Part shown: positions 1-64,000 of the stretch, one piece after another
Layout: each line of letters begins with the position of its first letter
Position numbering within the stretch: position 1 is the first letter of the stretch
DNA from: a bacterium
GTDB lineage: Bacteria > Patescibacteriota > Patescibacteriia > UBA9570
Length of the DNA: 64,000 nucleotides
NCBI GenBank assembly: GCA_030698395.1
Contig: JAUYKW010000026.1
Location: 12,797-76,796, forward strand
Direction: 5' to 3'
Program-made: the position numbers and the translations under genes
The notes under the pieces: generated by a model
The model's database searches: none
Told to the model about the DNA's origin: nothing
What the model saw: the letters and a program-made list of their open reading frames with translations, nothing else

Positions 1-186
1 GATATTTGGAAATGAAATGCCGTATTGTTTAATGGCTGCTCGAATTCGCTCTCGCGATTCTTGAATCGACGCATCTGGTAATCCTACAATGGTAAATGAA
101 GGAAAACCGGCTGATACATCTACCTGTACCTCTATAGGGTGAGCTGCTAAACCTTGTAACGATGCTGAATATACTTTTGTTAACAT
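1..186 (-). CDS. Mg-chelatase-like ATPase YifB/ComM family, N-terminal fragment; the gene continues beyond the window start
   Basis: The reverse complement from the ATG at 186..184 reads MLTKVYSASLQGLAAHPIEVQVDVSAGFPSFTIVGLPDASIQESRERIRAAIKQ, which matches the conserved ComM/YifB N-terminus. No stop codon is reached before position 1. Confidence 0.6.
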   Translation of the reverse strand, partial: MLTKVYSASLQGLAAHPIEVQVDVSAGFPSFTIVGLPDASIQESRERIRAAIKQYGISFPNI

Positions 187-264
187 AAAAAACGCCACCC
201 ATGATTGGTAGCGCTCAAAAATTAGACTAACACTCTTTATCTATACTTGTCTAGTACAAATTTC

Positions 265-588
265 TCACTTTAATAATTCCTCATTCAGTCTGGTTTGAAT
301 CTCGGATAATTTATTCATATTATCATTAGCATGTACCTTATTACGTTTAGAATATCCACATTTTTCACATGTATGTTTGATAATCCAATCTCCATGCTCG
401 AGCTGAATATCTGCAACAAACATTATGCCGCCACATTCTGCTGCACGATCTCCAGGCTTTACATCTACATGCTGAGATGAAAAACACTCAGGACAATGAT
501 TGGTATATCCATCACCTGATACATAAAATCCGCACTTAATACAATTAAAATCTTCTTTACGTCTTTGAAATCGTCTTTCCTTTAACAT
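265..588 (-). CDS. RNHCP-domain Cys-rich zinc-finger protein
   Basis: 107 aa with multiple CxxC pairs and a TNHCPEC motif typical of the RNHCP domain. Confidence 0.5.
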   Translation of the reverse strand: MLKERRFQRRKEDFNCIKCGFYVSGDGYTNHCPECFSSQHVDVKPGDRAAECGGIMFVADIQLEHGDWIIKHTCEKCGYSKRNKVHANDNMNKLSEIQTRLNEELLK

Positions 589-1075
589 CTTTTTCTTCTA
601 AAAAAATCTTTATTAACCAAATCCCAATTGCACTAATTATATAAACATCAGCTAAATTAAATACACTCCAAAAAGATATAGAAATAAAATCAACCACCCC
701 CCCATAAATTGCCCGATCAACAAGATTTGCAAATGCTCCTGACAAAATAATTGTTACTACTGCAAACTCAAAATAATTCTTATGCTGCATGGCCTTTACC
801 AACAGAACCATCAATATAATTACCACAATAACTATCAAAGAATAATACAAGGGTGGAAACAAAGGTAGGCTCAATGCCATGTTCGTATTCAAATGCAATT
901 TTAAAAATAAAATATCAGAAATAATATCAAACTGTTCATCTGGATGCATGACAAAATACCACTTAGTAACTCTATCTAATAAAAATAGTCCAAGAGCAAA
1001 TGATAGTGTACCTGCCAATTTTGTTATAACAAAATTCCCACCATGAACAGAGGATGTTTGTGACTTTTTTTCCAT
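557..1075 (-). CDS. lspA: lipoprotein signal peptidase (signal peptidase II)
   Basis: 172 aa polytopic membrane protein with a conserved FNLAD motif and LspA-like topology. Confidence 0.8.
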   Translation of the reverse strand: MEKKSQTSSVHGGNFVITKLAGTLSFALGLFLLDRVTKWYFVMHPDEQFDIISDILFLKLHLNTNMALSLPLFPPLYYSLIVIVVIILMVLLVKAMQHKNYFEFAVVTIILSGAFANLVDRAIYGGVVDFISISFWSVFNLADVYIISAIGIWLIKIFLEEKDVKGKTISKT

Positions 1076-1082
1076 GTTTACT

Positions 1083-1454
1083 TTACGGTTTTGGAATAGC
1101 AGTTTCTGCTGCTGGATTTACTTGCAAACGTTCTACAGAAATTGGCTCGCCTGTTTTAATATCCATACCATATGTACCATCCTCTATTCGTTCTAAAGCA
1201 GCTTCAACTTTTTTAAGATAATCTTCTAACTGACCTGTAATTGATACATTAACTTCGTATGCTTGAACTTCATCTGGCGAGTCTGATCCAGCATCTAAAT
1301 AGTTATCATCACCAAAGTTTGGAAACTTTGCTGCCCATTCACCTGGTACATGATCACCGATGTCTTTATCCGCAACCGAAGATAGTTCTTTTTCGATCTC
1401 TACTTTAAGATCTGAAAGTTTATTTTTAAATTCGTCTAATTGTACTTGTTCCAT
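1083..1454 (-). CDS. DksA/TraR-family (YteA-like, no Cys4 finger) regulator
   Basis: 123 aa with an N-terminal coiled coil and a C-terminal EDGTYGxDxxTGEPI motif typical of DksA-like proteins lacking the zinc finger. Confidence 0.5.
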   Translation of the reverse strand: MEQVQLDEFKNKLSDLKVEIEKELSSVADKDIGDHVPGEWAAKFPNFGDDNYLDAGSDSPDEVQAYEVNVSITGQLEDYLKKVEAALERIEDGTYGMDIKTGEPISVERLQVNPAAETAIPKP

Positions 1455-1498
1455 GTTTATACTATATATAATAAAAATTGTTTTATCTAGTAGGAAGA

Positions 1499-1723
1499 CT
1501 ACTCTTTGGCAGTTGCATCCACCTCAGCTTGCTCTGCACCAGCTTTTCGTTCTGCATCACGTAATGCTCTAGCTGCTGCTATAGCATCTCGAATGTCACC
1601 TTCTCGAGCACGTTGTCCAGCATCACCTTGTGGCACATCCTCATGTTTTTTTTCTTCATCCACTTCTAAATCAAAGTCATTATCTGATTGAATATTAATA
1701 TTTTGATTATTTTGAAAATTCAT
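1499..1723 (-). CDS. small acidic hypothetical protein (74 aa); the ORF-track start at 1822 is rejected in favour of the ATG at 1723
   Basis: The ATG at 1723..1721 is preceded by AGGGGTAAAT (SD-like). The upstream extension overlaps a terminator hairpin. The C-terminal half is locally GC-enriched and Ala/Arg/Glu-rich. Confidence 0.4.
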   Translation of the reverse strand: MNFQNNQNINIQSDNDFDLEVDEEKKHEDVPQGDAGQRAREGDIRDAIAAARALRDAERKAGAEQAEVDATAKE

Positions 1724-1733
1724 ATTTACCCCT

Positions 1734-1760
1734 AAAAAACACTTAGGGGTGTCCCCCCTG
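1734..1760 (-). terminator. intrinsic terminator or attenuator hairpin immediately upstream of the small ORF
   Basis: The minus strand reads CAGGGGGGACACCCCTAAGUGUUUUUU: a 5-bp GC stem, a 5-nt loop and a U6 run. Confidence 0.4.
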
Positions 1761-2165
1761 ATTACTATGGCCACAAAGGACCAGTTTTTTTGTAATAGTG
1801 CGAAACACCCCGATATCTTCAAGTTAACCTTGTTTAATCCCTTTTACAAGGGATCAAGCAATGGATTTCCGCTTGAAGACGATTGGAAGTGCAACGTACC
1901 CACGTAAGCCGATGTCCGTAGGATACTCCCGCAAATGGGGACCCTCTAGTATGCCGCTGCCCCTCGATTTCACCTAGAGTGAAATATAATTGAGGGCTGG
2001 CGGAAAAATACATTTTTGTTTTTGTTTTAGTACGGCTTGCATACCAGAGAAATGATTATTTCCAAGTTGTAATACAGTTAGAAACAATGAGCTCTCTGTT
2101 ATTCGTACTGGTACGAAGCATTTAAGTTTTAAAGAACGACTTGTTTCTTCATTCGTTACTGTAGA
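1745..2165 (-). ncRNA. candidate structured non-coding RNA or long 5' leader (roughly 400 nt, class unknown)
   Basis: No credible ORF on either strand. It is bounded by a near-consensus sigma70-type promoter (TTGACC-17-TATACT) at its 5' end and a terminator hairpin at its 3' end. Internal GC-rich helices include CCGCUGCCCCUC...GAGGGCUGGCGG enclosing a GAUUUCACCUAGAGUGAAAU hairpin (plus-strand reading; the complementary helix forms in the minus-strand transcript). Confidence 0.3.
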
Positions 2166-2169
2166 TTAA

Positions 2170-2198
2170 AGTATAGCATGATTTTTGTCTATGGTCAA
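2170..2198 (-). promoter_or_regulatory. sigma70-like promoter (-35 TTGACC 2198..2193, 17-nt spacer, -10 TATACT 2175..2170)
   Basis: Read directly on the minus strand. It would drive leftward transcription through the non-coding region towards the dksA-like/lspA genes. Confidence 0.5.
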
Positions 2199-2205
2199 CT
2201 ATATA

Positions 2206-2241
2206 GATATAAAAATAGCTAACATTAGCTATTTTTATATC
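2206..2241. promoter_or_regulatory. 36-bp perfect palindrome GATATAAAAATAGCTAACATTAGCTATTTTTATATC immediately upstream of the -35; candidate operator or UP element
   Basis: Perfect dyad symmetry. It contains the 14-mer ATAAAAATAGCTAA, which recurs upstream of a TTGACA at 29025..29038. Confidence 0.4.
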
Positions 2242-2326
2242 CTTGACAACACTATCAACAGGTTAATCCACAATGTTTTTATCCAATAAACTTATCCACA
2301 ATCTGTGCATAAGTCATGTTATAGTT

Positions 2327-2893
2327 TTAAGATTGCTTTTTTATGATGTCCACTACCTCAGTTGCAGCGTCGTCTAGCTTTCCTTCCTCATTTACGACTA
2401 AATAATCCCAATCCAAGAGGTTTTTTAGCTCTTTTTCGGCTGTATTAAGCCTTTGTTTTATTACTTCTTTAGAGTCTGTCTCTCTATTAATCAATCTTTT
2501 CTCCAAATACTCATAAGAGGATGGCATGATAAATATAGTTTTTGCTTCTGGTAACATCTTTTTATATGATCTTGCACCCTGCGGATCTACTTTCACTATT
2601 ACTACATCGTGATCTGTTAGCTTCTGTTCCACCTCATCTTTTGTACAACCATAGAGATTTCCATAAACTTCGGCCCATTCAATCATTTTACCGTCATCAA
2701 TTAACTCTCTAAAGGATTCTTGATCGATAAAATAATAAGGAATACCTTCTGATTCATCTAATCGCATAGGCCTCGTACTAGTAGTAATAACCTGACTAAA
2801 AACTAAGCCTTGTTCTCTTACTTCATTAATCACAGAATCCTTACCTGCTCCAGATGGCCCTGTGACTACAAATAATTTACCTTTATTAGCCAT
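2327..2893 (-). CDS. gmk: guanylate kinase
   Basis: P-loop GPSGAGK, the TTRPMR motif and a length of 188 aa. Confidence 0.9.
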   Translation of the reverse strand: MANKGKLFVVTGPSGAGKDSVINEVREQGLVFSQVITTSTRPMRLDESEGIPYYFIDQESFRELIDDGKMIEWAEVYGNLYGCTKDEVEQKLTDHDVVIVKVDPQGARSYKKMLPEAKTIFIMPSSYEYLEKRLINRETDSKEVIKQRLNTAEKELKNLLDWDYLVVNEEGKLDDAATEVVDIIKKQS

Positions 2894-2912
2894 AGTTTTG
2901 AGTATTTTAAGC

Positions 2913-5063
2913 TTATTTACCTAATAAAGCCTTACGTGATAGAGAAATTCTACCAGTTCTAGAATCTACTTCTAATACTTTAACTTCAATAACTTCTCCC
3001 TCTTTAACTACATCCGATACTTTATTAATTCTTTCCTGAGCTATTTCTGATATGTGAACCATACCATCTTGATTTGGTGTTAACTGTACAATTGCACCAA
3101 TTTCCTTTTCTACATTGTTTCTATCAGTAATAATCTTTAAAATCTTACCTTTATAAACTTCACCAGGCTGGATTTCTTTTACAATTCCTTCAATAATTTC
3201 TAGTGCTTCAGCTAAGGCAACGTTATCTTTGGTTGTAACGTATACAAGACCAGTCTCTTCAATGTCAATTTCCACGCCAGTTTTCTCAATAATACCATTG
3301 ATAACTTTTCCACCGGGACCAATAAGTTCACCAATTTTCAATGGATTAATTTGAATAGTCTTAATTTTTGGTGCATATTCTGATAATTCTGCACGCGGTT
3401 CTGGAATAACAGCTGTCATTTTCTCTAATAGCTCTAATCTAGCAGTTTTTGCCTTTTCCAGAGTATCACGTACCATATCTAGAGTTATTCCATCAAGCTT
3501 AATGTCTAATTGTACAGCAGTTACGCCTTCTTTAGTGCCTGCAACTTTAAAATCCATAGATTCTTCATGATCCTCAACATCTTGAATATCAGTAAGAATT
3601 TTATAATCTTCCTTATTACCTTCGCCATTTAGCGCTAATCCCATTGCAATTCCGGCAACTGGGCTTTTAATTGGTACACCAGCATCCATTAAGCATAAAG
3701 TTGAACCACAAATGGAGCCTTGTGATGATGAACCATTAGAAGATAATACATCTGATCGAACTCTAATAGTATATGGAAACTCACTTTTTGCAGGTAATAC
3801 AGGAACTAAAGCTTTTTCAGCTAATGCCCCATGTCCAATTTCACGTCTTCCTGGACCACGCATTGGTCTTGCTTCACCTACAGAAAATGGTGGGAAGCTA
3901 TAATGATGAAAATAATTTCTCTTCTCATCATGTCTCATAGTATCTAGAATCTGCTCATTACTTGGAGAACTTAAAGTAGCAACAGATAAGATCTGTGTAT
4001 CACCACGAGAAAACATACCAGAACCATGTACACGTGGCACTCCGCCAGCTTCTACATTAATTTCTCTAATCTCTTCAATTCCGCGATCATCTACTCGCTT
4101 TCCATCTGCAAAAATACGTTTAATCATTGCCTCTTGAAATAAAAAATCCAAGTGCTTAACAGCAAATTTAGCAGCATCTGCTTGTTCTTCAGTAAATGCT
4201 TCTTTTAATGCTAAATTAGCATTAGACATTCTAATGGCTTGTTCACGTTTATTACCAGGGCCAAATAATTCGCTACCTCTTTCTGCAAAATATTTTACTG
4301 CTGCTTCTTCACCAACTTTCTTCATCTCTAACTGCTCTGCAGTTAGTTCAGGATCGGTCATTACTCTCTTTTCTAGCCCAATTTCACTACCTATTTTATT
4401 AATTAATTCAATTACTGGTTCAATTTCTTTTAAGCCAAATTCAATTGAATTATATACTGCATCTTCACTTGCTTCACTACCATCTGCTTCAAGCATGATA
4501 GTCTCCATATCACGACCAGAAACAAACACATTCAAATCTGCCTCTTTAACTTCCTCTGCTGATGGATTTAATTTCATTTCACCATCCTTTGTGGTAACTA
4601 CACATCCACCCAAAGGTCCTGCCCATGGAATATCAGATACTGTTAAAGCAGCTGATGCACCAATTAAACCAGCAATATCTGGATCACATGAAGGATCATA
4701 AGATAAAACACTAACAGTTACTTGAATATCATTCCGAATTGACGTATTTGTAAATAATGGCCGGATACATCTATCAATTATACGAGCAGATAACATTGCT
4801 TGATCTGATGGTCTACCTTCACGCTTAATAAAACGAGAACCAGAAATTTTTCCGGCTGCAGACATACTTTCTTGAAATTCAACCATTAGAGGGAAATAGT
4901 CGATTTCTCCTCGGACAGATTCTGACATTACAGCTGTAACCAAAACCATGGTATCGCCATACTGGACAGTACATGACCCATTAGTTTGCCCTGCGTATCT
5001 ATTAAACTCAATAGCTAAAGGCTTTCCGCCCCATTCTAACTCGTATTTCTTAATATTTTTCAT
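2913..5063 (-). CDS. pnp: polynucleotide phosphorylase
   Basis: 716 aa with two RNase PH domains plus KH and S1 domains. Classic rpsO-pnp synteny. Confidence 0.95.
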   Translation of the reverse strand: MKNIKKYELEWGGKPLAIEFNRYAGQTNGSCTVQYGDTMVLVTAVMSESVRGEIDYFPLMVEFQESMSAAGKISGSRFIKREGRPSDQAMLSARIIDRCIRPLFTNTSIRNDIQVTVSVLSYDPSCDPDIAGLIGASAALTVSDIPWAGPLGGCVVTTKDGEMKLNPSAEEVKEADLNVFVSGRDMETIMLEADGSEASEDAVYNSIEFGLKEIEPVIELINKIGSEIGLEKRVMTDPELTAEQLEMKKVGEEAAVKYFAERGSELFGPGNKREQAIRMSNANLALKEAFTEEQADAAKFAVKHLDFLFQEAMIKRIFADGKRVDDRGIEEIREINVEAGGVPRVHGSGMFSRGDTQILSVATLSSPSNEQILDTMRHDEKRNYFHHYSFPPFSVGEARPMRGPGRREIGHGALAEKALVPVLPAKSEFPYTIRVRSDVLSSNGSSSQGSICGSTLCLMDAGVPIKSPVAGIAMGLALNGEGNKEDYKILTDIQDVEDHEESMDFKVAGTKEGVTAVQLDIKLDGITLDMVRDTLEKAKTARLELLEKMTAVIPEPRAELSEYAPKIKTIQINPLKIGELIGPGGKVINGIIEKTGVEIDIEETGLVYVTTKDNVALAEALEIIEGIVKEIQPGEVYKGKILKIITDRNNVEKEIGAIVQLTPNQDGMVHISEIAQERINKVSDVVKEGEVIEVKVLEVDSRTGRISLSRKALLGK

Positions 5064-5072
5064 AATATGTTG

Positions 5073-5131
5073 GCCTTACCGAGAGACTGTAGACTCCCTA
5101 AATGGAGAATCTAGATGTCTTTAGGTAAGGC
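5073..5131 (-). promoter_or_regulatory. long hairpin in the rpsO-pnp intergenic region (GCCTTACC ... GGTAAGGC)
   Basis: An 8-bp perfect inverted repeat encloses about 43 nt. The position matches the rpsO terminator / pnp leader processing hairpin known from other bacteria. Confidence 0.45.
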
Positions 5132-5147
5132 ATTTAATTAATTGTTC

Positions 5148-5798
5148 TTAATTACTTATTTTTATATATTGATCTAAACTTTCCAGAAAATCATCTGAGC
5201 CTCGGAAATCGTACAAATAATCGTCTGAAATTACTTGAACCACTGATATTTCTGAACCATCCTTTGCACTTGCTATGGTTAATCTTTCAGCAACTTGATT
5301 ACCTACACTAATTGTTTCTCTATCTAGTACATCAGTTTCATTAAGAGAAATACCCTCATAACTACTAGGCATTACGCTTAAAGTATTCTCTGGTTCAAAT
5401 GTATATGTAGTTATCTCATCGTATTTAGCAGTAGTAGCAGGCACTAAGACTTCTAGGTTGAATTCTGTTAAATCTATTCCTGCTCCGCCTGTAGCAGTGA
5501 TATCGCTAACATCCTCTGCAAGTGTTTCATCTTGATTCTCTGCTTTATCTAAACTATCAGAATCATCTGTTTCTGAATCTGCTTCATTATTAATATTTGT
5601 ATCAACTGAATCTACCTCAGTATCAGAATCATCTGTGACAAATTCTTCGTCATTGGAATTGTTTGAATCTAGATAATTTTCTTCCTGCTTAAAATCAGTT
5701 GATTTTTGAGAAACCACAGTAACTGCAATGATTACAATCAATCCAGCGACGATAACGAATATTCCAAAAATTGTACCTTTTTGCTTTCGCTTAGACAC
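5148..5798 (-). CDS. membrane-anchored, highly acidic hypothetical protein
   Basis: N-terminal TM helix followed by a D/E/S/T-rich low-complexity region and a C-terminal globular part. Confidence 0.5.
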   Translation of the reverse strand: MSKRKQKGTIFGIFVIVAGLIVIIAVTVVSQKSTDFKQEENYLDSNNSNDEEFVTDDSDTEVDSVDTNINNEADSETDDSDSLDKAENQDETLAEDVSDITATGGAGIDLTEFNLEVLVPATTAKYDEITTYTFEPENTLSVMPSSYEGISLNETDVLDRETISVGNQVAERLTIASAKDGSEISVVQVISDDYLYDFRGSDDFLESLDQYIKISN

Positions 5799-6081
5799 TA
5801 TCCTTTAATTTAAGGGCTTTAATCAAAGTTTCGTAAGATCCTTTATCTTCCTTTTTTAAATATCTCATTAATCTACGACGTAAACCAACTTTCTTCAACA
5901 AACCACGCCGAGAAGAAAAATCCTTTTTATGTTGTTTTAAATGCCCAGTAAGATCCTCGATTTCGTATGTAAGTAACGCGATCTGTACCTGAGAAGATCC
6001 AGTATCACCTTCTTTGATGGCGTATTTCTGGATAATTTTGTTCTTTTGTTCTTTTGATATCATATTGCTTCTACTGATCAT
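5791..6081 (-). CDS. rpsO: 30S ribosomal protein S15
   Basis: TGSSQVQIALLT...HLKQHKKDFSSRRGLLKKVGLRRRLMRYL. The true start is probably the second Met, at 6063. Confidence 0.9.
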   Translation of the reverse strand: MISRSNMISKEQKNKIIQKYAIKEGDTGSSQVQIALLTYEIEDLTGHLKQHKKDFSSRRGLLKKVGLRRRLMRYLKKEDKGSYETLIKALKLKDSV

Positions 6082-6223
6082 AGCGATTATTCCGAGAAGT
6101 CGTTAGTTTTACGTAACGAAATCAACCAAGAATATCGACAGCTAATTAATTTTGTAGGCGTGAGTATACCAACCGAACCACAAAAGGTCAAGTGATCAAA
6201 ACAAGTTAAATTTCCTCACTAAT

Positions 6224-6790
6224 TTATTTCTTTGGAGACCTGCCAACTGGCCGAGGCTGGGCTCTTTTTTGCTGAACTCGAGGTTTTTGAGGTCGAGCAG
6301 TGCCAATTAATATATTGTCCTTTAATTCTGCTAAATCAATGAACTGGTCCGCTTCTTCTCGTAATTGAATTGATGAAGATGGTCCAAACGCTACTGCTTC
6401 AGCTCTGCAACCTAAAGATTTTACATGTTCCAATAAAGGAGCAAAATCACCATCACCCGAAACTACTGAAATTACATCTAACTTATCTGCCAACCGCATT
6501 ACATCCATCGCGATGCCAACATCCCAATCACCCTTCTTGTTGCCGTCGTAGAACGTTTGTAATTCTTTTGCCCTAACTTCTAAGCCCCTCTTCTTTAATG
6601 AATCAAAAAAAGATTGTTCTGCACTATGTTCTGCTCTTATAACATAAGCAATGGCTCGTACTAAGGTTCTATCACCCACTGCTACTTCCAATACTTTGCC
6701 AAAATCAACTTTCTGGTTATACAAAGCCTTGGCTGAATAATATAAGTTTTGAATGTCGATAAATACACCGACTCTTTGTTGAATATTCAT
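6224..6790 (-). CDS. NYN-domain (LabA-like) protein
   Basis: Motifs VFIDIQNLYY, DVGIAMDVM and VSGDGDF. Confidence 0.7.
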   Translation of the reverse strand: MNIQQRVGVFIDIQNLYYSAKALYNQKVDFGKVLEVAVGDRTLVRAIAYVIRAEHSAEQSFFDSLKKRGLEVRAKELQTFYDGNKKGDWDVGIAMDVMRLADKLDVISVVSGDGDFAPLLEHVKSLGCRAEAVAFGPSSSIQLREEADQFIDLAELKDNILIGTARPQKPRVQQKRAQPRPVGRSPKK

Positions 6791-6968
6791 ATAATGATTA
6801 TAGCATAGTTATTAATTGTATCCGCATTCTAACCATTGACAAAACTGGTTTTTTAGTGTATGCTTCTTGCGCGTTAGTAGAGAAAGCTGCCATCCCGGTA
6901 GTAGTTCCTACCCAAGGAACTTGCTCTCTCCCCGAGAGTTTTTCTTCGAACCGCAGAAGGAAACACTG

Positions 6969-7238
6969 ATGCTGAAGTTGAATATGCTGTTCCGGAAGCT
7001 GATGGGCGCTGTGGCTTTTATCGGGTTCTTCCTGGTCGCCACCCTGGCGCCGGATGTCCCGGGTCACGAGATGTCCACTCTCGCCATGATCGTCGCCTAT
7101 GCGACTGGTCTGGCGATGATCATCATCCCCTTCGTCCTGAACTACTTCCTCGGCTGGGGATGGTTCGACGAGATGGAGAGCGACGACGAGATCGACACAA
7201 GGGAAGATCTCGAAACGAACGAGACCTGGTCGAAGTAG
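6969..7238 (+). CDS. small 2-TM membrane protein with acidic C-tail, on a high-GC islet
   Basis: SD AAGGA lies 7 nt upstream of the ATG at 6969. There are two hydrophobic helices, and the tail reads GWGWFDEMESDDEIDTREDLETNETWSK. A GC hairpin terminator follows. Local GC is far above that of the flanks. Confidence 0.5.
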   Translation: MLKLNMLFRKLMGAVAFIGFFLVATLAPDVPGHEMSTLAMIVAYATGLAMIIIPFVLNYFLGWGWFDEMESDDEIDTREDLETNETWSK

Positions 7239-7263
7239 ACCGAACCCCCGTCCGAAAGGGCTG

Positions 7264-7308
7264 CCGCCTCTGGAGATCGCGCGATGCGATCGTTTGTACA
7301 GAGGCGGC
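7264..7308 (+). terminator. GC-rich hairpin (GCCGCCTCTG ... CAGAGGCGGC) after the small TM gene
   Basis: 10-bp perfect stem read from the sequence. Confidence 0.45.
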
Positions 7309-7333
7309 GGCTACCCAACTTTTATATATTCCG

Positions 7334-7357
7334 ATTCCCAATTTGGGAATTTTTTTA
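7334..7357 (+). terminator. intrinsic terminator ATTCCCAA-T-TTGGGAAT followed by T7
   Basis: Perfect 8-bp stem followed by TTTTTTT. Confidence 0.5.
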
Positions 7358-7422
7358 TTTTCAATTTCGTGGATTGTTATAAATATATTTTCTTATTCTT
7401 TTTAATTCATATTCATTCCGAA

Positions 7423-7668
7423 TTATTCTGTCATGAAAACGTGGTTGCCATGCGAAATGATTCCAATTATTTTTATTACCCCATCTTGTAACTGCAGATT
7501 TATATGATCGAACAATTGTTGATATGGAATTTGATTTTGGTGAAACATTAGAATAAAAATTTTATTTGTTACAGAATCGTTTCGTTTTTGGGTAGAGACG
7601 TTGCATGCAACGTCTCTACGACGATCATTAATCACAATGATCCCGTGTACATGATTTGGCATTATCAC
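7423..7668 (-). pseudogene. degraded HUH (IS200/IS605 Y1 or RAYT-like) transposase fragment
   Basis: The ORF begins exactly at MPNHVHGIIVI (HuH motif). The upstream region and the catalytic Tyr region are missing. It contains a REP-like palindrome. The surrounding 7.3-7.7 kb is AT-rich junk. Confidence 0.35.
7592..7619. repeat. 28-bp perfect palindrome GTAGAGACGTTGCATGCAACGTCTCTAC (REP-like, variant centre)
   Basis: Shares GTAGAGAC/GTCTCTAC arms with the palindromes at 19348 and 25259. Confidence 0.6.
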
Positions 7669-7852
7669 AAATGCTCATTAATTAATATATCAAAAAATAC
7701 ATTTTATACAAAAAACCGCTCATTATAATATGAAGCGATCTTTCAAAAAAATTCTGGAGGAAGCCCATGTGTATGTCATGCTGGGAATGAACCCACACGA
7801 TCATGTTCACACGAGCAATCCTCGTTACTGGTTCACTACCGCGGCTGCGACT

Positions 7853-8029
7853 CTACCAGAGGTACGTATTCTCAGTCCGAGACCGATCTTCTGCGTCAGG
7901 ATCATTCTCTTTCGCGTAATCGTCTGCCCAGTCCTGAGCCACAGCACCCAAGACCTTCGCGAAGAAAATCATGGTACCCAGGGACGCAACGCTAGCGCCA
8001 ACTTGCGCCAGCAACACAACAACAGTCAT
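7853..8029 (-). CDS. small 1-TM membrane protein with acidic C-tail, on a high-GC islet
   Basis: GGAG lies 6 nt upstream of the ATG at 8029. The protein is MTVVVLLAQVGASVASLGTMIFFAKVLGAVAQDWADDYAKENDPDAEDRSRTENTYLW. The tail resembles that of the 6969 gene. Confidence 0.45.
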   Translation of the reverse strand: MTVVVLLAQVGASVASLGTMIFFAKVLGAVAQDWADDYAKENDPDAEDRSRTENTYLW

Positions 8030-8365
8030 CTTCAGCTCCACAATACGCAGGTTCTGGAAGGAACTGCGGTAGGATTAACGAGGATTGGCTATGTAGCCAA
8101 AAAAAATTTTACTATATTAATAATATTTGTCAATAGTATTTTTTAGATAAAAATAAAAAACGACCGGTTCTGATTTCAGCAATGGTCGTGAAAGCTACAA
8201 ATTCAGTTGTTAAGTTTATGGGTACCTGTGACATTCAAAATGATTATCACAGGCGTTCCTCCTTGCAGCGTCAACCGCCAGAACGAACTAGCCCGTGGTG
8301 CATCAGTTTGAAGCCGAAATAAATCGAGCTCCTAACATCATTACACCACGAGCATCGTCCCAGCT

Positions 8366-8512
8366 TTACTCCTTCGGCTTCAGTCGATTTTCTTCGTACA
8401 CCGGATCGGTCCGGGCCCGATACATCATGAATGCTGCCAGACCGAGCGAGCCACCGATGAAAACGGTAATCAGGAGCAGAGTTAACAGGGGCGAGTTCTC
8501 GATGAATGTCAT
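8366..8512 (-). CDS. small 1-TM membrane protein with charged C-tail, on a high-GC islet
   Basis: Strong SD GGAGGA lies 5 nt upstream of the ATG at 8512. The protein is MTFIENSPLLTLLLITVFIGGSLGLAAFMMYRARTDPVYEENRLKPKE. Confidence 0.5.
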   Translation of the reverse strand: MTFIENSPLLTLLLITVFIGGSLGLAAFMMYRARTDPVYEENRLKPKE

Positions 8513-8595
8513 AACAGTCCTCCATAGACAGATATTATCGAGATGCACACCTTATTAAATAATCCGCTATCTGTAAAGTTCACAAGAATCATGAA

Positions 8596-9540
8596 GTGTC
8601 GTACAATAGTTATATGACTGTAAATAAATTAATTATAGAATTTCTAGAATACTTAGAAATTGAGCGCAATCGTTCTGCTCAAACTATTAAAAATTATGAT
8701 TATTACCTGAAAAGGTTCCTAAAACTTTCAAAAGTTAAAACTCCGCAAGATATTACTCAAGATAAGGTAAGAAAATATCGTCTACAATTAAACCGTATCA
8801 CCAACCCAAATACAGGAGAACCTCTTAAGAAAAAAACTCAAAATTATCACATGATTGCACTGCGAGCTTTTCTAAAGTATCTCGCTAAACGAGATATCAA
8901 ATCAATGGCAGCAGAAAAAATTGAATTAGCCAAACAAGAAGATCGTCAAATCGAATTTCTAGATGGTAGTGAACTTGAACGACTACTAGAAGCTCCACTT
9001 CAAGTAAAAGGTAATGAAATTATAAAATTACGAAATAAAGCAATCTTAGAACTGTTATTTTCTACAGGATTACGTGTTTCAGAATTAGCGCATTTAAAAA
9101 TTTCTGATATCAATTTAAAACGCGAAGAATTCTCTGTGCGTGGTAAAGGCGGTAAAGTAAGAATAGTATTTTTATCCGAACAAGCCAGATACTGGCTAAA
9201 AAAATATCTAGATAAAAGAACTGATATTTCGCCATACATGTTCGTTGCCCATGATCGCGCTCAATCAGCTCGTGAACAAACTGATAGCGCACCAATTACA
9301 TCACGATCCATTGAGCGTATGGTGAGTAAATATGCTAGAGTTGCCGGCATTATGAAAAAAATCACTCCACATACACTACGTCATAGTTATGCTACTGATC
9401 TACTACGTAATGGCGCAGATATTCGATCTGTTCAAAGTATGCTGGGTCACTCTTCTATTACCACAACTCAAGTTTATACTCACGTTACGGATCAACAATT
9501 AAAAAAGATCTATAAAAAATTCCACAACAAGAAGACATAG
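8596..9540 (+). CDS. tyrosine site-specific recombinase, XerC/XerD family
   Basis: R...HTLRHSYAT...GHSSITTTQVYTHV catalytic box. It lies next to the accessory junk region. Confidence 0.85.
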   Translation: MSYNSYMTVNKLIIEFLEYLEIERNRSAQTIKNYDYYLKRFLKLSKVKTPQDITQDKVRKYRLQLNRITNPNTGEPLKKKTQNYHMIALRAFLKYLAKRDIKSMAAEKIELAKQEDRQIEFLDGSELERLLEAPLQVKGNEIIKLRNKAILELLFSTGLRVSELAHLKISDINLKREEFSVRGKGGKVRIVFLSEQARYWLKKYLDKRTDISPYMFVAHDRAQSAREQTDSAPITSRSIERMVSKYARVAGIMKKITPHTLRHSYATDLLRNGADIRSVQSMLGHSSITTTQVYTHVTDQQLKKIYKKFHNKKT

Positions 9541-9560
9541 AAAATCGTAGCTTGTTTTCT

Positions 9561-11324
9561 TTATAAAGTTTGGAGATAACGCAAAGCTTTATTTCCACCC
9601 ACTTTAAACCTGCCATCACCAGAACTTTTTAACACATTGCTTTTTTGAAAAATCTTTACTCGCATTTGCCCCACTCCTGTTAAATCCAAAAGTAAACTTT
9701 TCGCACGTTGAGTATTCCAATATGCGTACATATCATAATGGCCTTTATGAAATCTATACAAATATGCATCCGCTATTTTAGACGCATATAATTCATCTAT
9801 ATAAACCGTACCCTCTTCCAAGCTACCGTCTGCATCATCCAAAATAAATGAATCGAATGTTAATGGATAATCTAACTTACCGTCGTTATTACCGCCCCAA
9901 CTTCCTTGATAATTCTTAAGTTGGATTGTATAGAACAACCATTCTTTTGGCATGTATCCTAAGTTGTATTGAAATGTTTCACCTTTATTATCAGTTATTC
10001 TAACTCTTAAAGTTGTATCATCATTATCTCCCTTTACTTTAAATTGCAAAGCTTTAATCCTTCCTGGCAACTGCTTCTGTAATGCAATCGGAGCATAACA
10101 ATTACCATTTCCTGTAAAATTATAGTACACCTTCATTGTGCCTCCATCATGATCATCTAGAGCTCCACTAGTACATTCAGTTTCAGAAAAATGCCATCCC
10201 TTGCTGGAAACAAAATTATCAATAATTCTATATTCTGGTAAATTCATTCCTTCAAAGTACTTTCTATTCAAATTACGTTGCATAAATTTGTAGGCATGAT
10301 ATGCAGGCTTAGGTTTATACTCATGATCCACTAATCCAAATTGAGATTCTAAATAGGACTCATCCGCAGAAGAATCTGTCATGGTGTACCAAAATACTTT
10401 TTTTACATTTGGAATAGATAGTGCAATAGTGTAAAATCGCATTAAATATTTAGCCTGCATATTCTCTGTGATACCTCCAGAATAAGTTGTCCATCCAGCT
10501 TCCGTAATCCAAATTGGTGTATCAGTAAAACCGTGTTTATTCATTACTGCCTTAACATTATAAATGTCTACATATAACGGATTCAATCCAGCACCAGTAC
10601 GCTCTGGCATATAGTTAAAATTTCCATCGATAGTTCGGTAAGGATGTATAGCCACAACTTCAATATCCGATTTATCATCTACTTCTGAAAAAAATTCATC
10701 TAACCAAACAGCATCTGCTCCTGATACACCACCCAAAATTACTTTTGCATCTGGATTGGCAGATTTGATTTCATCTACTGCTGAAGAATAATAGGTTGCG
10801 TACTCTTTCAAGCTACCTTTCCAAAAACCTTCATGATTTGGCTCATTCCAGATCTCCCATGTATCAACAGATCCAGCATAATGCTCTGCAACTTTACCAA
10901 CGTAATCTTTCCAAGCATCTAAATCTGGCGGATAAAATTCTGAATCTGATGCGCCCGGATTTGTTGATGCCCACGAACTACTATATGTTAATAATCCTAA
11001 CATCTCAATATTTTTGTCCTGATACGCTTGAAGCACATTATCATAAGTAGTCCAATTATAATTACCGTCAGATGGTTCTATAACATCCCAATTAAATTGC
11101 TCTCTACCCCACTGAGCTCCTGTAGCCTCTACCTTTCCCAATACTGTATCCCAATCCGCCTCATCAACTCGCTCTCGCAAATGAACATTCACGCCAAAAG
11201 CATCTTTGATTCTATCTGAATTCGCTGAAGCAATGCCTGGCATAAATAGTATGCTAAATAACATACCTATAAATACTGGGGCTATGATAGATTTTATGCG
11301 CATAATTTTAATCTTTATAAGCAT
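9561..11324 (-). CDS. secreted clan GH-A (GH5-like) glycoside hydrolase with C-terminal extension
   Basis: Signal peptide, WEIWNEPN (acid/base Glu) and IWITEAGW (nucleophile Glu). The likely true start is the Met at 11303, which avoids overlap with cca. Confidence 0.7.
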   Translation of the reverse strand: MLIKIKIMRIKSIIAPVFIGMLFSILFMPGIASANSDRIKDAFGVNVHLRERVDEADWDTVLGKVEATGAQWGREQFNWDVIEPSDGNYNWTTYDNVLQAYQDKNIEMLGLLTYSSSWASTNPGASDSEFYPPDLDAWKDYVGKVAEHYAGSVDTWEIWNEPNHEGFWKGSLKEYATYYSSAVDEIKSANPDAKVILGGVSGADAVWLDEFFSEVDDKSDIEVVAIHPYRTIDGNFNYMPERTGAGLNPLYVDIYNVKAVMNKHGFTDTPIWITEAGWTTYSGGITENMQAKYLMRFYTIALSIPNVKKVFWYTMTDSSADESYLESQFGLVDHEYKPKPAYHAYKFMQRNLNRKYFEGMNLPEYRIIDNFVSSKGWHFSETECTSGALDDHDGGTMKVYYNFTGNGNCYAPIALQKQLPGRIKALQFKVKGDNDDTTLRVRITDNKGETFQYNLGYMPKEWLFYTIQLKNYQGSWGGNNDGKLDYPLTFDSFILDDADGSLEEGTVYIDELYASKIADAYLYRFHKGHYDMYAYWNTQRAKSLLLDLTGVGQMRVKIFQKSNVLKSSGDGRFKVGGNKALRYLQTL

Positions 11325-12726
11325 TTAAGTCTGCTAATGCAGAACGATACTCCTTCATAATAGCACGAGCATCACTTTCTGACATCTCTTTAAAATCATC
11401 TACCAAAGCTTCTGCTCGGCTAGTTAAAAACTCAGCAGTATTTCGTTTTGGATCTTCCAATACTTCATCCAACAAACGATGGAGCACAACACCTATTTTT
11501 GCACCTGGCTTCATGCCATATTTCTTCATTAATTCATTGCCATCAATAGCTAACATGCTAGTTGATATTGGATCTTTCTGAACATGTTCTATTCTTTGCT
11601 CTAGCTCTATTAATTTGTAAGGTTTTTCTTTGTACACGCCAGACCCCATACGATCGGCAATTCTAACTGCCATTAAATCTTCTAAATGTTCCACACCAAC
11701 ACGCTGTAACAATCGTCTAACTCCAGCATCAGTAATTTCACCAACATTGTAATAAAACATATGATGTTTAACTAAATGAAAAATTCTCTTAATATCGTTA
11801 TTAGAAAAATTCATCCGTCGCATAATTTGGCGGGCAATTTTTGCACTAACATGTTCGTGTTGATAGAAAGTTGCATCCCTCCCAGATCCCTCCTTCACTT
11901 CAGGCTTGCCAATATCATGAAATAAAGAAGCAAGTCGTACCTGCCAATCATCAGAGGGACAAAACTGCATGGCTAACAAGTTATGAGAGAAAACAGTATA
12001 AATATGATGCAAGTTCTGTTCTACACCAACGCAATTTTCTAACTCTGGTATGATAATTGCTAATAACCCACTAGTATGGAGCTGCCAAAAAGCTTTGTAT
12101 GAATCATCCGTAGAAACCATTTTAATAATCTCGTCCCGAATACGCTCTTGAGAAACATGTTTGATAAGTTCTGTATTTTTTACAATTGCCTGCCAAGTTT
12201 CTGCTTCAATGGCAAAACCTAACTGGCTACTAAAACGAATCGCGCGCAACATTCTTAAAGCATCTTCTTGAAATCGTTCATTTGCATCACCAACTGCGCG
12301 GATTAATTCTTTATCAATATCCAAAATGCCGGCAAATTTATCAACCAGCTCTTCGCCATCATAAGCAAGTGCATTAATAGTGAAATCTCTCCGTTCTACA
12401 TCTTCTTGTAATGATACGCCAAACTTCACCTCATCTGGATGACGATGATCTGTATAACCACCCTCACTTCGATATGTGGTTATTTCAATTTCAGCCTTAC
12501 CAATTTTAACTGTTACCGTACCAAAAGTATTCAAATACAGTGTTTTTGGAAAAATCTTCTGTATTTCATCCGGCAAAGCATTAGTAGTAACATCCCAATC
12601 CTTTGGTGTCCGCTGCATAATTAGATCACGCAAACAACCACCTACTACATAGGCTTGATGCTCATTTTGGTGTAATATCTGTAACACCTGTTGAACTTCT
12701 TTCGGTAAGCTGATAGTATAATCCAT
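11308..12726 (-). CDS. cca: CCA-adding tRNA nucleotidyltransferase with HD domain
   Basis: Pol-beta-type NTase N-terminus (GGCLRDL...DWDVTT) plus an HD motif (LFHDIGKP). Confidence 0.8.
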   Translation of the reverse strand: MDYTISLPKEVQQVLQILHQNEHQAYVVGGCLRDLIMQRTPKDWDVTTNALPDEIQKIFPKTLYLNTFGTVTVKIGKAEIEITTYRSEGGYTDHRHPDEVKFGVSLQEDVERRDFTINALAYDGEELVDKFAGILDIDKELIRAVGDANERFQEDALRMLRAIRFSSQLGFAIEAETWQAIVKNTELIKHVSQERIRDEIIKMVSTDDSYKAFWQLHTSGLLAIIIPELENCVGVEQNLHHIYTVFSHNLLAMQFCPSDDWQVRLASLFHDIGKPEVKEGSGRDATFYQHEHVSAKIARQIMRRMNFSNNDIKRIFHLVKHHMFYYNVGEITDAGVRRLLQRVGVEHLEDLMAVRIADRMGSGVYKEKPYKLIELEQRIEHVQKDPISTSMLAIDGNELMKKYGMKPGAKIGVVLHRLLDEVLEDPKRNTAEFLTSRAEALVDDFKEMSESDARAIMKEYRSALADLNAYKD

Positions 12727-12749
12727 ACTGTTATTACAGTATCACGTCG

Positions 12750-12821
12750 GTCCCTGTAGTTCAACGGATAGAACAACGGCCTTCTAAGCCGTGGATGTAG
12801 GTTCGATTCCTGCCGGGGACA
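12750..12821 (+). tRNA. tRNA-Arg (anticodon TCT)
   Basis: Manual cloverleaf: acceptor GTCCCTG/CGGGGAC, anticodon loop CUUCUAA, T-loop TTCGATT. CCA is not encoded. Confidence 0.85.
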
Positions 12822-13080
12822 CAATTAGAAATCAACACAATATAAAATCTCTATTCAGAGCATTCAAAAAACTGGATAAAAAATGGCAAAATATTGCATA
12901 ATATCAATTCTTTTGTTAAAATATTTTAGCTCTTTTTATTGTAAATCAATCTGGAAACAGAAACTAGAAAAGGTTAAATTAAAGCATGATACGACTTATC
13001 GTGGTATAAATATAGTCAGACAAAACTTCTTAAGTTCGTAGCCGAACAGAAAGGCAATTGAATAATTCTCAATGGCAATT

Positions 13081-13130
13081 CCGTTCAGTTTCGAACTACT
13101 AAGTAAGATTCTGATTTTGACAGGGTAGCT
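13081..13130 (+). repeat. degenerate duplicate of the tRNA-Met 5' leader and first 12 nt (pseudo-tRNA fragment)
   Basis: CCGTTCAGTTTCGA plus TGACAGGGTAGCT occur here and again at 13198..13244, where they form the real tRNA start. Confidence 0.4.
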
Positions 13131-13232
13131 TCTGAACAAGTTCTTGAAAACTCGAAATTGAACAGACAAGTAGCTAGTTAATAACACTAAGGCTTATCCG
13201 TTCAGTTTCGATCGATGTGAGAAACTGTTCGT

Positions 13233-13309
13233 GACAGGGTAGCTCAGCTGGTTAGAGCGCGGGACTCATAAGCCCGAGGTCGAGGGTTCAATCCCCTCTC
13301 CTGTCACCA
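13233..13309 (+). tRNA. tRNA-Met (CAT; elongator type or possibly Ile2-lysidine)
   Basis: Acceptor GACAGGG/TCCTGTC paired at 1:72, anticodon loop CUCAUAA, T-loop TTCAATC. CCA is encoded. Confidence 0.8.
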
Positions 13310-13310
13310 T

Positions 13311-13386
13311 GGTGGGCGTGGCGCAGTGGTAGCGCAGCGGCTTGTGGTGCCGTTGGTCGGGGGTTCGAATCCCCTCGTTCACCCCA
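13311..13386 (+). tRNA. tRNA-His (GTG) with encoded G-1
   Basis: Extra 5' G pairing with discriminator C73, anticodon loop UUGUGGU, T-loop TTCGAAT. CCA is encoded. Confidence 0.85.
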
Positions 13387-13476
13387 AATATTTAAACCAA
13401 CCTTTTTGGTTGGTTTTTATTTTGCAACCAGATTGGTAACAATAGATAAGAGTAATTAATAATTATTCATCTATGA

Positions 13477-14586
13477 ATGAGCCAAGAAAAAACAAATAGT
13501 AATGGCAGAGGCATATTGCCATCAGCATCAGTTTTACAAAAACTAGTTGTAGAATTCACAATTCGCGAACGTTGGTTTTTAGTAATTATTTTAGTTGGCT
13601 TAACTCTTGCTGGAGTTGCGCTTAGACTACCTCTAGGATTTACCATGGCAATTGGATTTATTTTTGCCAGTTATCCTGTAATTGCAAATGATTCAATCCA
13701 AACCCTCGGAACATTTATTGCATCCAACCGTGACGTTGCTTGGTGGAAAAAATGGCTCTTTATGGGCGGAATATTTATTATCACCATGGTTTTTTCATGG
13801 ATAATGTTCGACGGTGATCTTTCCTTTCAACGCCTAGCATCAAAAGGATTTAATGAAACACCTACTGCATTTCACTATCTACAAATCATCGCTCCTCTAG
13901 CATTGCTTGTATTAACACGATTACGGATTCCAGTTTCAACTAGCTTACTAATTCTTACTGCTTTTGCCACAGAAGCTAGTGCAATTCAAAAGGTTGTAAT
14001 GAAAAGTCTTAATGGATATGTATTAGCTTTTGTTGGTGCAGTTATTCTTTGGGGATTAATTACAAGATTAGAAGAAAAATTATTTACATCTCCTGCTAAA
14101 CCATATTGGCGTTGGTTACAATGGATTACGACTGGCATACTATGGTCTTTTTGGTGGCAACAGGATGCAGCCAATATAGCAGTTTACCTCCCACGACAAA
14201 TACCTCTGATAGGACTAATTGGATTTTTAGCTGTAATATTTTTTGGGCTTGGTTTGCTAATGAAAAAAGGAGGTGAACGCATTCAACAAATTGTTGAAGA
14301 AAAAAGTTACATAGTTGATATTCGTTCTGCAACAATAATTGACGCTCTCTACGCTGTAATTCTATGGTATTTTAAAGTTATTAGTAATATCCCAATGAGT
14401 ACAACCTGGGTATTTCTAGGACTACTTGCTGGAAGAGAATTAATGATCGCACTGCGTAGTAAACGAAAAGGCAAGAGATCTTTTTGGTCTGCTGGAAGAA
14501 TTATTGCTTTAGATGCAGTCGCGGCAACAATTGGCTTAATTATCAGCTTGATTATTGGAGCAAGTGTAAACGGAATTTCGTTTTAA
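13477..14586 (+). CDS. polytopic membrane protein, PiT-like (inorganic phosphate transporter family) candidate
   Basis: IANDSIQTLGTFIAS and QQDAANIAVYLP resemble the duplicated GANDVANA signature. About 10 TM helices. Confidence 0.45.
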   Translation: MSQEKTNSNGRGILPSASVLQKLVVEFTIRERWFLVIILVGLTLAGVALRLPLGFTMAIGFIFASYPVIANDSIQTLGTFIASNRDVAWWKKWLFMGGIFIITMVFSWIMFDGDLSFQRLASKGFNETPTAFHYLQIIAPLALLVLTRLRIPVSTSLLILTAFATEASAIQKVVMKSLNGYVLAFVGAVILWGLITRLEEKLFTSPAKPYWRWLQWITTGILWSFWWQQDAANIAVYLPRQIPLIGLIGFLAVIFFGLGLLMKKGGERIQQIVEEKSYIVDIRSATIIDALYAVILWYFKVISNIPMSTTWVFLGLLAGRELMIALRSKRKGKRSFWSAGRIIALDAVAATIGLIISLIIGASVNGISF

Positions 14587-14674
14587 GAAATAATTCAAAC
14601 AAGACATGTAAGTAATTATTGATATTTTTTGAATCTGACAATATTTAGAACTTCTGATAAAATAATAAATACAT

Positions 14675-15121
14675 ATGAAATTAATAATCAGAAAAATCAG
14701 AACCATTGATCACCCAGAGGTAATCAATCTAATTAAGGCCTTTTATCGAGAAGATACCGAGGGTTTGCCTACAAATATCCGAAAAATTCGAAAAACTTTT
14801 CGCCATTTACAAAATTCTCGGCGCGGAGAAATTATTGTGGCAAAAATGAATAATAAAGTTGTGGCATATTCTATTCTGGCGAATTATTGGAGTAATGAAT
14901 ATGGTGGTAACATTCTGCACATCGACGAACTATATGTTGCAGCAGACTATCGTAGCCATGGCATCGGAACGCGAATGTTAAAGTATATCAAGAAAGAATA
15001 CGGACAAGATGCCAAAGCTCTAATGCTGGAAGTAATACCCTCAAATACCCGAGCAGAACATCTATATAATAAAATGGGCTTTAAGCCTGTGCGCAATAAA
15101 TTCTTCATCCAAAAAATTTAG
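14675..15121 (+). CDS. GNAT family N-acetyltransferase
   Basis: IDELYVAADYRSHGIGTRML acetyl-CoA binding motif. Confidence 0.8.
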   Translation: MKLIIRKIRTIDHPEVINLIKAFYREDTEGLPTNIRKIRKTFRHLQNSRRGEIIVAKMNNKVVAYSILANYWSNEYGGNILHIDELYVAADYRSHGIGTRMLKYIKKEYGQDAKALMLEVIPSNTRAEHLYNKMGFKPVRNKFFIQKI

Positions 15122-15204
15122 AATAACAAAATACACCTAGTATATATCTCCTCTAATCTAGCTTATAGAAAAAAATTGAAATCAATCGATACAAAATATT
15201 AATA

Positions 15205-15525
15205 ATGTTACTAGTAGTTACTGGTGTTTTTTGGTTCATTAACTCAATACTCTTCTTACTTACTTCAAATGTTGATTCAACTTTAACTAAATATATTGTC
15301 TCTCTATTGTTACTTATAAATAGTGCTGGATTTTTTTTGTTACTTTACGGATTCCTGACGCGAAAAAGTTGGACTAATATATCAGCAATTGTTTTCTTGT
15401 TACTTAACATCGTACTTACGATAACAAATGATTTCGGCATGGCAGATTTTGGAATCATCATTATCTATGCAATTACTCTTATTATCTTTATAATGAATAT
15501 TAAATCAGTTACCAAAAAAAAATGA
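15205..15525 (+). CDS. small membrane protein (3 TM)
   Basis: Hydrophobic profile only. Confidence 0.4.
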   Translation: MLLVVTGVFWFINSILFLLTSNVDSTLTKYIVSLLLLINSAGFFLLLYGFLTRKSWTNISAIVFLLLNIVLTITNDFGMADFGIIIIYAITLIIFIMNIKSVTKKK

Positions 15526-16076
15526 CACCTCCTCACATCCAATGCAGTAATAGAAAAATTCTCTATTGGGAATTAATAGGAATAGTTTTTTTAGTTTGCG
15601 TCGGTTCGCTACTACATTTTACTTATGCTTGGTCTGATTATTCTCCGTTCGTTGGATTGTTCAGTTCTGTAAATGAAAGTGTTTGGGAACATCTTAAACT
15701 AGGCTTCACATCTCTAGTTATTTTTTCACTGATAGAGTTTTGGTTCATAAAAAAAGATGCGCAGAATTTTTTCCTTGCCAAAGCTGTTGGAATTCTATAC
15801 TTACAGCTATTTATTGTTATATTTTTTTACGGATATACTTTTCTAACCGGCACCGAAATTTTATTGGTTGATATATTATCTTATATAGTAGGCTGTATCA
15901 TCTGTCAGCTAGTTAGTTTTAGGATACTTATCAATAAAAAATTGCCTGAATCTTGGAATATTGCTGGAATGGTATTCCTCTTCTTGCATGCAATTATTTT
16001 AATGATGTTTACTTTCTATTCACCGGAATTACCGATCATCAAAAATCCTCATGCCGATGCTTATGGTACCACTTAG
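15522..16076 (+). CDS. membrane protein (5-6 TM), unknown function
   Basis: Hydrophobic profile. Its start overlaps the stop of the preceding gene. Confidence 0.45.
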   Translation: MTPPHIQCSNRKILYWELIGIVFLVCVGSLLHFTYAWSDYSPFVGLFSSVNESVWEHLKLGFTSLVIFSLIEFWFIKKDAQNFFLAKAVGILYLQLFIVIFFYGYTFLTGTEILLVDILSYIVGCIICQLVSFRILINKKLPESWNIAGMVFLFLHAIILMMFTFYSPELPIIKNPHADAYGTT

Positions 16077-16180
16077 GATTACATGCCGAGTGATAATGAT
16101 CAGGATCACTCATAATCAATAAAAAGAGCCGGCGATTAACCGACTCTTCACTTCTATATGGATTCGAAGCTTTTTAAATT

Positions 16181-16564
16181 TTAGGCGTCCATCATGAACC
16201 TTGCTCCATGGTGTCGCATTCCCTTATTGCCAAATGGATGCTCTCCAGATTTCATCTTTTCGAACCTATCTTCATTAATACTATCATTCATATTGTCAAA
16301 CATCTCTTGATTTCGTGTTTGCATCAACTCAACCCAAGCATCATAATTATCCTCATCTAGAACTTTCCTCATTTCCTCCATGTGCGTCTGATGCTCTGCT
16401 TTGTTTTCTTCTATTTGCTGTTGCTGTTCCACAGATAAATCCTCAAACGCTGGCTTGTCTCCATCAAAACCATGGGCATAAGCAGATGTGATTCCAGCTG
16501 TAAGAGCTAATCCTAAAGCGCTCGCTATTAAAGGTACATGTTTCTTGGACAAAATTTTCTTCAT
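16181..16564 (-). CDS. secreted Spy/CpxP-like (LTxxQ-type) periplasmic stress protein
   Basis: Signal peptide, a helical His/Glu/Met-rich region and an LSVEQQQQ motif. Confidence 0.45.
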   Translation of the reverse strand: MKKILSKKHVPLIASALGLALTAGITSAYAHGFDGDKPAFEDLSVEQQQQIEENKAEHQTHMEEMRKVLDEDNYDAWVELMQTRNQEMFDNMNDSINEDRFEKMKSGEHPFGNKGMRHHGARFMMDA

Positions 16565-16620
16565 ATATTATTTACTTGTTATTATTTAGTTTAGCAGCTG
16601 CTCACTTAGAAGATACGCAA

Positions 16621-17379
16621 CTAGCGACTAAATTCTTTCATTAACTGTTTACCCTGTTTGTATGGCTTGTGTGGAAAAAAATCATCACTATCCTCACGTA
16701 ATCTTATTTTAGTTGCTCTAAATATATATTCATCTTCTTGTTCTCCAATCATCCGCGCAAACATATCTGCATGTGGATCTCCTCTAACATCTGCACCCTC
16801 TATTACAATTATCTCCCACTCCTCTCCATAAATATCTTTTATCTGAAAATTCATCCCATCACTCGTTTCTATGATCATTCCAACTAACATTCCATCATCC
16901 GGATTCATCCAAAGCTCTGGTTTAGGTGCGGCCAATCTTAATAACGATGAATCGGATTGTAATAATAACCGTTCACTCATTCTTGCTACACCAGCTAAAT
17001 GAAGAATTACGCCTAACATTAATGTTAAAGATAGTAGCACCATGAAGAAAACCGAAAATCTATAATGATATCCCTTCTCTGTATGAACAATATTGTAATA
17101 AATAATACCAGCCAATATTGCTAGTAGCACCACCCAAAAATACGGCATCATAGACATAACATACCGGAATGTTCCAAACTCTGCTTCTCTTATAAAATCT
17201 AAATCACTAGTAGCAAAACGATGAATAATAACCGATACGGCTAAACCACCAACAATCACAGATACTCCAGCAGTTGACCACAAAACATACTCCTTCAATA
17301 AAAAGTTCCACCGTGGTTTCGGAGTTATATTTTCTTCTTGAATCTTATCTAAGATTTTTTTCTGAATATCGTCGATCAT
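16621..17379 (-). CDS. membrane protein co-transcribed with the ECF sigma factor; anti-sigma candidate
   Basis: 4-bp overlap with the sigma gene and a 4-TM core. Confidence 0.45.
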   Translation of the reverse strand: MIDDIQKKILDKIQEENITPKPRWNFLLKEYVLWSTAGVSVIVGGLAVSVIIHRFATSDLDFIREAEFGTFRYVMSMMPYFWVVLLAILAGIIYYNIVHTEKGYHYRFSVFFMVLLSLTLMLGVILHLAGVARMSERLLLQSDSSLLRLAAPKPELWMNPDDGMLVGMIIETSDGMNFQIKDIYGEEWEIIVIEGADVRGDPHADMFARMIGEQEDEYIFRATKIRLREDSDDFFPHKPYKQGKQLMKEFSR

Positions 17380-17957
17380 TGTTGATTTATTACTTTTTTC
17401 AATTTTTTCTTAGCTCTATTAATTAGAGTAGCTATAGTTCCTTCTGGTTTTCTTAGAATATCAGAGATTTCTTTATAACTCTTTTCTTCTAAATATTTTA
17501 ACACCAATACATCTCGATATTTAGCGTCCAATTTTTGCAATGCTGTTTGCATGTGCTCTCGTAAAATTGCTTTATCTATATCCTGTTCAATATCTGTATC
17601 ATCTTGAAACATAGAATCGTATTGTTCATCTGAGATAACCACACTATTACCATGGGGACGTGCCTTCCGCGACCTAAAATCACTAATCACTTGATTATGA
17701 GCTATTCGGTAAATCCATGATGAGAAGGGCATTTTTGGATTATAACTATTCAGATTCTGATAAGCCTTTATAAACGTCTCTTGCAAAATATCCTCAGCAT
17801 CTTCATTTGTTACATTCGTTAGTCTTCTAATATAACGCAATAAAGGCTGTTCATATTTTTCTATAATGTACTTAAAACGCTCGTTGTTTTGAACACTTTG
17901 GCTCACCAACTCTTGATCTGAATATTTCTCACTATCTGTGGAATGCATAGTGTTCAT
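17376..17957 (-). CDS. RNA polymerase sigma factor, ECF (sigma-70 region 2 and 4) family
   Basis: DAEDILQETFIKAYQNL (region 2) and EISDILRKPEGTIATLINRAKKKL (region 4 HTH). Confidence 0.8.
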   Translation of the reverse strand: MNTMHSTDSEKYSDQELVSQSVQNNERFKYIIEKYEQPLLRYIRRLTNVTNEDAEDILQETFIKAYQNLNSYNPKMPFSSWIYRIAHNQVISDFRSRKARPHGNSVVISDEQYDSMFQDDTDIEQDIDKAILREHMQTALQKLDAKYRDVLVLKYLEEKSYKEISDILRKPEGTIATLINRAKKKLKKVINQQ

Positions 17958-18060
17958 CTTTAAGTAATACGCAACAAATACACATTTTCTTTCATTTAAT
18001 TTTTGCTAGTATTAAGTATTTAGTTTATAATATAGCTAATTAATTCATAATTACCATAGC

Positions 18061-18552
18061 ATGAAATACAACAAAACAATCATTCTGGGTATCGGCGCAC
18101 TACTTAGTGCTATAGTACTAGCTGGCGCTGCTTGTGGTACTGATGCAGATACCACTACACCAGTAACTACAACAACTGACACCGCAACAACTAAAGTAGA
18201 AGTTGCTGATACCGCAGATGCAGGATTTGATCAAACAACTCCAGAAGGAACAATAGAGCTTGTTTTCTTAGCTGCTAGCATAGGAGATATGAGTCTCGTA
18301 GCCGACCTTTGTGATCCTACAGGAGACAACGACGGTGACACTCAAGCTATTTGTGATTTAGGCACAGACGCAATAGGTGAAGCAACTGAAGATGAATTCG
18401 TACAAGTCTTTGCAGCTGGTAAAGTTACCGGAGATGCGGTAATCGAGGCAGACGAAGCAACAGTCCCATTCATGTTCGGACAAGACGGAACGGATGAGGA
18501 AACCATGACTCTGATCAACAGAGATGGTATGTGGTATCTATACAGCTTCTAA
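18061..18552 (+). CDS. acidic Thr-rich lipoprotein
   Basis: Signal peptide with lipobox LAGAAC. Confidence 0.55.
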   Translation: MKYNKTIILGIGALLSAIVLAGAACGTDADTTTPVTTTTDTATTKVEVADTADAGFDQTTPEGTIELVFLAASIGDMSLVADLCDPTGDNDGDTQAICDLGTDAIGEATEDEFVQVFAAGKVTGDAVIEADEATVPFMFGQDGTDEETMTLINRDGMWYLYSF

Positions 18553-18628
18553 ATACTCCTCCATAAACCTAAAAGATTGTAATCAGAGATACTCTCTAGT
18601 TGCAATCTTTTTTTATGCCAGATAAACT

Positions 18629-19333
18629 ATGGTCTACATGACTAACTCTAAAGATAAAACTAAGCAGAAAGAAAACGCACTGATCAACATTGTGATTAAT
18701 ATTGTAATTCCATCAATTATCTTGATGAAATTTAGTGGCGATCAACAATTGGGTCCGGCTTATGGATTAATTATCGCCCTCTTATTTCCTTTTGGCTATG
18801 GCGTTTATGATTTTATCAAACGAAAAAAATATAATTTTATTTCTATACTAGGAATTATTAGTATATTTCTAACTGGTGGTATAGGATTATTACATTTAGA
18901 TATTAAATGGATTGCAGTAAAAGAAGCTGCTGTACCACTCATTATTGGACTGGCGATTTTATTTTCTACAAGAACAAAGTTTTCTTTTGTAGAAAAACTT
19001 CTAGCTGAAATGTTAGATATGGAAAAAATTAATACCTCACTCAAGCTCCATAAAGCAGAATTTGCTTATAAAAAACGCATGAAAATTGTGAATTATTTAA
19101 TAGTAGGATCCTTCATGCTATCAGCAACACTAAATTATATTCTAGCCAAAGTAATTGTTATTAGCCCTTCCGGTACACCAGAGTTTACTGCAGAACTAGG
19201 AAAATTAACTGCTCTTAGTTACCCGGTAATTGCTCTGCCATCGACCATTGTAATGATAGTAGCATTAGTATATTTGATTACCGGCATCACAAAAATTACT
19301 GATTTGGAAATTGAAGATTTGGTTAGTAAATAA
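18629..19333 (+). CDS. membrane protein (6 TM), unknown function
   Basis: Hydrophobic profile. Confidence 0.5.
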   Translation: MVYMTNSKDKTKQKENALINIVINIVIPSIILMKFSGDQQLGPAYGLIIALLFPFGYGVYDFIKRKKYNFISILGIISIFLTGGIGLLHLDIKWIAVKEAAVPLIIGLAILFSTRTKFSFVEKLLAEMLDMEKINTSLKLHKAEFAYKKRMKIVNYLIVGSFMLSATLNYILAKVIVISPSGTPEFTAELGKLTALSYPVIALPSTIVMIVALVYLITGITKITDLEIEDLVSK

Positions 19334-19347
19334 AAATGATTGTAAAT

Positions 19348-19387
19348 AAATAAGTAGAGACATGCCATGGCATGTCTCTACTTATTT
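19348..19387. repeat. 40-bp perfect REP-like palindrome AAATAAGTAGAGACATGCCATGGCATGTCTCTACTTATTT
   Basis: Perfect dyad verified base by base. It lies between convergent genes. Confidence 0.7.
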
Positions 19388-19416
19388 TACGTTAGATCTT
19401 TTTAGGTAGCGTAATA

Positions 19417-19992
19417 TTACAATCCTAGAAACACCCTCGCATATCCTACGGCTGTAGGATGTATACCAGCAAAGCCAGTTGCTAATGCTATAGCATCATC
19501 GTTGCCGTTATTATTCACATCTCCACATAAAATTAATGTTCCAAACAAACCATTTGAAATGGAAGATTTTTTATTTGACATTAATTTCGTTTTAAGCGAA
19601 TATTTAGCCACACTTTTTTCGAAATATGCCACCGCTTGTGTGATTCCTGTAAAGGAAACACCTAATGAGAGGACAGAGAGGTGATATTTTACAGAACATT
19701 GAGAGTCAGTGAAGCTACGGCTGCTTGGGCATACGGCATGGCCAGGCTCCGAACCCGTAAGCGAGAAACAGTCATCAATCCGAGGGACAACATCAGCACC
19801 TGCACGATCCACCGATCCGGACCGTCTAGTGCCGTCCTGATGCAGATCCCAAGGAGAAGAAACGCAACTCCGGTACGGTACCACCTGCACCTTCGAGTGT
19901 ACTCCCACCGTGGAGAACTGCTGGTGCGGAGTATTCTGGCCGACAGCGCCAGAAGCATTCCGAAAGTGAGGAGGAACAAGACCCGAGAACAT
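19417..19992 (-). CDS. uncertain chimeric ORF: AT-rich 3' part (dockerin/FG-GAP-like GDVNNNGNDD) fused to a high-GC 5' part
   Basis: Composition switches abruptly around 19650. The high-GC part (19680-20040) has overlapping ORFs on both strands. Confidence 0.25.
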   Translation of the reverse strand: MFSGLVPPHFRNASGAVGQNTPHQQFSTVGVHSKVQVVPYRSCVSSPWDLHQDGTRRSGSVDRAGADVVPRIDDCFSLTGSEPGHAVCPSSRSFTDSQCSVKYHLSVLSLGVSFTGITQAVAYFEKSVAKYSLKTKLMSNKKSSISNGLFGTLILCGDVNNNGNDDAIALATGFAGIHPTAVGYARVFLGL

Positions 19993-20043
19993 CCTGCACC
20001 AATGGATTTCTCGGGTCGTGTTCTTATTTGCTATAATTAAGGC

Positions 20044-20694
20044 ATGATATTTAAAAACCGTGTAGACGCCGGAAAAAAATTAGCTACCGCTCTGACTGAT
20101 TATAAAAATCAAAAAGATACTATGGTTGTAGCTCTACCCAGAGGAGGGGTGATATTAGGCTATGAAGTTGCAAATAAATTAAACTGCCCACTAGATATTG
20201 TAGTGCCACGCAAAATAGGTGCACCCGGAAATGAAGAATTCGCAATCGGAGCAATCGCCGAAGATGGAGAAGGTTTTTTTGATGACAACACGATTTACAG
20301 CTCCAACGTATCACAAGAATACATCGATAAAACTGTAAAAACAGAAAAAGTAGAAGCAAATCGTAGACTTGTCACCTACCGAGGAAATCGTCCACCACTA
20401 GACTTAACAGACAAAACAGCAATCATTGTAGATGATGGCATAGCAACTGGATACACCATGCTAGCAGCAATTGAATCTGTAAAAATAAAAAATGCAAAAA
20501 AAATTATTGTAGCTGTACCAGTAACTGCCAAGGATTCTATAGAAACAATTATACCCAAAGTTGATGAAGTTATTTACCTAGATGCCCCAATCTTCTTTGG
20601 TGCAGTTGGTATGTTCTATACCGAGTTTAACCAAACTACAGACGAAGAAGTAATCGCTTTATTGCAAAAAGCTCAAAAGCTCTCTACCACGTAA
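20044..20694 (+). CDS. phosphoribosyltransferase-family protein
   Basis: IIVDDGIATGYTM PRPP-binding motif. Confidence 0.7.
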   Translation: MIFKNRVDAGKKLATALTDYKNQKDTMVVALPRGGVILGYEVANKLNCPLDIVVPRKIGAPGNEEFAIGAIAEDGEGFFDDNTIYSSNVSQEYIDKTVKTEKVEANRRLVTYRGNRPPLDLTDKTAIIVDDGIATGYTMLAAIESVKIKNAKKIIVAVPVTAKDSIETIIPKVDEVIYLDAPIFFGAVGMFYTEFNQTTDEEVIALLQKAQKLSTT

Positions 20695-20701
20695 TTGCTT
20701 A

Positions 20702-22030
20702 TTACTTTTTTCTTAAATCTTTATACCACCGCCACACTGGCTTATTGGTAAAATCTTCCTGGAGTAATCCAAAATAGGCCTCATAAGCATCTAGATATGT
20801 CCGATCCCGGATAGTATATAGCAGAATAGGGCGAGTGTATTTATATGAACGCAACAATTTAACAGCCTGCTTTGTATATCGTCGTACTAATGTATCATCT
20901 ATGCCATACTCTCCAGTGGAACATCCCATTTCGGTAACCCAAATTTTCTCATTCTTGCGATATGTAGAAACTAATCTATTCAATGCTTCCCAATCCATCT
21001 GCAATCTTCCTAAATCTTCTCCATCGTCTCGAAATTCATCACAGTAATATAAATGTACGTTCAACTCATCGAAATATGGTTTACCTTCTTCGTACATCTG
21101 CTTAATAAAATCCTGATCATTGATATTTGCAATCGCTCCATTTAAAACTATGGCATCTTTATCATATTTCCTAATTACTCTGGATCCAACTTTTAAAATT
21201 GGCTTATATGTTTTCCAATTATTTGGCGTCATATAATCTGGGCTATCTGGTTCGTTCCAGATTTCCCAAACATCAACGTAATTACGATATCTTTTTACAA
21301 CCTTTGTTACATAACGCTGCCATTTTTCTTTTCCGGGAGGATGATGCTCGTTACTCGCTTCACCATATGCTAACATTCCAACTACTCGCATGTTTCTATC
21401 CTTATACTTCAACATTGTTTGATCGTATCTTTTTAACCAAGCACTAGAATCGTCTCCCATGATTAACTTATAACTAAAATGCTCCCGTGCCCATTTTGTA
21501 TTAGAGCTATCAAGCTTACTCGCAAATTGTTCATCGTCATTTGCATTACTTCCCAACGCCCAATGAACATTTAACCCCACAGTTCTCTTGGTAGACTTTT
21601 TTACATGAGGAGTATGATTCAGATATCTTTTTACGCGTTGTTTTTTATAGCTTCCTAAAAAAGGATCAAAAATCTGAATTTTTTTATCTGCGATTACAAC
21701 AGGTTCACCAGTATTCTTTATTACAAGTTCGTATGTTGCATTACGTCGCTCCAACAAAGAATGATCAACAGTAATAGTGATATTCATGCCAGTGGAATTT
21801 CCGGCAATACTTGTAGCTTCAAACGGCCCTAACCAAACTGAAACATCACCACCTAATAAATAATTAAAATTCTCACCATAAATTGCAAAAGTTGAGCTGT
21901 ATGGTTCTGTTTCTATTACAGATATAAAATCTGTAGAATAAGAATCTACCACTGGCAATACTTCCTGCGCCGATGCCATAACAGGTAAAAATATAATGAA
22001 TGATGCTATTGCTAATATAATATTTTTCAT
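20702..22030 (-). CDS. secreted clan GH-A (GH5-like) glycoside hydrolase, paralog-type of the 9561 gene
   Basis: Signal peptide, VWEIWNEPDSP and IWVTEMGCS. Confidence 0.7.
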   Translation of the reverse strand: MKNIILAIASFIIFLPVMASAQEVLPVVDSYSTDFISVIETEPYSSTFAIYGENFNYLLGGDVSVWLGPFEATSIAGNSTGMNITITVDHSLLERRNATYELVIKNTGEPVVIADKKIQIFDPFLGSYKKQRVKRYLNHTPHVKKSTKRTVGLNVHWALGSNANDDEQFASKLDSSNTKWAREHFSYKLIMGDDSSAWLKRYDQTMLKYKDRNMRVVGMLAYGEASNEHHPPGKEKWQRYVTKVVKRYRNYVDVWEIWNEPDSPDYMTPNNWKTYKPILKVGSRVIRKYDKDAIVLNGAIANINDQDFIKQMYEEGKPYFDELNVHLYYCDEFRDDGEDLGRLQMDWEALNRLVSTYRKNEKIWVTEMGCSTGEYGIDDTLVRRYTKQAVKLLRSYKYTRPILLYTIRDRTYLDAYEAYFGLLQEDFTNKPVWRWYKDLRKK

Positions 22031-22136
22031 GAGTATAACAGTATACCGTTCTTTTAGAGACTAATCAATTGTAATCTCTACAAGGACGGATCGAACATGA
22101 ACATGATAAATTATCAGTGGTTGTACGCCCTGGATC

Positions 22137-22547
22137 CTACTGTTTCATTCCCACCTGGATCGCATCAACCACATCCTGATGCATCAACGGTCCCTCCGCC
22201 AAGCCAGCATACACACCCTTGCAGAACTGAATCTCCAGTTCATGAAGAGCAACTCTCAAAATCAGGCTCAGCTCGTAATCATAGATCTGCGTCAGATCTG
22301 GGAATTGCGGGATACCCCATCGACTATCCAACTTCCCCGAGAATGGATTAGTGCCCGTCAGGTTGATATGATCCGTAATCACCATCAGCCGGTGTGGCTG
22401 AAAGGATGCATTGGTGAGTACCAACACCGAGGCACCCCACAACCGCATGACCCGTACTGCATGCACCACGACGTTCGCGAAATGACCTTCGTACAGATGC
22501 ACTCGACCACTGAGAACGACCACTGCGACATCATATGGCCTAATCAT
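22137..22547 (-). pseudogene. truncated purine nucleoside phosphorylase (PNP/MTAP family) fragment, high-GC
   Basis: VLVLTNAS...ITDHINLTGTNPFSG...GVYAGLAEGP match the PNP core. Both the N- and C-terminal regions are absent, leaving 136 aa against an expected roughly 270. Confidence 0.5.
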
Positions 22548-22644
22548 TGTCTATCCCATCCTGTATTATTGATGAACATTAAGGTTAGCTCGATAATATT
22601 ATAGAAAAACTTAATTCAGGTCAATTTATTTTCCTAACCAATTC

Positions 22645-23229
22645 ATGTACACTGTATTGATGAGTAAATTTTTAGAAGACCTCCAAGCAGAAGGCCGGTG
22701 GCATCAATGGATGCGCAAATATAAAGATTTGATATTTCAACCTTTTGCCAAATTCTGTGTAGTATTAAAAATTTCGCCTTCAGCTGTTACGATAGCTGGT
22801 TTTATATTGGGAATACTTAGTATCTGGTTACTATTCATTAATTACTGGTACTTTGTGCTAGCTATGTTTTTAAGTTTATTTTTAGATGGCGTTGATGGTG
22901 CATTAGCTAGACACACAAATACAGTATCTAAATTTGGCAAAACTTTCGATTATTACGTTGATACTATATTAATGATCCTCATGTTTAGTGCTTTAACGTT
23001 TTGGTTAGGTGAACCATTATGGATAATTGGCCTTGATATTTATGGATTAGTTTTCTTATCGAACATGATAGCAGGTTCTCCTTTACGACCAGTTCCAGGC
23101 AGAACAGCAATGCTAATTCCTTGCATGTTAGGGTTACCGAAAGTTGGATTATTTCTACTATCTTTGTACGGTATAACTATGGCCATTGCTTTAACAAGGC
23201 ATTTACTAACAAAACAGACAAAAATGTAA
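22645..23229 (+). CDS. CDP-alcohol phosphatidyltransferase family protein
   Basis: LDGVDGALARHTN...G...DYYVD signature. Confidence 0.75.
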   Translation: MYTVLMSKFLEDLQAEGRWHQWMRKYKDLIFQPFAKFCVVLKISPSAVTIAGFILGILSIWLLFINYWYFVLAMFLSLFLDGVDGALARHTNTVSKFGKTFDYYVDTILMILMFSALTFWLGEPLWIIGLDIYGLVFLSNMIAGSPLRPVPGRTAMLIPCMLGLPKVGLFLLSLYGITMAIALTRHLLTKQTKM

Positions 23230-23258
23230 GGACATGCCATGGCGTGTCCTTACATTTT
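23221..23258. repeat. REP-like palindrome AAAATGTAAGGACATGCCATGGCGTGTCCTTACATTTT (1 mismatch) followed by T-run
   Basis: Shares the GACATGCCATGGC core with the other copies. It lies between convergent genes. Confidence 0.6.
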
Positions 23259-23813
23259 TTGATAAATAAAGATTTTTTCTTTTTTATGATCAATTCTTTC
23301 TTTTGAAAAATACTTTTCTGCATCCTGTGGTAGTTCAAACATATTGCTTACAATTATACAACCAGGTTTACACTCTTTAATAAACTTTTCTGAAATTTTT
23401 GGCATCAATTTAGGAATCCAAAATCCAACAATTGCATCTGCATCGCTGATTGGATACATAAACATATCACCTTGTTCAATTTTTGGTTTACTTTTTGCTA
23501 ACAAAAATCGCAACCTTGCAATTCGTGCTAAATTAGAACTTATTTCCACTCCAAAAAACTCTGCATCTTTATACTTTTTCCTTAAGCCAGAAATTAAGAC
23601 ACCATCACCACAACCAAGATCAACAATATTTTTTTTATTTTTCAAAACTCCAGACTCAATAATCAAATTAACTACCTTTTGTTGAGTTGGTACAAATGGT
23701 AGGGGCCGATTATATAAAAAAATAATTGGTAGCACTCTCCATATTATTCCTAACAATGCTATTAGCAAAACACATTGTAATACGATATAAATCCAGATTA
23801 TTACGTTTGGCAT
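23250..23813 (-). CDS. class I SAM-dependent methyltransferase with N-terminal TM segment
   Basis: VDLGCGDGVLI motif I. Confidence 0.7.
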   Translation of the reverse strand: MPNVIIWIYIVLQCVLLIALLGIIWRVLPIIFLYNRPLPFVPTQQKVVNLIIESGVLKNKKNIVDLGCGDGVLISGLRKKYKDAEFFGVEISSNLARIARLRFLLAKSKPKIEQGDMFMYPISDADAIVGFWIPKLMPKISEKFIKECKPGCIIVSNMFELPQDAEKYFSKERIDHKKEKIFIYQKM

Positions 23814-23935
23814 AGTAATAGCATAACATACCTAAAAACATTGACTAGGTAATCCAAAACTAGTAATGTGTTGGGCACGATCTGTACATTTCACCGCCCA
23901 AATATTACAAAAGGGCACAAACCGAGAGGATTCTC

Positions 23936-25111
23936 ATGGGTACCCAGCACGTTAGTCGCAATGTCATCATCGTCGGCGATTCTCCCAACAAGAACGCTGG
24001 CGAACATCATCCCTTCACCATGGTAGACGGAGCCATCTACCACACTGACATGGTCGGCATCGATCCCCGAGCCAGCGCCGTCAACTACGGCCTCGCACGC
24101 ATCTCCGGCTATGGAGCCTGGCGCCGTCCCGAGGACGATACGCACTGGATGTTCCGCCCGGAAGACCACATGACGCGCATTCACCAGAACGCTTTGGCCA
24201 TTCCCGTTCTGGGAGATTTCCCGAGCACAAACATGCTCGTAGACTGGTCCATAACCAGTCTGGGCCTCGGCATCCCTCACCTCACGCGGGCCAAGGACGT
24301 CTACGGACGGACGCTAGTGGTGCAGGGTGGCGTCGCTCTCGGTGTTGGAACCCGCGGTCACGGCCACGTGATCAACTTCACGCGAGACCTGACAGAATAT
24401 GTTCCGGCTGAAGGGCTGGATCTGCTGTTCCCTGGCATGCTCTGTCGCCGACCCAACATTTTCATGGGTCGCCCCTTCGAAAAGGCGGCCGGCAACTACG
24501 ACTTGGCCCACTTCTGGAAAGGCGTCGTTGCCAAGGGACTAGGCTTCAACGAAATTCTGATGCTCAACTGGAACGGCACCGAAATCGCCGAGACCAGTGG
24601 TAGCATCCCGGTAGCCATCGTCCGCCTGTCGGACAAGAAAATTCAGATGCGTGTGCCACGCCTGGAATCCGGCCGACTGAATTCGATCACCACTGACACA
24701 CTCATCTACTTGGCCCATAAGCTGGGCTGGGAAGTAATCGTGAACCAACGCCTGACATTGGATCACCTGATCCATGCGGACGAACTCTGGGTGGCTGGTT
24801 CCTGGAGTGGTCTTGCTAGTGTGAGGAACATTAGCTTGGACCAACGCTGGATGCGTGAAGCACCCATCCTTCCACCTGAGATCTTCAGAGACGGAGTAGG
24901 GCCGGCATACAAAGCGTGGCTGGATGAAAATTTTCAGCCCGTGAATGCTCGCAAACTGGGCTGGACCCCTTCCTTCGCACCTGGTCCACTCGGTACTCAG
25001 CTCCGCGAACTCTACTGGGGCGTGGTGCGCAACCGCCCAGAATTCCGGCGCATCGATCGTCCCAGCAACTGGAATGTCAAGGTGAACCCGATCGTCCCAA
25101 ACACGGAATAA
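23936..25111 (+). CDS. aminotransferase class IV (BCAT/D-amino-acid aminotransferase fold)-like protein, high-GC
   Basis: FRPEDHMTRIHQNA, NWNGTEIAETSGS, ITTDTLIYLAHKLGWEV and ADELWVAGS resemble fold-type IV PLP enzymes. GC is roughly 58 percent, against about one-third in the backbone. Confidence 0.5.
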   Translation: MGTQHVSRNVIIVGDSPNKNAGEHHPFTMVDGAIYHTDMVGIDPRASAVNYGLARISGYGAWRRPEDDTHWMFRPEDHMTRIHQNALAIPVLGDFPSTNMLVDWSITSLGLGIPHLTRAKDVYGRTLVVQGGVALGVGTRGHGHVINFTRDLTEYVPAEGLDLLFPGMLCRRPNIFMGRPFEKAAGNYDLAHFWKGVVAKGLGFNEILMLNWNGTEIAETSGSIPVAIVRLSDKKIQMRVPRLESGRLNSITTDTLIYLAHKLGWEVIVNQRLTLDHLIHADELWVAGSWSGLASVRNISLDQRWMREAPILPPEIFRDGVGPAYKAWLDENFQPVNARKLGWTPSFAPGPLGTQLRELYWGVVRNRPEFRRIDRPSNWNVKVNPIVPNTE

Positions 25112-25258
25112 AGATCTAGGAGGACACCTGGAGCCACGTACCAATGTACGTAGCAACAGGTGGGGGAAATTGTTATGCATGCATAACGTTTCCCCGCCTC
25201 CCCAATGGTTATTAGCTACTTAATAGCTATCGGTGAGAATCAAAATAACTTAAATAAA

Positions 25259-25296
25259 AAACAGTAGAGACATTCCATGGCATGTCTCTACTGTTT
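25259..25296. repeat. REP-like palindrome AACAGTAGAGACATTCCATGGCATGTCTCTACTGTT (1 mismatch)
   Basis: Lies between convergent genes. Same family as the 19348 copy. Confidence 0.65.
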
Positions 25297-25330
25297 ATCA
25301 TGTCCCTACTTTATAAATTTCTCTATCTAA

Positions 25331-26392
25331 TTATTCATTATACTGTGCCGCTCTTGATTCCGGTCTTCTATCTTTATGTGGCATAGCTGCTCTAGCATCT
25401 CTAGGGCTCATAGCATTTGAACCTCTTGAAGTTTTTCTTGATACACCTTTATGTTTTCCTGCTAAATAGGTTTCTAACTTACCAACTGCATCAGCTCTAT
25501 TCTCTGGATCATCTAAATTTCTAGATAGTTGTTCTTTATATCGTAAATCATTTTCAACTGTATCAGTATCATCTATTGGATACCCATTAGCATCCATTTT
25601 TTCTCCAGCTATTGGCACTACTTCACCCGTCAATTCTCCATATGCAGTATTCCAATTTTCTCCAGCAAACTGAAGACTTGCCGCAACTGCATAAGCCTCT
25701 CTTGCAGCTTTAGCTCTTCGTATATTAACTTCAGAATTAGAATCAAGTACAGCTTGGCCAGCTTTCGCTAACTCCTGTCTTAACTGTACAACTGTTTCTG
25801 CTTGAGCTTTTACAAAATTTGCTTGCTCTTCTAAAAGTGAATTCGTTTCAACTGCTTCTGAAGTTCGAACTTCTCGTATTCCACTTGCTGCATTTTCTCG
25901 TACTACATCTTCACTTACTCTACTAGCAAAATCTGATCCTGCTGACTCTGGACTAGCTGATGGACCTGCATCAGTCTCTATTTCATCTTCATTAATTGCT
26001 TCCATAATTCCTTTATCAAGCACTTTCAATTCCCTAACAGCGCCTTGAAATAAAGAATATGCTTCATCCCTAGCCTGCTTTGCAGCAGTAACTGCTTCTT
26101 CATATTGTGTTAAATCCCCACTCCCAGAAAATTTACTTGATTCATCCAAAATAGATTGAGCTACAACTAGATTTTCATTTTCCGCATCATAGCCAGCTTT
26201 CAAGCTATCAATTTTCGTTATTAATGCAGCTCTTTGTTCTCCTGCAGATACTTGTGCCGATTCATCACCATCTCTGGCACCTTGCATCATCACATCTTCT
26301 CTAGATCTACTAACTGGCATTCCAGAATCTCTACGAGGTTCTGCTGGAGTAGTTGGCATTTTTAATCTTGGTTCTCTCTTTGGTTCTCCCAT
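25331..26392 (-). CDS. acidic, low-complexity, predicted coiled-coil hypothetical protein
   Basis: No TM segment and no recognisable domain. Ala/Glu-rich. Confidence 0.45.
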   Translation of the reverse strand: MGEPKREPRLKMPTTPAEPRRDSGMPVSRSREDVMMQGARDGDESAQVSAGEQRAALITKIDSLKAGYDAENENLVVAQSILDESSKFSGSGDLTQYEEAVTAAKQARDEAYSLFQGAVRELKVLDKGIMEAINEDEIETDAGPSASPESAGSDFASRVSEDVVRENAASGIREVRTSEAVETNSLLEEQANFVKAQAETVVQLRQELAKAGQAVLDSNSEVNIRRAKAAREAYAVAASLQFAGENWNTAYGELTGEVVPIAGEKMDANGYPIDDTDTVENDLRYKEQLSRNLDDPENRADAVGKLETYLAGKHKGVSRKTSRGSNAMSPRDARAAMPHKDRRPESRAAQYNE

Positions 26393-26580
26393 ATGTTTAT
26401 AAATCCAATATTTATCAATAAAATTACTAACAAATATACCCTATAATAGGGCTTTTGTCAATACCTAAAGCATAAATAGATAACTTCCGGCCAATAAGAA
26501 CCATATATGATTCGCATTGGGGGAAGACGGAACCAGCTGTTTGAGAGCGTAATTCCGTCTGCCGTGTCCTCCTCACGGCA

Positions 26581-27012
26581 TCATGCCGACTGTTGGCACG
26601 TGAACACGAAGTGCGTCCTGTCCCATTTCACTTCCAGTCTGGTACCGACCTGAATGTTCAGCTCATCTCGAATCCTGCTGGGAATCGTCAAACGACGCTG
26701 ACCGTCCGTATTTACGGGTTCACCAGCGAAGGCCTGAACTCCGTCCAGAATCCGACCAGCCGGCGTCTGGACCATCTCGATCCACTCGGACATAGGAAAC
26801 ACATGGAGTGAACCATCCCGGAACGAAGTCATGTAGAACGTTTCGTCCGGTCCGTACTCTCCGTACAGTGGATTCATGAAGTGATTGGCAAGCATCAGAC
26901 GACCCTTCTGATCGACTGTCGCAGTTCGGACACCAAAAATATAAACACACATCTTGCACATCCTCCTCTTCTGTTGGGTGCAGAAACTCCCAGGGGACGG
27001 GAGTAGTTCCAA
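26581..27012 (-). CDS. MraZ-like protein (orphan, high-GC)
   Basis: Two DxxGR-type motifs (VDQKGRLMLANHF and TDGQRRLTIPSRIRDEL). The likely start is near 26952-26961. It is not adjacent to mraW. Confidence 0.5.
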   Translation of the reverse strand: MELLPSPGSFCTQQKRRMCKMCVYIFGVRTATVDQKGRLMLANHFMNPLYGEYGPDETFYMTSFRDGSLHVFPMSEWIEMVQTPAGRILDGVQAFAGEPVNTDGQRRLTIPSRIRDELNIQVGTRLEVKWDRTHFVFTCQQSA

Positions 27013-27084
27013 GGGATAGGAACGTCGTTGATGCCACAGTGGCCCCTATAGATTAAAGACCATATACGGCCTTGTCAACACAAA

Positions 27085-27549
27085 TTATTCCTCGATAATG
27101 TCGATTGGAATATCCAAAGATTCCTGCAACTCTTGCAATGGAGAACCAAATAATAATCTAGAAAATTTAGAACGATCTCTTTTTGTAATAATAATTCTAT
27201 TAATATCTTTCTCTTGCGTAATTTTTTTAACTTCTGTAATCAAGGAGCCTGTTTTTAATATTTTTTCTGATGCAACACCGCGTTGTTCTGCTAGCTCTGC
27301 AATTTCCAGCAACATCCTATCTCCCCGTTCAATATATTCATCAGCTAACACCTTAGCTACTACCTGACTAGCAGCTCTATCTAAAAAACTATTTTGTTTA
27401 ATATCGGAAATTGCTTCATTTGTAATAACATCATCTACTACAAATAAAATTATCAACTTTGTTTTATCTTGTTCCGCTAAATCTAAAGCTTGTTTAACTG
27501 TAGCTTTAGATTGTCTTAATGTTGATAATACTAATAAATTCATATTCAC
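27085..27549 (-). CDS. universal stress protein (UspA family)
   Basis: Usp fold motifs. It lies adjacent to the permease gene. Confidence 0.75.
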   Translation of the reverse strand: MNMNLLVLSTLRQSKATVKQALDLAEQDKTKLIILFVVDDVITNEAISDIKQNSFLDRAASQVVAKVLADEYIERGDRMLLEIAELAEQRGVASEKILKTGSLITEVKKITQEKDINRIIITKRDRSKFSRLLFGSPLQELQESLDIPIDIIEE

Positions 27550-27552
27550 ATT

Positions 27553-28962
27553 CTAAAAAATAGAAACCCCTACTAACGGCCACCAAACTAAAGCGCCAAT
27601 AATAAAAATTACTAAAGCAATAATATTCATAAATATACCAGCTCTAATAGTATCCTTTAATGTATAAAAGTTTGCCGAATATGCCAGTGCATTCGGAGGG
27701 CTCCCCATTGGCATCATAAAAGCAAATCCAGCAGGCACCGCGATAATAAATGCTATACCAATAGGATTCAAATTATAAGTTAGTGCAATACTTAATGCTA
27801 CTGGCATTAACATAGCTACCACTGCAGCATTAGACATTACCTCCGTAAAAGCCAATGTACAAATAATCAAACCTATCACAAGCACCCAAGGATGAACCGG
27901 GATAATATCCAAAACACTATTTGTAATAAATAATGCAGCTCCTGTTCTTTCTAAAGCAACTCCCAAAGCAATAGCACCACCATACATTAAAATAATTCCC
28001 CAATTCACATGCTCTTCTGCATCTTGCCAACGCACAACTCGAAATAAAAACATTACGACTACAGAAATTATCGCAATATTGGCCAAGCCAAGACTTTCGC
28101 TTAAAAATATCCATGCTCCAACTGTAGCAACCAAGATTGCTAACATTGTAATTTCATCATCAGATAATTTACCAAGTGATTTCCTTTTCTCTATTAATTT
28201 TATATGCACAGATTCGGTAGTATCAATTTCAATTGGAAACATTTTCTGTAACAAGAAGAAACCAACAATTGCAATTACAATACTTATGGGTAAAATCGCA
28301 ACAGCCCAATCAGTGAAAGAAATTGATAAACCAGTATTTTCTTCTAAGATAGCTACAGCTAATATATTTCTAGCCCCACCTAAAAATGTAGCCACACCAC
28401 CAGTAAGCGTTCCCCAAACAATTGCGAGCAATAATGCTTTACCGAAATTTGATTTATATGGTTCCAACTTTAACCAATGAATCATCTGTAAAACAATTGG
28501 CAACATCATTGCAGCTACTGCATGTTCTGGCATGATAAAGGAAGTAACTACACATAAAAAATAAACCCCAGCTAGCAATCTTTTTGGTTTATTTCCGGAA
28601 CGTCGCAATACCCATAAAGCTATCCGTTCTGCTAATCCGGTAGTAACTAATCCGGTAGAAAGAATCAACGCTCCAATAATAAAAAAGACAGCTGAATTTC
28701 CAAATAGGCTATAAGCTTCCGCTGTCTCTAAAATTCCAAATAAAGGTAATAAAACAATTGCCAATAATGATGTAATGGCTAATGGCAAAACATGTGCTAC
28801 CCAAAACACTACGCACATACCAAATACAACCACGGCACGATAACCAGCCACAGACAAGCCAGCAGGAGGATTCTGCATTAAAGCAATACCAGCCAAAACC
28901 GCAACTATAAGGAAAAGAATTCCTTTATAATTTTCTTTCAATAGGGTATATCGAGAAATCAT
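27553..28962 (-). CDS. anion permease of the ArsB/NhaD (DASS/SLC13-like) superfamily
   Basis: 469 aa with about 12 TM helices and a duplicated-half architecture. Confidence 0.65.
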   Translation of the reverse strand: MISRYTLLKENYKGILFLIVAVLAGIALMQNPPAGLSVAGYRAVVVFGMCVVFWVAHVLPLAITSLLAIVLLPLFGILETAEAYSLFGNSAVFFIIGALILSTGLVTTGLAERIALWVLRRSGNKPKRLLAGVYFLCVVTSFIMPEHAVAAMMLPIVLQMIHWLKLEPYKSNFGKALLLAIVWGTLTGGVATFLGGARNILAVAILEENTGLSISFTDWAVAILPISIVIAIVGFFLLQKMFPIEIDTTESVHIKLIEKRKSLGKLSDDEITMLAILVATVGAWIFLSESLGLANIAIISVVVMFLFRVVRWQDAEEHVNWGIILMYGGAIALGVALERTGAALFITNSVLDIIPVHPWVLVIGLIICTLAFTEVMSNAAVVAMLMPVALSIALTYNLNPIGIAFIIAVPAGFAFMMPMGSPPNALAYSANFYTLKDTIRAGIFMNIIALVIFIIGALVWWPLVGVSIF

Positions 28963-29050
28963 CTAAACGATTATAGCATGGCCTTATTATTGTATAAAGC
29001 TACTTATTTTAGCAGTAAATAGTTATAAAAATAGCTAATAATAACACCCC

Positions 29051-29078
29051 TTGACATAATCTTAAATTGTGTTACGTT
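29051..29078 (+). promoter_or_regulatory. candidate promoter (-35 TTGACA 29051..29056, 16-nt spacer, -10 TACGTT) preceded by the ATAAAAATAGCTAA motif
   Basis: Read from the sequence. The 14-mer is shared with the 2209..2222 site. Confidence 0.35.
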
Positions 29079-29131
29079 AACCTATTCTTTTGGCGAAAAC
29101 CAAAGGAATAGGGCTAAAATAATGGTTTACA

Positions 29132-30328
29132 GTGGCGTTTTTAACGCAATATCTGTTCTCTATTTATATTTTATATTATTTAATGTCATTATCGATTGAA
29201 GATCAAATTACATCGCTGATTAACCAGCATTCTAATATTTTAGTGTGTTTACCAGCAAACCCCACAACGGATGCAATTGCATCTGGTTTAGCTATACATA
29301 GCATATTACAAAAGATGGGAAAATACAGTAAAGTTGTTTCTGATGGTTTTGCATTACCTAATAACCACAAATTCTTGCCAAAAAGCGAAGAAATTGAAAA
29401 TAATCTAGCCGCTGCGAAGAAATTTGTTATTTCCTTAGATATTACAGATACTTCAGTACAAAACCTTACTTATGATATTCAAGGTAATAAACTCCAAATC
29501 TACGTTACTCCACAACGAGGTCAATTTGATAACAATAGTATAAATACTTCAACCAGCCAGTACTCATACGATTTAATAATAGTACTTGATAGCAGAGATT
29601 TAAACTCAATTGGAAAAGTATTTGAAGATAATGCTGAATTCTTTTATCACACGCCAATTCTTAATATCGATCACCATCCTGGAAATGAACAGTTTGGACA
29701 AATTAATGTAGTAAATGTAACAGCAACTAGTATATCTGAAATTATATTTGAATTATCAACTAATCTTAGTGGTGGTTTACTTGATGAATTCATTGCAACT
29801 AACCTGCTTACTGGAATTATTTCTAAAACCAAATCATTCAAAACTAATGATGTTACTCCCCGATCGCTAGCAATAGCCAGTCATTTAATATCTAATGGTG
29901 CGCGCCGTGAAGATATTGTAAAACATCTTTATCAAACAAAATCATTACAATCTCTTAAACTATGGGGCAGAGCTTTATCTAAGTTAGAAGTAGATTCTGA
30001 GTATAAAATTGTATGGTCTGTCTTAAAACGAGAAGATTTTGTAGAAACCGATAGTAGCCCGCTAGATTTAGAATCTGTCATTGATGAATTAATTGTGAAT
30101 ACACCTGATGCCAAAAATATCTATATTGTTTATGAACAACCTGATGAGCGAGGTCACATGCAAATAAATGCAATTATCTATACAGCGCCATATATTAATG
30201 GGCTAACCGAATTCAAAGACTGGTCTGCACATGGCTCAAACAATTTTGTATATGCATCTGTGCCGCACAGTTCATTACAAATGGCTCAAACTTTAATCCA
30301 TGACAAAATCAGATCTCTAGTAAAATAA
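29132..30328 (+). CDS. DHH-family phosphoesterase (NrnA-like)
   Basis: NIDHHPGN DHH motif. The alternative start at 29183 (MSLSIEDQ) is plausible. Confidence 0.75.
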   Translation: MAFLTQYLFSIYILYYLMSLSIEDQITSLINQHSNILVCLPANPTTDAIASGLAIHSILQKMGKYSKVVSDGFALPNNHKFLPKSEEIENNLAAAKKFVISLDITDTSVQNLTYDIQGNKLQIYVTPQRGQFDNNSINTSTSQYSYDLIIVLDSRDLNSIGKVFEDNAEFFYHTPILNIDHHPGNEQFGQINVVNVTATSISEIIFELSTNLSGGLLDEFIATNLLTGIISKTKSFKTNDVTPRSLAIASHLISNGARREDIVKHLYQTKSLQSLKLWGRALSKLEVDSEYKIVWSVLKREDFVETDSSPLDLESVIDELIVNTPDAKNIYIVYEQPDERGHMQINAIIYTAPYINGLTEFKDWSAHGSNNFVYASVPHSSLQMAQTLIHDKIRSLVK

Positions 30329-30387
30329 GATTTCAAAAGCAGGTGCATCATATGCGATAAACCTGCTTTTTATGTTATAATCATTTT

Positions 30388-32160
30388 ATGGTTCAACGCA
30401 TAGAAGACTTACTAGCTGCTAACAAAAAAAGTCAGCAGTCTACAAGCACTACAACAACTCAACAGCCAGCCAAGGGTGGTAATAAGCCCAATGTTACTGA
30501 AGATGATCCTGCAGAAAAGTTGATAGAGAAAATGCAAGCAATGGGGCTGGATAAAAAAGAAGAGCTAATTCAACAAAGAGCTGCCGAGTTGAGTATGGAA
30601 TATATCAATCTCCAAGGATTTCCTGTTGGTCCTGAAGTATTGTCATTAATAAAAGAAGATCAGGCGCGGAAAATGCAAACTGTAGCCTTCTTCAAATTAG
30701 GTGGCCAAATAAGATTAGCTACTAGATTACCAGATCATCCAGAATTAAATGACACTATTTCAGACATCCAAAAAACATTCCCTGGGATCAACATTGCTAT
30801 TTATCTAACTTCTGAACACAGCCTAAATGAGGCTTTTAAGTTATATAAAAATATTGCGCGAGTAAAAAAAATAGAAACAGAAGTTAAAATAACCAAAGAA
30901 GATCTAGAGCGTTTTCAAGAGGAAATCAAAGATTATCCAACCATGGAGAAACGACTCGCGGAAGTGAATATGACAGAAGCGTTCGCCATTATCATTGCCA
31001 TGGCTTTAAATGTTAACTCATCTGATATTCATATAGAAGCAGAGGAAACCTACATAACAATACGTTATCGTGTAGATGGCATTCTTCAAATTGCTGCAAA
31101 AATCCCCAAAAGTATTTGGCACCGATTGATTGCTCGTATCAAGACTATCTCGGGATTAAAAATTAACATCAACCACATACCTCAGGATGGTAGAATTACC
31201 ATTAAGTTTGAAACCGACAAGATGGATATTCGTGTTTCTACTATGCCAACTGCTTATGGCGAATCAGTAGTAATGCGTTTATTAAAATCATCATCGGTTG
31301 GTTTAAGTTTCGAGCAACTTGGTTTCCGAGATTCTGCATTTAATCGTTTAAAATATGAAATCGAAAAACCACAGGGAATGATTGTAACCACCGGACCAAC
31401 CGGTTCTGGTAAAACTACAACTTTGTATGCCATATTAAATAAATTAAATACGCCTGATACAAAGATTATTACCTTAGAAAATCCTATTGAGTATAGATTA
31501 CCTGGTGTTGCTCAATCACAAATTGATCATTCCAAAGGCTATACATTTAGTAAAGGTTTAAGAGCTATTTTACGTCAGGATCCAGATGTAATCATGGTTG
31601 GTGAAATCCGTGATTTAGAAACTGCTGAAACTGCAATTCAAGCAGCTCTTACTGGTCACTTAGTACTATCCACCATTCATACCAATGATGCTGCTGGTGC
31701 AATTCCTAGATTCTTATCCATGGGTGTACCACCATTCTTATTAGCTCCTGCAATGAACGCTATTCTAGGACAACGTTTGGTACGTAAAATATGTAAAGAT
31801 TGTAAAACTGAAGTTACTCTTGATTTAGAAACATTAGAGCGCGTGAAAAAACTAATTTTAGATATTCCAGAAAATTCTGGTGAAGAAAAAGTTGATGTTG
31901 AGAACATGACTTTTTATGAAGGAAAAGGTTGTGCAACTTGCGGTGACGTAGGTTATAAAGGACGCGTAGGTATCTATGAAGTATTTACAATGAATAAAGA
32001 TATCGAAGCACTAACTTTATCTGGTAATGTTTCCGAATATCAAATGAAAGAAATTACACATAAAACTGGTATGGTAGGCATGGCACAAGATGGTATTCTA
32101 AAAGCTCTCGCAGGAGATACATCTGTTTCGGAAGTACTACGCGTTGCAGTAATTGATTAA
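30388..32160 (+). CDS. pilB: type IV pilus / type II secretion assembly ATPase (PilB/GspE family)
   Basis: GPTGSGKTTTLYA Walker A and tetracysteine-type C-terminus CKDC...CATCGD. Confidence 0.85.
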   Translation: MVQRIEDLLAANKKSQQSTSTTTTQQPAKGGNKPNVTEDDPAEKLIEKMQAMGLDKKEELIQQRAAELSMEYINLQGFPVGPEVLSLIKEDQARKMQTVAFFKLGGQIRLATRLPDHPELNDTISDIQKTFPGINIAIYLTSEHSLNEAFKLYKNIARVKKIETEVKITKEDLERFQEEIKDYPTMEKRLAEVNMTEAFAIIIAMALNVNSSDIHIEAEETYITIRYRVDGILQIAAKIPKSIWHRLIARIKTISGLKININHIPQDGRITIKFETDKMDIRVSTMPTAYGESVVMRLLKSSSVGLSFEQLGFRDSAFNRLKYEIEKPQGMIVTTGPTGSGKTTTLYAILNKLNTPDTKIITLENPIEYRLPGVAQSQIDHSKGYTFSKGLRAILRQDPDVIMVGEIRDLETAETAIQAALTGHLVLSTIHTNDAAGAIPRFLSMGVPPFLLAPAMNAILGQRLVRKICKDCKTEVTLDLETLERVKKLILDIPENSGEEKVDVENMTFYEGKGCATCGDVGYKGRVGIYEVFTMNKDIEALTLSGNVSEYQMKEITHKTGMVGMAQDGILKALAGDTSVSEVLRVAVID

Positions 32161-32201
32161 TACCTCTCCCCCAGCCCCTCTCCTCATCAAGAGAGGGTAG
32201 T

Positions 32202-34763
32202 TTAACTCAATGCTTCAAACGATTCTCGTAAAATAGTAAGCGTTTCTTTTTTTTCTGCTAGATTTTTTTTATCTCGCTCCACCACATCTGCAGGAGCATT
32301 ACCTGTATAACTTTCATTACCCAGCTTCTTTTCTAATCCAATTACATATCCGTTCAGTTTATCTATTTCTTTCTGCAATCTTTTCTGTTCTGCCACCACA
32401 TCAATCACATCACCTAGATTTATAGTAAGTGAGTATTTAGCATTTGTAATTTCCGTAGACGCACTATCCTTTATTTTATCTCCAAAATCAACTTTACATA
32501 ATTTCTCAATAATTTCACGCACTTGTGGAGATATATTGTTTGCAGAATATACAGAAATTTGTTTTGCATAACTAATTTTATATTGACCCCGCAAATTTCT
32601 AATTTGAATAACAATATCTTGCAACAAAGCAAACTCTTTTTCCATTTTTTTATCCCGATCAATCTCACTAGCTTGTGGCCACTCGGAAATTAACAACATC
32701 TGCTCTTTGCCTAGCTCTTGCCATAACACCTCAGTTACAAATGGTACAAATGGATGTAATAATTTTAATGTTGTCTCTAACACTTCTTGCGCCAATAAAG
32801 GATTTGGCTGAAACTTTGTAATCTCTACATACCAATCTGCAAACTCATGCCAAAGAAAATCATAAGCTAACTCTGCAGCTGCACTAAACCGATAATTTTC
32901 TATATCTGCAGTAACTTTATTAATCACGTCTGCTAATCTAGATTTAATCCACTTATCTGCCAACGACTCTTCTTTAATTTGATCACCTACCTCTTGTAAC
33001 AAAACATAGCGCGATACATTCCAAATTTTATTTACGAAATTTCGGTAGCCAGCAATTTTTTCCTCATACAAACGAGAATCATTTCCTGGAGTTGTGCCAA
33101 CCATTAAAGCTAACCTTAAGGCATCGGTACCATACTTCTCAATCATATCCAAAGGATCAATTGCATTATCTAAAGATTTAGACATCTTGCGTCCATCCTT
33201 ATCTCGCACCAATCCATGTAGATAAACATTTTTAAATGGCACATCACCCACTGCATAAGTAGTCATCAAAATCATTCGAGCTACCCAAAAAAATAAAATA
33301 TCATAACCAGTTTCCAAAACATTAGTTGGATGAAACATTTTATAATCTTCCGTTTTGTCTGGCCAACCCAGAGTAGAAAATGTCCATAAACCAGAACTAA
33401 ACCAAGTATCAAGTGTATCTGGATCCTGCTCCCAACCTTCACCTGCTGGCTCCTCAACTCCTACATATATTTCATCACCTTTATACCAAACCGGAACTCT
33501 ATGGCCATACCAGATTTGCCGGCTGATATTCCAATCTCGTAAATTATCTATCCAATGAAAATATATTTTGTTAAAACGATCTGGAATAATTTGAATATCA
33601 TCTGATTTAACTGCTTCTTGCATTAACTGTTTTAATGATACCTCTTTTCCAGACACGTGGTGTTTAAATTTTTTATTCACATCAATGAACCACTGAATTT
33701 TTGGCAAAGGCTCTATTGCCGAATCGCAACGATAGCAAATAGAAAGATTATGTACATAATCCTCATCAATTCTGTCTACCAATCCCTTTTCTTGTAATCG
33801 CGCTACAATCTCATCTCGTGATTCCCTGGCATTCTTACCAGCAAATTCACCAGCTGCCTTGGTAAAATTTCCGTCTTCATCAATAATCTTAACAATTGGT
33901 AAATCATGCTTCTTAGCTAATTCAAAATCCACCATGCTATGTCCTGGTGTTATTGTCATCGCCCCGCTACCAAAATCTTTATCTGCTGCTTCATCAGCAA
34001 TCATATTAGCTGCAACTTTGCCATCAATCCATTCCACATCAAACTCCTTGCCTATCATATCTTGATAACGCTCATCAGCTGGATGCACAATAATGGTTTT
34101 ATCTAAAAACTTTGTTTCTGGCCGAGCAGTACCAATTATTACAGGCCCATACTTAAAATAATAAAACTTACTTTTTTCTTCTCGATACTCTACCTCATCA
34201 TCAGATAAAGTTGATTTACATCTTGGACACCAATTAACAACCCGATCTCCTTTATAAATCAAATCATCTTCGTACATCATTTTAAATACTGTTTTTACAG
34301 CCTTGCTTCTTGCTTCATCAAAAGTATATGCCTCTCGTGACCAATCCAAAGACGCTCCCATTTTTTTTGCTTGATTCACAATAGTGTCATGCGATTCAGC
34401 AGCAAACTCCTCCACTCTCTTTAAGAACGCCTCTCTGCCAAGCTCATGCCTAGGATCAGCAATGCCTTCTTTTATGAGTATCTTTTCTACTTTAGTTTGA
34501 GTGGCAATTCCTGCGTGATCTGTGCCCGGAATCCATAAGGCTTTTTTACCTTGCATCCGTTGATATCGAATCATCACATCTTCAATCGCCAACATTACTG
34601 CATGCCCTAAATGCAACGTACCGGTAACATTAGGTGGTGGCAAAGCAATCGTATATGGCTCTCCATCAGGTAAATTATCTGGATTAAACATTCCAGAATC
34701 TTCCCAACTTTGATAAATTTTATCTTCATGCTCTTTCCACTCGTAAGCTTTAGGTAATGTCAT
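32202..34763 (-). CDS. valS: valine--tRNA ligase
   Basis: HLGHA and KMSKS motifs, 853 aa, C-terminal coiled coil. Confidence 0.95.
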   Translation of the reverse strand: MTLPKAYEWKEHEDKIYQSWEDSGMFNPDNLPDGEPYTIALPPPNVTGTLHLGHAVMLAIEDVMIRYQRMQGKKALWIPGTDHAGIATQTKVEKILIKEGIADPRHELGREAFLKRVEEFAAESHDTIVNQAKKMGASLDWSREAYTFDEARSKAVKTVFKMMYEDDLIYKGDRVVNWCPRCKSTLSDDEVEYREEKSKFYYFKYGPVIIGTARPETKFLDKTIIVHPADERYQDMIGKEFDVEWIDGKVAANMIADEAADKDFGSGAMTITPGHSMVDFELAKKHDLPIVKIIDEDGNFTKAAGEFAGKNARESRDEIVARLQEKGLVDRIDEDYVHNLSICYRCDSAIEPLPKIQWFIDVNKKFKHHVSGKEVSLKQLMQEAVKSDDIQIIPDRFNKIYFHWIDNLRDWNISRQIWYGHRVPVWYKGDEIYVGVEEPAGEGWEQDPDTLDTWFSSGLWTFSTLGWPDKTEDYKMFHPTNVLETGYDILFFWVARMILMTTYAVGDVPFKNVYLHGLVRDKDGRKMSKSLDNAIDPLDMIEKYGTDALRLALMVGTTPGNDSRLYEEKIAGYRNFVNKIWNVSRYVLLQEVGDQIKEESLADKWIKSRLADVINKVTADIENYRFSAAAELAYDFLWHEFADWYVEITKFQPNPLLAQEVLETTLKLLHPFVPFVTEVLWQELGKEQMLLISEWPQASEIDRDKKMEKEFALLQDIVIQIRNLRGQYKISYAKQISVYSANNISPQVREIIEKLCKVDFGDKIKDSASTEITNAKYSLTINLGDVIDVVAEQKRLQKEIDKLNGYVIGLEKKLGNESYTGNAPADVVERDKKNLAEKKETLTILRESFEALS

Positions 34764-34766
34764 ACA

Positions 34767-35798
34767 CTATTTCTTATTTAAAATTCTCAAGTAATATCCG
34801 GCCTGTCTTTTTATTCGATAAGCCTCATTGTTTTGTTTAAATTCATCATCTAAATCTGACAACCTGACTAATTCATTATCCTGCATCACATAAGGATCTA
34901 CAATTCTAATTTTCGTCTTGATAAAAAAATCATAATTAATTGGATCTTCCTCTACTTTAAGATGATTCACTAGCTCTAAGTTACCTACAATTTTCTCATG
35001 TTGCGATTGAGCTAATTTCTCATACACAATTTCATCAACTGAGAATAAATCTTTAAATGTAATAACATTTTCAAACAAAGCTATCTTAATTGCCTCGGCA
35101 AATAAATAATAAAGTGCCGCTTGTAAAGGATGGCCCCACAATCGCGCATCACCTTCTCTATATTTATCTGCAAATTGTCTAGCCACCGCTTCGTGTTCAA
35201 AAGCAATATTGTCTTCCACACGAATCATGTCATCTAAAATCTTCATAGCTTCTGGAGTGGTTAACATATTATCTGTAACCAAATCTCGAAAGAAGTAATC
35301 CACTCTATCCATGCATAAATCTGGCAAATCTCGCTCTAATAAATGAAATCGATGTTTATCTAGCAACTCATCAACAGAAAAATTATGTTTCTTTAAAATC
35401 TCTGGAATTTGAGAATTCAACACAACTTCTTTATGAAATTCTTCATGGAACGTTCCCACTTCAGACCCACCAAACACAAAATCAATCACATGAGAAAACG
35501 CTGTATGAGGAACGTCATGTAATAAGCCAGCAATCTGCTCTTCTAAAGTTGCATTAAACTTACGCAACAATAAATACACTCCTACACAATGCTCAAATCT
35601 ATTAGTAGTTAAATGTGAAAATCGATAAAAGCTAGCTCCATACTGATTAACTTTTTTAAGACGCTGCATAGCATCCGAAGCCATGATCTCTAAAATCGCA
35701 GGTTCGATAATATCTGTTGTGCCGTATATTCTATCTTGATAATTCATAAAAAATAAAAAAAGTGAATCGGTAGATGGGGCCAAGCGTGGCGGTACCAC
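34767..35798 (-). CDS. HD-domain metal-dependent phosphohydrolase
   Basis: H...HD motif (LLHDVPHTAFSH). Confidence 0.65.
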   Translation of the reverse strand: MVPPRLAPSTDSLFLFFMNYQDRIYGTTDIIEPAILEIMASDAMQRLKKVNQYGASFYRFSHLTTNRFEHCVGVYLLLRKFNATLEEQIAGLLHDVPHTAFSHVIDFVFGGSEVGTFHEEFHKEVVLNSQIPEILKKHNFSVDELLDKHRFHLLERDLPDLCMDRVDYFFRDLVTDNMLTTPEAMKILDDMIRVEDNIAFEHEAVARQFADKYREGDARLWGHPLQAALYYLFAEAIKIALFENVITFKDLFSVDEIVYEKLAQSQHEKIVGNLELVNHLKVEEDPINYDFFIKTKIRIVDPYVMQDNELVRLSDLDDEFKQNNEAYRIKRQAGYYLRILNKK

Positions 35799-35933
35799 CC
35801 ATCAGTTTCACTTCATTAATTGGAGATTACGGATCCACCGTGATTTATTAAATCCAGCTCGCCTGGTGACACTACTCCAGGGTCAGAACTTTTATAATTG
35901 TAAGCTAATAATATGTTAAATTAGTGTTACCTG

Positions 35934-36350
35934 TCAAGTTGTTTCATCTAGCTCCAATAACTGCAAACCACTGTAATCATCATGTGTCCGGTGCGTCTCT
36001 TGATAAGGAGAAATCATCACTTCCAGTGTTGGATTCGCTATAGCCCTGTTACAATGACCAGCAAAAGCTTGAAAATTTTCATCTCCAATCGTCATGTGAA
36101 TGTGCAACTTTTCTGCCGAAATATTTCCGGTTAGATTTGATACCTCAAATTCTCCGGTAAAAGTTTTCTTTTTATATTCCTTAGTATCAACACTAAAAAA
36201 TCCCAGTTCCACTTCTTTAGCTGCTCCTAAACCAATAATTGTTCCACCAGAAATATTATGTTCTTTACAAAAAGTTGTTAAACTTTCAACTAATTCCTCA
36301 TCTGGCATTAAACGAATTAAGTATTTACCGTTATCTTTTGAATAAGTCAT
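35934..36350 (-). CDS. PPC/DUF296-domain protein
   Basis: GTIIGLGAAKEVELGFF...EVSNLTGNIS pattern typical of PPC (PCC) domain proteins. Confidence 0.5.
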   Translation of the reverse strand: MTYSKDNGKYLIRLMPDEELVESLTTFCKEHNISGGTIIGLGAAKEVELGFFSVDTKEYKKKTFTGEFEVSNLTGNISAEKLHIHMTIGDENFQAFAGHCNRAIANPTLEVMISPYQETHRTHDDYSGLQLLELDETT

Positions 36351-36353
36351 ATT

Positions 36354-37103
36354 TTAATAAATTCCGAATGTATAGTTAGCAATTTGTCTTAATAATTTAT
36401 TTGGATCTCTTTCAATATCCGATCTCCTTAATCCACTCTTTTTTTCAAACTCTTCAAATACAGAAGTATAAAATTCATCATTTATTATGTCTTCCGGATT
36501 AACTTCAGCTATCAATTCCAGCCAAGCAACTCGAGCTTTAAAATCTTCATTTAAATGCACGTCAGACATTTCTGAATAACGCCGAATGGAAAAACCAGAA
36601 TCAATATATCTAACATCTCCATCCTTAGTAACCATTAAATTTGTATCACCTAATAAATCAAATGGCAAATTACCTTCATCAGTTCCGGTTTCTTCATATT
36701 CTCGATAACTAGTTTTTAGTAAACCTGCTATCTCTGCTAATTGGACACGACTTTTTTCCTGTAAACCACCAATTTCATATTCATATACATCTGCTGGTTC
36801 TGCTGGCTGTAATCTCTCCTGAGCCAAAAAAAAACTTTTCCTAGGTTTCTCACTATAATGTGGCATCACCCATTGCCGTGGAATATATTTTCCATAGTGT
36901 TTCTGCAGACTTTTATACCGATCCCGCAATTCATATGCAGTTTCTTCATCAAATCCTTCTTCAGATCCTTTACCAAATCTTCCTTCTAAATGTTTGATTA
37001 CCAATTTACTATCAGTACCATCTTCTTTCTTTACACCATAAACCATGGTTTCATTTCCCATGCTTAATAGACTCTTCCTTTTACTACCTCTTCTATCATC
37101 CAT
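36354..37103 (-). CDS. hypothetical protein (possible kinase-like fold)
   Basis: Only a weak LMVTKDGDVRYIDSGFS segment resembles the catalytic-loop/DFG region. Confidence 0.4.
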   Translation of the reverse strand: MDDRRGSKRKSLLSMGNETMVYGVKKEDGTDSKLVIKHLEGRFGKGSEEGFDEETAYELRDRYKSLQKHYGKYIPRQWVMPHYSEKPRKSFFLAQERLQPAEPADVYEYEIGGLQEKSRVQLAEIAGLLKTSYREYEETGTDEGNLPFDLLGDTNLMVTKDGDVRYIDSGFSIRRYSEMSDVHLNEDFKARVAWLELIAEVNPEDIINDEFYTSVFEEFEKKSGLRRSDIERDPNKLLRQIANYTFGIY

Positions 37104-37107
37104 ATAA

Positions 37108-38082
37108 TCAGCGTGGTGTTAATTCCCAATTTGGATTAGCTTTAAATGAAAATAAATCTGTAGGTTGTTCATGAAATCTACAAGCTGCCGCAATCATCGC
37201 TGCATTATCTGTACAAAATTCTGGCGCTGGAATGTAAATATTAGCATTCAAGTTTTCTAATTCTGTACGTAATGCAGAATTTGCTGCCACACCACCTCCA
37301 ACTAACAATGATTTTGCGCCATGCACCTTTAACGCTTTTTTTGTTTTAGCTACCAAAACATTTACAATCGCATTTTCAATGGATGCGCATACATCTTCTA
37401 ATTTTGCATCAGGATTATCACGATGGAAATATAATACCGCTGTCTTCAAACCAGAAAAAGAAAAATCAGAATTATCGCTATCTAACATCGGGCTTGGTAA
37501 ATGATGAATTGTCGAATCTCCTTTAGCTGCTAATTTCGAAATTTCTGGACCGCCCGGATAATCTAATCCCAAAATGCGGGCACATTTATCAAAACACTCT
37601 CCTGCTGCATCATCTCTTGTTGCACCTATTAATTCATATGTTCCCGGTTTTGGTACAAATAGTAATTCAGTGTGTCCACCAGATACAACTAATGCCACTG
37701 CTGGAAATTCAATATCTGGATTCCCAATAAAGTTTGCAGCTATATGTCCTTCAATATGATTAATAGAAAACAATGGTTTATTCCAGCTATATGCCAATGT
37801 CCGCGCTGTCTCCACTCCCACCATCAATGATGTTATCAAGCCAGGACCAGAGGTTACCGCAATTCTATCAATATCATCCGGTATTAAAACAGTTTTCTGC
37901 ATAATTTCTTTTATTATTGGAATCATTACTTGAACATGTTCTCGAGCAGCAACTTCTGGTACGATTCCTCCGGTAATTCTATGAACGTCTATTTGCGATG
38001 CAGTAACATGAGTTACGTCATCACCATTCAAAATAGCAACACTCGTTTCATCGCACGATGTTTCAATAGCCAAAATCTTCAT
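37108..38082 (-). CDS. tsaD: tRNA N6-adenosine threonylcarbamoyltransferase
   Basis: MKILAIETSCDETSVAI N-terminus of the Kae1/TsaD family. Confidence 0.9.
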   Translation of the reverse strand: MKILAIETSCDETSVAILNGDDVTHVTASQIDVHRITGGIVPEVAAREHVQVMIPIIKEIMQKTVLIPDDIDRIAVTSGPGLITSLMVGVETARTLAYSWNKPLFSINHIEGHIAANFIGNPDIEFPAVALVVSGGHTELLFVPKPGTYELIGATRDDAAGECFDKCARILGLDYPGGPEISKLAAKGDSTIHHLPSPMLDSDNSDFSFSGLKTAVLYFHRDNPDAKLEDVCASIENAIVNVLVAKTKKALKVHGAKSLLVGGGVAANSALRTELENLNANIYIPAPEFCTDNAAMIAAACRFHEQPTDLFSFKANPNWELTPR

Positions 38083-38708
38083 ATTACAGAAAAAGCAAAT
38101 GGTGAAATACTAAATATATAAAAACATCCAAAAACTACCATAGCGGTAAATACAGAACCGGAAATTGCTTGAGCAACTGTGTGTTTTTTTCGCACAACTC
38201 GAGCCCACATCAATGCAGGTAGTAACAATAATAATGGCCACCATTGCCATCCAAATGCAACATTCAAAATCAATACCGTCATTGTGAATGCGGCTGTATG
38301 TACACTTATCTTCCAGAAAAAAGTAACTGCCGTGCCCAAGACCTCAATTACCAAAGCTATTGCCCTAATTTTCCAGGCAATATCATTTCCCCAAAAATAC
38401 AAACATAATAAAGCAACAACATGCACTATAACTACCAAAGTAAAATAAACCCTACGTTCATTAACGTCTGTCATTTCCCAATCACTCACCTTACCAGTTC
38501 GATGAAAATACGCCAGAATTACAACTGGCGTTAAAAGCTCTAGCACAAATAAAGGTATCAATAATATTTTAACCTGTTCTGAAGATAGGCCCGTTCCTAA
38601 TAAAATAATCAATACAAATAAAGGCCACATCAATGATGGATCTAGTGCGTGTGATATAATTTTAGCGCAAGTTTGTTTCATAATTCTGAATACAGTATAC
38701 AATAGCAT
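38079..38708 (-). CDS. PAP2-like membrane phosphatase (tentative)
   Basis: KISVHTA and RVVRKKHTVAQAISGS resemble PAP2 motifs 2 and 3. About 6 TM helices. Confidence 0.4.
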   Translation of the reverse strand: MLLYTVFRIMKQTCAKIISHALDPSLMWPLFVLIILLGTGLSSEQVKILLIPLFVLELLTPVVILAYFHRTGKVSDWEMTDVNERRVYFTLVVIVHVVALLCLYFWGNDIAWKIRAIALVIEVLGTAVTFFWKISVHTAAFTMTVLILNVAFGWQWWPLLLLLPALMWARVVRKKHTVAQAISGSVFTAMVVFGCFYIFSISPFAFSVI

Positions 38709-38713
38709 ATATC

Positions 38714-39787
38714 ATGATGAAAGCATTAAAACAATTCTACTACCTATATAGATGGCCACTCATAATAATGTTATCTATCTTTATACTATCGGTAATTTTA
38801 GGTATAGTTTTGCCCTCAGCTTGGAAACTAATCATGTTCGAATCTATTGCTGACAAGTTTGATCAAATTCTATCAGGTGCAACCAACGATCTTCATCTAA
38901 CCCAAAGAGTCTTCTTAAACAACTTAATGGTAAGTACAATTTTATATGCTTTAGGTTTTAGCGTAATTTTGCCAATCTTCATAATTATTAGCAATGGCAT
39001 AATGATAGGTATCTTCATTTCCTTACTAGTTCGAGCCGAAGCAATAATGCCAGGAGTTTTTACCAGCTCGATCATATCATTAATACCACATGGCATATTT
39101 GAACTTAGTGCATTTTTTATTGCAGGAGCATTAAGTATAATCGCTACTATCAAAGTTATATTTACAAAAATTGTTGAACCCACAAAATCACGCAAGTTTG
39201 TTCTCTATGAATCATTTATGCGTTTCTTTATTTTAGTCATGCCCCTACTAATTATCGCTGCTTTTGTTGAAGTCTATATATCAAACAACGTAAGAGAAGC
39301 ATATCTAAACTTAAACGCAAAACGTCATATTAACGATAAATTACAGGTAGCTATTAATCCAAAATTTATTTCCGATAAAAATTGTCATCCAAATACAAAA
39401 TCTAATGCATCAGAGGATGATAATGCTGGCACAAATCTTACTAGCATTGCCACTATTTTATATGATGAAGATATTAATGTTCAATTAAAAAAACGCAAAC
39501 AAGGGTCATATTGGAATACAAATTATAAATGTGATGATAATTTCTTTATCGCCATTCAAGTATGGTCTGGAGATTCTTGGAGTATAGATCAAGGAATTGA
39601 CTTGCAAAAAAAGATCTTAAACATCTCTAATGCGGATTTTAAAATAAGTAACTATAATACTAATAGGATTATATTAAACTCTGAAAATCCAGATAATAAA
39701 TCTATTATTGAATTTCTTGAATTAAACAATAAAGTTGTTATGTTGGAAGCACCTTACTTTGAAACAAATGAAATTATTTCTCAGTAA
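38714..39787 (+). CDS. SpoIIM/DUF95-family membrane protein with C-terminal extracytoplasmic domain
   Basis: IPHGIFELSAFFIAGALSI motif. Confidence 0.5.
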   Translation: MMKALKQFYYLYRWPLIIMLSIFILSVILGIVLPSAWKLIMFESIADKFDQILSGATNDLHLTQRVFLNNLMVSTILYALGFSVILPIFIIISNGIMIGIFISLLVRAEAIMPGVFTSSIISLIPHGIFELSAFFIAGALSIIATIKVIFTKIVEPTKSRKFVLYESFMRFFILVMPLLIIAAFVEVYISNNVREAYLNLNAKRHINDKLQVAINPKFISDKNCHPNTKSNASEDDNAGTNLTSIATILYDEDINVQLKKRKQGSYWNTNYKCDDNFFIAIQVWSGDSWSIDQGIDLQKKILNISNADFKISNYNTNRIILNSENPDNKSIIEFLELNNKVVMLEAPYFETNEIISQ

Positions 39788-39795
39788 ATTCTAGG

Positions 39796-41505
39796 TTAAA
39801 ATGATTGACGCTCTCGATATTCTGTAACTTTATCCGATAACCGCATTAATACACCGTCTCTTTGCTCTGATCCTAATTTATCAATAACTTGAGCATACTC
39901 TTCAACTTCACTCGGATTGTCAATACCGTTTCTTTCCAAATAATGTGAAAACTCTTGTCTAGCGATTAACTCATTTTCATTACCTTTCTGGTATTCATCT
40001 AGACGTATCCCTAACCTAACTAATACTTCATATAATCTAATTACTCTGATCGGGCGTGATAAAATATCTACTTCTTCAATAGATTCTCGCCGTAATTGTT
40101 TACTTAAAAAATCAAATGCTTCCTGATTTCTTTCTGTATGAGTTTTATTATTAGTAGATTCCTCAGCATGCTTGGCATAAGCATATAACAATTCCCTATC
40201 CACAATTGCTCTTGGTACTGAATTCATGTCATGACCATATTCAGCTAATATGGTTTCGTAAAACAATATACTATCTGCCGGTGATTTAAAATGTTCTTTG
40301 CCGAATTGTTGAGTATGCCACGCTAAAACTGATTGTGGATCACTATCAATTAATGAATTTGAAACATCAGAGCGAGAATTTGTAGTATCTACACCTATTA
40401 CGTCAACGCTATTATCTGGTTTTGCCAAAACAAACATACCCCTGGTATGTTTTGCATCACTTGCCTGAGCAACTGGGACATACAACAAACCACGATCTGC
40501 CAAATCAAACATTTCATTAGCTACCACCCAACTGCTAATATTAACCCTCTCAATATCTCTACATACACCTTTACGCTCGATCATTAACTCCTCGATAGTT
40601 AAATTCACATGACTGCTAGTTAGTTCTGGATCATAATCAGCGTAACCACTGGCTAATCTAGTATCGTAATCAAATTCAGATGCGGGGGTCTGTAATAAAA
40701 CCATCCACTGATAAGTTGTTAACCCCTCGAACGCTTCCAGACTATCAAGATCATTCCAACCGAATCTTTCCGCAGCACTACTCCATTCCTCCATCATTTG
40801 CGTCTGTACAAAATCAGGATTACCAAATTCCATATTTCCATACATTCCTGCATAAGATGGATACTCACCTGGTTCCATAATCCTTGGCTCGAAACCTCCG
40901 GAAGGTGTACCAACTAAAGCTGGTACATCAATAAGAGATTGACTATATTGTAAATCAAATACATCTTTATACATCTGAAATGTTGTGTTGTCTGGTACAT
41001 ACCACGCATCTTCTCTGGCCGGTAATTCTATATCCCAATTATGGGGTTTATTATAATCTTGAATAAATATTGAATATTCCCCAGCATTAATATCTACCTC
41101 TATCGCGCTTTCTCTTTCGATATAATTAATTGAACTTATAGCTTGTGCAGTGGATATTGTTTCTGCAGATCCTTTATCCATTCCTCTATTTTGAATAGTC
41201 AAAGCCGAAGCCATACCCAAAGAACCAATTACTGCTAATCCAGTAATCAACTGATTTAATCTAGCACGTGATATTGCTGGTAAATTAATTTCTGGTTGAG
41301 TATCAATATCATCATAAGAAGTGGGTGTCAAAAAAACACCAAGTGAATCATTAGCTCGTACCTCAAAATAACTATCCATCAAAGCGTGCATCACGTCTCC
41401 ATCGCTCGGCTCTAATAATTCAGCAGAAAAATGACGCCCTTGTTCAACACCACTACTATTATTTCCTTTATCTCTTTTATTTAATCTGTCTGGTGATATT
41501 GGCAT
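39796..41505 (-). CDS. large membrane-anchored hypothetical protein; possible transglutaminase-like Cys-protease core
   Basis: RKGVCRDIERV ... AKHTRGMFV ... D spacing resembles a Cys-His-Asp transglutaminase-like core. This is tentative. Confidence 0.4.
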   Translation of the reverse strand: MPISPDRLNKRDKGNNSSGVEQGRHFSAELLEPSDGDVMHALMDSYFEVRANDSLGVFLTPTSYDDIDTQPEINLPAISRARLNQLITGLAVIGSLGMASALTIQNRGMDKGSAETISTAQAISSINYIERESAIEVDINAGEYSIFIQDYNKPHNWDIELPAREDAWYVPDNTTFQMYKDVFDLQYSQSLIDVPALVGTPSGGFEPRIMEPGEYPSYAGMYGNMEFGNPDFVQTQMMEEWSSAAERFGWNDLDSLEAFEGLTTYQWMVLLQTPASEFDYDTRLASGYADYDPELTSSHVNLTIEELMIERKGVCRDIERVNISSWVVANEMFDLADRGLLYVPVAQASDAKHTRGMFVLAKPDNSVDVIGVDTTNSRSDVSNSLIDSDPQSVLAWHTQQFGKEHFKSPADSILFYETILAEYGHDMNSVPRAIVDRELLYAYAKHAEESTNNKTHTERNQEAFDFLSKQLRRESIEEVDILSRPIRVIRLYEVLVRLGIRLDEYQKGNENELIARQEFSHYLERNGIDNPSEVEEYAQVIDKLGSEQRDGVLMRLSDKVTEYRERQSF

Positions 41506-41772
41506 ATTTTTACTTCTGGCTTATAAAAATAACTAGACAAGATACACTTTTAATACATAAATGTCAATTCCTTTCTAACCACTATATTATATCAACTTGA
41601 CCAGAAAATATACATCGTGTAGTATTTTTAAGCTGATTATACAGCGTGGCCCGTTCGCCCGCCTGCAACGCTTTGCGTAGCGTAGCGTAGCAATGCGGGC
41701 AGGTCTAGTTAATCCTTTCGCAACAATTCATAATTAAATTACGTTTTGTTGTGAACGGATTAGAGCAAAAAT

Positions 41773-42018
41773 ATGTTCTATACTTACGTTCTAAAAAGCC
41801 ATAAAGACGGAAAGCTATACATCGGATGGACAAATAACCTCCAACTACGTATAAAACTCCATAACTATGGTAAAGTGAAATCAACCAAAAATCGCAGACC
41901 TTTAAATCTAGTTTATTATGAAGCTTGTCTAAATAAGACAAACGCAATTGCGAGAGAAAAAGCTCTGAAGACTGGTTTCGGAAGGTCGTATTTAAAAAAA
42001 CGGATAAGCGATTTATAA
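41773..42018 (+). CDS. GIY-YIG nuclease-family small protein
   Basis: YTYVLKSHKDGKLYIGWTNNLQLRIKLHN GIY-YIG signature. It ends 3 nt before tRNA-Glu. Confidence 0.75.
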   Translation: MFYTYVLKSHKDGKLYIGWTNNLQLRIKLHNYGKVKSTKNRRPLNLVYYEACLNKTNAIAREKALKTGFGRSYLKKRISDL

Positions 42019-42021
42019 CAT

Positions 42022-42093
42022 GGCCCGTTCGTCTAGTGGTTAGGACATCAGGTTTTCATCCTGAAAACAGGGGTTCAATTCCCCTACGGGCTA
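42022..42093 (+). tRNA. tRNA-Glu (anticodon TTC)
   Basis: Acceptor GGCCCGT/ACGGGCT (G1-U72), anticodon loop UUUUCAU, T-loop TTCAATT. Confidence 0.75.
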
Positions 42094-42190
42094 CATGGAA
42101 AAATTCACGTCTGAAAGACGTGGATTTTTATTAAATTGGATTTTTTCTCTTACCTATGTTACTGTCTTTATGATTAGCATAAGCACTGAA

Positions 42191-42901
42191 ATGAAACGTA
42201 TTACTAAACATTCTCTATCATTTACCCTTGTTCTCAGTCTTCTGTGGATTCCTTTTATTACTCAAGCAAATGTAATTCCTGTTGATGGCCCAACTTGGTA
42301 TCCTCAAATACAAGTTACCATAGATGATGAACCTATTGATAACTCATATGTACTCCGACTAGCACATCCATATCCTTCTACTAACGCAAAAGGTGTAACT
42401 AAAATAGGTTACGAACGTAAAGTTATGCGTTGCGATCAAGGTTTATGTTTCATTTTTCCATATGCCAAATATGATGATGAAAAGCCAAAATACTATGTAG
42501 AAAAACTCTCCAAACAAGTTCCAGAGAGCGCTATTGAAGATTTTGTTCATATAGATAAAGGTTTCTACAAAAAACAAAAAAACACTATCGAAGAAACTTA
42601 TGATGTAACCGAACAATTACAGAACCTAGATTTTGATAAGCAATATCTATTATCAGTAGATTCTCTTTCTGGATTTAGTAAAGTTGAAAATCAAAATTTC
42701 CATGACAATCCTCTATACAAAGAGTACAAAGATATGTATCAAGGCCAGTTAAGAGATAGTGTTTTTTCAATCATCGGCCTATTCCTAAAATCCTTTGGCA
42801 TACCAATATTTGTTATTCTAGTAATCATCTTTGGAATACTCACATATACTAGTAAACGTAGAGCAGATAAAAAGAATAAAGATAAAAAAGGCTCTCTATA
42901 A
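42191..42901 (+). CDS. secreted protein with C-terminal TM anchor, unknown function
   Basis: Signal peptide MKRITKHSLSFTLVLSLLWIPFITQA. The ORF-track start at 42095 overlaps the tRNA and is rejected. Confidence 0.5.
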   Translation: MKRITKHSLSFTLVLSLLWIPFITQANVIPVDGPTWYPQIQVTIDDEPIDNSYVLRLAHPYPSTNAKGVTKIGYERKVMRCDQGLCFIFPYAKYDDEKPKYYVEKLSKQVPESAIEDFVHIDKGFYKKQKNTIEETYDVTEQLQNLDFDKQYLLSVDSLSGFSKVENQNFHDNPLYKEYKDMYQGQLRDSVFSIIGLFLKSFGIPIFVILVIIFGILTYTSKRRADKKNKDKKGSL

Positions 42902-43036
42902 TTTTTTTCATCTGTTTTAACTACAACATATCACTTTTTTTGTTCTCTTTCTACGAAGAGAAAATCATATAAATTGATTAAATAACTGTTAGAATGTTAT
43001 ACTTTTTATAATTATTATTGCTAAATAAAAACTAAT

Positions 43037-44953
43037 ATGAGAAAATTTTTCTTCTACCTCATAAGCATTTCAATAGGACTATTTGCGTTTACAGCATCTG
43101 CACAAGCAGCTGCAACGCTAAATGGTACCATACACGATATTAATGGCGATGTTATCACAGGTACATCTTGCGTAACATATACAGTTTCTGGAACGGATAC
43201 TGACACAGGAACCATAACTACTAATGGTACTTTTAGCGCAACGGTAAATGGTGGTGAAATATATACGATTGCATTTAGTTCAGCCACAACAGACTGTATT
43301 CCAGTAGAGCGAACACAACGCTCTTATTATTTGACGAACGGGAATACAATAGATGATAATTTCTATTTGGATGTTCCCGAAAGAAGAGGAAGAATTCGTG
43401 GAAAAGTCGTAAATGCCAGAAAAGATAATGTACCTATCGATGACATAGAAGTTAGAATCTATGGTGAAGACGCAGAAGAAATAACATCCAACTACAATAC
43501 AACTACAAATAGTACAGGTAATTTTAATACAACAGTACCTGTTGGCAATTACGACATTGTTATTAAAGTAAATAATGATAAACCATGTCCTTTAGAATCT
43601 GATAGTGAGCTATGGTTCGAAACTAAATGTTATGATTACGTATTACTAGACCAAGAAATTTCTGCTGGTGAAGATCTTAATTTAGGAACAGTTAACTTCA
43701 CCGGTGGTGATGATTTAACAGTTTTCTATATAACGAAACGTAATAGTCAGGGAAATTTTGACTACATTAACTTTGATCAACTATATGTAATAGCTCACTC
43801 AAATTCTGGTAAGCTTATTCAATATGCAACTAGTGGTGCAACTCTTCTTGGTAATACCGCCTTTGGACGTATCATACAATCCGACACACAACCTTATGCA
43901 AGCTTTGTCCTAGATGCTGATGAAGATTGGACATTTGATGCTTTCGCTATCGAAGGAACAAAAGCATATCACGGTGTCTTATCTTTAAATGCAGAGCAAA
44001 TCCCAGAAGTTGATTGGACAGAACCAAGATTGAATGAACCCAATCAAAGAGGAAATGCAGGACAAGCAGACATTCTTGTTAGTGAAGTTTACACCTACGA
44101 TGCTACTGCAGGAGTTGATGTAACGTTTAATTCAACTACGGCTAGAACAATAAATTCTAGCGATGGTCTACCAACTGGTACTGAAGTAGTGATACCTGCT
44201 TATGCAATTGATGATGGTGGAAATGTAAATGTTGTCATGGAACCAGCGTTCGATATCCTTACACCTCAATATCCACTTAATGGCTTCTCCTGGAATTTAA
44301 CAGCTTATGACAACATTAATGAAACTGTTAGCGAATTCAACAGACCAATCACTATCACTTTACCTTATGATGAAGCAGAACTTGTGGTATTAGGAGTTAA
44401 TGAAAGCGATGTTCAGCCTTGGTACTATAATGAAACTTCTGAAAGATGGAAAAGAGTTCCAACACCAAATGTAACTGTTGATACTGTGGCTAATACAGTA
44501 ACATTTACAACTTATCATTTTTCTCAATATGGTTTACTAGCAGACCGAATAACAGACTTGGATATCGAATACACAATGGGTAATGCAAAAAAGCAAGTTC
44601 GCGCTACACCCAGAAAAGTACGCAAAGTCCGCATAGATGAACTTACGTATGATGCCGTTAATAATAACGTAAAGATGAGAGTTTCCTGGCAGCACAAAAA
44701 AAGAAATAATGGTTATTTAGTAGATGTTATTAAAGTAAATAGCAATGACAGGGTTGTTAGAAAAAATAAAGAAAGAAATAAAAAAACCAAACTGGACAAA
44801 AGAATGCATGTCAAATTTAAAAACAGTTCTGGTTTAAAAACAAATAAAACCTACAGATTAAGAGTGAAAGCATATAAATGGGTTCATAGTAAATATATAT
44901 ACGGCAAGTGGAGTAAAAAGATAAAATTCCATACACCGGAAAAACCAGTATAA
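43037..44953 (+). CDS. large secreted Thr/Asn-rich surface protein with C-terminal basic FN3-like region
   Basis: Signal peptide ending ASAQAA and repetitive beta-rich composition. Confidence 0.55.
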   Translation: MRKFFFYLISISIGLFAFTASAQAAATLNGTIHDINGDVITGTSCVTYTVSGTDTDTGTITTNGTFSATVNGGEIYTIAFSSATTDCIPVERTQRSYYLTNGNTIDDNFYLDVPERRGRIRGKVVNARKDNVPIDDIEVRIYGEDAEEITSNYNTTTNSTGNFNTTVPVGNYDIVIKVNNDKPCPLESDSELWFETKCYDYVLLDQEISAGEDLNLGTVNFTGGDDLTVFYITKRNSQGNFDYINFDQLYVIAHSNSGKLIQYATSGATLLGNTAFGRIIQSDTQPYASFVLDADEDWTFDAFAIEGTKAYHGVLSLNAEQIPEVDWTEPRLNEPNQRGNAGQADILVSEVYTYDATAGVDVTFNSTTARTINSSDGLPTGTEVVIPAYAIDDGGNVNVVMEPAFDILTPQYPLNGFSWNLTAYDNINETVSEFNRPITITLPYDEAELVVLGVNESDVQPWYYNETSERWKRVPTPNVTVDTVANTVTFTTYHFSQYGLLADRITDLDIEYTMGNAKKQVRATPRKVRKVRIDELTYDAVNNNVKMRVSWQHKKRNNGYLVDVIKVNSNDRVVRKNKERNKKTKLDKRMHVKFKNSSGLKTNKTYRLRVKAYKWVHSKYIYGKWSKKIKFHTPEKPV

Positions 44954-45048
44954 GAGAATAAATAAAGAGGTGTCTAAAATAGTCACCTCTTTTGTTACCA
45001 AAAAAAATATCCTTGCATTAATTATCGAGGATCAGTATAATATATTTA

Positions 45049-45591
45049 ATGGCGACTAAACATAAAGAGTTCAAAAATAAAATAAAAGATCTACAAACGG
45101 AGGACTTCGAGCATCCAGAAGATTTTTTTAGTCGTGCGCATGAACTAAACGAATCCAGCGCTCAACCAGGAACTCTATATACAGACGAAACTCCACCATC
45201 TCAAAGATTAACCAATGCAGATGAAATGTGGATTGATGCTAGCAATGAAGGCTATGAAGGGCAACTTGCTATTGATGTTTACCAAGACGACAAATTTTTA
45301 TATGTAAAAGCAATCGTTGGCGGTGTACCACCAGATGATATTGAAATACACCTAAACAATGATATGTTAACAATCAAAGGAAAACGATCTCAGCCTGATA
45401 TGGGTATAGACCCAGAGAATTATTATATTCAAGAATGTTACTGGGGTGGTTTCTCTAGATCCGTAATCCTACCTGTAGATATCCAAAACGAACAAGTTGA
45501 AGCAATTACAGAGAATGGTGTACTCACAATTACTCTACCAAAATCAAATCGACCAAAAAACGCAAGAATTCCGATTAAGGAAATAAAGTAG
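45049..45591 (+). CDS. Hsp20/alpha-crystallin small heat-shock protein
   Basis: Alpha-crystallin domain with the GVLTITLPK C-terminal motif. Confidence 0.85.
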   Translation: MATKHKEFKNKIKDLQTEDFEHPEDFFSRAHELNESSAQPGTLYTDETPPSQRLTNADEMWIDASNEGYEGQLAIDVYQDDKFLYVKAIVGGVPPDDIEIHLNNDMLTIKGKRSQPDMGIDPENYYIQECYWGGFSRSVILPVDIQNEQVEAITENGVLTITLPKSNRPKNARIPIKEIK

Positions 45592-45747
45592 CAATCGTTT
45601 AGAACCAGGAGGGTACAAAGATTAATATTTTGTTAACGAGCGCTGTGTCGAAATGCATACTGCGCTATTTAATATTGACGTTTTTCCCGATTACTGGTAA
45701 ACAGGTCTAGTTACAAATAATAATAAATACAGAAAGTGTAAAAAATA

Positions 45748-47784
45748 ATGACAAATCAAGAATCAAAAAAGAAACAACCTCCAGTTGATGAGAAGAAATC
45801 TACAGAAAAAAAGGTTATTGAAGAACAACCTACAGAAAAAACATCTCCTGAAAAAAAGAAATTCCCTATCAAAAAAACTCTTGGCATTATCGCCGGAAGC
45901 ATCGTCGTGCTTATACTACTTATTATTGTTGGTTATTTTATTTATGAATACACCTACCAAGATAAAATTTATCCAGGCGTAACGTTAAACAATGAAGACA
46001 TGTCTGGAAAAACCTATTCAGACATAACTAGTGAAATAAATACCTATAAAGCATCATTAGATAATACAGGTTTAAATTTTAGCTACGAAGAAAAAGAATA
46101 TTCTATCAAACCACAAACAAAGGATGAAGAAAGTGGTGATATTATGTATTTAGTTAATATTAATACTGACGAAACAGCACAGGCAATATATGGTATAGGT
46201 AGAAGCGATGATGAGCAAACAAATCTAAAAAACAAAGTTAGTGCTTTATTTGGTGGGTATGACGTTACACCAAATTATTCTGTAGATAAAGAAACACTGA
46301 TAGCGTTATTGAGTAACGAATTCAGTGAATTCGAACAACCAGATGAAAATGCTAAACTTAGTTTTTCAGAAAACGGTGAAATACAAATTAGTGACCATAA
46401 AGATGGCTACACTTTTGATTGGGAATCATATCTGGATGAAGTGGAAAGCAATTTAAACAGTTTTGAACCTGTTAATATTAAGCTAGAACTTACTGCTAAT
46501 CCTGCACCAATTACTACGGAAACTGCCGAAAATATGCGTACCGAAATTGAGGCTATCTCAGATCTCTCTCCAATAACACTTACTTATGAAGATCAAACAT
46601 TTGAAATTGAAAGTGAAGAATTTAATTCTTGGTTAATGCTCACAGAAAATGGAGTTAGTTTTGATGAAGAACTTGTTGATTCATCACTCGATACTATTGC
46701 AGGTAAAATTGATATTCCCGTTAAAGAAGGACGCTTTAGCTTAGACATAGTAAACGATGTGGTGGAACTAACTCAATTCGAAGAAGGCGCTGATGGACTG
46801 GAAGTAAATATCGAAAAAACCATTACAGAAGTAAACGCATCAATTCTTGATAATAAACAAAGTAAATCAGAGCTTATAGTTGAAGTGACAACTCCCCGCG
46901 TAACACCAGGCAACCTAAACGAACTAGGAGTTAAAGAAATCTTAGGAACCGGAACTACTAGCTTTGCCGGAAGCCCATATAACCGTATTGGTAATATTCA
47001 AAAAGGTGCAGATTTATTAAATGGTTTGTTAATAGCCCCTGGAGAAACTTTCTCATTAATGAAATTACTATCACCAGTTGATATTGCTCATGGTTGGCTT
47101 TCAGAATTAGTTATTAAAGGAGATAAATTGGAAAAAGAAGCTGGCGGTGGGCTATGCCAGATTGGTACAACGGTTTTTAGAGCAACTATGATGTCTGGAT
47201 TAGAAGTAGTAGAACGACGTAATCATTCTTGGGCAGTATCATATTATAATTACAATGGAAAAGCTGGAGTTGATGCAACCATTTATGAACCATCTCCTGA
47301 TTATAAATTTAAAAATGATACTGAAAATTATATATTGATCCGTAGTAGAATAGAAGGTAGTGATATATACTTTGAATTCTGGGGTACATCTGATGGTAGA
47401 AAAGGTAGCTTTACTGAGCCTACAAACTACGGCTATGTATATCCTGGTCCAACCGAAGAAATAGTTGATCCTAGTTTACCGCCGGGTGCCAGAAATTGTC
47501 CTACTCATGCTTTTACCGGAGTTAGCGCATCATTTGATTATATTATTGAACGTCCAGATGGTTCCATAGACACAACTAATTACACTAGTGTATACAAATC
47601 ACGATCTGCCGTGTGTATGGTTGGTCCAGAAGCTGAAAAAACACCTACTGAAGAAACTACTCAAGATATTACTGAAACAGTCGACACAACGACTCCAGTT
47701 GTAACTCCGGAAGTTGATGTTCCTACCGAAACAACAAAAGATACAACTAAGAAAGATACGACAAAAAAGAAAAAGAAGAATTAA
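45748..47784 (+). CDS. VanW-domain protein with N-terminal TM anchor
   Basis: GGGLCQIGTTVFRA VanW signature. Confidence 0.7.
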   Translation: MTNQESKKKQPPVDEKKSTEKKVIEEQPTEKTSPEKKKFPIKKTLGIIAGSIVVLILLIIVGYFIYEYTYQDKIYPGVTLNNEDMSGKTYSDITSEINTYKASLDNTGLNFSYEEKEYSIKPQTKDEESGDIMYLVNINTDETAQAIYGIGRSDDEQTNLKNKVSALFGGYDVTPNYSVDKETLIALLSNEFSEFEQPDENAKLSFSENGEIQISDHKDGYTFDWESYLDEVESNLNSFEPVNIKLELTANPAPITTETAENMRTEIEAISDLSPITLTYEDQTFEIESEEFNSWLMLTENGVSFDEELVDSSLDTIAGKIDIPVKEGRFSLDIVNDVVELTQFEEGADGLEVNIEKTITEVNASILDNKQSKSELIVEVTTPRVTPGNLNELGVKEILGTGTTSFAGSPYNRIGNIQKGADLLNGLLIAPGETFSLMKLLSPVDIAHGWLSELVIKGDKLEKEAGGGLCQIGTTVFRATMMSGLEVVERRNHSWAVSYYNYNGKAGVDATIYEPSPDYKFKNDTENYILIRSRIEGSDIYFEFWGTSDGRKGSFTEPTNYGYVYPGPTEEIVDPSLPPGARNCPTHAFTGVSASFDYIIERPDGSIDTTNYTSVYKSRSAVCMVGPEAEKTPTEETTQDITETVDTTTPVVTPEVDVPTETTKDTTKKDTTKKKKKN

Positions 47785-47842
47785 TCATAAACAAAATCGT
47801 ATCTACTATTTATTGTGTCGTTTTTAATTTTTAGTTTCAAAA

Positions 47843-47957
47843 ATCCCCGAAGTCTGTAGGCAAGAGAACTTGCGGAAGGGATGCATAGAGCTTGCGCCTT
47901 ATATATCCTTCCTACACGTTCCCATGCTCGTCGTGCCTACAGGAGTCAGGGATTTTT
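47843..47957 (+). repeat. large nested inverted-repeat element (24-nt arms AAAAATCCCCGAAGTCTGTAGGCA / TGCCTACAGGAGTCAGGGATTTTT) ending in a U-run
   Basis: Arms pair with 3 mismatches. An inner GGAAGGGAT...ATCCTTCC hairpin is present. It sits at the left edge of the largest high-GC island. Confidence 0.4.
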
Positions 47958-48193
47958 GCTTTTAAATTTATGCCGATCGAATACAAATTATTCAAACGAC
48001 CAAATAGTATAGCGGACTCTTGCCTATTTGTCAAGAGGTATGATAAAGCCAAGCATCAATAATGTACGTATTTAAGCTAACATTAGCAAAATTCTATGTT
48101 TTTAAACTCTTTATAAGAACGTATCAATAAATACGAACTTGACTCATATCTAGTTATTCACTACGGTGATGGTCCGGTTGCACTCATAGCTAT

Positions 48194-48721
48194 GTGTGCG
48201 ATGACTGGGCCTTGAAAAACACTCACGAAGCCACTGTGCTTCTAGCGGAGACGAAATTGCAGACCGACGCCCCAACCCCTGACCTCACCCCCCGCCCTCA
48301 GAACTCTACGAAGACGCTCCCGACCGCACAGATCATCGCCGAAATCGTGATGGCTACTGGCGAAGACCGCAACCGCCTCGTGGTCATGCTGGCCATCGAG
48401 ATCGAGCTCCGGCGGATCGCGTACGAGCTGCTCACGCTCGCGCCGAACAAGATCCACGACGTCGGACAGCTGACCCCCTGCTTGGAACAGGCCGAAGCAC
48501 TGGACGAACTGATCCTCAAGCACCAGCTCGATGAGCGTGTGACCGACGTGATCGTACTGCTCGATGAGCGTGTGACCGACTCGTCAACCATCATCCGGGC
48601 CGCGAACATGCTCGCCCAGGCCGCGAACCGGATCGCGACGCAGGCCAAGGAGGTGGCGGATGATCTGCGCAAGGATCGCCTCAAGCCCCCCGAGCCGTTC
48701 GTAGCGATCAACGGCTGCTGA
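48194..48721 (+). CDS. high-GC hypothetical helical protein, member A of a tandem paralog trio
   Basis: DRNRLVVMLAIEIELRRIA segment is shared with member B. It contains a 21-bp direct duplication (LDERVTD twice). Confidence 0.45.
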   Translation: MCDDWALKNTHEATVLLAETKLQTDAPTPDLTPRPQNSTKTLPTAQIIAEIVMATGEDRNRLVVMLAIEIELRRIAYELLTLAPNKIHDVGQLTPCLEQAEALDELILKHQLDERVTDVIVLLDERVTDSSTIIRAANMLAQAANRIATQAKEVADDLRKDRLKPPEPFVAINGC

Positions 48722-49002
48722 CTCACAAGTCAACCGGACAGGAGGAGTTCCGGACGAAATCACACTAGCAGGCATGGTAGCAATACCCACCCGCAAAGAG
48801 ATCTCGTCCGGTACCCCGCACACAATCTTTTTCAACATCTTCAACTTATTTCATCTATTCCAAGACGCGATAAATCGCGTCTTTACTCTTTTTCAATACA
48901 TACTGCCCTTGACTTTAGGGTCTTTTTTTACTACGGTTGTAGCCTGGTCGCAAGCAAATGTAACCAGATTCCACTGAAACTCTCACCTCCAAAGGAGCAG
49001 AA

Positions 49003-49434
49003 ATGCGCCTTCCCTCCGCGGCAAGCACCATGCTTCGCTGTCACCGCCTTCTCGCCAAGATCGAGCTCACCGACCACAACCGCACCCTGCAGTTGTGTGC
49101 CATCCCGGCACTTCAGGTGGAGCTCTACCGCATTGCGTCTATGATGACGCGACGCGAAGATGTGAGACCTGAACAGGTTCACAAGATTCTCAAGGAGATT
49201 CGCGATATCGTGACTCTCGCCGAAACGCACCAAATGCTGATCGGCAATACGAATGAAATCGAAGATCTCCTCAACCAAGCTGAGGTCCGCGAACTGGCAT
49301 GGTCCGTTGTTCGGCACCTGGTCACCAATGCGATCGATGCATTGGACCTGTACGCTGATCAACTGGACGCCGACGTGGACGTCGAGCTACTGAGTATCGG
49401 CATGATGGCACTCGCTCCGAGTGTCCACGCCTGA
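49003..49434 (+). CDS. high-GC hypothetical helical protein, member B of the paralog trio
   Basis: DHNRTLQLCAIPALQVELYRIA aligns with member A. Confidence 0.45.
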   Translation: MRLPSAASTMLRCHRLLAKIELTDHNRTLQLCAIPALQVELYRIASMMTRREDVRPEQVHKILKEIRDIVTLAETHQMLIGNTNEIEDLLNQAEVRELAWSVVRHLVTNAIDALDLYADQLDADVDVELLSIGMMALAPSVHA

Positions 49435-49746
49435 TCATGCTCAGCTATGGTAGCTCTCCTCCTCCAGAGGGCTAGGCTCCAAGCCATCCGGGGAAGAGTG
49501 TTCGCTGATTCTGCACCGTGCAGGAACATCGACGCTCTCCCCGGATCCTACCCCCCCTGTATATGTAAACCAACTAAATTGCATATAGAGGAAAGAAAAT
49601 AACCCAACAATCGGGTTATTTTTTATTACTAAAAAACATTATTATCAGGTCTCAAATGATTGACAATTACCCTATTTTACATTACGGTTATGGGGCTTTT
49701 CAGTTTGTAAACATCCCATTTCGGGACAATAGAGAGGACCAAATAG

Positions 49747-50166
49747 ATGACTGACCAGTACCTGTCGTGGGCGAGAAATGCTTTGCGGAGCACAGATGAG
49801 AACCTGCGTATCGCATCTACCGTGCCGAACCTGAACACGAACTTTGTCAGACGACTCCTCGTGAGTCGTAACCAGATCAACGTCTTCCTGACCGGTCCGC
49901 TCACGCAGCCGGGACTGGTGACGTTCGACCTGCACATCACCTGCCAGGAAGAACTGGCTGATCTGGTCGCCAAGTTGCTGCACATCTTCGAAGACATCGG
50001 CCACGAGGACATGCTCGAGGCGCAGTATGTGAGCGGCCTGCTCACTTCGGCCGTCGGGCAGACCACAGTCGCTTCAGCACTCTTGCAGAAGGCTCTGCGA
50101 GACGGCGAGGAGATCAAGAAGGTCGAGTCCATCGAAGGACCGTCGATCTGGTCCGCTGGTTGCTGA
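49747..50166 (+). CDS. high-GC hypothetical protein, member C (more distant)
   Basis: Same strand, size and composition as A and B, with weak TDENLRIA similarity. A GC hairpin plus T-run follows at about 50283-50305. Confidence 0.4.
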   Translation: MTDQYLSWARNALRSTDENLRIASTVPNLNTNFVRRLLVSRNQINVFLTGPLTQPGLVTFDLHITCQEELADLVAKLLHIFEDIGHEDMLEAQYVSGLLTSAVGQTTVASALLQKALRDGEEIKKVESIEGPSIWSAGC

Positions 50167-50337
50167 AAAGCGCCACCCGCGGAGGACGGGAATCCAGGGT
50201 GGAACGACTGCAACAAGCATCGTTCTCCCTGGCCCCACCCACACTTGAAATAATTCCTCTTTTTATCTATAATATATTAACAGCGCGCCACTTGGGCGCT
50301 TTTAATTTCATAATTATTCACTTAATTAAAAGTACAT

Positions 50338-51363
50338 ATGATGACTGTAGAACAAATATATAAACTAGGTATAGAATTAGGTATAGAATCAGATCCAAGA
50401 GGAAAAGCATTCGTAAAAAAACAGCTCAAACGAACTCAACTTGAATATGATGAAATGCCAAAAAAGAATAAACAATACTTCGATAAAGAGTATTTGACAA
50501 ATCCTTATTCAGATAGTCGCATTCTCTATACTCCATCGCTAGATCATGAAGTTAAAAAAATATTTGCCGGTATTGATTGTGATGCACCAGAGCTAATGGT
50601 AGCAAATCAACTAGGAGATATTGATTTGGTGCTTTCTCATCATCCAGAAGGTACTGCTCTAGCAGACCTACATACAGTGATGGACCTGCAGGTTGAAATG
50701 CTTGAAAGAGCTGGAGTGCCAATTCATATTGCAGAAAGCTTAATGGACGCAAGAAGTGCAGAGGTAGGCCGAGGAATTCATCCACTCAACGATCAAAAAT
50801 CTGTAGATATAGCCAGAGTACTGAATATACCTTTTATGTGTACACACACCATCACCGACAATATGGTAACAATGTTCTTTGAAGACTTAATAGAAAAAAA
50901 CCGCAAAAAAATTGATACCATTGGCGATATTATGGATATTCTAATGGAAATCCCCGAATATCAAGTAGCTACTCGTCTTAAATCAGGACCAGCGATTTTT
51001 ATTGGTAGCCGTAAACGCCGAACTGGTAGAATTGCCATCACCGAAATGACTGGCGGAACTAATGGTGCTAAAGAAATGTTTGAACAATTATCTCGAGCAG
51101 GAGTTGGCACTGTTATCGGAATGCACATGCGAGAAGACTATAAAACAGAAGCGCAAAAACACCATATTAATGTTATTGTAGCTGGCCACATGTCTTCTGA
51201 TTCACTTGGCATGAATCTATTTTTAGATGAACTTGAAAAGAAAGGTATAGAAATTGTACCAATTGGTGGTCTAATTCGTGCAAAACGTTTTAAAGAAAAA
51301 AAAGCAAGCAAGAAAATTAAACCTAAGAAAAAAAGTACTACAGCAAAAAAGAAAAAGAAATAA
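50338..51363 (+). CDS. Nif3-like (DUF34, dinuclear metal centre) protein with Lys-rich C-tail
   Basis: IDLVLSHHPEG and VIVAGHMSSD resemble conserved His clusters of the NIF3 family. Confidence 0.5.
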   Translation: MMTVEQIYKLGIELGIESDPRGKAFVKKQLKRTQLEYDEMPKKNKQYFDKEYLTNPYSDSRILYTPSLDHEVKKIFAGIDCDAPELMVANQLGDIDLVLSHHPEGTALADLHTVMDLQVEMLERAGVPIHIAESLMDARSAEVGRGIHPLNDQKSVDIARVLNIPFMCTHTITDNMVTMFFEDLIEKNRKKIDTIGDIMDILMEIPEYQVATRLKSGPAIFIGSRKRRTGRIAITEMTGGTNGAKEMFEQLSRAGVGTVIGMHMREDYKTEAQKHHINVIVAGHMSSDSLGMNLFLDELEKKGIEIVPIGGLIRAKRFKEKKASKKIKPKKKSTTAKKKKK

Positions 51364-51366
51364 GCC

Positions 51367-52395
51367 ATGGAAGACGCTGACCGTATTATAGCTCCAGCTC
51401 AACAATCTGATGAATCTTCATTAGAGAATACTTTGCGTCCAACAACGCTGGATGAATATATTGGTCAGCAAGCTGTAAAAGATAACCTTAAAATTTTTCT
51501 AACAGCCGCCCAACAAAGAAAAGAATCCATCGAACATGTTCTACTTCATGGTGGACCAGGCTTAGGAAAAACAACTTTGGCTCATATTATTGCCAAAGAA
51601 ATGAATGTGAACATTAGAGTAACTAGTGGACCAGCCATTGAACGAGCAGGTGACCTCGCAGCAATATTAACTAATCTTGGTGAAGGAGATATCTTATTCA
51701 TTGACGAAATTCATCGCTTACAAAAAACTATCGAAGAAGTGTTATATCCAGCTATGGAAGATTATTCTTTAGATATGATCATTGGTAAAGGACCAAGTGC
51801 TCGCACCTTACGCTTAGATCTACCACGCTTCACTGTAATAGGAGCAACTACTCGCATGAGCTTACTATCATCCCCACTCCGTGATCGTTTTGGAGTGCAT
51901 CACAAATTACAATTTTATGTACTTGAAGAAATGATGCAAATAGTAAGTCGTTCTGCTAAAATCCTCAATGTACAAGCAACAGATGATTCACTAGAAACCA
52001 TCGCCAAAAGATCTCGTAGTACACCTAGAATAGCTAACCGTCTATTAAAAAGGGTTCGTGATTATGCACAAGTTAAGAGTTCTGATGATGTTATTAGTCC
52101 AGAAATCGCTCAGCAGGCACTCGATATGATGAGTATAGATGAATCAGGACTTGATCAAGTAGACAGATTAATTCTTACGTCTATCATCGAAACATTTAAA
52201 GGTGGTCCCGTAGGTGGTTCAACCTTGGCAGCAACCATTGGAGAGGATATTGATACCTTAGAAACTGTTTATGAGCCTTTTTTAATGCAACAAGGCTTAC
52301 TTGCCAGAACCCCCCGCGGTCGAGTTACCACGGAAAAAGCATATCAACATCTTGGTTTCACCGCTCCAGAAGATTTGCAGTCTAGACTGCTCTAA
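51367..52395 (+). CDS. ruvB: Holliday junction branch-migration helicase RuvB
   Basis: [18 protein letters not shown] Walker A and RuvB sensor motifs. Confidence 0.95.
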
Positions 52396-52410
52396 AGCTA
52401 TACTAAACTT

Positions 52411-52674
52411 ATGGATATTCCTTACTACATATTCGGAATCATTTACTTAATCGCCCTATTAATATTCTTTGCTTTTGCTTTTACCAATATTTACCACATG
52501 GTCCGATTTGGATTTTTTGATTTTGTTGGCCGACTACATACATTACTCTTAACTGCCGTGATAGCAGTAGTACTATTTTTTACAATTCTGCTCCTGAAAG
52601 ATATAGATTGGCTAGGAAGTTTTACCATTTTTGAAGATACCCTAAATAGTTTAGGAGGTAATTTTGAATTATGA
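52411..52674 (+). CDS. small 2-TM membrane protein
   Basis: Hydrophobic profile. Translationally coupled to the next gene. Confidence 0.4.
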   Translation: MDIPYYIFGIIYLIALLIFFAFAFTNIYHMVRFGFFDFVGRLHTLLLTAVIAVVLFFTILLLKDIDWLGSFTIFEDTLNSLGGNFEL

Positions 52675-53306
52675 GTAATAATCCCACAAAACCTAAAGAT
52701 AGGATAAAATTTTTTCCAACCCAAAGAGTTGATGAGCATATTGTTGTCATGCTCCGACGTCACTGGATTATCTGGTCTAAATACGTTATGCAACTAATAC
52801 TCTTTAACATCATACCTGCTGGAATATTTGCTTTTTTATATTATTTACTTGATTGGACTATTCCAAATGAAGGGCCAATATTTGTCGGACTTGTTTTATT
52901 ATTGTCTTTCTATTATCTAAGTATTTGGCTCGTTTATTTTCATCAATTTGTTGATTATCGCCTTGATGTCTGGATACTAACCGATCAAAGAATTATTAAC
53001 ATTGAACAACAGGGATTATTCGATCGAGTTATCTCTGAACTAAACATCCAAAAAGTTCAGGATGTCACATCTGAAATTCGTGGACAAGCTCAAACTTTCC
53101 TTGATTACGGCGATGTTTTTGTACAAACAGCTGGTGAGCAACAACGCTTTGTATTCCAAAATGTACCACATCCAGAAGAAGTTGCCCGCTTAGTAATAAA
53201 AACTAACGATGCGTCAACTCAAATAAATAATGTAAATATAAATCATCAACAGTCACCTCAAATTCAACATGAACCCAGCAGTAAATCAGACACTGAGATT
53301 AAGTGA
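52671..53306 (+). CDS. bacterial PH-domain (bPH_2, YdbS/YdbT-like) membrane protein
   Basis: Two TM helices followed by a LTDQRIINIEQQGLFDRVISELNIQKVQDV PH-like domain. Confidence 0.55.
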   Translation: MSNNPTKPKDRIKFFPTQRVDEHIVVMLRRHWIIWSKYVMQLILFNIIPAGIFAFLYYLLDWTIPNEGPIFVGLVLLLSFYYLSIWLVYFHQFVDYRLDVWILTDQRIINIEQQGLFDRVISELNIQKVQDVTSEIRGQAQTFLDYGDVFVQTAGEQQRFVFQNVPHPEEVARLVIKTNDASTQINNVNINHQQSPQIQHEPSSKSDTEIK

Positions 53307-54276
53307 TTTCGATTACACTCTTCCAAAAAAATTAATCGCCCAGCATCCAGTTAAGCCTCGTGACCACTCTAGATTAATGATTTTAGATCGCGTAAAAAAA
53401 GATTTTGTTCATCAAAAGTTTTTTAATTGCCTAGATTATTTTAATCCGGGAGATATTTTAGTTGTAAACAACTCCAAAGTAATTCCCGCTCGTTTAATCG
53501 GACATAAATTAACTGGCGGAAAAATTGAAATTTTCTTACTTCAAAATATTAAGGATAATTTATGGGAATGCTTAGTTGGCGGAAAAAAAATGAAGCCAAC
53601 CACAATCATAGAATTTGATAATGATTTTAAAGGAAAATTAATCAAAAAAATATCAGACCAAACTTGGGAAATCGAGTTCAATAAACCTAACATCACATCA
53701 ATTGGTGACACTCCACTTCCTCCATATATCACAGAATCTAGTTCTCCCGAAGATTATCAAACAGTTTATGCCAAAACTGACGGTTCAGTTGCCGCACCCA
53801 CTGCTGGTTTACACTTCACTCCTGAATTAATGAAAAAAATTAAAGCCAAAGGAATTGAAATTTTCGATGTCACTCTGCATGTTGGTTTAGGAACGTTTGC
53901 CCCTGTAAAAACAGAAAAAATCAGCGAACACAAAATCCACAAAGAATATGGAGAACTATCAAGAGAAACAGCTGTAGCAATAAAAGAAGCTAAAGCAAAA
54001 AATAAACGAGTAATTGCCGTAGGTACAACATCCGTTCGTACTTTAGAAGCATTCGCAGGAAAAGAAAAAAAAGATTGGATTGATTTATTTATTACACCTG
54101 GCTATAAATTTCAAATAGTTGATGCCATGCTAACAAATTTTCATCTACCAAAATCAACACTCCTAATGTTGGTAGGAGCGTTTGCTGAAAAAAAATATAT
54201 GGAAGAAGCTTACCAAGAAGCAATTAAAAAAGAATATCGCTTTTACAGTTTCGGTGATGCTATGCTAATTCTTTAA
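53269..54276 (+). CDS. queA: S-adenosylmethionine:tRNA ribosyltransferase-isomerase
   Basis: DFDYTLPKKLIAQHPVKPRDHSRLMIL N-terminus. Confidence 0.9.
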   Translation: MNPAVNQTLRLSDFDYTLPKKLIAQHPVKPRDHSRLMILDRVKKDFVHQKFFNCLDYFNPGDILVVNNSKVIPARLIGHKLTGGKIEIFLLQNIKDNLWECLVGGKKMKPTTIIEFDNDFKGKLIKKISDQTWEIEFNKPNITSIGDTPLPPYITESSSPEDYQTVYAKTDGSVAAPTAGLHFTPELMKKIKAKGIEIFDVTLHVGLGTFAPVKTEKISEHKIHKEYGELSRETAVAIKEAKAKNKRVIAVGTTSVRTLEAFAGKEKKDWIDLFITPGYKFQIVDAMLTNFHLPKSTLLMLVGAFAEKKYMEEAYQEAIKKEYRFYSFGDAMLIL

Positions 54277-55448
54277 TTCCAAAGTTTATTTAAAGTAATA
54301 CCTTGATAATAATATTTCAGAATTTTTTTCCAACCCCAATCTTTTTCTTCAGCAAAGTATCGGGCACCCTTAGCACTTAAACCTACACCGTGTCCTAACA
54401 ATTCTTCATCAGTGCAACAAGGATCATTAACTGAATTCAAATACGGATAATCTCCAGACCATACTTCAGACCATGCTCTCGTACGTCCATCTGTTTGCGA
54501 AAAATATGGTGTAACAACTGGAACACCATTGTAATGTATAATTTTTCCCCGCGTTGCATCAACTGCAGCTGCAATATTGGGTGCTCTTTGAGTAAAACCA
54601 TATCCCCTATAAACTTGGTCATTAGCAGTAGTATCTACTAAATATGGTTCATCCGCATGTTTAGTAGGATGTAAATAATGATAATTCACATAGCTACGAG
54701 CTGCCGTATATAAAGTTTTTAAATAAGCTATATCATTAATATCACCTGCCTCAGAAACGCCTTTAACATAATTTTCAATTCCTAACTCATTGATCATCCA
54801 TACTTTATCAGTACTGCTAGCATACTGCATCTCCAACATTCCTAAGAATTGATTATCATTATAATCTGTATTCCAAGTTGGCCGATTCTCATAACTATGA
54901 ATAGTTATAACTTTGTTGCTATACTCGGGCACTATCCTTACAAACTGATCAACCGACTTTCTCCATAAACCTCGTTTAATAATATATTTACCTGAAAATC
55001 GATTATATCTAATAGATATTTTTTTATCTTTTGCTACTTTTTTTATTTCTGATCCGTCGGCTAATACAATCTTCGAACTACTATTAACAGAAGCTACCAC
55101 TTTTTCTTCTCCAGCATCATACAAGCCAACTCTTATCCATGGCCTATTATTTGCTTTTTGAGGGGCCTTCGTTCTAGCTGGCGCACTAACTGCAGGAATT
55201 TTCTGATTTATTTCCGGTAAATGGGAAATCTGTATACTATCTCCTTGAGGCAATGGTGCTATGTAGCCAAATTCTCCAATATGTCCTGCTCTTAAATCAA
55301 TATCACCAGATTGTTGAGTGGCCGCCGTTACCAACTGTATTTGTAATAGATTTTTTCCAACTAAACTAAAAACACCAGCCGCCGTAATTACTATTACGAA
55401 TGCTAGTGCGAATGTAAAAAAATTGTTCAAAGCTACACTAAGTTTCAT
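54273..55448 (-). CDS. SpoIID/LytB-domain secreted protein
   Basis: TTANDQVYRGYG ... HYNGVPVVTPYFSQTDGRTRAW signature. Confidence 0.7.
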   Translation of the reverse strand: MKLSVALNNFFTFALAFVIVITAAGVFSLVGKNLLQIQLVTAATQQSGDIDLRAGHIGEFGYIAPLPQGDSIQISHLPEINQKIPAVSAPARTKAPQKANNRPWIRVGLYDAGEEKVVASVNSSSKIVLADGSEIKKVAKDKKISIRYNRFSGKYIIKRGLWRKSVDQFVRIVPEYSNKVITIHSYENRPTWNTDYNDNQFLGMLEMQYASSTDKVWMINELGIENYVKGVSEAGDINDIAYLKTLYTAARSYVNYHYLHPTKHADEPYLVDTTANDQVYRGYGFTQRAPNIAAAVDATRGKIIHYNGVPVVTPYFSQTDGRTRAWSEVWSGDYPYLNSVNDPCCTDEELLGHGVGLSAKGARYFAEEKDWGWKKILKYYYQGITLNKLWN

Positions 55449-55573
55449 CTCCTTATTTTATTTTTATTTTCTGTGATAATTTTAGCATAAAAATAGGCTT
55501 TTGTAAAGGTCATCAACTTCAGCGAAAACATTGACCAGACGCTCTTTCTAGGCTATAGTGAGAGCTGATTTTT

Positions 55574-57019
55574 ATGTCAATTATGCAAAAAGTAGCGCAA
55601 AATACTGCGCTACAATTTATTGGAAAAATATTAGGAACAGTACTAGGTTTTAGTGCTACGCTTTTTTTATTGAGGTATTTAGGAGATGAAAAATACGGCA
55701 ACTATACCACCGCCTTAGCATATCTTCAGTTATTTGGAATAGTAATGGATCTTGGTCTATACATTGTACTCCTCAAACATATTTCAAGTGATGAAAATAA
55801 AAATGGTAAATTACAAAATAATATTTTCTCGGCTCGGTTAGTAACAGCCATTTTCTTTCTTGTGACTTCCTGTATTCTAGTTTGGTTTATTCCTACATAT
55901 CCAACCATTGTTAAGTGGTGCGTCATAGTAGTAGCAGCAAATTTTTTCTTTATCACCATGAATCAACTACTCATGGGTATATACCAAAAGAATTTTGCTA
56001 TGGGTAAAGTGGCGATTGCTGAAGTTGTTGGCAAAACATTTTTATTTATAAGCACCTTACTAGTTGTGTTTGTATTTAAAGCTGGCTTATTAGCAGTAAT
56101 GCTAACAGTTGTGCTAGCTGGTGGCATAAACTTCCTTATACTATGGATAGGTGTTAGAAAATATACTCGCATCAATTTCGCTTTTGATCTATCCGTATGG
56201 AAACGCATTTTTAAAGAGAGTTGGCCCGTTGCTTTATCTATAGCACTTAATCTTATTTACTTTAAAGCAGATACAATTATTCTTGGTTTTTTTCAATCCC
56301 AAGCCGAAGTTGGCATATACGGTGCGCCTTACAAAATATTAGAAGTCATTATCACTCTACCCGCAATGATCGTTGGTTTAGTCATGCCTGTTCTGGGTAA
56401 AGCCTTTGCTAGTAAAGACATGGGACAATTTAAAAAAATATATCAACAATCCTTCAATGCTGTGATCATGATAGCCGCTCCATTAGTAGCTGGAACTTTA
56501 GTAGTAGCACATCCATTCATGCAATTAGTAGCTGGTAATGATTTCACTGATAAACAAAATGATCTAGGTTCAATTTTACAAATTCTAATTCTAGCAGTTG
56601 GAGCCATTTTTATCGGCACACTTACTGGTTATCTAATTGTCGTTATTAATAAACAAAAAAGTATGTTATGGGGCTACGGTTTTATTGCAATTACTGCATT
56701 TATAGGGTACCTATATTTTATTCCTAAGTATTCTTACTTTGGCGCTGCTTGGGTAACAGTCTATTCCGAGATAGCCATTATGTTAATTGCATTCATTATT
56801 ATCTGGAGGAGCACCGGGGTTGTACCATCATTCAATATTCCTCTCAGAATTATCTTGGCCAGCATTGTGATGGGAGTCATTCTTCTTTTACTTGGCAGCA
56901 TTAATGTAGTAATCGTTATTCTGGTTGGATTAATTGTTTATCCAGCAGCACTACTTGTACTGAAAGCAATATCAAAACAAGAAATAATGTCTATATTGAA
57001 ACTTCGTACCAATGAATAA
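55574..57019 (+). CDS. oligosaccharide flippase (MOP/Wzx-like) family membrane protein
   Basis: 14-TM polysaccharide biosynthesis protein profile. Confidence 0.7.
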   Translation: MSIMQKVAQNTALQFIGKILGTVLGFSATLFLLRYLGDEKYGNYTTALAYLQLFGIVMDLGLYIVLLKHISSDENKNGKLQNNIFSARLVTAIFFLVTSCILVWFIPTYPTIVKWCVIVVAANFFFITMNQLLMGIYQKNFAMGKVAIAEVVGKTFLFISTLLVVFVFKAGLLAVMLTVVLAGGINFLILWIGVRKYTRINFAFDLSVWKRIFKESWPVALSIALNLIYFKADTIILGFFQSQAEVGIYGAPYKILEVIITLPAMIVGLVMPVLGKAFASKDMGQFKKIYQQSFNAVIMIAAPLVAGTLVVAHPFMQLVAGNDFTDKQNDLGSILQILILAVGAIFIGTLTGYLIVVINKQKSMLWGYGFIAITAFIGYLYFIPKYSYFGAAWVTVYSEIAIMLIAFIIIWRSTGVVPSFNIPLRIILASIVMGVILLLLGSINVVIVILVGLIVYPAALLVLKAISKQEIMSILKLRTNE

Positions 57020-58136
57020 CTCTAAACGACATAATATATTAATTCTGAAATTCCCCTACTCCTCTACTTATGGTGGTGGTGAAAAACACACCATTCGCTT
57101 AGTAGAAAAGCTAGATAATTATAATTTCTATTTATTATCAACCTGTTCAGTGCTAATTTCGGAATTCAAAAAACGTGATTGGAATGTAAATACTGCTTGG
57201 GCTGGCACAGAACCTGTAACTCCCACGTCTCTAGTGTTATTTTTCTTTACTGCGCCATTTGTATCACTAAATTTACTAAGGCTTTTAATTTTATATAAGC
57301 GCAAACACAATATTGATACCATATATTGTCTATCGCTTACTGAGAAAATTTTATTAACCCCATGGGCCAAACTAATGGGAATAAGAATTTTTTGGATGGA
57401 ACATCTACAGATAGAACGATGGCTTTTAAAAAGTCCCCTACGAATATTCTATGTCTTATGGTCTAAATTTGTCACAATCATTACAGTAGTGGAAGCTGTT
57501 CAGGATCAATTAACAAAGATTGGAATTGCCAAAGAAAATACACAGGTAATCTACAATTCTGTAAATATAAAACAGTTTATTCAGCATCCCTCGGAACCTG
57601 AGAAAGTAAAAAATAATTACTCAATTTTATTCGTTGGTCGCTTAGCAAGAGAAAAGGGAATAGATGATCTACTCCAAGCAATTAAAATAGTTAAATTACA
57701 AATACCTCACATCAATCTAACCATCGTGGGAAAAGGTGAACAAAAAGAACAATTAGAAAAAATAACTGAAGAATTGCAGTTATCAGATACTATAACTTTT
57801 ACCGGATTTCAAGATGATATTGTATCCTCAATGCAACAGTGTGATGCTTTAGTATTACCATCCACTCGGCGCGAAACATTTGGTATTGTAACTGCAGAAG
57901 CTCTAGCAAGTATGAAGCCAGTAATCGCCACAACAACTGGGGGATTAAGTGAAGTTGTTGGTAAACATGGTTGGTTGGTAGAACCAAGTAAACCTACACA
58001 GATAGCAGATGCATTATTAGAAATTTATCATGATTATCCAGCTGCTTTAGAAAAAACACGTCGTGGCCGTTTGCACGTATTGGAATTATTTCGAGAAGAA
58101 CGTATGTTAAAAGAATATGATAATATCTTCGCGTAA
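57012..58136 (+). CDS. GT4-family glycosyltransferase
   Basis: E..FGIVTAEALASMKPVIATTTGG EX7E-type motif. Confidence 0.85.
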   Translation: MNNSKRHNILILKFPYSSTYGGGEKHTIRLVEKLDNYNFYLLSTCSVLISEFKKRDWNVNTAWAGTEPVTPTSLVLFFFTAPFVSLNLLRLLILYKRKHNIDTIYCLSLTEKILLTPWAKLMGIRIFWMEHLQIERWLLKSPLRIFYVLWSKFVTIITVVEAVQDQLTKIGIAKENTQVIYNSVNIKQFIQHPSEPEKVKNNYSILFVGRLAREKGIDDLLQAIKIVKLQIPHINLTIVGKGEQKEQLEKITEELQLSDTITFTGFQDDIVSSMQQCDALVLPSTRRETFGIVTAEALASMKPVIATTTGGLSEVVGKHGWLVEPSKPTQIADALLEIYHDYPAALEKTRRGRLHVLELFREERMLKEYDNIFA

Positions 58137-59535
58137 AATATTATATTACATCATTAGTATTATAATACTATGCCTTGTAGCATATAGTTTAGGCTACACA
58201 GCTGCCTTTATAGATCCAAAATTAATCATTGGCGCTATCATCGGCTTAATACTGTGTGGTTTAATCTTAAAACAACCCTTAGCAGGAATTTACTTATTAA
58301 TCTTCTTTCTCCCCTTCGAACGCATTGGATCGCTAGATTTAGCCGGAGTTACAATTCGCATCAGTCATGTAATTACCATTCTAACAATAATTTCTTGGAT
58401 AGTACGCGGTTTTGTTATGGGTAAATTTAAATTTCGCCCAAATCCAGTCATCATACCAATAGCATTATTTCTATCAGTAAATATTATCAGCCTAACTAAC
58501 TCTCCAAATCTAGACAGATCAATTTTTGTATTGTTATTTACATTATTTACAATTTCAGTAGCTTTAGCAATTCCAAACTTATTACGTCACCGTTCTCAAT
58601 TACACACCGCTGTAGTCGTTTTATTAATTAGTATGACTGTTGTTAGCATATTTGGTATATATCAGTTCCTAGGCGACCTGGTGGGTCTACCAGAGACGTT
58701 AACAGGCTTACGTCCTCAATATACCAAAGATATCCTGGGATTCCCTAGAATTCAATCTACTGCGCTAGAACCTTTATATTTTGCCAACTATCTATTAATT
58801 CCACTTGGCGTAGCAATTGCTTTATTTTTAAGTAAGTACAAAAAAATAAAACCCATATTTTTATTGGGTGCAATTATTTTGGGAGGTTTAAATTTAGTGC
58901 TAACAGTATCTCGCGGAGGCTACATTGCTTTTGCTGGTACACTGGCCATTCTTGCTCTAATATATTGGAAAGAATTAATCAGACCACATAATGTTATCGC
59001 TGGATTAGTTATTGTTGCAGTTGTAAGCATGGTTGCTGTTAGAGTTTTGAACGTAGAAGAGCAACTCGAAACATTCACAACCCATGTTGGTAATCTATTT
59101 GAAGGAGCATCGTACTCTGAAAGAGTAGATACATTTGAAACAGCAAATACAATTTGGAATCAACACCCTTGGATTGGCATTGGTCCCGGAGGTTTTGGTC
59201 CCTACACTTCTTATCACCCTCTAATTGTTCCTGGCGATGGTTATAAAATTGTAAATAATGAATACATAGAATTACTAGCTGAAACCGGCATGCTAGGTTT
59301 GGCATTCTATATATTAATCATCATTACTTTAATGGTCCGATCTATCAAGGCTCTTAAAATAGGTAAAGATCCTTTTTTACGAAATCTTCTAATTGGTCTT
59401 CTAGCTGCATACACAGGAATACTCATCCAATACAATACCTTCTCTATTCTCTATATCATCCATATTTGGTTTACAATTGGTATAATAATAGCAGTCCAAA
59501 ATTTACTGCTTAGCCCCAATGAAAAAGAAAGATAG
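58117..59535 (+). CDS. O-antigen ligase/polymerase-like (Wzy_C) membrane protein
   Basis: Polytopic with a large loop. Positional context in the polysaccharide cluster. Confidence 0.55.
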   Translation: MIISSRKILYYIISIIILCLVAYSLGYTAAFIDPKLIIGAIIGLILCGLILKQPLAGIYLLIFFLPFERIGSLDLAGVTIRISHVITILTIISWIVRGFVMGKFKFRPNPVIIPIALFLSVNIISLTNSPNLDRSIFVLLFTLFTISVALAIPNLLRHRSQLHTAVVVLLISMTVVSIFGIYQFLGDLVGLPETLTGLRPQYTKDILGFPRIQSTALEPLYFANYLLIPLGVAIALFLSKYKKIKPIFLLGAIILGGLNLVLTVSRGGYIAFAGTLAILALIYWKELIRPHNVIAGLVIVAVVSMVAVRVLNVEEQLETFTTHVGNLFEGASYSERVDTFETANTIWNQHPWIGIGPGGFGPYTSYHPLIVPGDGYKIVNNEYIELLAETGMLGLAFYILIIITLMVRSIKALKIGKDPFLRNLLIGLLAAYTGILIQYNTFSILYIIHIWFTIGIIIAVQNLLLSPNEKER

Positions 59536-60652
59536 TATACTAATCTATTCAATTTTACTACTACTACCAACCTATCTGGTAAATTTTCAATTTGGTGCTA
59601 TCTCACTAAACTTATTAGACGTAATAATTTTAATCAATTTTTCCATATTTTTATTTAGATTTCGAAATAATATTCAGCTCGGTAACTGGAAATATTTAAT
59701 GGGGTTATTTTTAATCCTAGGCGCCACAGCAGCTTTGATTTCACCAAATTTATTATCTGCTATTGGCATCTACAAAAGCTATATTTTAGAGCCCGTGTTA
59801 GTGGGAATTATGATTTTGACGCTAAAACCACCGTTTCATAAAATTATTTATGCACTGTCTAGTCTAGCATTATTCATTATGATCATTGGATTATTTCAAT
59901 ATATCAGTGGCTATGGCATTCCTGCGCCGTGGAATGTTAGAGGCGATGGTTTTAGAATCACCAGCATATATCCTTATCCAAATGCTGTTGGCTTAATTAT
60001 TGCTCCAATTTTGGCAATGTTAACCGCCTGGCTTATTCATATAAAAAACCATCGCCAAATATTTATCTATCTTGTATTGTTTGGCTTCGCAATACTATTA
60101 TTTGCCCGCGCTGATGGCGCAATAGTAGCTCTACTGGCAGCCATGATTGTTAGCATGCTTTACACAAGATGGCGCTGGATTGCAATTGTTAGTTTTCTAA
60201 TTGTCCTTGCACTAGGTTTTTTATGGCAACCTACAAGAGAAATACTATTATTTCAAGATACATCAGGCGAAGTTCGGCTTGCCATTTGGGAAGGAACCTT
60301 TAACCTATTAAAAGATCATCCAATAGTAGGAGCTGGACTTGCGGGTTTTCCTGATGCTTACCAGAACTATAAATTAGATAGACACGTAGAACTATTACTC
60401 TATCCGCATAATATATTTTTAAATTTTTGGGTAGAGTTAGGAATTGCCGGATTAATTTGGTTACTGTTCGCATTGGTAACTTTCTTAAAAAATATTATTA
60501 CTAGTAAATCAAATCAAAAAATTATTTTACTAGCTGGCATGACAGCAATAATAGTTTATGGATTAGTTGATGTACCATACTTCAAAAATGATTTAGCTAT
60601 TATTTTTTGGACATTACTTACCATGAGTAGTGTTATTGCTGAAAAAAAATAA
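59519..60652 (+). CDS. second O-antigen ligase/polymerase-like membrane protein
   Basis: Similar topology. The tandem arrangement suggests paralogy. Confidence 0.55.
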   Translation: MKKKDSILIYSILLLLPTYLVNFQFGAISLNLLDVIILINFSIFLFRFRNNIQLGNWKYLMGLFLILGATAALISPNLLSAIGIYKSYILEPVLVGIMILTLKPPFHKIIYALSSLALFIMIIGLFQYISGYGIPAPWNVRGDGFRITSIYPYPNAVGLIIAPILAMLTAWLIHIKNHRQIFIYLVLFGFAILLFARADGAIVALLAAMIVSMLYTRWRWIAIVSFLIVLALGFLWQPTREILLFQDTSGEVRLAIWEGTFNLLKDHPIVGAGLAGFPDAYQNYKLDRHVELLLYPHNIFLNFWVELGIAGLIWLLFALVTFLKNIITSKSNQKIILLAGMTAIIVYGLVDVPYFKNDLAIIFWTLLTMSSVIAEKK

Positions 60653-60743
60653 GTTAACTATTTTTCCATGGCCTTTACAAAAGGTCTTTTTTTTGATATA
60701 ATAATTGTAATTCAAGTTTCTCTGCAGCCAAAATAAAAACAAA

Positions 60744-62519
60744 ATGTACTACTTAAAACATCAAATAAAATTTGTAGGAGTCTTTGTAACTGTTTTTTGT
60801 TTACTAACAGCCCTAGCCTTAATAGACACAGTATCTGCTGATCAACCAGGTACAGTTGCTACTACCATATCTCACACACCAACGGATGAAGAATTATCAT
60901 CTGTTTTATTTTCTAATGACATTGATTCAAATCAAGAATATATATCTCCTGAATTCAATACAGAATTTGAATTTAATGGAGCTGGTCTTACCTGGATAGG
61001 TAATGCAAAAGCAAAAGTAAATTTCTTTATCAGGATTGTAGATGGAGAATGGATAGAAGTTCCGATGATGAATAGTGAAGCTAAGGATAAAAATGAGACA
61101 AATGTTTCTGCTCCTATATTCTTCCAAGGTAACACTTTACAATATAAATTAGTCGGAAAAGATATAAAACAAATACAAAATGTTCGTCTTACATATTTTG
61201 ATTCTACACCACCACCAGAAACATCAACTTTAAAATCTATTAAAACTGCTTTTAATCGTAAACTAACTCAATCCTATAAATTAAATATAATTAGTCGCGA
61301 AGAATGGGGTGCCGATGAATCATATCAAACATGGTCTCCTAGTTACACAGATCCACAAATGTTTATCATTCATCATACCGCAGGTGGTGATAGCAATTCC
61401 GATCCAGCTGCCATGATTAGAGGAATTTATTATTGGCATGCAATTGTATTAGGCTGGGGAGATATTGGCTACAATTATATTATTGATCAACAAGGTAATG
61501 TATATGAAGGTAGATACGGAGGCGATGGAGTTATTGGTGCACACACATACAACGATGCAACAAACACAAATTACAATCTAAATAGCATTGGCATTGCCAT
61601 ACTTGGATGCTATGAAGACAAAACTGGTGCATGTGGAACTACTAGCGAATACAGCACACCGATTCATCAGGCAATTACAGACCTTATTTCAAAAAAGGCC
61701 AATAAATTCAAAATAAAACCGCAAGGTACAAACCTTTATGCATCAACTGAAATATCAAATGTACTTGGACACAGTGATGTAGATCAAACCTACTGCCCCG
61801 GCAGTATCGTACATAACAAGTTAGTAAATGTTAGAAACACTGCAGCAATAAAATATCAAAAATTAGTAAATAAAAAACCACCTTATAGAACAGAGTTAGT
61901 AAATAGCACCCTACCTCAATCCTATATAGTAGGAAACGACACTGATTTATCAATAACATACAAAAACACTGGATTGTATAAATGGAATCCAACTGAAGTA
62001 GTTGCTCAAATTTCTGTAATGCGAAAAAATAAGCGGAAACGAATTGAAATTCCAGAAATAATATATAAAAGAGCTGAATTAAATATATCTACCGATTTAG
62101 ATAAATTAACTCAAAAAAGCGGCGACTACACAGCTCTAATTAAATTGTATCGCAAAGGAAAAGTTATTAAAGGAAGTAGAGTAAAATACGTATATTCAGT
62201 ATCAAATCCTTATCGAGCAAAAATAATTGGATCAAGTCTACCAATCGCAATTAAAAATAATTGGTCGCCAACTACAAATATTACTTTACGGAATACAGGA
62301 GAAATAGATTGGGACAAAAAAACCGAAATTATCGTGAATGGCAATACGGCAGGCTATCTAAAAAAGGATATTCCTACAGGAGAAAAAGTTACAATAAAAA
62401 TAATACTTAATCCAAATCAAGACTGGGATATTGGGAATAAGAATGTTGAGATTCGCTTACAAAATAATGGGGCACGAATCCAAGGATCTAGAATAAAACA
62501 AACGATACGCGTAGACTAA
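60744..62519 (+). CDS. secreted N-acetylmuramoyl-L-alanine amidase (Amidase_2/PGRP domain) with extra N- and C-terminal domains
   Basis: FIIHHTAGG ... GYNYIIDQQGNVYEGR ... AHTYN zinc-amidase signature. Confidence 0.75.
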   Translation: MYYLKHQIKFVGVFVTVFCLLTALALIDTVSADQPGTVATTISHTPTDEELSSVLFSNDIDSNQEYISPEFNTEFEFNGAGLTWIGNAKAKVNFFIRIVDGEWIEVPMMNSEAKDKNETNVSAPIFFQGNTLQYKLVGKDIKQIQNVRLTYFDSTPPPETSTLKSIKTAFNRKLTQSYKLNIISREEWGADESYQTWSPSYTDPQMFIIHHTAGGDSNSDPAAMIRGIYYWHAIVLGWGDIGYNYIIDQQGNVYEGRYGGDGVIGAHTYNDATNTNYNLNSIGIAILGCYEDKTGACGTTSEYSTPIHQAITDLISKKANKFKIKPQGTNLYASTEISNVLGHSDVDQTYCPGSIVHNKLVNVRNTAAIKYQKLVNKKPPYRTELVNSTLPQSYIVGNDTDLSITYKNTGLYKWNPTEVVAQISVMRKNKRKRIEIPEIIYKRAELNISTDLDKLTQKSGDYTALIKLYRKGKVIKGSRVKYVYSVSNPYRAKIIGSSLPIAIKNNWSPTTNITLRNTGEIDWDKKTEIIVNGNTAGYLKKDIPTGEKVTIKIILNPNQDWDIGNKNVEIRLQNNGARIQGSRIKQTIRVD

Positions 62520-62559
62520 AATAGCCCCAGTTTTTCTGGGGCTATTTCTTTTCCTGTTA

Positions 62560-62751
62560 CTACTTTTTCTTTCGCTTTTTTGCCGGTTTACGCTTAGCTA
62601 CTTTCTTTTTAGCTGGTTTTTTCGCAACCTTCTTTTTAGCTGGTTTACGTTTTGCCGGTTTACGCTTAGCTACTTTCTTTTTAGCTGGTTTTTTCGCAAC
62701 CGCCTTTTTAGCTGGCTTACGCTTAGCTACTTTCTTTTTTTTCACTGGCAT
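62560..62751 (-). CDS. histone H1-like Lys/Ala-rich basic repeat protein
   Basis: KKVAKRKPAKK repeats. The DNA carries two exact 72-bp direct repeats. Confidence 0.6.
   Translation of the reverse strand: MPVKKKKVAKRKPAKKAVAKKPAKKKVAKRKPAKRKPAKKKVAKKPAKKKVAKRKPAKKRKKK
62581..62724. repeat. two exact roughly 48-bp units with 72-bp periodicity inside the KAKK-repeat gene
   Basis: TGCCGGTTTACGCTTAGCTACTTTCTTTTTAGCTGGTTTTTTCGCAACC begins at both 62581 and 62653. Confidence 0.6.
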
Positions 62752-62844
62752 TTTTTTCCACCTCCTTTCAAATTTATATAAAATTTTCTTGCTTTCTTAA
62801 TTATAATTTTAAAAGCAATTATCTGTCAATGTATTTTATAATAA

Positions 62845-63219
62845 TTATGCTAAATATTTTTTTATTTTTTCTAATAACTCATCAATTGATGTTGAATTCT
62901 TTATACAATAATCAACTGCACCTAACTCTAAACCTTTTGCTATATCTGAATCTTGTCCAAGATTAGATAAAATAATAACGGGAATATTTTTTATTGATGC
63001 ATCCTTTTTAATTTTTTTTAAAAACATAAAGCCATCCATAACTGGTAATAAAATATCCAACAAAACCAAATCAGGTTTTTCTTTTCGCAATATTTTATAC
63101 CCTTTCTTCCCATTATTAGCTAAAATAACATTATATCCACGTTCAGTTAACATCTTAATATAAATATCATAAAGAATTTCTTCATCTTCTACAAGTAATA
63201 TATTTTTGCTTATAGCCAT
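62845..63219 (-). CDS. single-domain response regulator (CheY-like receiver)
   Basis: LLVEDEE ... DLVLLDILLP ... K receiver motifs. No output domain. Confidence 0.8.
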   Translation of the reverse strand: MAISKNILLVEDEEILYDIYIKMLTERGYNVILANNGKKGYKILRKEKPDLVLLDILLPVMDGFMFLKKIKKDASIKNIPVIILSNLGQDSDIAKGLELGAVDYCIKNSTSIDELLEKIKKYLA

Positions 63220-63227
63220 ATATTTAT

Positions 63228-64000
63228 TTATTTAATTTTCTTTAATTTTGGTATGCTAATGTAAATTTTAGTACCCTTCCCTTCAATACTATCAAGCCAC
63301 ATATCTCCTCCAGATAATTCTACTATCTGTTTAGCAATAGATAATCCCAAGCCTGTACCAACTGTGCTTAAACTTAAAACATTTTCCGCTCTGAAAAACT
63401 CTGTAAATACTCTTTTTTGCTGATCATCAGGAATACCTACGCCAGTATCCTCAAATGCAAAAATTACATTGCGTTGACTTGTTTCACTGGTTATTATAAT
63501 TTTCCCATGCAGTTTATTATACTTTATTGCATTACTAATAATATTCTGAATTACTATCCGAATCATAGCCGGATCAATATTAACTAGTGGTGTCTTATCT
63601 ACTTTATTCTCCATAACAATCTGGATATCTTTTTCATCAATTACAAAATGTTCTTCCTTAATAATTTCTGCAATTAATTTTTGTAATGCAACCGGCTTTT
63701 TAGCAAATTTTATTCTTCCTTGTTCAATTTGTGAACTTTTGAGCAAATTATTTACTAAAGTAATTGCCCGTTTAGAACTTTGATCTATATGCTTTATATA
63801 TTTTGATTGTTCCTTATTCAATTTACCTAAATAACCATTAATAAATAATTCGCTTGATAATTTAATAGCTGATAATGGCGTTTGTAATTGATGCGAAGCA
63901 ATGGAAATAAATTCGGCGCGCATTTTACTTAATTCCTTCCGTACACTACAATCTCTAACAATACTAACAACTCCTACCACCTTATTTTTTATTGAAATGG
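63228..64000 (-). CDS. sensor histidine kinase (HisKA plus HATPase_c), N-terminus beyond the window end
   Basis: H-box SIASHQLQTPLSAI and G-box GTGLGLSIAKQIVE. The reading frame remains open to the window edge, and the M in the track is a GTG inside the ORF. Confidence 0.8.
   Translation of the reverse strand, partial: ISIKNKVVGVVSIVRDCSVRKELSKMRAEFISIASHQLQTPLSAIKLSSELFINGYLGKLNKEQSKYIKHIDQSSKRAITLVNNLLKSSQIEQGRIKFAKKPVALQKLIAEIIKEEHFVIDEKDIQIVMENKVDKTPLVNIDPAMIRIVIQNIISNAIKYNKLHGKIIITSETSQRNVIFAFEDTGVGIPDDQQKRVFTEFFRAENVLSLSTVGTGLGLSIAKQIVELSGGDMWLDSIEGKGTKIYISIPKLKKIK

Follow-up and report, generated by a model that had tools for sequence, protein, structure and literature searches.

A segment of about 425 nt on the minus strand of the window, by which we mean the whole 64,000-nucleotide stretch of patescibacterial DNA analysed here, probably constitutes the gene for a new, independently transcribed and highly structured non-coding RNA, a core gene of Kerfeldbacteria-like Patescibacteria. 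Read 5' to 3', an inverted repeat is followed by a promoter, about 425 nt without a conserved open reading frame (ORF), a GC-rich 3' stem and a U tract (Table 1). The GC content of the transcribed region reaches 52–53% against a background of roughly 26–40% (genome, roughly 35%; RNA region, 52%), and its minimum free energy of -127.9 kcal/mol (z = -4.9) is matched by none of 100 shuffled sequences. The start, 3' end, abundance and trans action of the transcript are what we infer from the DNA. A previous sequence-only reading had described a structured, transcribed region that matches no known family and had proposed to compare the orthologous regions of related genomes; the description stands, and relatives do conserve the region, with helices that are both maintained and covarying.

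Table 1. Elements of the RNA locus, in positions of the window.
Feature	Position	Strand	Description
Whole RNA	1734..2163	-	about 425 nt; predicted start through the last U of the tract
DnaA-box cluster	2264..2312		three boxes, past the gmk stop codon and ahead of the RNA promoter
DnaA box 1	2264..2272		TAATCCACA
DnaA box 2	2292..2300		TTATCCACA, perfect
DnaA box 3	2304..2312		TTATGCACA, opposite strand
AT-rich inverted repeat	2206..2241		GATATAAAAATAGCTAA-tg-TTAGCTATTTTTATATC; core GCTAA-N2-TTAGC, centre near -61
Sigma-70-type promoter	2170..2198	-	-35 TTGACC 2198-2193; 17-nt spacer ending TGc, TG 2178-2177; -10 TATACT 2175-2170
Conserved 5' motif	2126..2137	-	window GUUCUUUAAAAC; relatives GUACUUUGACAC or GUACAUU; A2 alignment columns ~30-42
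P1 5' strand	2110..2119	-	GCUUCGUACC; pairs with 1900-1891 (GGUACGUUGC)
Long hairpin Pa	2045..2098	-	basal helix purine-rich versus pyrimidine-rich (CAGAGAG...UUUCUCUG), sequence nearly invariant; tip of variable length
Pseudoknot 5' strand	2033..2038	-	AAGCCG; partner CGGCUU at 1911-1906, in the Pf loop
A-rich single strand	2013..2028	-	AAAACAAAAACAAAAA; family consensus AAAAYAAAAAYAAAA, 15-16 nt, near-invariant
Long hairpin Pb	1949..2011	-	outer GUAU/AUAC, CCGC/GCGG, 3x3 loop CAG/GCA, CCCUC/GAGGG, internal loop, apical hairpin
Joining strand	1942..1948	-	UAGAG(G/A), conserved; G99 A100 G101 invariant in the A4 alignment
Hairpin Pe	1927..1941	-	UCCC...GGGA; helix 5, double changes in 5/5 pairs, 92% paired
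Hairpin Pf	1899..1922	-	CCUACG...CGUGGG; helix 6, double changes in 4/5 pairs, 97% paired
Long hairpin Pc/Pd	1817..1878	-	outer helix CUUCAAG/CUUGAAG; apical hairpin AUCCCUU-GUAA-AAGGGAU
3' terminal composite stem-loop	1746..1811	-	closing helix GGGGUGUUUC (1811-1802) with GGGGACACCCC around the variable hairpin 1796-1761
U6 tract	1734..1739	-	intrinsic-terminator tail; the SD AGGGG comes immediately after it, then the ATG (1723)
74-aa acidic ORF	1499..1723	-	starts 16 nt after the RNA; window's subgroup only

The RNA was found in 22 of the 23 Kerfeldbacteria-like lineages with a Gmk of at least 60% identity, and it measures 360–430 nt in the relatives. Homologues downstream of gmk were detected by nhmmer in L001–L006 (E-values of 1e-5 to 1e-31), four further ones in metagenome loci (L021, L029, L042 and L045), and others in L057/58, L059, L060, L062–L066, L068 and L069, as well as in L073 and L074. 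A pattern scan of metagenomes returned 46 loci, 4 of them real and all of these syntenic, while a search with a covariance model (R1) for distant or differently placed homologues added none, and a scan of viral sequences gave a single, non-homologous contig. The R1 matches in L013/L027 and L018/L036 were set aside as false positives in coding or low-complexity DNA, and the model is too narrow for aligning subgroup C. The order of elements is kept throughout: DnaA boxes, palindrome, promoter, RNA, an optional small ORF, a dksA-like gene and lspA. Even in L066, where an extra gene stands between gmk and the module, DnaA boxes, palindrome, promoter and RNA remain together, and the dksA-like gene is never more than one gene away from the RNA. 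The first gene on the 3' side, in turn, varies by subgroup and may be the 74-aa ORF, the dksA-like gene itself or a 275-aa ORF.

The earlier claim that the region is non-coding extends to these relatives. All 20 homologous loci that we analysed in detail (for promoter, terminal stem, palindrome, DnaA boxes and reading frames) carry stop codons in every frame, 2–13 per frame, and no ORF is conserved among them; this includes a 59-aa ORF at 1834–2013 that overlaps the RNA in the window and a longer version of the 74-aa ORF that begins at a TTG. We considered a protein-coding reading of the 59-aa ORF and rejected it, as its similarities are confined to short stretches where conserved RNA helices lie and a search of Pfam with this ORF gave no match.

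The covariation-supported fold of the RNA has four parts: hairpin Pa; a core with a pseudoknot, where the strand immediately 5' of the A-rich tract pairs with the loop of Pf, enclosing Pb and Pe; hairpin Pc/Pd; and the GC-rich terminal stem with its U residues. In a MAFFT alignment, which is blind to structure, 89.2% of the cells of the proposed pairs do pair, compared with 40–56% when the partners are slid, the covariation score is 0.565 (0.09–0.20 for slid partners), and 35 of 44 pairs show double changes. The corresponding values for the core in the covariance-model alignment are 94.3% against 41–46%, with double changes in 24 of 29 pairs. For the individual hairpins (Pe and Pf are given in Table 1) the values are as follows: Pa (helix 1) has 17 pairs, 12 of them changed on both sides and 89% of the cells paired; helices 1–4 of Pb are 75–100% paired with 15 of 19 pairs changed on both sides, and its apical hairpin has double changes in 7 of 7; and in helices 4–6 of Pc/Pd (88–95% paired) all 17 pairs are changed on both sides. 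Conserved internal loops accompany the helices, namely the CAG/GCA 3x3 loop of Pb and the loops GGAAAUCC and ACAAGGUUA of Pc/Pd. Support for P1, which in the window comprises 6 contiguous Watson-Crick pairs (CGUACC with GGUACG), is limited to the window's subgroup, where L021/L042 have a compensatory insertion (GCCGUUAC with GUAACGGC). A helix between the 5' end and the 3' domain (AGUAC-UUU-GACAC with GUGUC-C-GUACU) was discarded; it is not kept in L005 and other members.

The pseudoknot, whose 3' strand (1911–1906) is carried by the Pf loop, is maintained across at least 12 different sequences. A Watson-Crick run of at least 6 occurs in 17 of 19 cognate pairs, compared with 15% of shuffles and 9.7% of non-cognate pairs, and none of 5000 permutations reaches the energy of the cognate duplexes. 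Next to it lies the most conserved element of the RNA, the A-rich strand, which is present in every homologue and holds 10 of the 25 invariant columns of the A2 alignment. We searched the window for complements of this tract, as candidate trans targets, and found none enriched.

Upstream of the RNA, the near-consensus promoter described before holds up well: 10 of 12 positions agree with the consensus, a TG extends the -10, and the predicted start is at about 2163, and a TTGAC(N)-N16-18-TAnnnT element is found at 20 of 20 homologous loci, almost always with a TG before the -10, and in L073 and L074 as well. The preceding "perfect 36-bp palindrome" has indeed perfect arms of 17 nt each (2206–2222 and 2225–2241), but these are separated by a 2-nt gap, so that it is not strictly a perfect 36-mer. 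Its core CTAA-N2-TTAG recurs at 15 of the 20 loci, with near-copies in L001 and L005, and its centre lies 24–25 bp upstream of the start of the -35 in 13 loci and 34–35 bp upstream in 2. The core is conserved as a sequence and not through compensation, while the spacer to the -35 varies in sequence, and within the window the combination of palindrome motif and promoter is unique. Because the core sequence is kept and its distance to the -35 is fixed and helically phased, the palindrome suggests itself as a candidate regulator-binding site, which lends support to the operator proposed earlier, as a predicted site; it may also be a terminator of gmk or an UP-like element. A GC-rich hairpin takes its place in L059 and L060, followed in L060 by a T run.

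The palindrome resembles known class I activator sites near -61 in that a candidate site lies at a fixed distance from the -35, which changes by only about one helical turn; here the site is a predicted one, and the repeat could also be the gmk terminator. The 14-mer ATAAAAATAGCTAA from the palindrome does recur exactly at 29025–29038, as had been reported; the window contains 4 matches to it with at most 1 mismatch, where 0.16 would be expected, and two of the four are the arms of the palindrome itself. The regulator shared with nrnA that was read from this recurrence is doubtful, as the site at 29025 is only a half-site and its distance to the -35 differs. The sole second full copy of GCTAACATTAGC in the window lies at 48076–48087, and copies of the 10-mer palindrome core elsewhere in relatives fall in coding DNA and look like chance.

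Further upstream lies a cluster of DnaA boxes (Table 1) that the sequence-only reading had missed. The box at 2292–2300 is the only perfect one in the 64 kb, and two boxes with 1 mismatch accompany it within 49 bp. Each of the 20 loci has 1–3 DnaA boxes (at most 1 mismatch) within 115 bp upstream of the -35, where about 0.04 would be expected from the window-wide rate, and L073 and L074 also have them. Such an arrangement is reminiscent of the DnaA-box clusters found outside oriC in E. coli and B. subtilis, with TTATCCACA-type boxes just upstream of a promoter. Transcription of the RNA would be tuned by DnaA through the upstream boxes, and further by a dimeric factor on GCTAA-N2-TTAGC at its fixed, helically phased position near -61.

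At the 3' end, the hairpin GGGGGGACACCCC (1758–1746) with U6 pointed out before is present, yet it is really the 3' strand of the longer helix GGGGUGUUUC/GGGGACACCCC. A terminal stem is present at each of the 20 loci, and minimum-energy folding gives this long-range helix in 19 of them (the exception being L063). The helix occurs in the compensatory states GUCC/GGAC, GUUC/GAAC, CGC/GCG and ACA/UGU versus AGA/UCU, and fits better than the alternative that we considered, a small UNCG hairpin plus a terminator of 4–5 bp. With its GC-rich stem directly before a U tract it has the form of an intrinsic terminator, and the site in the window was also found by a terminator scan. Subgroups B and C have clear terminators, with 7–8 GC pairs and a U-rich tail of up to 8 U (L006 and L063), while in the window's subgroup the U run behind the terminal stem is interrupted, as in several members, or displaced. 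The next ORF follows this stem by 13–16 nt in the window, L004 and L062, and such abutting was seen only in the window's subgroup. The terminal stem would end transcription and shield the 3' end, yielding a discrete, abundant RNA; in the window's subgroup, whose terminator is either weak or directly next to the following gene, the 74-aa ORF would also be supplied by read-through. This ORF, for which Pfam gave no match, is probably expressed by read-through in the window's lineage, and the RNA probably doubles as a leader of the next ORF in the window's subgroup.

This brings up the main competing explanation, which we regard as unlikely, if clearly the strongest of the alternatives: that the RNA is a cis-acting leader (a large riboswitch, or else an attenuator that senses a protein or an RNA) whose core is the sensor and whose 3' stem gates the 74-aa ORF, the dksA-like gene and lspA. 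The window taken by itself has the layout of such leaders, with promoter, structured RNA, GC-rich stem, U tract, SD and an ATG only 16 nt further on, and a terminal stem with an interrupted or displaced U run and an ORF after 13–16 nt looks equally cis-acting. The dksA-like gene, moreover, always follows the RNA directly or after a single small ORF, which could mean functional coupling in cis. However, in five relatives from subgroup B (L006, L045, L063, L064 and L068) a canonical, strong terminator is followed by a perfect extended -10 promoter, TG(C/A)TATAAT, for the dksA-like gene, and L045 has a second terminator between the two; the promoter-free 5' UTR position seen in the window, L004 and L062 is thus not shared by these five. 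The dksA-like gene of the window, too, has its own promoter-like site (1489–1461), and the first downstream gene differs in identity between subgroups. In subgroups B and C two G-rich copies of the 5' strand can compete for one C-rich 3' strand, and attenuators use alternative pairing of this kind; in the window's subgroup one long-range 3' helix dominates without a convincing competitor, and the pairings yielded no ligand-dependent logic. The CCCCUAA of the window is also complementary to its SD, UUAGGGG. Finally, at 360–430 nt and with a second conserved domain, Pc/Pd, before the terminator, the RNA is larger and has more domains than the usual aptamer-plus-platform design, and no cis-regulatory family in Rfam, and hence no known aptamer class, matches it. 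Because one subgroup combines a strong terminator with a separate TGnTATAAT promoter for the dksA-like gene, the RNA is most likely an independent gene and not a riboswitch. Of the two options offered by the sequence-only reading, the independent sRNA therefore fits best and the riboswitch or attenuator less well, and the RNA looks like a stand-alone functional molecule rather than a simple switch for its neighbour.

A second explanation, which we consider improbable, is that the RNA is an extremely diverged form of a universal housekeeping RNA (RNase P RNA, SRP RNA, tmRNA or 6S RNA) that escapes the standard models. Size, strong promoter, pseudoknots and core-gene distribution would fit RNase P RNA or tmRNA, and very diverged housekeeping RNAs of the CPR can indeed escape Rfam thresholds, RNase P RNAs often falling below them and needing a threshold of 5 bits in some CPR genomes (PMC8172020). 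We scanned the entire window, the RNA region, three of its homologues and the Pb hairpin by itself against Rfam, at the gathering score and at E-values up to 10, and within this scope obtained only tRNAs and terminator-like noise, which upholds the failure of the earlier reading to match a known family. Searches of 75–800 nt in four family members gave no match to RNase P, SRP, tmRNA or 6S RNA at E-values up to 10, in lists that extend down to 4–8 bits for other families. For RNase P specifically, no model matched at gathering, nor at E-values up to 10 in the window, L001, L063 and L060, where a match of a few bits could escape the filters or the E-value cut-off.

Beyond the model searches, two local likenesses deserve attention. 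RNase P RNA (RF00010/RF00011; E. coli rnpB) shares with our RNA a similar length, long-range pairings and a strong promoter, and the strands GGAAAUCC...ACAAGGUUA of Pc/Pd resemble the P4 strands GGAAAGUCC...ACAGAACCCGGCUUA of rnpB, the helix recalling P4 in its two A-U pairs, bulged U, C/G block and flanks GGAAA and ACA(A/G). In contrast to the universal long-range P4 (GGAAAGUCC with ACAGAAnnnGGCUUA), which encloses most of the molecule, these strands close a local hairpin of 18 nt, and 6 of 20 members do not conserve them; the real pseudoknot of the RNA varies freely in sequence. There is no recognisable specificity domain or P15, a mapping of the helices onto P1–P18 fails on the P4-like helix, which is local and not universal, and an RNase P-like P2 topology, which a second Pf 5' strand in the 5' part of L001, L004 and L005 would allow, has no covariation elsewhere, while the local Pf does covary. 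The second likeness is that of CGCCAGCUCC/GGAGGCAGCG in Pb to helix 8 of E. coli 4.5S RNA (ffs; GGUCAGGUCC/GGAAGCAGCC), with which it shares 15 of 20 positions, the differences preserving pairing and the CAG/GCA loop having the orientation and flanking pairs of the CAGG/AGCA symmetric loop. This likeness is confined to the part resembling the symmetric loop: the loop is 3x3 and not 4x4, a helix with a UUCG loop replaces the GNRA loop found three pairs above it in SRP RNA, the asymmetric loop is missing, and the motif is absent from subgroup C. As for tmRNA, ARAGORN found only 4 tRNAs in the window, and the present RNA has neither a tRNA-like end nor a conserved tag frame after the A tract, where stops occur in all frames; 6S RNA is discounted by the lack of a match to RF00013 and by a covariation-supported fold that is multi-domain and pseudoknotted and not a rod of about 180–200 nt with a large central bubble.

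A third explanation, which is very improbable, takes the DnaA boxes, the AT-rich repeat and the strongly transcribed RNA as joint parts of a replication origin, or of an element like one, with the transcript as activator or primer. Every lineage does have a conserved DnaA-box cluster and an adjacent stretch of 26% GC by a strong promoter, but each locus has only 1–3 boxes, the GC skew shows no change of trend and both flanks are co-oriented (a weak argument, given that skew largely follows the coding strand), and the 40-odd covarying pairs, the pseudoknot and the terminator would be superfluous in a primer or activator transcript.

We could thus place the RNA in no known family, and our literature search found no non-coding RNA of this kind in the CPR or in Kerfeldbacteria; the RNA is previously undescribed. 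In general character it comes closest to the orphan large non-coding RNAs, such as the raiA motif, OLE, ROOL, GOLLD and HEARO (for OLE, ROOL and GOLLD, see PMC12286853), which also span several hundred nucleotides with covarying helices, pseudoknots and conserved single strands, have their own promoter and terminator, and are restricted in phyletic range yet core within that range. As with raiA RNA, a fixed gene neighbour invites a riboswitch reading, yet the neighbour has its own promoter. The present RNA has no match in sequence or structure to any of the five in Rfam 15 and has its hosts in a different clade, the CPR/Patescibacteria, and neither an A-rich strand of 15–16 nt inside a pseudoknot nor a promoter module of DnaA boxes and palindrome is a known feature of the orphan families.

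Our favoured guess is that the RNA is abundant and acts in trans or as an RNP scaffold, its transcription being tuned by DnaA. It would act in trans, its rigid pseudoknotted core most likely offering a protein partner a binding platform made up of the single-stranded A tract and the conserved loops, and it would serve as an RNP scaffold or a sequestering RNA, though it may instead be catalytic. Going one step further, we tentatively put forward, as a possibility that we would not yet call likely, a new class of large functional RNAs with a pseudoknot, confined to Kerfeldbacteria-like CPR, which would be the RNA subunit of a novel RNP or a ribozyme, with the A-rich strand as its active or partner-binding site and with its synthesis coupled to replication status via DnaA. 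If true, it would be a lineage-specific "housekeeping" RNA of a standing comparable to OLE or 6S RNA. To our knowledge, few RNAs are large, highly structured and rich in covarying helices, and nearly all examples that are understood are ribozymes, RNP cores or global regulators; the CPR/Patescibacteria, with their tiny genomes, have, as far as we know, hardly been explored for RNA genes. A gene of about 400 nt that belongs to the core of a whole class and stays with its promoter module there implies an important function that is missing from current annotation, and its features are sharp enough for direct tests, in particular the A-rich strand held by the pseudoknot, the two internal-loop motifs and the promoter flanked by DnaA boxes and palindrome.

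Gene callers place spurious ORFs on homologues of the RNA, of 62 aa in L064 and of 80 aa in L073, a warning for annotation pipelines.

The region between the guanylate kinase gene (gmk) and the 74-aa ORF is close to certain to encode a genuine structured RNA, and this RNA recurs with its surroundings (table) in related genomes. MAGs with the label Candidatus Kerfeldbacteria or Patescibacteria encode Gmk relatives of 72-78% identity, and nhmmer recognised the intergenic RNA 3' of gmk in all six of them. A metagenome pattern search with the most conserved part of the RNA yielded four further copies, all syntenic, and Gmk homologues in a large protein collection provided twelve further contexts. 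Of 23 lineages reaching down to about 60% identity in Gmk, 22 have the RNA; in the one exception, L061, the synteny further downstream is broken as well. Along the locus the order is rpsO, pnp, gmk, then DnaA boxes, palindrome, promoter and RNA, followed by (small ORF), dksA-like, lspA, RNHCP and comM; in L066 an additional gene follows gmk, and boxes, palindrome, promoter and RNA still form one unit before dksA-like. A GC-rich terminal stem and a TTGAC(N)-N16-18-TAnnnT promoter, nearly always with a preceding TG, are present in all 20 loci analysed in detail and also in L073 and L074. The loci fall into subgroups A (the window's group), B (L006, L045, L063, L064, L068) and C (L059, L060, L066, L069, plus L073 and L074). 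The MAG records of L002, L003 and L005 are titled 'uncultured Gammaproteobacteria bacterium' despite a Patescibacteria-type locus; these bins are probably mislabelled, as their Gmk shares 75-77% identity with that of the window and the synteny is the same.

Features of the RNA locus and regions compared with it (window positions unless stated)
Feature	Position	Strand	Remarks
PNPase gene	2913-5063	minus	upstream of RNA region
gmk	2327-2893	minus	directly before RNA module
DnaA boxes (n = 3)	2264-2312		after gmk stop; one is the sole perfect TTATCCACA within the 64-kb window
AT-rich inverted repeat	2206-2241		17-nt perfect arms, 2-nt gap
Promoter TTGACC-17-TATACT		minus	extended -10 TG; 10/12 consensus positions matched
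~425-nt stretch without conserved reading frame		minus	downstream of promoter
GC-rich stem + U6		minus	3' end of RNA region
74-aa acidic ORF		minus	ATG 16 nt past GC-rich stem + U6
dksA-like gene, lspA, RNHCP-domain gene		minus	downstream of 74-aa ORF
Hairpin Pb	1949-2011; 2874-2935 in L001		most conserved part in L001: CGCCAGCUCC...GGAGGCAGCG
E. coli 4.5S helix 8 symmetric-loop region			compared with Pb: GGUCAGGUCC...GGAAGCAGCC

The sequence-only reading had described palindrome, promoter, non-coding region and GC-rich stem with U6 correctly, with three refinements. Its 36-bp palindrome is an inverted repeat with perfect arms, arranged as 17+2+17 and not as a perfect 36-mer; its terminal hairpin exists and carries the U6, but GGGGGGACACCCC is only the 3' strand of a larger composite helix; and the DnaA boxes had been overlooked.

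The non-coding stretch reaches 52-53% GC, against about 35% for the genome, and folds well below shuffled copies (z = -4.9). On a structure-blind MAFFT alignment of 20 sequences, RNAalifold recovered helices Pa, the middle of Pb, Pc/Pd and the terminal stem, with 89.2% of cells paired (40-56% once partners are shifted by 1-3 columns), a covariation score of 0.565 (0.09-0.20 when shifted) and changes on both sides in 35 of 44 pairs; any observed measure was reached by none of 500 shuffles. In a central-domain covariance model built from four close sequences, to which 15 members were aligned, the 29 pairs are 94.3% paired (41-46% when shifted), and double changes occur in 24 of them, including all seven of the apical Pb hairpin. 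A pseudoknot joins 6-7 nt, which precede the A-rich tract by a few bases and in subgroup C lie ahead of an inserted hairpin, to the complementary loop of hairpin Pf: AAGCCG with CGGCUU in the window, GGGCUA with UAGCCC in L001, GGCUGG with CCAGCC in L004, CCAGGC with GCCUGG in L021, UAAGGC with GCCUUA in L068, CUAGUC with GACUAG in L059, CCGAACA with UGUUCGG in L066 and CUCGCC with GGCGAG in L069. Runs of at least six Watson-Crick-only pairs are seen in 17 of 19 cognate pairs, compared to 15% of shuffles and 9.7% of non-cognate pairs, and the cognate duplex energy was matched by none of 5000 partner permutations. Helix P1, in which the 5' region pairs with the segment just after Pf, finds support in subgroup A only, with a compensatory insertion in L021 and L042. 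The 3' domain is one long composite stem in 19 of 20 members, and its closing helix shows compensatory changes (GGGGUGUCC with GGACACCCC, GGGGUGUUC with GAACACCCC, GGGGCGC with GCGCCCC, GGGCGCACA with UGUGCGCCC, GGGCGCAGA with UCUGCGCCC). The most conserved element is the A-rich single strand AAAAYAAAAAYAAAA; the Pa base (…UUUCUCUG) and, in subgroups A and B, the Pb internal loop CAG/GCA are also strongly conserved.

As for coding potential, stop codons number 2-13 in each of the three sense frames of every homologue. The 59-aa ORF of the window has no Pfam match and resembles the others in short patches only, which coincide with conserved helices. In public assemblies, gene callers placed hypothetical ORFs atop the RNA in L064 (3779-3967, 62 aa) and L073 (3723-3965, 80 aa); neither is conserved, and both are probably spurious.

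The simplest reading is an RNA transcribed as a unit of its own, with an independent function, and, in the window's subgroup, additional expression of the inserted small ORF by read-through; on balance, we favour a stand-alone RNA that acts in trans. The RNA of subgroup B has a canonical terminator at its end, with 7-8 GC pairs and a tail of up to 8 U; between this terminator and the dksA-like gene lies a promoter with a perfect extended -10, TG(C/A)TATAAT, and L045 has a second terminator in that interval. The terminators of subgroup C are likewise good, its spacers measuring 47-194 nt. Only subgroup A has the 74-aa ORF, and the U run there is often interrupted or displaced; the ORF starts 13-16 nt past the RNA in the window, L004 and L062, and a promoter-like site of the window's dksA-like gene lies at 1489-1461. 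Having proposed a riboswitch or attenuator, or else an independent sRNA, the sequence-only reading is better supported in its second option, given the subgroup B terminators and promoters. A cis-acting leader with a regulated terminator is unlikely: in subgroups B and C, one C-rich strand can indeed have two competing G-rich partners, but the model is less economical than an independent unit. In the window sequence alone, the 3' stem end CCCCUAA is complementary to UUAGGGG in the Shine-Dalgarno region of the 74-aa ORF (1729-1749), which could be masked in read-through transcripts whenever the long 3' helix is unformed. The window's 'dksA-like' protein (1083-1454, 123 aa) lacks the four zinc-finger cysteines and has no Pfam match at E up to 0.01; PF01258 (zf-dksA_traR) is matched by the orthologues at its position in relatives.

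That the RNA is a diverged housekeeping RNA is considerably less probable still. Rfam 15 returned only four tRNAs in the window at gathering score and nothing relevant in the whole window at E up to 1. With the cut-off raised to E 10, searches of the region, of three homologues and of the Pb hairpin by itself likewise returned nothing relevant, in lists that include matches of only 4-8 bits to other families; ARAGORN found no tmRNA in the window. Since RNase P RNAs of the CPR can be very diverged (PMC8172020), we also compared the RNA by hand with E. coli rnpB and ffs. The Pc/Pd strands GGAAAUCC and ACAAGGUUA resemble those of P4 in rnpB but close a small local hairpin only, and they differ in six members. 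The Pb loop region has 15 of 20 positions in common with the symmetric-loop region of 4.5S helix 8, and all differences keep or improve pairing; unlike 4.5S RNA, however, it has neither GNRA nor asymmetric loop, is not kept in subgroup C and is not matched by SRP models. Both likenesses fall short of placing the RNA in either family. It comes closest to the orphan large structured RNAs raiA, OLE, ROOL and GOLLD, which are alike in kind but have neither sequence nor fold in common with it, and literature searches turned up no description of such an RNA in CPR or Kerfeldbacteria.

Upstream, every one of the 20 loci has one to three DnaA boxes (up to one mismatch) no further than 115 bp from the -35, where the window-wide rate predicts about 0.04. 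An origin-associated transcript is hardly credible, an origin at this locus being unlikely because the skew trend is unchanged and the genes on both sides are co-oriented, although the skew test is weak since skew in this genome tracks the coding strand. DnaA-dependent promoter control is the better reading of the boxes. One box in L068 (3655-3663, TGTGGATAA) falls within the RNA-promoter spacer, and one in L006 (~5710-5720) lies just past the predicted start, positions that would be expected for DnaA repression.

Of the 20 loci, 15 conserve the palindrome core, (G)CTAA-N2-TTAG(C), as a sequence, and two others have near-copies. The core is centred 24-25 bp upstream of where the -35 begins in 13 loci and, one helical turn further away, 34-35 bp in two; the intervening sequence is not conserved. 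This pattern argues for a candidate site, at about -61, of a protein that acts on RNA polymerase. The inverted repeat may also serve as gmk terminator; in L059 and L060 a GC-rich hairpin replaces it, followed by a T run in L060.

We picture an abundant, trans-acting RNA whose level would be set by DnaA and a palindrome-binding factor, and whose core would display its conserved loops and the invariant A-rich strand for a partner to bind, a protein being the likeliest. With a protein partner, the RNA would serve as RNP scaffold or as a sequestering RNA; it may also be a ribozyme.

The 14-mer noted earlier at 29025 does recur there, albeit as a half-site with different spacing. Downstream of it, within 29051-29130, are a TTGACA -35 and, in the 5' leader of the DHH-family (nrnA-like) gene, a 13-bp hairpin (CCTATTCTTTTGG-cgaaaa-CCAAAGGAATAGG). 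The sole other full 12-mer of the palindrome core in the window, GCTAACATTAGC at 48076-48087, lies about 57 bp upstream of the first of three ORF promoters in a GC-rich stretch (48076-50250; ORFs ~55-60% GC, genome 35%). These plus-strand ORFs (48194-48721, 49003-49434, 49747-50166) have no Pfam matches and only ~25% mutual identity, and a TTGAC-type -35 with a (C/T)TACGGT-like -10 stands before each of them. A second stretch, at 24000-26000 (~50% GC), holds an ORF without Pfam match (25331-26392) and one with a class IV aminotransferase domain (23936-25111), and may be acquired DNA.

Follow-up and report, generated by a model that had tools for sequence, protein, structure and literature searches.

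GC-rich, protein-coding islands in conserved slots of an AT-rich Kerfeldbacteria-like genome

The DNA analysed here (the window, 64,000 nucleotides in length) comes from an ultra-small groundwater bacterium of the Kerfeldbacteria, a CPR group, with an AT-rich genome. The backbone of the window has a GC content of 34.8%, and is interrupted by ten GC-rich islands of 53-61% GC, which total 5.35 kb or 8.4% of the window. Short high-GC segments in a low-GC backbone had already been pointed out in a preliminary description; sliding-window GC and a two-state HMM, by which the islands were delimited, as well as GC3, confirm them, and the last block of that description is resolved into three islands (48164-48823, 48934-49559 and 49749-50244), separated by AT-rich spacers of ~28% GC as estimated from the sequence. 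Outside the islands, only two pieces of the window are GC-rich, a pair of tRNA genes at 13230-13385 and a hairpin of 64 nt at 41642-41705. Each island contains one protein-coding unit, and the island edges coincide with gene units, as follows.

I1, 6869-7316, plus strand: 57% GC, 98-nt structured 5'UTR; CDS 6969-7238, 89 aa, two TM helices and an acidic tail, GC3 0.83; promoter-like site 6836-6864 (TTGACA-17-TATGCT) in AT-rich DNA, the GC-rich segment beginning 5 nt later; 14-bp GC hairpin at ~7259-7313, then a canonical AT-rich terminator at 7333-7360; transcript fold z = -4.5.
I2, 7754-8073, minus strand: 54% GC; CDS 7853-8029, 58 aa, one TM helix and an acidic tail, GC3 0.59; promoter 8133-8106 (TTGACA-16-TAAAAT).
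I3, 8248-8501, minus strand: 54% GC; CDS 8366-8512, 48 aa, one TM helix, SD sequence GGAGGA 5 nt upstream, GC3 0.67.
I4, 19701-20020, minus strand: 57% GC; best ORF 19689-19979, 96 aa, three hydrophobic segments, 12 Arg and 0 Lys, weak codon periodicity (GC1/2/3 0.55/0.51/0.63); fold z = -3.9; no match in Rfam.
I5, 22126-22529, minus strand: 53% GC; CDS 22137-22547, 136 aa, purine-nucleoside phosphorylase (PNP) fragment, model positions 74-194 of 274; promoter-like site 22624-22596 (TTGACC-17-TAATAT).
I6, 23913-25203, plus strand: 57.5% GC; CDS 23936-25111, 391 aa, divergent fold-type-IV PLP enzyme (Aminotran_4), distant from BCAT; promoter-like site 23841-23869 (TTGACT-17-TAATGT), with promoter and 5'UTR start homologous in related loci L002, L010 and L063; 3'UTR with a hairpin region bearing GGAGG.
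I7, 26513-27046, minus strand: 54% GC; CDS 26581-26952/26961, about 123-126 aa, predicted DNA-binding protein of MraZ/AbrB (SpoVT) fold; promoter 27078-27050 (TTGACA-17-TAATCT); hairpin with an AGGAGGA loop directly 3' of the stop codon.
I8, 48164-48823, plus strand: 61% GC; probable CDS 48257-48721, 154 aa, alpha-helical, no family matched, its TTG start suggested by SD-start homology with I9; promoter 48139-48167 (TTGACT-17-TACGGT); 3' hairpin loop AGGAGGAG, then an AT-rich terminator at ~48861-48885.
I9, 48934-49559, plus strand: 57% GC; CDS 49003-49434, 143 aa, six helices predicted by a low-confidence model; promoter 48909-48937 (TTGACT-17-TACGGT), upstream TCAATAnATAC and 5'UTR start homologous to I8; long GC hairpin in the 3'UTR; transcript fold z = -5.9.
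I10, 49749-50244, plus strand: 59% GC; CDS 49747-50166, 139 aa; promoter 49660-49688 (TTGACA-17-TACGGT); GGAGGA in the 3' hairpin.

The gene contents read earlier as MraZ-like, a PNP fragment and a class-IV aminotransferase are correct, and so is the T2SSE/PilB ATPase gene at 30388. Since a plus-strand terminator-like hairpin lies at ~19980-20030, the coding strand of I4, or a possible RNA product, is uncertain. In I6, an invariant lysine (K183, motif KAAGNY) aligns, by our reading, with the catalytic lysine of BCAT, and may correspond to it. A gene for a Xer-type recombinase adjoins I1-I3. REP-like palindromes had also been reported at three islands; four such palindromes do exist in the window, but only one lies within ~60 nt of any island end, and no boundary motif common to the window's islands was found.

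The GC excess of the islands is not due to chance, as a 300-nt interval at or above 50% GC lies more than 5 binomial standard deviations off the backbone. GC3 is 0.59-0.83 in the island genes versus 0.25 ± 0.04 (range 0.15-0.38) in 55 backbone genes (z = 8-13.5), and is above the values of the other two codon positions in almost all island ORFs, with I2 and I5 marginal. The Arg/Lys ratio is 2.4 in the islands versus 0.62 in the backbone, and the island GC1/2/3 values fit an equilibrium at 55-65% GC, not a half-ameliorated state; sliding-window GC revealed no gradient in the flanking backbone genes. Furthermore, GC3 skew is +0.11 to +0.36 in the five minus-strand islands and 0 to -0.30 in the five plus-strand ones, a complete separation (n = 10). 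It thus flips with gene orientation, as the backbone skew does on the resident replication strand, and this match, at n = 10, suggests long residence.

Eight of the ten islands are preceded by a consensus-like (sigma-70-like) promoter in AT-rich DNA, and most have a GC-rich 5'UTR. In five of these eight islands the GC-rich tract sets in within ~5 nt of the -10 box; this match to the transcription start is partly trivial, since promoters are inherently AT-rich. Seven islands have a strong GC hairpin after the stop codon (that of I3 lies further downstream, and I4 and I5 have none), and four of the seven hairpin regions carry an SD-like GGAGG. The pattern TTGAC-N17-TACGGT occurs three times in the window versus 0.07 expected, always upstream of I8-I10. 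I8 and I9 have upstream sequence, 5'UTR and SD-start in common, while their proteins, both encoded by GC-rich genes, are only ~25% identical; they probably represent a duplication that diverged in place, which we count as in-situ evolution. Island transcripts fold with z = -3.9 to -5.9, mostly owing to the UTR hairpins; the folding excess of the CDS itself is modest, with a mean z under synonymous shuffling of -1.13 in islands versus +0.05 in the backbone (P = 0.02).

Single-gene GC islands recur in related Kerfeldbacteria-like loci, and do so in numerous MAGs that stem from separate studies. When the locus median is subtracted from the GC3 of each gene, the values of 253 genes from 19 loci form two modes, divided by a trough between +0.15 and +0.30. 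The slots of I5 and I7 are occupied in L060 by GC-rich genes unrelated to them; L009 carries a three-gene insertion of 1.9 kb in which two cassettes are each followed by a copy of the same 60-nt hairpin, and L002, its relative, lacks this insertion; and in L063 five GC-class genes surround a single backbone gene of 42% GC. Islands are gained and replaced over time in this clade. Cross-genome tracing covered one island family of the window, the class-IV aminotransferase-like (AT4-like) family of I6, and an M17 peptidase family present only in the relatives.

In all seven Kerfeldbacteria-like relatives examined for it, the AT4-like gene forms a GC island, with 59-65% GC in six of them, within backbones of 35-48% GC, and 53% in L064. 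It adjoins the same methyltransferase gene in the window, L002, L009, L010 and L060, and a CDP-OH transferase gene in L063; it is absent from L005, L006, L007 and L012, and L061, another Patescibacterium, has a distant homologue that is not GC-rich. None of the AT4 relatives examined lies in a uniformly GC-rich context. At four-fold sites the window copy has an identity of 0.25-0.43 to its relatives, where saturation predicts 0.27-0.33, and GC4 is nonetheless 0.67-0.92 in all five copies compared. The AT4 phylogeny does not agree with that of the backbone. L002 and L009, whose DHH proteins are 96% identical, have AT4 proteins of only 35% identity whose genes show no nucleotide similarity, whereas the 70 nt directly 3' of the gene have an identity of 96%, and both AT4 types have retained the promoter and the start of the 5'UTR; the allele has been replaced between the two genomes. 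Finding the same high-GC genes vertically inherited in syntenic positions of related low-GC genomes had been named as a refutation of foreign capture: the synteny is there, but strict vertical descent is not.

A word-index search of 5.8 billion proteins returned three matches to I6, including itself, and no donor-like sequence; an exhaustive scan of 1.84 billion representative proteins gave six matches below 1e-30. All family members that are named or were checked for context are Patescibacteria, in mosaic contexts. I10 is an ORFan, its sole match among the 5.8 billion proteins being itself. The protein sets searched with I6 and I10 include assemblies of the same samples. The nearest relatives of I5 are 46-47% identical in amino acids, belong to mixed phyla and lie on contigs of ordinary bacteria that have 63% GC throughout; I5 has the look of foreign DNA in decay rather than of a gene under selection.

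Several known systems resemble the islands in part. Compositional genomic islets at HGT hot spots, including those of groundwater Patescibacteria (PMC12455944), are alike in atypical composition, patchiness, incongruence, siting between core genes, and gain or replacement at the same inter-gene positions. The islands here, however, are single transcription units of 0.25-1.3 kb without integrase, tRNA or direct-repeat hallmarks and without an identifiable donor, and they stay atypical despite saturated synonymous sites; their GC content is also above that of the host, the opposite of what is usual for mobile DNA. Hypervariable surface-antigen loci, e.g. the enterobacterial O-antigen (rfb) and capsule loci, are multi-gene, persistently atypical in GC and AT-richer than the genome. 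They share with the islands a fixed slot on the chromosome, deeply divergent alleles that are exchanged by recombination within conserved flanks, and a long-lived atypical composition at odds with simple amelioration, but the islands are GC-richer single genes scattered over many slots, and encode small membrane proteins, lipoproteins and enzymes, not glycan pathways. Integron cassettes, CALINs and single attC sites are similar in that small single-ORF units are followed by a hairpin, cargo can be exchanged on a platform that stays fixed, ORFans are frequent and a gene for a tyrosine recombinase is close by; in contrast, the recombinase here is Xer-type and below the IntI cut-off, the units have their own promoters, mixed orientations and a dispersed, not arrayed, layout, and no attC R''/R' consensus was found at the islands. 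GC-biased gene conversion, proposed for bacteria and known as the isochore model in vertebrates, likewise gives a local, long-lived GC3 rise at often-recombining loci in all site classes including UTRs; the magnitude (+0.35-0.55 GC3) and sharpness (<50 nt) seen here go far beyond what is known from bacteria, flanking genes lack a GC gradient, and AT-rich spacers persist between adjacent islands. Finally, I1-I3 alone are reminiscent of type I toxin-antitoxin loci, being intergenic stand-alone genes for hydrophobic proteins of 48-89 aa with long, highly structured mRNAs and little sequence conservation, but no antisense RNA partner was identified at I1-I3, and an enzyme of 391 aa, a DNA-binding protein and soluble proteins made of helices also belong to this compositional class.

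The islands are thus real, coding and restricted to the clade; they occupy conserved slots and bear the resident strand skew, their synonymous sites are saturated, and their history is incongruent with that of the backbone. With moderate confidence, we regard them as a clade-specific, fast-evolving class of accessory genes that occupies fixed slots and whose high GC is kept up actively; a fresh capture of this DNA from a high-GC host is unlikely. Nothing would need to maintain the GC level if horizontal influx continued from the mostly higher-GC groundwater community, not specifically from hosts, into permissive intergenic hot spots, the arrivals being cut down by deletion to a single useful gene and lost or replaced before amelioration. 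We consider this possible but rather unlikely: a genome of 35% GC will tend to have donors richer in GC than itself, and the patchy AT4 distribution, the recent gain in L009, the incongruent AT4 phylogeny, the 63% GC contigs related to I5 and a GC3 bimodality without intermediates, as under rapid turnover, all agree with it, but neither protein set yielded donor-like sequence for I6 or I10, and the AT4 family, confined to CPR mosaic contexts, is still GC-rich at saturated four-fold sites. Resident skew, the in-place divergence of I8 and I9, and the promoter, 5'UTR and 3' hairpin kept around differing alleles argue against it as well, while composition-based islands and HGT amounting to up to 13% of Patescibacteria genomes (PMC12455944) count in its favour.

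Because the AT4 tree is incongruent and cassettes are gained, the divergence could have occurred in an unsampled GC-rich CPR reservoir (plasmid, phage or high-GC Patescibacterium), from which cassettes diversifying there would repeatedly reach Kerfeldbacteria chromosomes through site-specific or homologous exchange at conserved elements of the flanks. The AT4 flanks (5'UTR start, 3' GGAGG hairpin) kept while the CDS is swapped, the repeated hairpin in L009, the cluster in L063 and the Xer-type gene beside I1-I3 would suit such delivery. Yet this origin seems unlikely, as viral relatives of I6, I8 and I9 were looked for and none found, the I6 island and the I8-I10 block had no plasmid or phage DNA match, PHROG and PADLOC gave no meaningful matches apart from a weak antitoxin match for I7, the recombinase is classed by score as XerC/D/XerA and falls short of the cut-off for integron integrases, the window's islands have no common boundary motif, and no AT4 relative examined sits in uniformly GC-rich DNA. 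Moreover, mobile elements are normally AT-richer than their hosts.

The proposal of the preliminary description, a Saccharibacteria-type epibiont capturing high-GC actinobacterial host DNA via competence pili, is largely refuted and very improbable. The cell is indeed a CPR bacterium with a PilB/T2SSE ATPase, but its backbone is Kerfeldbacteria-like, matching groundwater-type MAGs, and not that of Saccharibacteria, so that an actinobacterial host is unsupported. Actinomycetota have a GC3 of typically ~0.9, above the 0.59-0.83 of the islands. High-GC organisms provide no close relative of any island gene tested, the best matches of I5 being at most 47% identical; the I6 family is Patescibacterial, and I10 matches only itself. 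The islands are foreign-looking accessory genes in composition, gained and replaced as in L009, but the near-saturated four-fold sites of AT4 and the resident skew imply that capture was not recent. Strong host attachment has been reported for Kerfeldbacteria (PMC7906910), in keeping with the proposal. That the islands are assembly chimeras, or the GC-rich structured RNA genes classic of AT-rich genomes, to which I4 with its weak periodicity, plus-strand terminator and fold comes closest, is hardly credible, given that the independent Logan assembly SRR13727534 is 100% identical over 42056-56800, including all I8-I10 junctions, that the phenomenon recurs among MAGs, that the island edges fall at gene units, that Rfam at gathering and E-value thresholds, in agreement with ARAGORN, finds only four tRNAs in the window, and that the ORFs of nine islands show clear coding periodicity, three with Pfam domains.

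In the favoured account of maintained GC-richness, the islands would be ten resident, monocistronic, protein-coding transcription units of Kerfeldbacteria-like Patescibacteria, occupying fixed slots between AT-rich housekeeping genes. Their coding cargo would evolve very fast and be swapped or replaced between lineages of the clade, with new cassettes occasionally inserted. The GC-richness, spanning all three codon positions, amino-acid usage and UTRs, would be stationary-high, opposing the AT-biased drift of the genome, and hence not the un-ameliorated scar of a recent capture from a high-GC host. Both the active maintenance and its force are what we infer; GC-biased fixation linked to recombination at hypervariable loci may be responsible, but most likely the force would be transcript-level selection favouring mRNAs of great stability and extensive structure, in a cell without nucleotide synthesis of its own.

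Sliding-window composition and a two-state HMM delineated ten segments of 53-61% GC (I1-I10, numbered by position), which interrupt a backbone of 34.8% GC and have a summed length of 5,353 bp, or 8.4% of the window. The high-GC mosaic noticed in the preliminary description was thus recovered, except that its last block, taken there as a single island, consists of three islands with AT-rich spacers. The only other GC-rich DNA in the window is a tRNA-Met/His pair and a 64-nt hairpin (41642-41705, 67% GC), which is intergenic, lies upstream of the tRNA-Glu gene (42022-42094), and matches neither a tRNA nor an Rfam family.

GC-rich islands of the window (sliding window and HMM), their products, and the GGAGG elements that follow their stop codons
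I1, 6869-7316: small membrane protein with charged tail
I2, 7754-8073: small membrane protein with charged tail
I3, 8248-8501: small membrane protein with charged tail
I4, 19701-20020: possible three-helix membrane protein; strand and coding status uncertain
I5, 22126-22529: purine-nucleoside phosphorylase fragment, 136 aa
I6, 23913-25203: divergent fold-type-IV PLP enzyme; GGAGG at 25119-25123
I7, 26513-27046: protein of MraZ/AbrB fold; GGAGG at about 26568-26572 (minus strand)
I8, 48164-48823: helical protein without family match (I8-I10, 139-154 aa); GGAGG at 48741-48745
I9, 48934-49559: helical protein without family match
I10, 49749-50244: helical protein without family match; GGAGG at 50181-50185

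Misassembly was rejected, as the Logan assembly of SRR13727534 contains an independent contig that is 100% identical to the window over 14,745 bp spanning the last three islands and their junctions, so that the mosaic cannot be put down to the assembly. A single ORF is present in every island, and its composition by codon position is that of a GC-rich gene (GC3 0.59-0.83, GC2 0.34-0.51), whereas the 55 backbone genes have a GC3 of 0.25±0.04 with a maximum of 0.38. The resulting z-scores of 8-13.5 for GC3, together with codon choices opposite to those of the backbone, are the deviation in composition and codon usage by which genomic islands are recognized; the Arg/Lys ratio is 2.4 in the islands versus 0.62 in the backbone. 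Structured RNA genes were rejected as an explanation, since Rfam (gathering and E-value thresholds) and ARAGORN found only four tRNAs in the window and nothing inside the islands, and the ORFs show GC3 periodicity and Pfam domains; I4 is ambiguous between coding and RNA.

Among the products, that of I6 is the best characterized. It matches Pfam PF01063 (Aminotran_4) at 6.4e-12, above the cut-off of that model, and the branched-chain aminotransferases (BCATs) of the PDB at 2e-11, and its K183 is invariant within a KAAGNY motif across five homologues. We read K183 as the putative catalytic lysine, and with this domain and lysine the protein is predicted to be a class IV (fold-type IV) PLP aminotransferase, every equivalog model scoring far under its cut-off. 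The I10 protein finds only itself among 5.8 billion proteins, and the AlphaFold model of the I9 protein is all-helical at low confidence (pLDDT 57). In I1-I3, small hydrophobic proteins and, for I1, a structured mRNA were seen as in type I toxins, of which they are candidates on sequence alone.

Using the backbone DHH-family protein as query, we retrieved 24 related loci. The closest ones with a named taxon are Candidatus Kerfeldbacteria MAGs (DHH 62-66%, PilB 70-74% identity), followed at a greater distance by Uhrbacteria, Magasanikbacteria and other Patescibacteria, which indicates that the window belongs to the CPR but not to the Saccharibacteria. Equally close loci have been deposited as 'uncultured', and several (e.g. 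L005, L007, L008 and L010) are titled 'uncultured Gammaproteobacteria bacterium'; as these MAGs have a Kerfeldbacteria-like backbone (DHH 62-66%, PilB 71-74% versus the window), the titles look like generic or mistaken labels. The backbone itself consists of ordinary housekeeping genes, including those for PNPase, the CCA-adding enzyme, ValRS, TsaD, RuvB, PilB and Xer. The capture of DNA from a high-GC actinobacterial host by a Saccharibacteria-type epibiont, as proposed in the preliminary description, is therefore not supported with respect to the recipient. Nor is any of the island genes searched (I5, I6 and I10) nested in, or nearly identical to, genes of a high-GC host. The best relatives of I5, from mixed phyla, do not exceed 47% identity, and the closest of those examined belongs to an ordinary bacterium whose contigs are uniformly 63% GC; all named matches of I6 are Patescibacteria; and I10 is an ORFan. 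In large protein databases no donor lineage was identifiable for these three islands, and no closer relatives outside the recipient clade were found for I6 and I10.

GC-rich single-gene islands are also present in many of the related loci (four each in L009 and L019; also in L010, L011, L014, L016 and L025), where they encode an M17 peptidase, methyltransferases, cNMP-binding proteins, lipoproteins, and small or proline-rich membrane proteins. When 253 genes from 19 loci were pooled, GC3 minus the locus median was bimodal, with about 10% of the genes at +0.30 to +0.55 and very few at +0.15 to +0.30. Larger blocks of such genes occur in some relatives, as seen in L063 (1-5451), where five of six genes, i.e. 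three paralogous cNMP-binding proteins, a 147-aa unknown and an I6-like gene, surround a single backbone gene of 42% GC encoding a CDP-alcohol phosphatidyltransferase.

The I6 gene and its relatives (AT4) serve as a tracer of this class. I6 has three word-index matches, itself included, among 5.8 billion proteins, and six matches below 1e-30 in an exhaustive scan of 1.84 billion representatives. Scanning metagenomes with the AT4 alignment yielded nothing beyond generic IlvE genes of about 25% identity and was uninformative. In the window, L002, L009, L010 and L060, AT4 lies upstream of the DHH-PilB block and directly adjoins the same methyltransferase gene; it adjoins the CDP-alcohol phosphatidyltransferase gene in L063, lies elsewhere in the genome in L065/L066, and is absent from L005, L006, L007 and L012. 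Such patchy presence, together with a tree incongruent with that of the backbone, is characteristic of genomic islands. In Kerfeldbacteria-like genomes with backbones of 35-48% GC, AT4 has 59-65% GC (GC3 0.68-0.92); the copy of L064 has 53% GC in surroundings of 40-52%, and L061, from a farther Patescibacterium, encodes a 28%-identical homologue of ordinary composition. The window copy shares with its type-A relatives a four-fold-site identity of 0.25-0.43, where full saturation corresponds to 0.27-0.33, and GC4 is 0.67-0.92 in all five AT4 copies. These values argue that the high silent-site GC of AT4 would be stationary and not a fading relic, provided that the divergence occurred in genomes like those of the present carriers; together with the bimodal GC3, they do not show the decay toward host composition known as amelioration.

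Comparison among relatives further shows that slots and regulatory flanks have been kept, with cargo replaced, hyper-diverged or newly inserted. L002 and L009 share 96% protein identity (86% nucleotide) in DHH, but their AT4 proteins are only 35% identical without nucleotide similarity, whereas the 70 nt just past the AT4 stop codon, which form a hairpin bearing GGAGG, are 96% identical, and the AT4 promoter and 5'UTR start are recognizably kept across both AT4 types. The slots of I5 and I7 are occupied in L060 by GC-rich genes (GC3 0.96 and 0.81) unrelated to I5 and I7, one M17-like and one encoding a lipoprotein. Between DHH and PilB, L009 carries a 1.9 kb insertion (11155-13070) with three GC-rich membrane-protein genes that is missing from L002 and all other relatives compared; a 60-nt hairpin element occurs twice in it (11783-11850 and 12921-12985) and nowhere else in the loci fetched.

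In extent, the GC-rich tracts follow the predicted transcripts. Eight of the ten islands are preceded, in AT-rich DNA, by a near-consensus -35 box (TTGACA, at least 5/6), a spacing of 16-17 nt and a TAnnnT -10 box, an arrangement found for only 22% of the backbone genes; five of these eight have their GC-rich tract starting no more than about 5 nt from the -10 box. The tract usually covers a 5'UTR of 50-100 nt and the CDS. In seven islands, it is closed past the stop codon by a strong GC hairpin, followed in at least five by a canonical AT-rich terminator; I4 and I5 have no 3' GC hairpin, and that of I3 lies further downstream. An SD-like GGAGG is located 7-19 nt past the stop codons of I6, I7, I8 and I10 (4 per 1000 nt versus a shuffle mean of 0.84, P about 0.01). 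In the latter three, a small hairpin holds the motif in its loop, and the motif is kept in the 3' hairpin region after AT4 orthologues (L002, about 1855; L009, about 5938; L010, about 8562; L060, about 2945). I9 has the complementary CCTCCTCC in its place, and no ORF lies downstream of any of these elements. Folding of full island transcripts is much stronger than that of dinucleotide shuffles (z = -3.9 to -5.9), and against synonymous-codon shuffles the coding segments have a mean z of -1.13 in the islands and +0.05 in the backbone (P = 0.02). The promoter TTGAC-N17-TACGGT is common to I8, I9 and I10, with three matches in the window versus 0.07 expected, and I8 and I9 share upstream sequence, 5'UTR start and SD-start region, with a protein identity of only about 25%; these two islands look like tandem duplicates that have diverged in place and are still GC-rich. 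Between a VanW-like gene and I8 there is also an imperfect long hairpin of 140 nt (47826-47965, MFE -48 kcal/mol) without Rfam match, possibly a small RNA, possibly an elaborate terminator.

Apart from the I8-I10 promoter and the GGAGG motif, no repeats or boundary motifs common to the islands were found, and within the window no island adjoins a tRNA or is flanked by repeats. A 28-nt near-perfect, REP-like palindrome, GTAGAGAC(A/G)T..CATG..GTCTCTAC with one variant GTAAGGAC...GTCCTTAC, occurs in AT-rich intergenic DNA in four copies (7592-7619, 19354-19381, 23226-23253 and 25264-25291), only the last of which is near an island end, and probably acts as a bidirectional terminator. The sole recombinase gene (8596-9540), beside the I1-I3 cluster, is of the Xer type and probably encodes a housekeeping dimer-resolution enzyme, scoring about 245 with the XerC/XerD/XerA models and 142 with the integron-integrase model TIGR02249 (cut-off 265). 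An integron was accordingly rejected; moreover, integron cassettes and CALIN are promoterless and co-oriented, whereas most islands have their own promoters and their orientations are mixed, and motif comparison found no attC-like R''/R' core common to the island 3' hairpins. A phage, plasmid or defence origin was likewise rejected, since there were no viral loci for I6, I8 and I9, no plasmid or phage DNA matches for I6 or the I8-I10 block, and nothing meaningful from PHROG and PADLOC beyond a weak antitoxin match for I7.

The islands also share the strand skew of their location. Third positions of the backbone have a C>G bias on the plus strand regardless of gene direction, and the islands agree with it in sign. 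In coding sense, the GC3 skew of the five islands on the minus strand ranges from +0.11 to +0.36 and that of the five on the plus strand from 0 to -0.30, so that the two groups separate completely (two-sided rank test, P about 0.008, our own calculation). The islands have therefore experienced the replication-linked mutation asymmetry of their location over a long period. The same data reveal no consistent transcribed-strand bias and so argue against transcription-coupled or retroelement-type mutagenesis, and DGR/deaminase-type mutagenesis of the transcription strand was rejected, there being no consistent A/T depletion of the coding strand and an asymmetry that goes with the replication strand rather than with that of the gene.

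Taken together, the observations fit best a clade-specific accessory gene class residing in fixed expression slots, the GC-richness of which would be actively maintained. Selection on RNA may be the maintaining force, and is favoured because the GC tract tracks the transcript, the spacers are AT-rich, and the flanking backbone genes show no GC gradient; we infer that very stable messages would suit a cell unable to synthesize nucleotides. Alternatively, the GC content could be maintained through GC-biased fixation at recombining hypervariable loci. Two rival explanations are a foreign influx that continues and turns over rapidly, and a GC-rich reservoir that has so far escaped sampling. Both would account for gain, replacement and the I5 fragment, but both are strained by an AT4 family that is endemic, saturated and always GC-rich, as well as by the resident skew and the in-place divergence of I8 and I9. 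In its fullest form, which we consider rather improbable as a whole, active maintenance would mean that Kerfeldbacteria-like genomes possess a second GC class, about a tenth of the genes, whose whole transcripts are held by selection at 55-65% GC. These genes would sit in expression sockets, each formed by a strong promoter and a 3' hairpin displaying the Shine-Dalgarno-like GGAGG, with interchangeable, hyper-variable cargo that for the most part encodes small membrane or surface proteins and in a few cases enzymes, and their mRNAs would be unusually structured and long-lived, as might suit a nucleotide-auxotrophic episymbiont. The boldest version of this idea brings in a GC-rich host, to whose translation system the messages or the genes might be tuned.

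Composition-based islands and extensive HGT have been reported in groundwater Patescibacteria (PMC12455944), and Kerfeldbacteria have been reported to be strongly host-attached (PMC7906910). We found no description in the literature of persistent GC-rich single-gene islands in CPR genomes, nor of the present combination of transcript-sized single-gene islands that are GC-richer than the genome, lie in conserved slots with conserved flanks, and persist beyond synonymous saturation. According to standard theory, a foreign-looking composition fades with residence time, so that island callers based on composition take such DNA for a recent transfer. A gene class whose GC content remains 20-25 points above that of its surroundings, in a genome that is reduced and AT-rich and despite turnover at synonymous sites, challenges this routine view, and flags a candidate set of host-interaction genes. 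If the GC content is actively maintained, compositional HGT calls in CPR genomes would be partly misread, and these genomes would offer a tractable natural test of selection versus biased conversion behind bacterial GC content. The genes of this class, including small membrane proteins, lipoproteins, a divergent PLP enzyme and regulators, would then be prime candidates for the rapidly evolving repertoire through which uncultured episymbionts interact with their hosts.

Follow-up and report, generated by a model that had tools for sequence, protein, structure and literature searches.

Three predicted small membrane-protein genes on separate GC-rich islets beside an NYN nuclease gene in a Patescibacteria genome

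Results

Three short ORFs on GC-rich islets lie between an NYN gene and a Xer gene

We analysed a 64-kb stretch of an AT-rich Patescibacteria genome (hereafter the window; 36.8% GC overall), in which a spacer of ~1.8 kb separates an NYN-domain (LabA-like) nuclease gene (6224..6790, minus strand; Pfam NYN on an identical Logan contig, PADLOC NYN E 1e-11) from a Xer-type tyrosine recombinase gene (8596..9540, plus strand; Phage_integrase E 3e-46). The recombinase, rightly recognised beside the region in the original prediction, is a conserved neighbour, 77% identical to its copy in the nearest reference genome, L002 (GTDB contig JAJRVJ010000028.1). The spacer carries three small membrane-protein ORFs, pep1 (6969..7238, plus strand), pep2 (7853..8029, minus strand) and pep3 (8366..8512, minus strand), which exist and translate as first read. 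Each has a Shine-Dalgarno (SD) sequence, AAGGA 7 nt before the ATG of pep1, GGAG 6 nt before the start of pep2 and GGAGGA 5 nt before that of pep3, and each sits on a separate high-GC islet, at 6854-7357 (54% GC), 7748-8098 (52%) and 8216-8535 (50%), all as predicted. An independent Logan contig is 100% identical over islets 1 and 2 plus their junctions, and so these two islets are not an assembly artefact. The proposed common architecture of one or two transmembrane (TM) helices followed by an acidic tail holds for the hydrophobic stretches, found in all three peptides, but not throughout for the tail: the pep3 tail is not acidic, its net charge being about 0, and the acidic tail of pep1, present in the window protein, is not conserved in its orthologues. 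It is plausible that the three ORFs are small membrane-peptide genes expressed separately from one another, each on its own GC-rich islet.

The spacer also holds a decayed IS200-like (Y1_Tnp) transposase gene (~7365..7670, minus strand), seen by three-frame translation to be frameshifted and to miss its N-terminus, with a 28-nt perfect palindrome inside it (7592-7619). The HUH-transposase fragment noted earlier is confirmed in this form, though its Pfam Y1_Tnp match (E 3e-4, 21 bits) falls just below the cut-off of 23; the remnant is absent from the orthologous L002 spacer. The label "junk region" did not hold up, as pep1 and pep3 are kept at the same position in related genomes. Rfam gave no match at E<=1 in 6000-9000, and across the whole window only tRNAs reach the gathering score. 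Tandem integration at a Xer/dif site was considered and rejected, since no repeated junction sequence flanks the islets and a pep1 gene in another genome (L086) is not adjacent to Xer.

The combination of SD sequence, hydrophobicity and high GC at third codon positions (GC3) exceeds chance. A screen of the 64 kb for ORFs of 28-130 aa with an SD sequence, a hydrophobic stretch and GC3 of at least 0.55 picked pep1, pep2 and pep3 cleanly and returned five further ORFs that look spurious: one lies antisense within the polynucleotide phosphorylase (PNPase) gene, one (19689-19979) starts with TTG and has no real SD, and the remaining ones overlap or sit inside ORFs of the islets at 48-50 kb. A stricter screen of ~380 kb of other low-GC Patescibacteria loci, requiring ATG or GTG starts and a GC3 that exceeds the local background by 0.35 or more, picked only the pep orthologues in L002.

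The three peptides had been taken for a small paralogous family. Pairwise peptide alignment, chosen beforehand as the refuting check, revealed no similarity; BLASTP gave no alignment for any pair at E<=100, and the islets share no DNA or translated similarity (blastn, tblastx). Judged by their sequences, pep1, pep2 and pep3 are mutually unrelated and are not paralogues. No family was assigned to any of them by Pfam, NCBIfam, PADLOC or PHROGs.

pep1 represents a rare two-helix family next to the NYN gene

The pep1 product (NCBI hypothetical protein Q8P90_05495; GC3 0.83) is an 89-aa protein with two predicted TM helices (hydrophobic residues 9-31 and 37-64), a PDVPG loop connecting them and a W-x-W-F motif where helix 2 ends. 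AlphaFold2 models it as a helical hairpin (H2-25, H37-61; mean pLDDT 69), and we propose a topology in which the N-terminus would lie inside, the PDVPG turn outside and the variable tail inside. A promoter scan predicts TTGACA-17-TATGCT upstream (6836..6864, plus strand), with a -35 box overlapping that of a divergent predicted NYN promoter (6842-6815, minus strand). A motif of the form TTGAC[AT]-17-TA[TG]G[CG]T occupies the corresponding site in L002, L086 and L087, with GC stepping up just downstream. The 5' leader (6871..6968, plus strand; ~98 nt, 51% GC) is predicted to fold into three hairpins whose loops are C-rich (AUCCC, ACCCA, UCCCC), and a leader hairpin at 6923-6939 was flagged as terminator-like by the terminator scan. 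The SD sequence is predicted to pair with the upstream UUUUCUUC, with a mean pairing probability of 0.86 from SD to AUG. Tandem terminator hairpins (7255..7361, plus strand) end the unit on islet 1, one formed by the inverted repeat 7260-7272/7299-7311 and the other at 7333-7351 followed by a T run, bearing out the two downstream terminators of the original prediction; past them GC falls to 0.23. The GC of the pep1 unit thus steps up at the conserved promoter and back down at the terminator.

Among 1.84 billion representative proteins, phmmer/HMMER searches found as relatives of pep1 only the Patescibacteria Logan-contig clusters P0002 and P0003 (E ~4e-8), both divergent beside an NYN gene and the sole relatives of any of the peptides in the protein libraries. 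Word-indexed homology searches with pep1 and with a pep1+L002 profile matched only pep1 itself. The L002 homologue lies at the same place (pairwise E 3e-12), never called as a gene, and a family HMM matches only the pep1 loci among 86 sequences. In all four genomes in which it is known (window, L002, L086 and L087), the pep1-type gene is divergent from and immediately upstream of the NYN gene, encodes 63-100 aa, and has GGAG or AAGGA ~6-9 nt before its ATG. The alignment is invariant at the PDVPG loop (replaced by EPPG in the L002 member), P54, W63, W65 and F66. Conservation by codon position ranks 2 > 1 > 3, and the identity ranks of pep1 match those of NYN. From these alignments, pep1 is a member of a rare, unnamed two-helix family with a PDVPG loop and W-x-W-F, which we propose here. 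At 80 metagenome loci from an NYN-profile scan there was no relative of pep1, pep2 or pep3, which indicates that the pep1 family is confined to a narrow clade. We dismissed a P13 porin match of pep1 (E 0.003; 17.6 bits, where the cut-off is 100) as driven by hydrophobic composition. We take pep1 to be an ancient, vertically inherited partner of the divergent nuclease gene, and the two may also be tied in function.

pep3 is syntenic in the nearest reference genome

pep3 encodes a predicted single-pass protein of 48 aa (hydrophobic residues 3-31; GC3 0.67) with the motif MM-x-x-A-x-TDP after the helix. It is known in two genomes: a syntenic orthologue, never called as a gene, lies at 9300-9425 in L002 with the same UGGAGGAC SD and the same convergent orientation (tblastn E 4e-4). 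On this synteny, pep3 is by all appearances inherited. Its long, GC-rich 3' UTR (8190..8365, minus strand) is rich in predicted hairpins and leads to a putative terminator (8145..8189, minus strand) that we read from the sequence, an ACGACC...GGTCGT hairpin followed by a U run; its loop exceeds 8 nt, which explains why the terminator scan left it unflagged. A convergent 68-aa ORF in L086 was rejected as a pep3 homologue (hhalign probability 0.2%), as was a LapA_dom match of pep3 (E 0.043), again driven by hydrophobic composition.

pep2 is lineage-specific and enclosed by a predicted 5'-3' helix

The 58-aa ORF of pep2 (GC3 0.59) has a hydrophobic N-terminal segment (residues 1-31) and an acidic tail. 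Its predicted promoter (8106..8133, minus strand; TTGACA-16-TAAAAT, 11/12 consensus) lies in an AT-rich spacer, and islet 2 starts just downstream of it. A putative terminator read from the sequence (7700..7748, minus strand), a hairpin followed by a U6 run, is part of the minimum free energy (MFE) structure of the 394-nt transcript, although the terminator scan passed over it. A 12-bp perfect inverted repeat, with its 3' arm at 7816..7827 and its 5' arm at 8076..8087 (both minus strand; the latter at ~nt +12 to +23 of the predicted mRNA), would close a 272-bp unit bounded by CAATCCTCGTTA and TAACGAGGATTG. Most pairs of this helix have probabilities of 0.8-1.0 under three assumed 3' ends, and none of 300 shuffles gave a repeat of at least 12 nt. 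The SD and AUG fall in internal loops of the predicted fold and are not sequestered.

No relative of pep2 was found in 5.8 billion proteins, and the gene is absent from L002, lying in a lineage-specific insertion that adjoins the decayed IS200-like gene. Exact look-ups of all three peptides and their alternative starts gave no record, and apart from the NCBI entry of pep1 none of them is annotated anywhere. The silent-site usage of pep2 is intermediate, as though it had partly drifted toward that of the host, and a 138-aa ORF opposite pep2 has the same codon-position GC pattern. With no known homologue, the coding status of pep2, which is based on promoter, SD and hydrophobicity alone, is the least certain of the three. 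Since it is lineage-specific and matched nothing in those proteins, pep2 could have originated by acquisition. In our reading it was the later arrival, brought by an insertion beside an IS200-like element, now decayed.

Silent sites of pep1 and pep3 are saturated and still G/C-rich

GC3 of the pep1 orthologues is 0.83, 0.87, 0.80 and 0.95, and that of pep3 is 0.67 in the window and 0.86 in the second genome, against 0.18-0.51 for neighbouring and host genes; GC1 and GC2 of pep1 and pep3 are host-like. C and G are both enriched in silent sites, two-fold and four-fold alike. Between genomes these sites are saturated, with pS of at least 0.74 for NYN and third-position identity of 0.40-0.52 for pep1, and the proteins have diverged as well (NYN 65-81% identical between the pep1 genomes, PNPase 66% between the window and L087). 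Silent sites that are saturated and yet G/C in pep1 and pep3 imply that high GC is maintained and is no residue of recent transfer. This sequence record points to pep1 and pep3 as old residents whose GC has been kept through time. The evidence for both runs against the proposal that the peptides were delivered on separate high-GC fragments, as their orthologues keep the same position and orientation between flanking proteins only 65-81% identical, with GC3 still at 0.67-0.95 across saturated silent sites.

Two codon-level explanations were rejected. Selection for rare codons does not fit, since the highest GC3 (0.90-0.95) belongs to L087, a genome without rarity of G/C-ending codons; nor does translational selection for C-ending codons, since G-ending and C-ending codons increase together. 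Alternatively, the high GC may stem from gene conversion with a GC bias or from a hot spot at which the sequence is replaced time and again.

Larger genes of foreign appearance (Aminotran_4, PNP, MraZ-like) lie on further high-GC islets of the window, which suggests that the genome may also import GC-rich DNA.

Predicted mRNAs are strongly folded, mostly through their GC content

Relative to dinucleotide shuffles, the three islets fold with z-scores of -5.56, -2.85 and -3.42, the last being for 8200-8540 on the minus strand (pep3). Predicted mRNA stability is ~-0.35 to -0.47 kcal/mol per nt, about twice the -0.17 of the S15 mRNA. When synonymous codons were shuffled, the excess was modest for four pep1 mRNAs (z = -1.25, -1.37, -3.41 and -2.08) and null for two pep3 mRNAs (z = +0.56 and +0.37), indicating that most of the extra stability is merely GC content; selection for a specific fold was not demonstrated by these shuffles for pep1 or pep3. 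Pairing probabilities of the SD sequences range from 0.48 to 0.86, not clearly above the S15 control at 0.60, and leader and UTR sequences show no conservation among orthologues.

Discussion

We lean towards the view that each of the three islets gives rise to its own strongly folded mRNA for a single small membrane protein, and that RNA-level selection preserves the high GC. Each unit would run from a promoter in AT-rich DNA through a GC-rich leader with an SD sequence, a short ORF and a GC-rich 3' UTR to a terminator. High GC would then be a property of the transcript, extending from about the transcription start to the terminator and, within the ORFs, residing in silent third positions. Such selection would yield compact, strongly base-paired mRNAs, which in an AT-rich cell may be long-lived and sparingly translated into proteins that insert into the membrane. 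That pep1 holds its GC3 across deep divergence points to selection on the mRNA itself. A more specific version, which we regard as rather doubtful, is that the clade actively maintains G/C in silent sites and UTRs to give gene-specific 'armoured' mRNAs beside the NYN gene, whose hyper-structure would either protect them from AU-directed RNA decay within the cell, in which the neighbouring NYN enzyme might take part, or hold back the translation of membrane-active peptides.

A recent origin was weighed against this, in which three foreign high-GC fragments, each with a small ORF by chance, entered a recombination-prone spacer beside a Xer gene and a transposase; we judge it improbable. The islets do resemble acquired ones in their strongly atypical composition, with local GC 15-20 points above the genome, and in their adjacency to a tyrosine recombinase gene and an IS200-like remnant. 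The absence of pep2 and the remnant from the orthologous L002 spacer, the seemingly drifting silent sites of pep2 and the genes borne on the window's other high-GC islets lean the same way. Unlike acquired islets, however, pep1 and pep3 have inherited their composition at the same position across saturated divergence, pep1 in the same orientation by NYN in four genomes despite the divergence of NYN and PNPase, pep3 in synteny with L002, and GC3 stays at 0.8-0.95 against backgrounds that vary from 0.2 to 0.5. Their atypical stretch also starts and stops with the transcription unit, with a conserved promoter as the GC boundary, rather than at repeats or attachment sites. Plasmids, phages and viral contigs yielded no donor-like match, the sole hit to plasmid and phage DNA being a 29-nt palindrome within the transposase remnant. 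Synteny and saturation largely refute recent acquisition for pep1 and pep3; pep2 is absent from L002 and likewise has no donor match.

Known kinds of small peptide and RNA loci offer further readings. Type I toxin-antitoxin loci are typically selfish and patchily distributed, and their toxins are usually under 60 aa. That the islets are of this kind, encoding membrane-damaging peptides restrained by folded, stable mRNAs and an unseen antisense RNA, seems unlikely to us, although the peptides share short length, hydrophobicity and a charged tail with those of hok/sok, AapA1/IsoA1, TxpA/RatA and TisB/IstR. Here too each gene is a single-gene unit with its own predicted promoter and terminator, and the predicted mRNAs, like type I toxin mRNAs, are unusually stable and highly paired. 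Predicted 5'-3' pairing encloses the pep2 ORF, much as in H. pylori the mRNA of the AapA1 toxin is closed at full length, which stabilises it and limits translation (PMC5416894). The pep1 SD is likewise predicted to be paired, though not clearly beyond that of the S15 control. The antitoxin of a type I system, on the other hand, is an antisense RNA, encoded in cis or in trans, which base-pairs with the mRNA of the toxin (PMC8594479), and a consensus scan, which could miss a weak or unusual promoter or an RNA encoded at another locus, found no antisense sigma-70-like promoter in the islets of the window, L002 or L086. The SD and AUG of pep2, predicted to be unsequestered, also differ from type I toxin mRNAs, whose folding hides the SD, often by way of a 5'-3' interaction. 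While pep2 and pep3 fit type I toxins in size, pep1 with its two helices is atypically long, and its position is conserved across order-level divergence. Each peptide is single-copy in the window, without the multicopy distribution of type I toxins, and none has a PADLOC match. The earlier suggestion of type I toxin-like peptides stands as regards small hydrophobic peptides and is possible mainly for pep2; the antisense promoter it would call for was not found in the islets scanned.

High GC is the usual mark of structured RNA in AT-rich genomes, and the islets might encode structured non-coding RNAs with incidental ORFs. The fold z-scores are significant, GC-rich sequence is stop-poor and yields ORFs of 50-140 codons on both strands, pep2 is without a homologue, and another islet (19652-20037) folds well although it lacks a convincing ORF. 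We nevertheless consider this very unlikely, given that Rfam matched nothing across the spacer, that leaders and UTRs are unconserved between orthologues and that pep1 is conserved as a protein, in its motifs, its position order, the extreme frame-specific periodicity of its GC3 and its SD-ATG, as is pep3. Holin-like peptides, also raised originally, are hardly credible as remnants of a degraded prophage or lysis cassette. Class II holins are small, with two helices and a charged C-terminal tail, and pep1 loosely resembles them in all three respects; pep2, a single long hydrophobic segment with a charged tail, is holin-like as well. The neighbours, however, are NYN, the transposase remnant and Xer, with no endolysin, other phage gene or lysis cassette nearby; there is no meaningful PHROG match (best E 0.08) and no relative in IMG/VR or INPHARED phages, and pep1 stands beside housekeeping RNA-metabolism genes in four genomes. 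The holin reading is disfavoured.

Comparable proteins are AcrZ, MgtS, KdpF and other chromosomal small regulatory membrane proteins of under 100 aa. They are alike in size, in having one or two TM helices, in forming independent small units and in being often missed by annotation. The pep proteins differ in having no sequence relation to named families and in their extreme, conserved silent-site G/C enrichment; we know of no description of such enrichment relative to the genome for proteins of the AcrZ, MgtS and KdpF type. Small proteins are systematically missed, and here annotation lacks two of the three ORFs altogether, while gene calling passed over the orthologues in L002. pep1 adds a rare unnamed membrane-protein family that is positionally tied, in ultra-small bacteria, to an S15-PNPase-NYN RNA-metabolism cluster. 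Neither mutation bias nor transfer readily accounts for a single short gene that keeps a GC3 of 0.8-0.95 across deep divergence, against 0.2-0.5 around it. If the notion of 'armoured' mRNAs were true, local GC would offer a practical means of finding small-protein genes that escape notice in reduced, AT-rich genomes. The locus also cautions that a GC-rich islet next to a recombinase is not automatically foreign DNA.

RNAIII/hld and psm-mec of S. aureus and SgrS/SgrT are small RNAs with a dual function, in that they serve as messages for membrane-active peptides as well. While the pep1 leader differs from these in that its sequence is unconserved in orthologues, it shares with them a GC-rich structured RNA carrying a short ORF, and its C-rich loops are reminiscent of the UCCC seed motifs known from small RNAs of staphylococci.

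Three small membrane-protein ORFs between the NYN and Xer genes

Three GC-rich islets lie in the 1.8-kb spacer that separates an NYN-domain nuclease gene (minus strand, 6224-6790) from a Xer-type recombinase gene (plus strand, 8596-9540), with the genes for PNPase (polynucleotide phosphorylase) and ribosomal protein S15 nearby. The islets are at 6854-7357, 7748-8098 and 8216-8535. Their GC content is 50-54%, against 36.8% for the window as a whole, which comes from an AT-rich genome. Listing the ORFs of the window recovered one small gene in each islet: pep1 (6969-7238, plus strand), pep2 (7853-8029, minus strand) and pep3 (8366-8512, minus strand). The anatomy of the original prediction was largely right: the islets are separate from one another, each ORF encodes a strongly hydrophobic stretch and has a canonical Shine-Dalgarno (SD) sequence 5-7 nt ahead of its ATG, two terminator hairpins follow pep1, and the Xer gene adjoins the region. 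The acidic tails ascribed to all three peptides hold less well, as pep3 has a net charge of about 0 and the tail of pep1 is not kept in its relatives. The reported transposase fragment corresponds to a frameshifted IS200-like remnant between islets 1 and 2 that lacks its N-terminus, with a Y1_Tnp match (E 3e-4) just below the Pfam cut-off. An independent Logan contig matches 224-8132 at 100% identity, a stretch that takes in islets 1 and 2 with both their junctions; the islets are therefore real rather than an assembly artefact.

The three peptides had also been proposed to form a paralogous family. BLASTP gave no alignment for any pair even at E<=100, and at the DNA and translated levels the three islets resemble neither each other nor the seven other GC-rich islets of the window. 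The three are thus not paralogues, and such a lack of similarity is what the original prediction had itself named as refuting the family. Neither pep1 nor pep2 nor pep3 is matched by a model from Pfam, NCBIfam, PADLOC or PHROG.

Within the IS200-like remnant lies a 28-nt perfect palindrome, GTAGAGACGTTGCATGCAACGTCTCTAC (7592-7619); a 29-nt stretch holding it is matched at 100% in two Planktothrix agardhii plasmids, and it resembles a REP-like or transposon-end hairpin common to different phyla.

Conservation of pep1 and pep3

In the nearest reference genome, a Patescibacteria MAG (L002, GTDB contig JAJRVJ010000028.1) whose NYN and Xer proteins are 65% and 77% identical to those of the window, the gene order of CCA-adding enzyme, glycosidase-like gene, Xer, spacer and NYN is kept. 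A single GC-rich islet directly upstream of NYN carries homologues of both pep1 and pep3, two ORFs that are absent from protein databases. The pep1 homologue shows 30% identity (pairwise E 3e-12) and shares the motif N-[YH]-F-L-G-W-x-W-F-[DE]-E; the pep3 homologue, convergent to it (pairwise E 3e-5), shares MM-x-x-A-x-TDP and an identical SD, UGGAGGAC. When 1.84 billion representative proteins were scanned in full with HMMER, only two further pep1 relatives emerged, clusters P0002 and P0003 (E about 4e-8), both from Logan contigs (loci L086 and L087) and both encoded divergently beside an NYN gene; on the L087 contig the S15-PNPase-guanylate kinase synteny of the window is complete as well. 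In the alignment, an invariant PDVPG turn joins two helices and a W-x-W-F motif follows helix 2, and AlphaFold2 models pep1 as two helices folded into a hairpin and followed by a disordered tail (pLDDT 69).

The identity ranks of pep1 parallel those of NYN: 48% and 81% between L086 and L087, 31-43% and 71-72% between the window and these two loci, and 21-30% and 65-69% between L002 and the others. Conservation across pep1 codon positions follows 2 > 1 > 3, a protein-coding signature. As judged from these comparisons, two of the three peptides, pep1 and pep3, are conserved genes. The family HMM found no further members among 80 metagenomic NYN loci, and the pep1 family is therefore confined to a narrow clade.

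In L086, the pep1 homologue faces a convergent 68-aa ORF (1123-1329, minus strand) that has a GC3 of 0.87 and encodes two hydrophobic segments. This ORF sits in the slot taken by pep3 in L002, but an hhalign probability of 0.2% led us to reject it as a pep3 homologue; GC-rich small membrane ORFs seem to gather in this slot downstream of pep1.

GC enrichment at silent sites

The GC3 of pep1 is 0.83 in the window, 0.87 in L002, 0.80 in L086 and 0.90-0.95 in L087, and that of pep3 is 0.67 in the window and 0.86 in L002, while GC1 and GC2 of both genes are host-like. Neighbouring host genes have GC3 values of 0.18-0.32 in the window, about 0.37 in L086 and about 0.5 in L087, and 43 of the 49 window ORFs of at least 150 aa fall below 0.3. 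Codons ending in C and in G increase jointly, at two-fold and four-fold sites alike, so translational selection that simply favours C-ending codons is ruled out. GC3 also peaks in L087, whose G/C-ending codons are not rare, which speaks against a preference for rare codons.

Silent sites are saturated among the four genomes (NYN pS at least 0.74), and pep1 third-position identity, 0.40-0.52, is close to the expectation for random draws from a G/C-only alphabet. By this measure, third positions have been replaced many times yet have remained G or C. A promoter-like element, TTGAC[AT]-17-TA[TG]G[CG]T, precedes pep1 in all four genomes; GC rises immediately past it and drops at the terminator. 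The GC anomaly of pep1 and pep3 resides at silent sites and, by sequence comparison, is maintained. Delivery on foreign high-GC fragments, as originally suggested, does not fit these two genes, because recent transfer leaves the synteny, the saturated G/C silent sites and the promoter-to-terminator GC step unexplained.

A probable later origin of pep2

No relatives of pep2 were found, and its own sequence is also missing from a 5.8-billion-protein collection. Since the 188-bp pep1-pep3 spacer of L002 contains neither pep2 nor the transposase remnant, pep2 is a lineage-specific insertion. Its GC3 is 0.59 with T- and G-rich four-fold sites, a composition consistent with a gene acquired more recently or already partly drifted.

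Antisense to pep2, a 138-aa ORF (7730-8146, plus strand) is called in its place in the Logan assembly. This ORF extends across the AT-rich spacer and the predicted pep2 promoter, looks like a hydrophilic sequence read antisense to a membrane helix, and is probably a false gene call.

Predicted transcripts and folding

The predicted pep1 promoter (6836-6864) has a -35 box overlapping that of the divergent NYN promoter, and its leader of about 98 nt is predicted to form hairpins with C-rich loops, the SD pairing with upstream UUUUCUUC. For pep2, a predicted promoter TTGACA-16-TAAAAT (8133-8106) matches 11 of 12 consensus positions. The predicted transcript begins with a 5'-terminal hairpin followed by a 12-bp perfect helix, in which +12..+23 pairs with a site 26 nt beyond the stop codon; most pair probabilities in the helix are 0.8-1.0 under each of three assumed 3' ends, and 300 shuffles produced no repeat of at least 12 nt. 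The predicted pep3 transcript has a short leader and a long, hairpin-rich 3' UTR reaching a terminator at about 8189-8145.

All three are predicted to fold more stably than their dinucleotide shuffles (z = -5.56, -2.85 and -3.42 for pep1, pep2 and pep3), at -0.35 to -0.47 kcal/mol per nt versus -0.17 for the S15 mRNA. Synonymous-codon shuffles of the four pep1 mRNAs gave z values of -1.25, -1.37, -3.41 and -2.08, one direction throughout and about -4 combined, and the same shuffle of pep3 mRNA gave a null effect. The effects being modest for pep1 and null for pep3, stability comes mostly from GC content itself, and support for selection on one particular fold is modest.

The -35 boxes of the NYN and pep1 promoters (6815-6864; about 9917-9950 in L002) overlap on opposite strands, reading TTGACAA one way and TTGTCAA the other. 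This divergent arrangement is kept in L002, and the two promoters could compete for RNA polymerase.

Interpretation and alternatives

The best-supported reading is that each of the three small membrane proteins has its own independent single-gene unit, with pep1 and pep3 as long-standing residents and pep2 as a later insertion. RNA-level selection is the proposed cause of the GC enrichment over whole transcripts, and the resulting mRNAs would be compact and nuclease-resistant, with restrained translation. A possible connection with RNA turnover is hinted at by the conserved divergent pairing of pep1 with an NYN ribonuclease gene, which adjoins rpsO-pnp. Unannotated small membrane-protein genes are an already known kind; new here are a rare, unnamed protein family linked to NYN, and an extreme GC3 held in an AT-rich background across saturated divergence, the GC-rich tract coinciding with the predicted transcription unit in four genomes.

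Type I toxins are a possible alternative, particularly for pep2, whose predicted 5'-3' closure resembles that of the full-length AapA1 mRNA (PMC5416894). Yet scanning three genomes revealed no antisense promoter in any islet, the pep2 SD is unsequestered in the predicted fold, and pep1, a two-helix protein of 63-100 aa, has kept its genomic position over deep divergence, unlike typical type I loci. A holin or prophage remnant is disfavoured, since gene context opposes it and phage searches were negative. That the islets encode purely non-coding RNAs is contradicted for pep1 and pep3 by their protein-level conservation; for pep2 it is a possible reading.

Other GC-rich islets in the window

Three GC-rich islets each hold a recognisable gene: a purine or uridine phosphorylase fragment of 136 aa (22101-22565), a class IV aminotransferase-like gene of 391 aa with GC3 0.68 (23887-25221), and an MraZ-like gene of 143 aa without rsmH after it (26478-27086). 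At 48149-50275, three adjacent islets separated by short AT-rich gaps share the one-gene-per-islet layout of the pep1/pep2/pep3 spacer, with single ORFs of 175, 143 and 139 aa (GC3 0.81, 0.68 and 0.76). These ORFs match no Pfam, PADLOC or PHROG family, and similarity between the 143-aa and 175-aa proteins is only weak (E 0.02). The islet at 19652-20037 (53% GC) contains no convincing ORF and has no Rfam match; its plus strand folds with z = -4.22, and at its end a hairpin, GACCCGAGAA...TTCTCGGGTC, precedes a T-rich tract. A 216-aa phosphoribosyltransferase-like gene lies just downstream, at 20044, and the islet may represent an undescribed leader or non-coding RNA.
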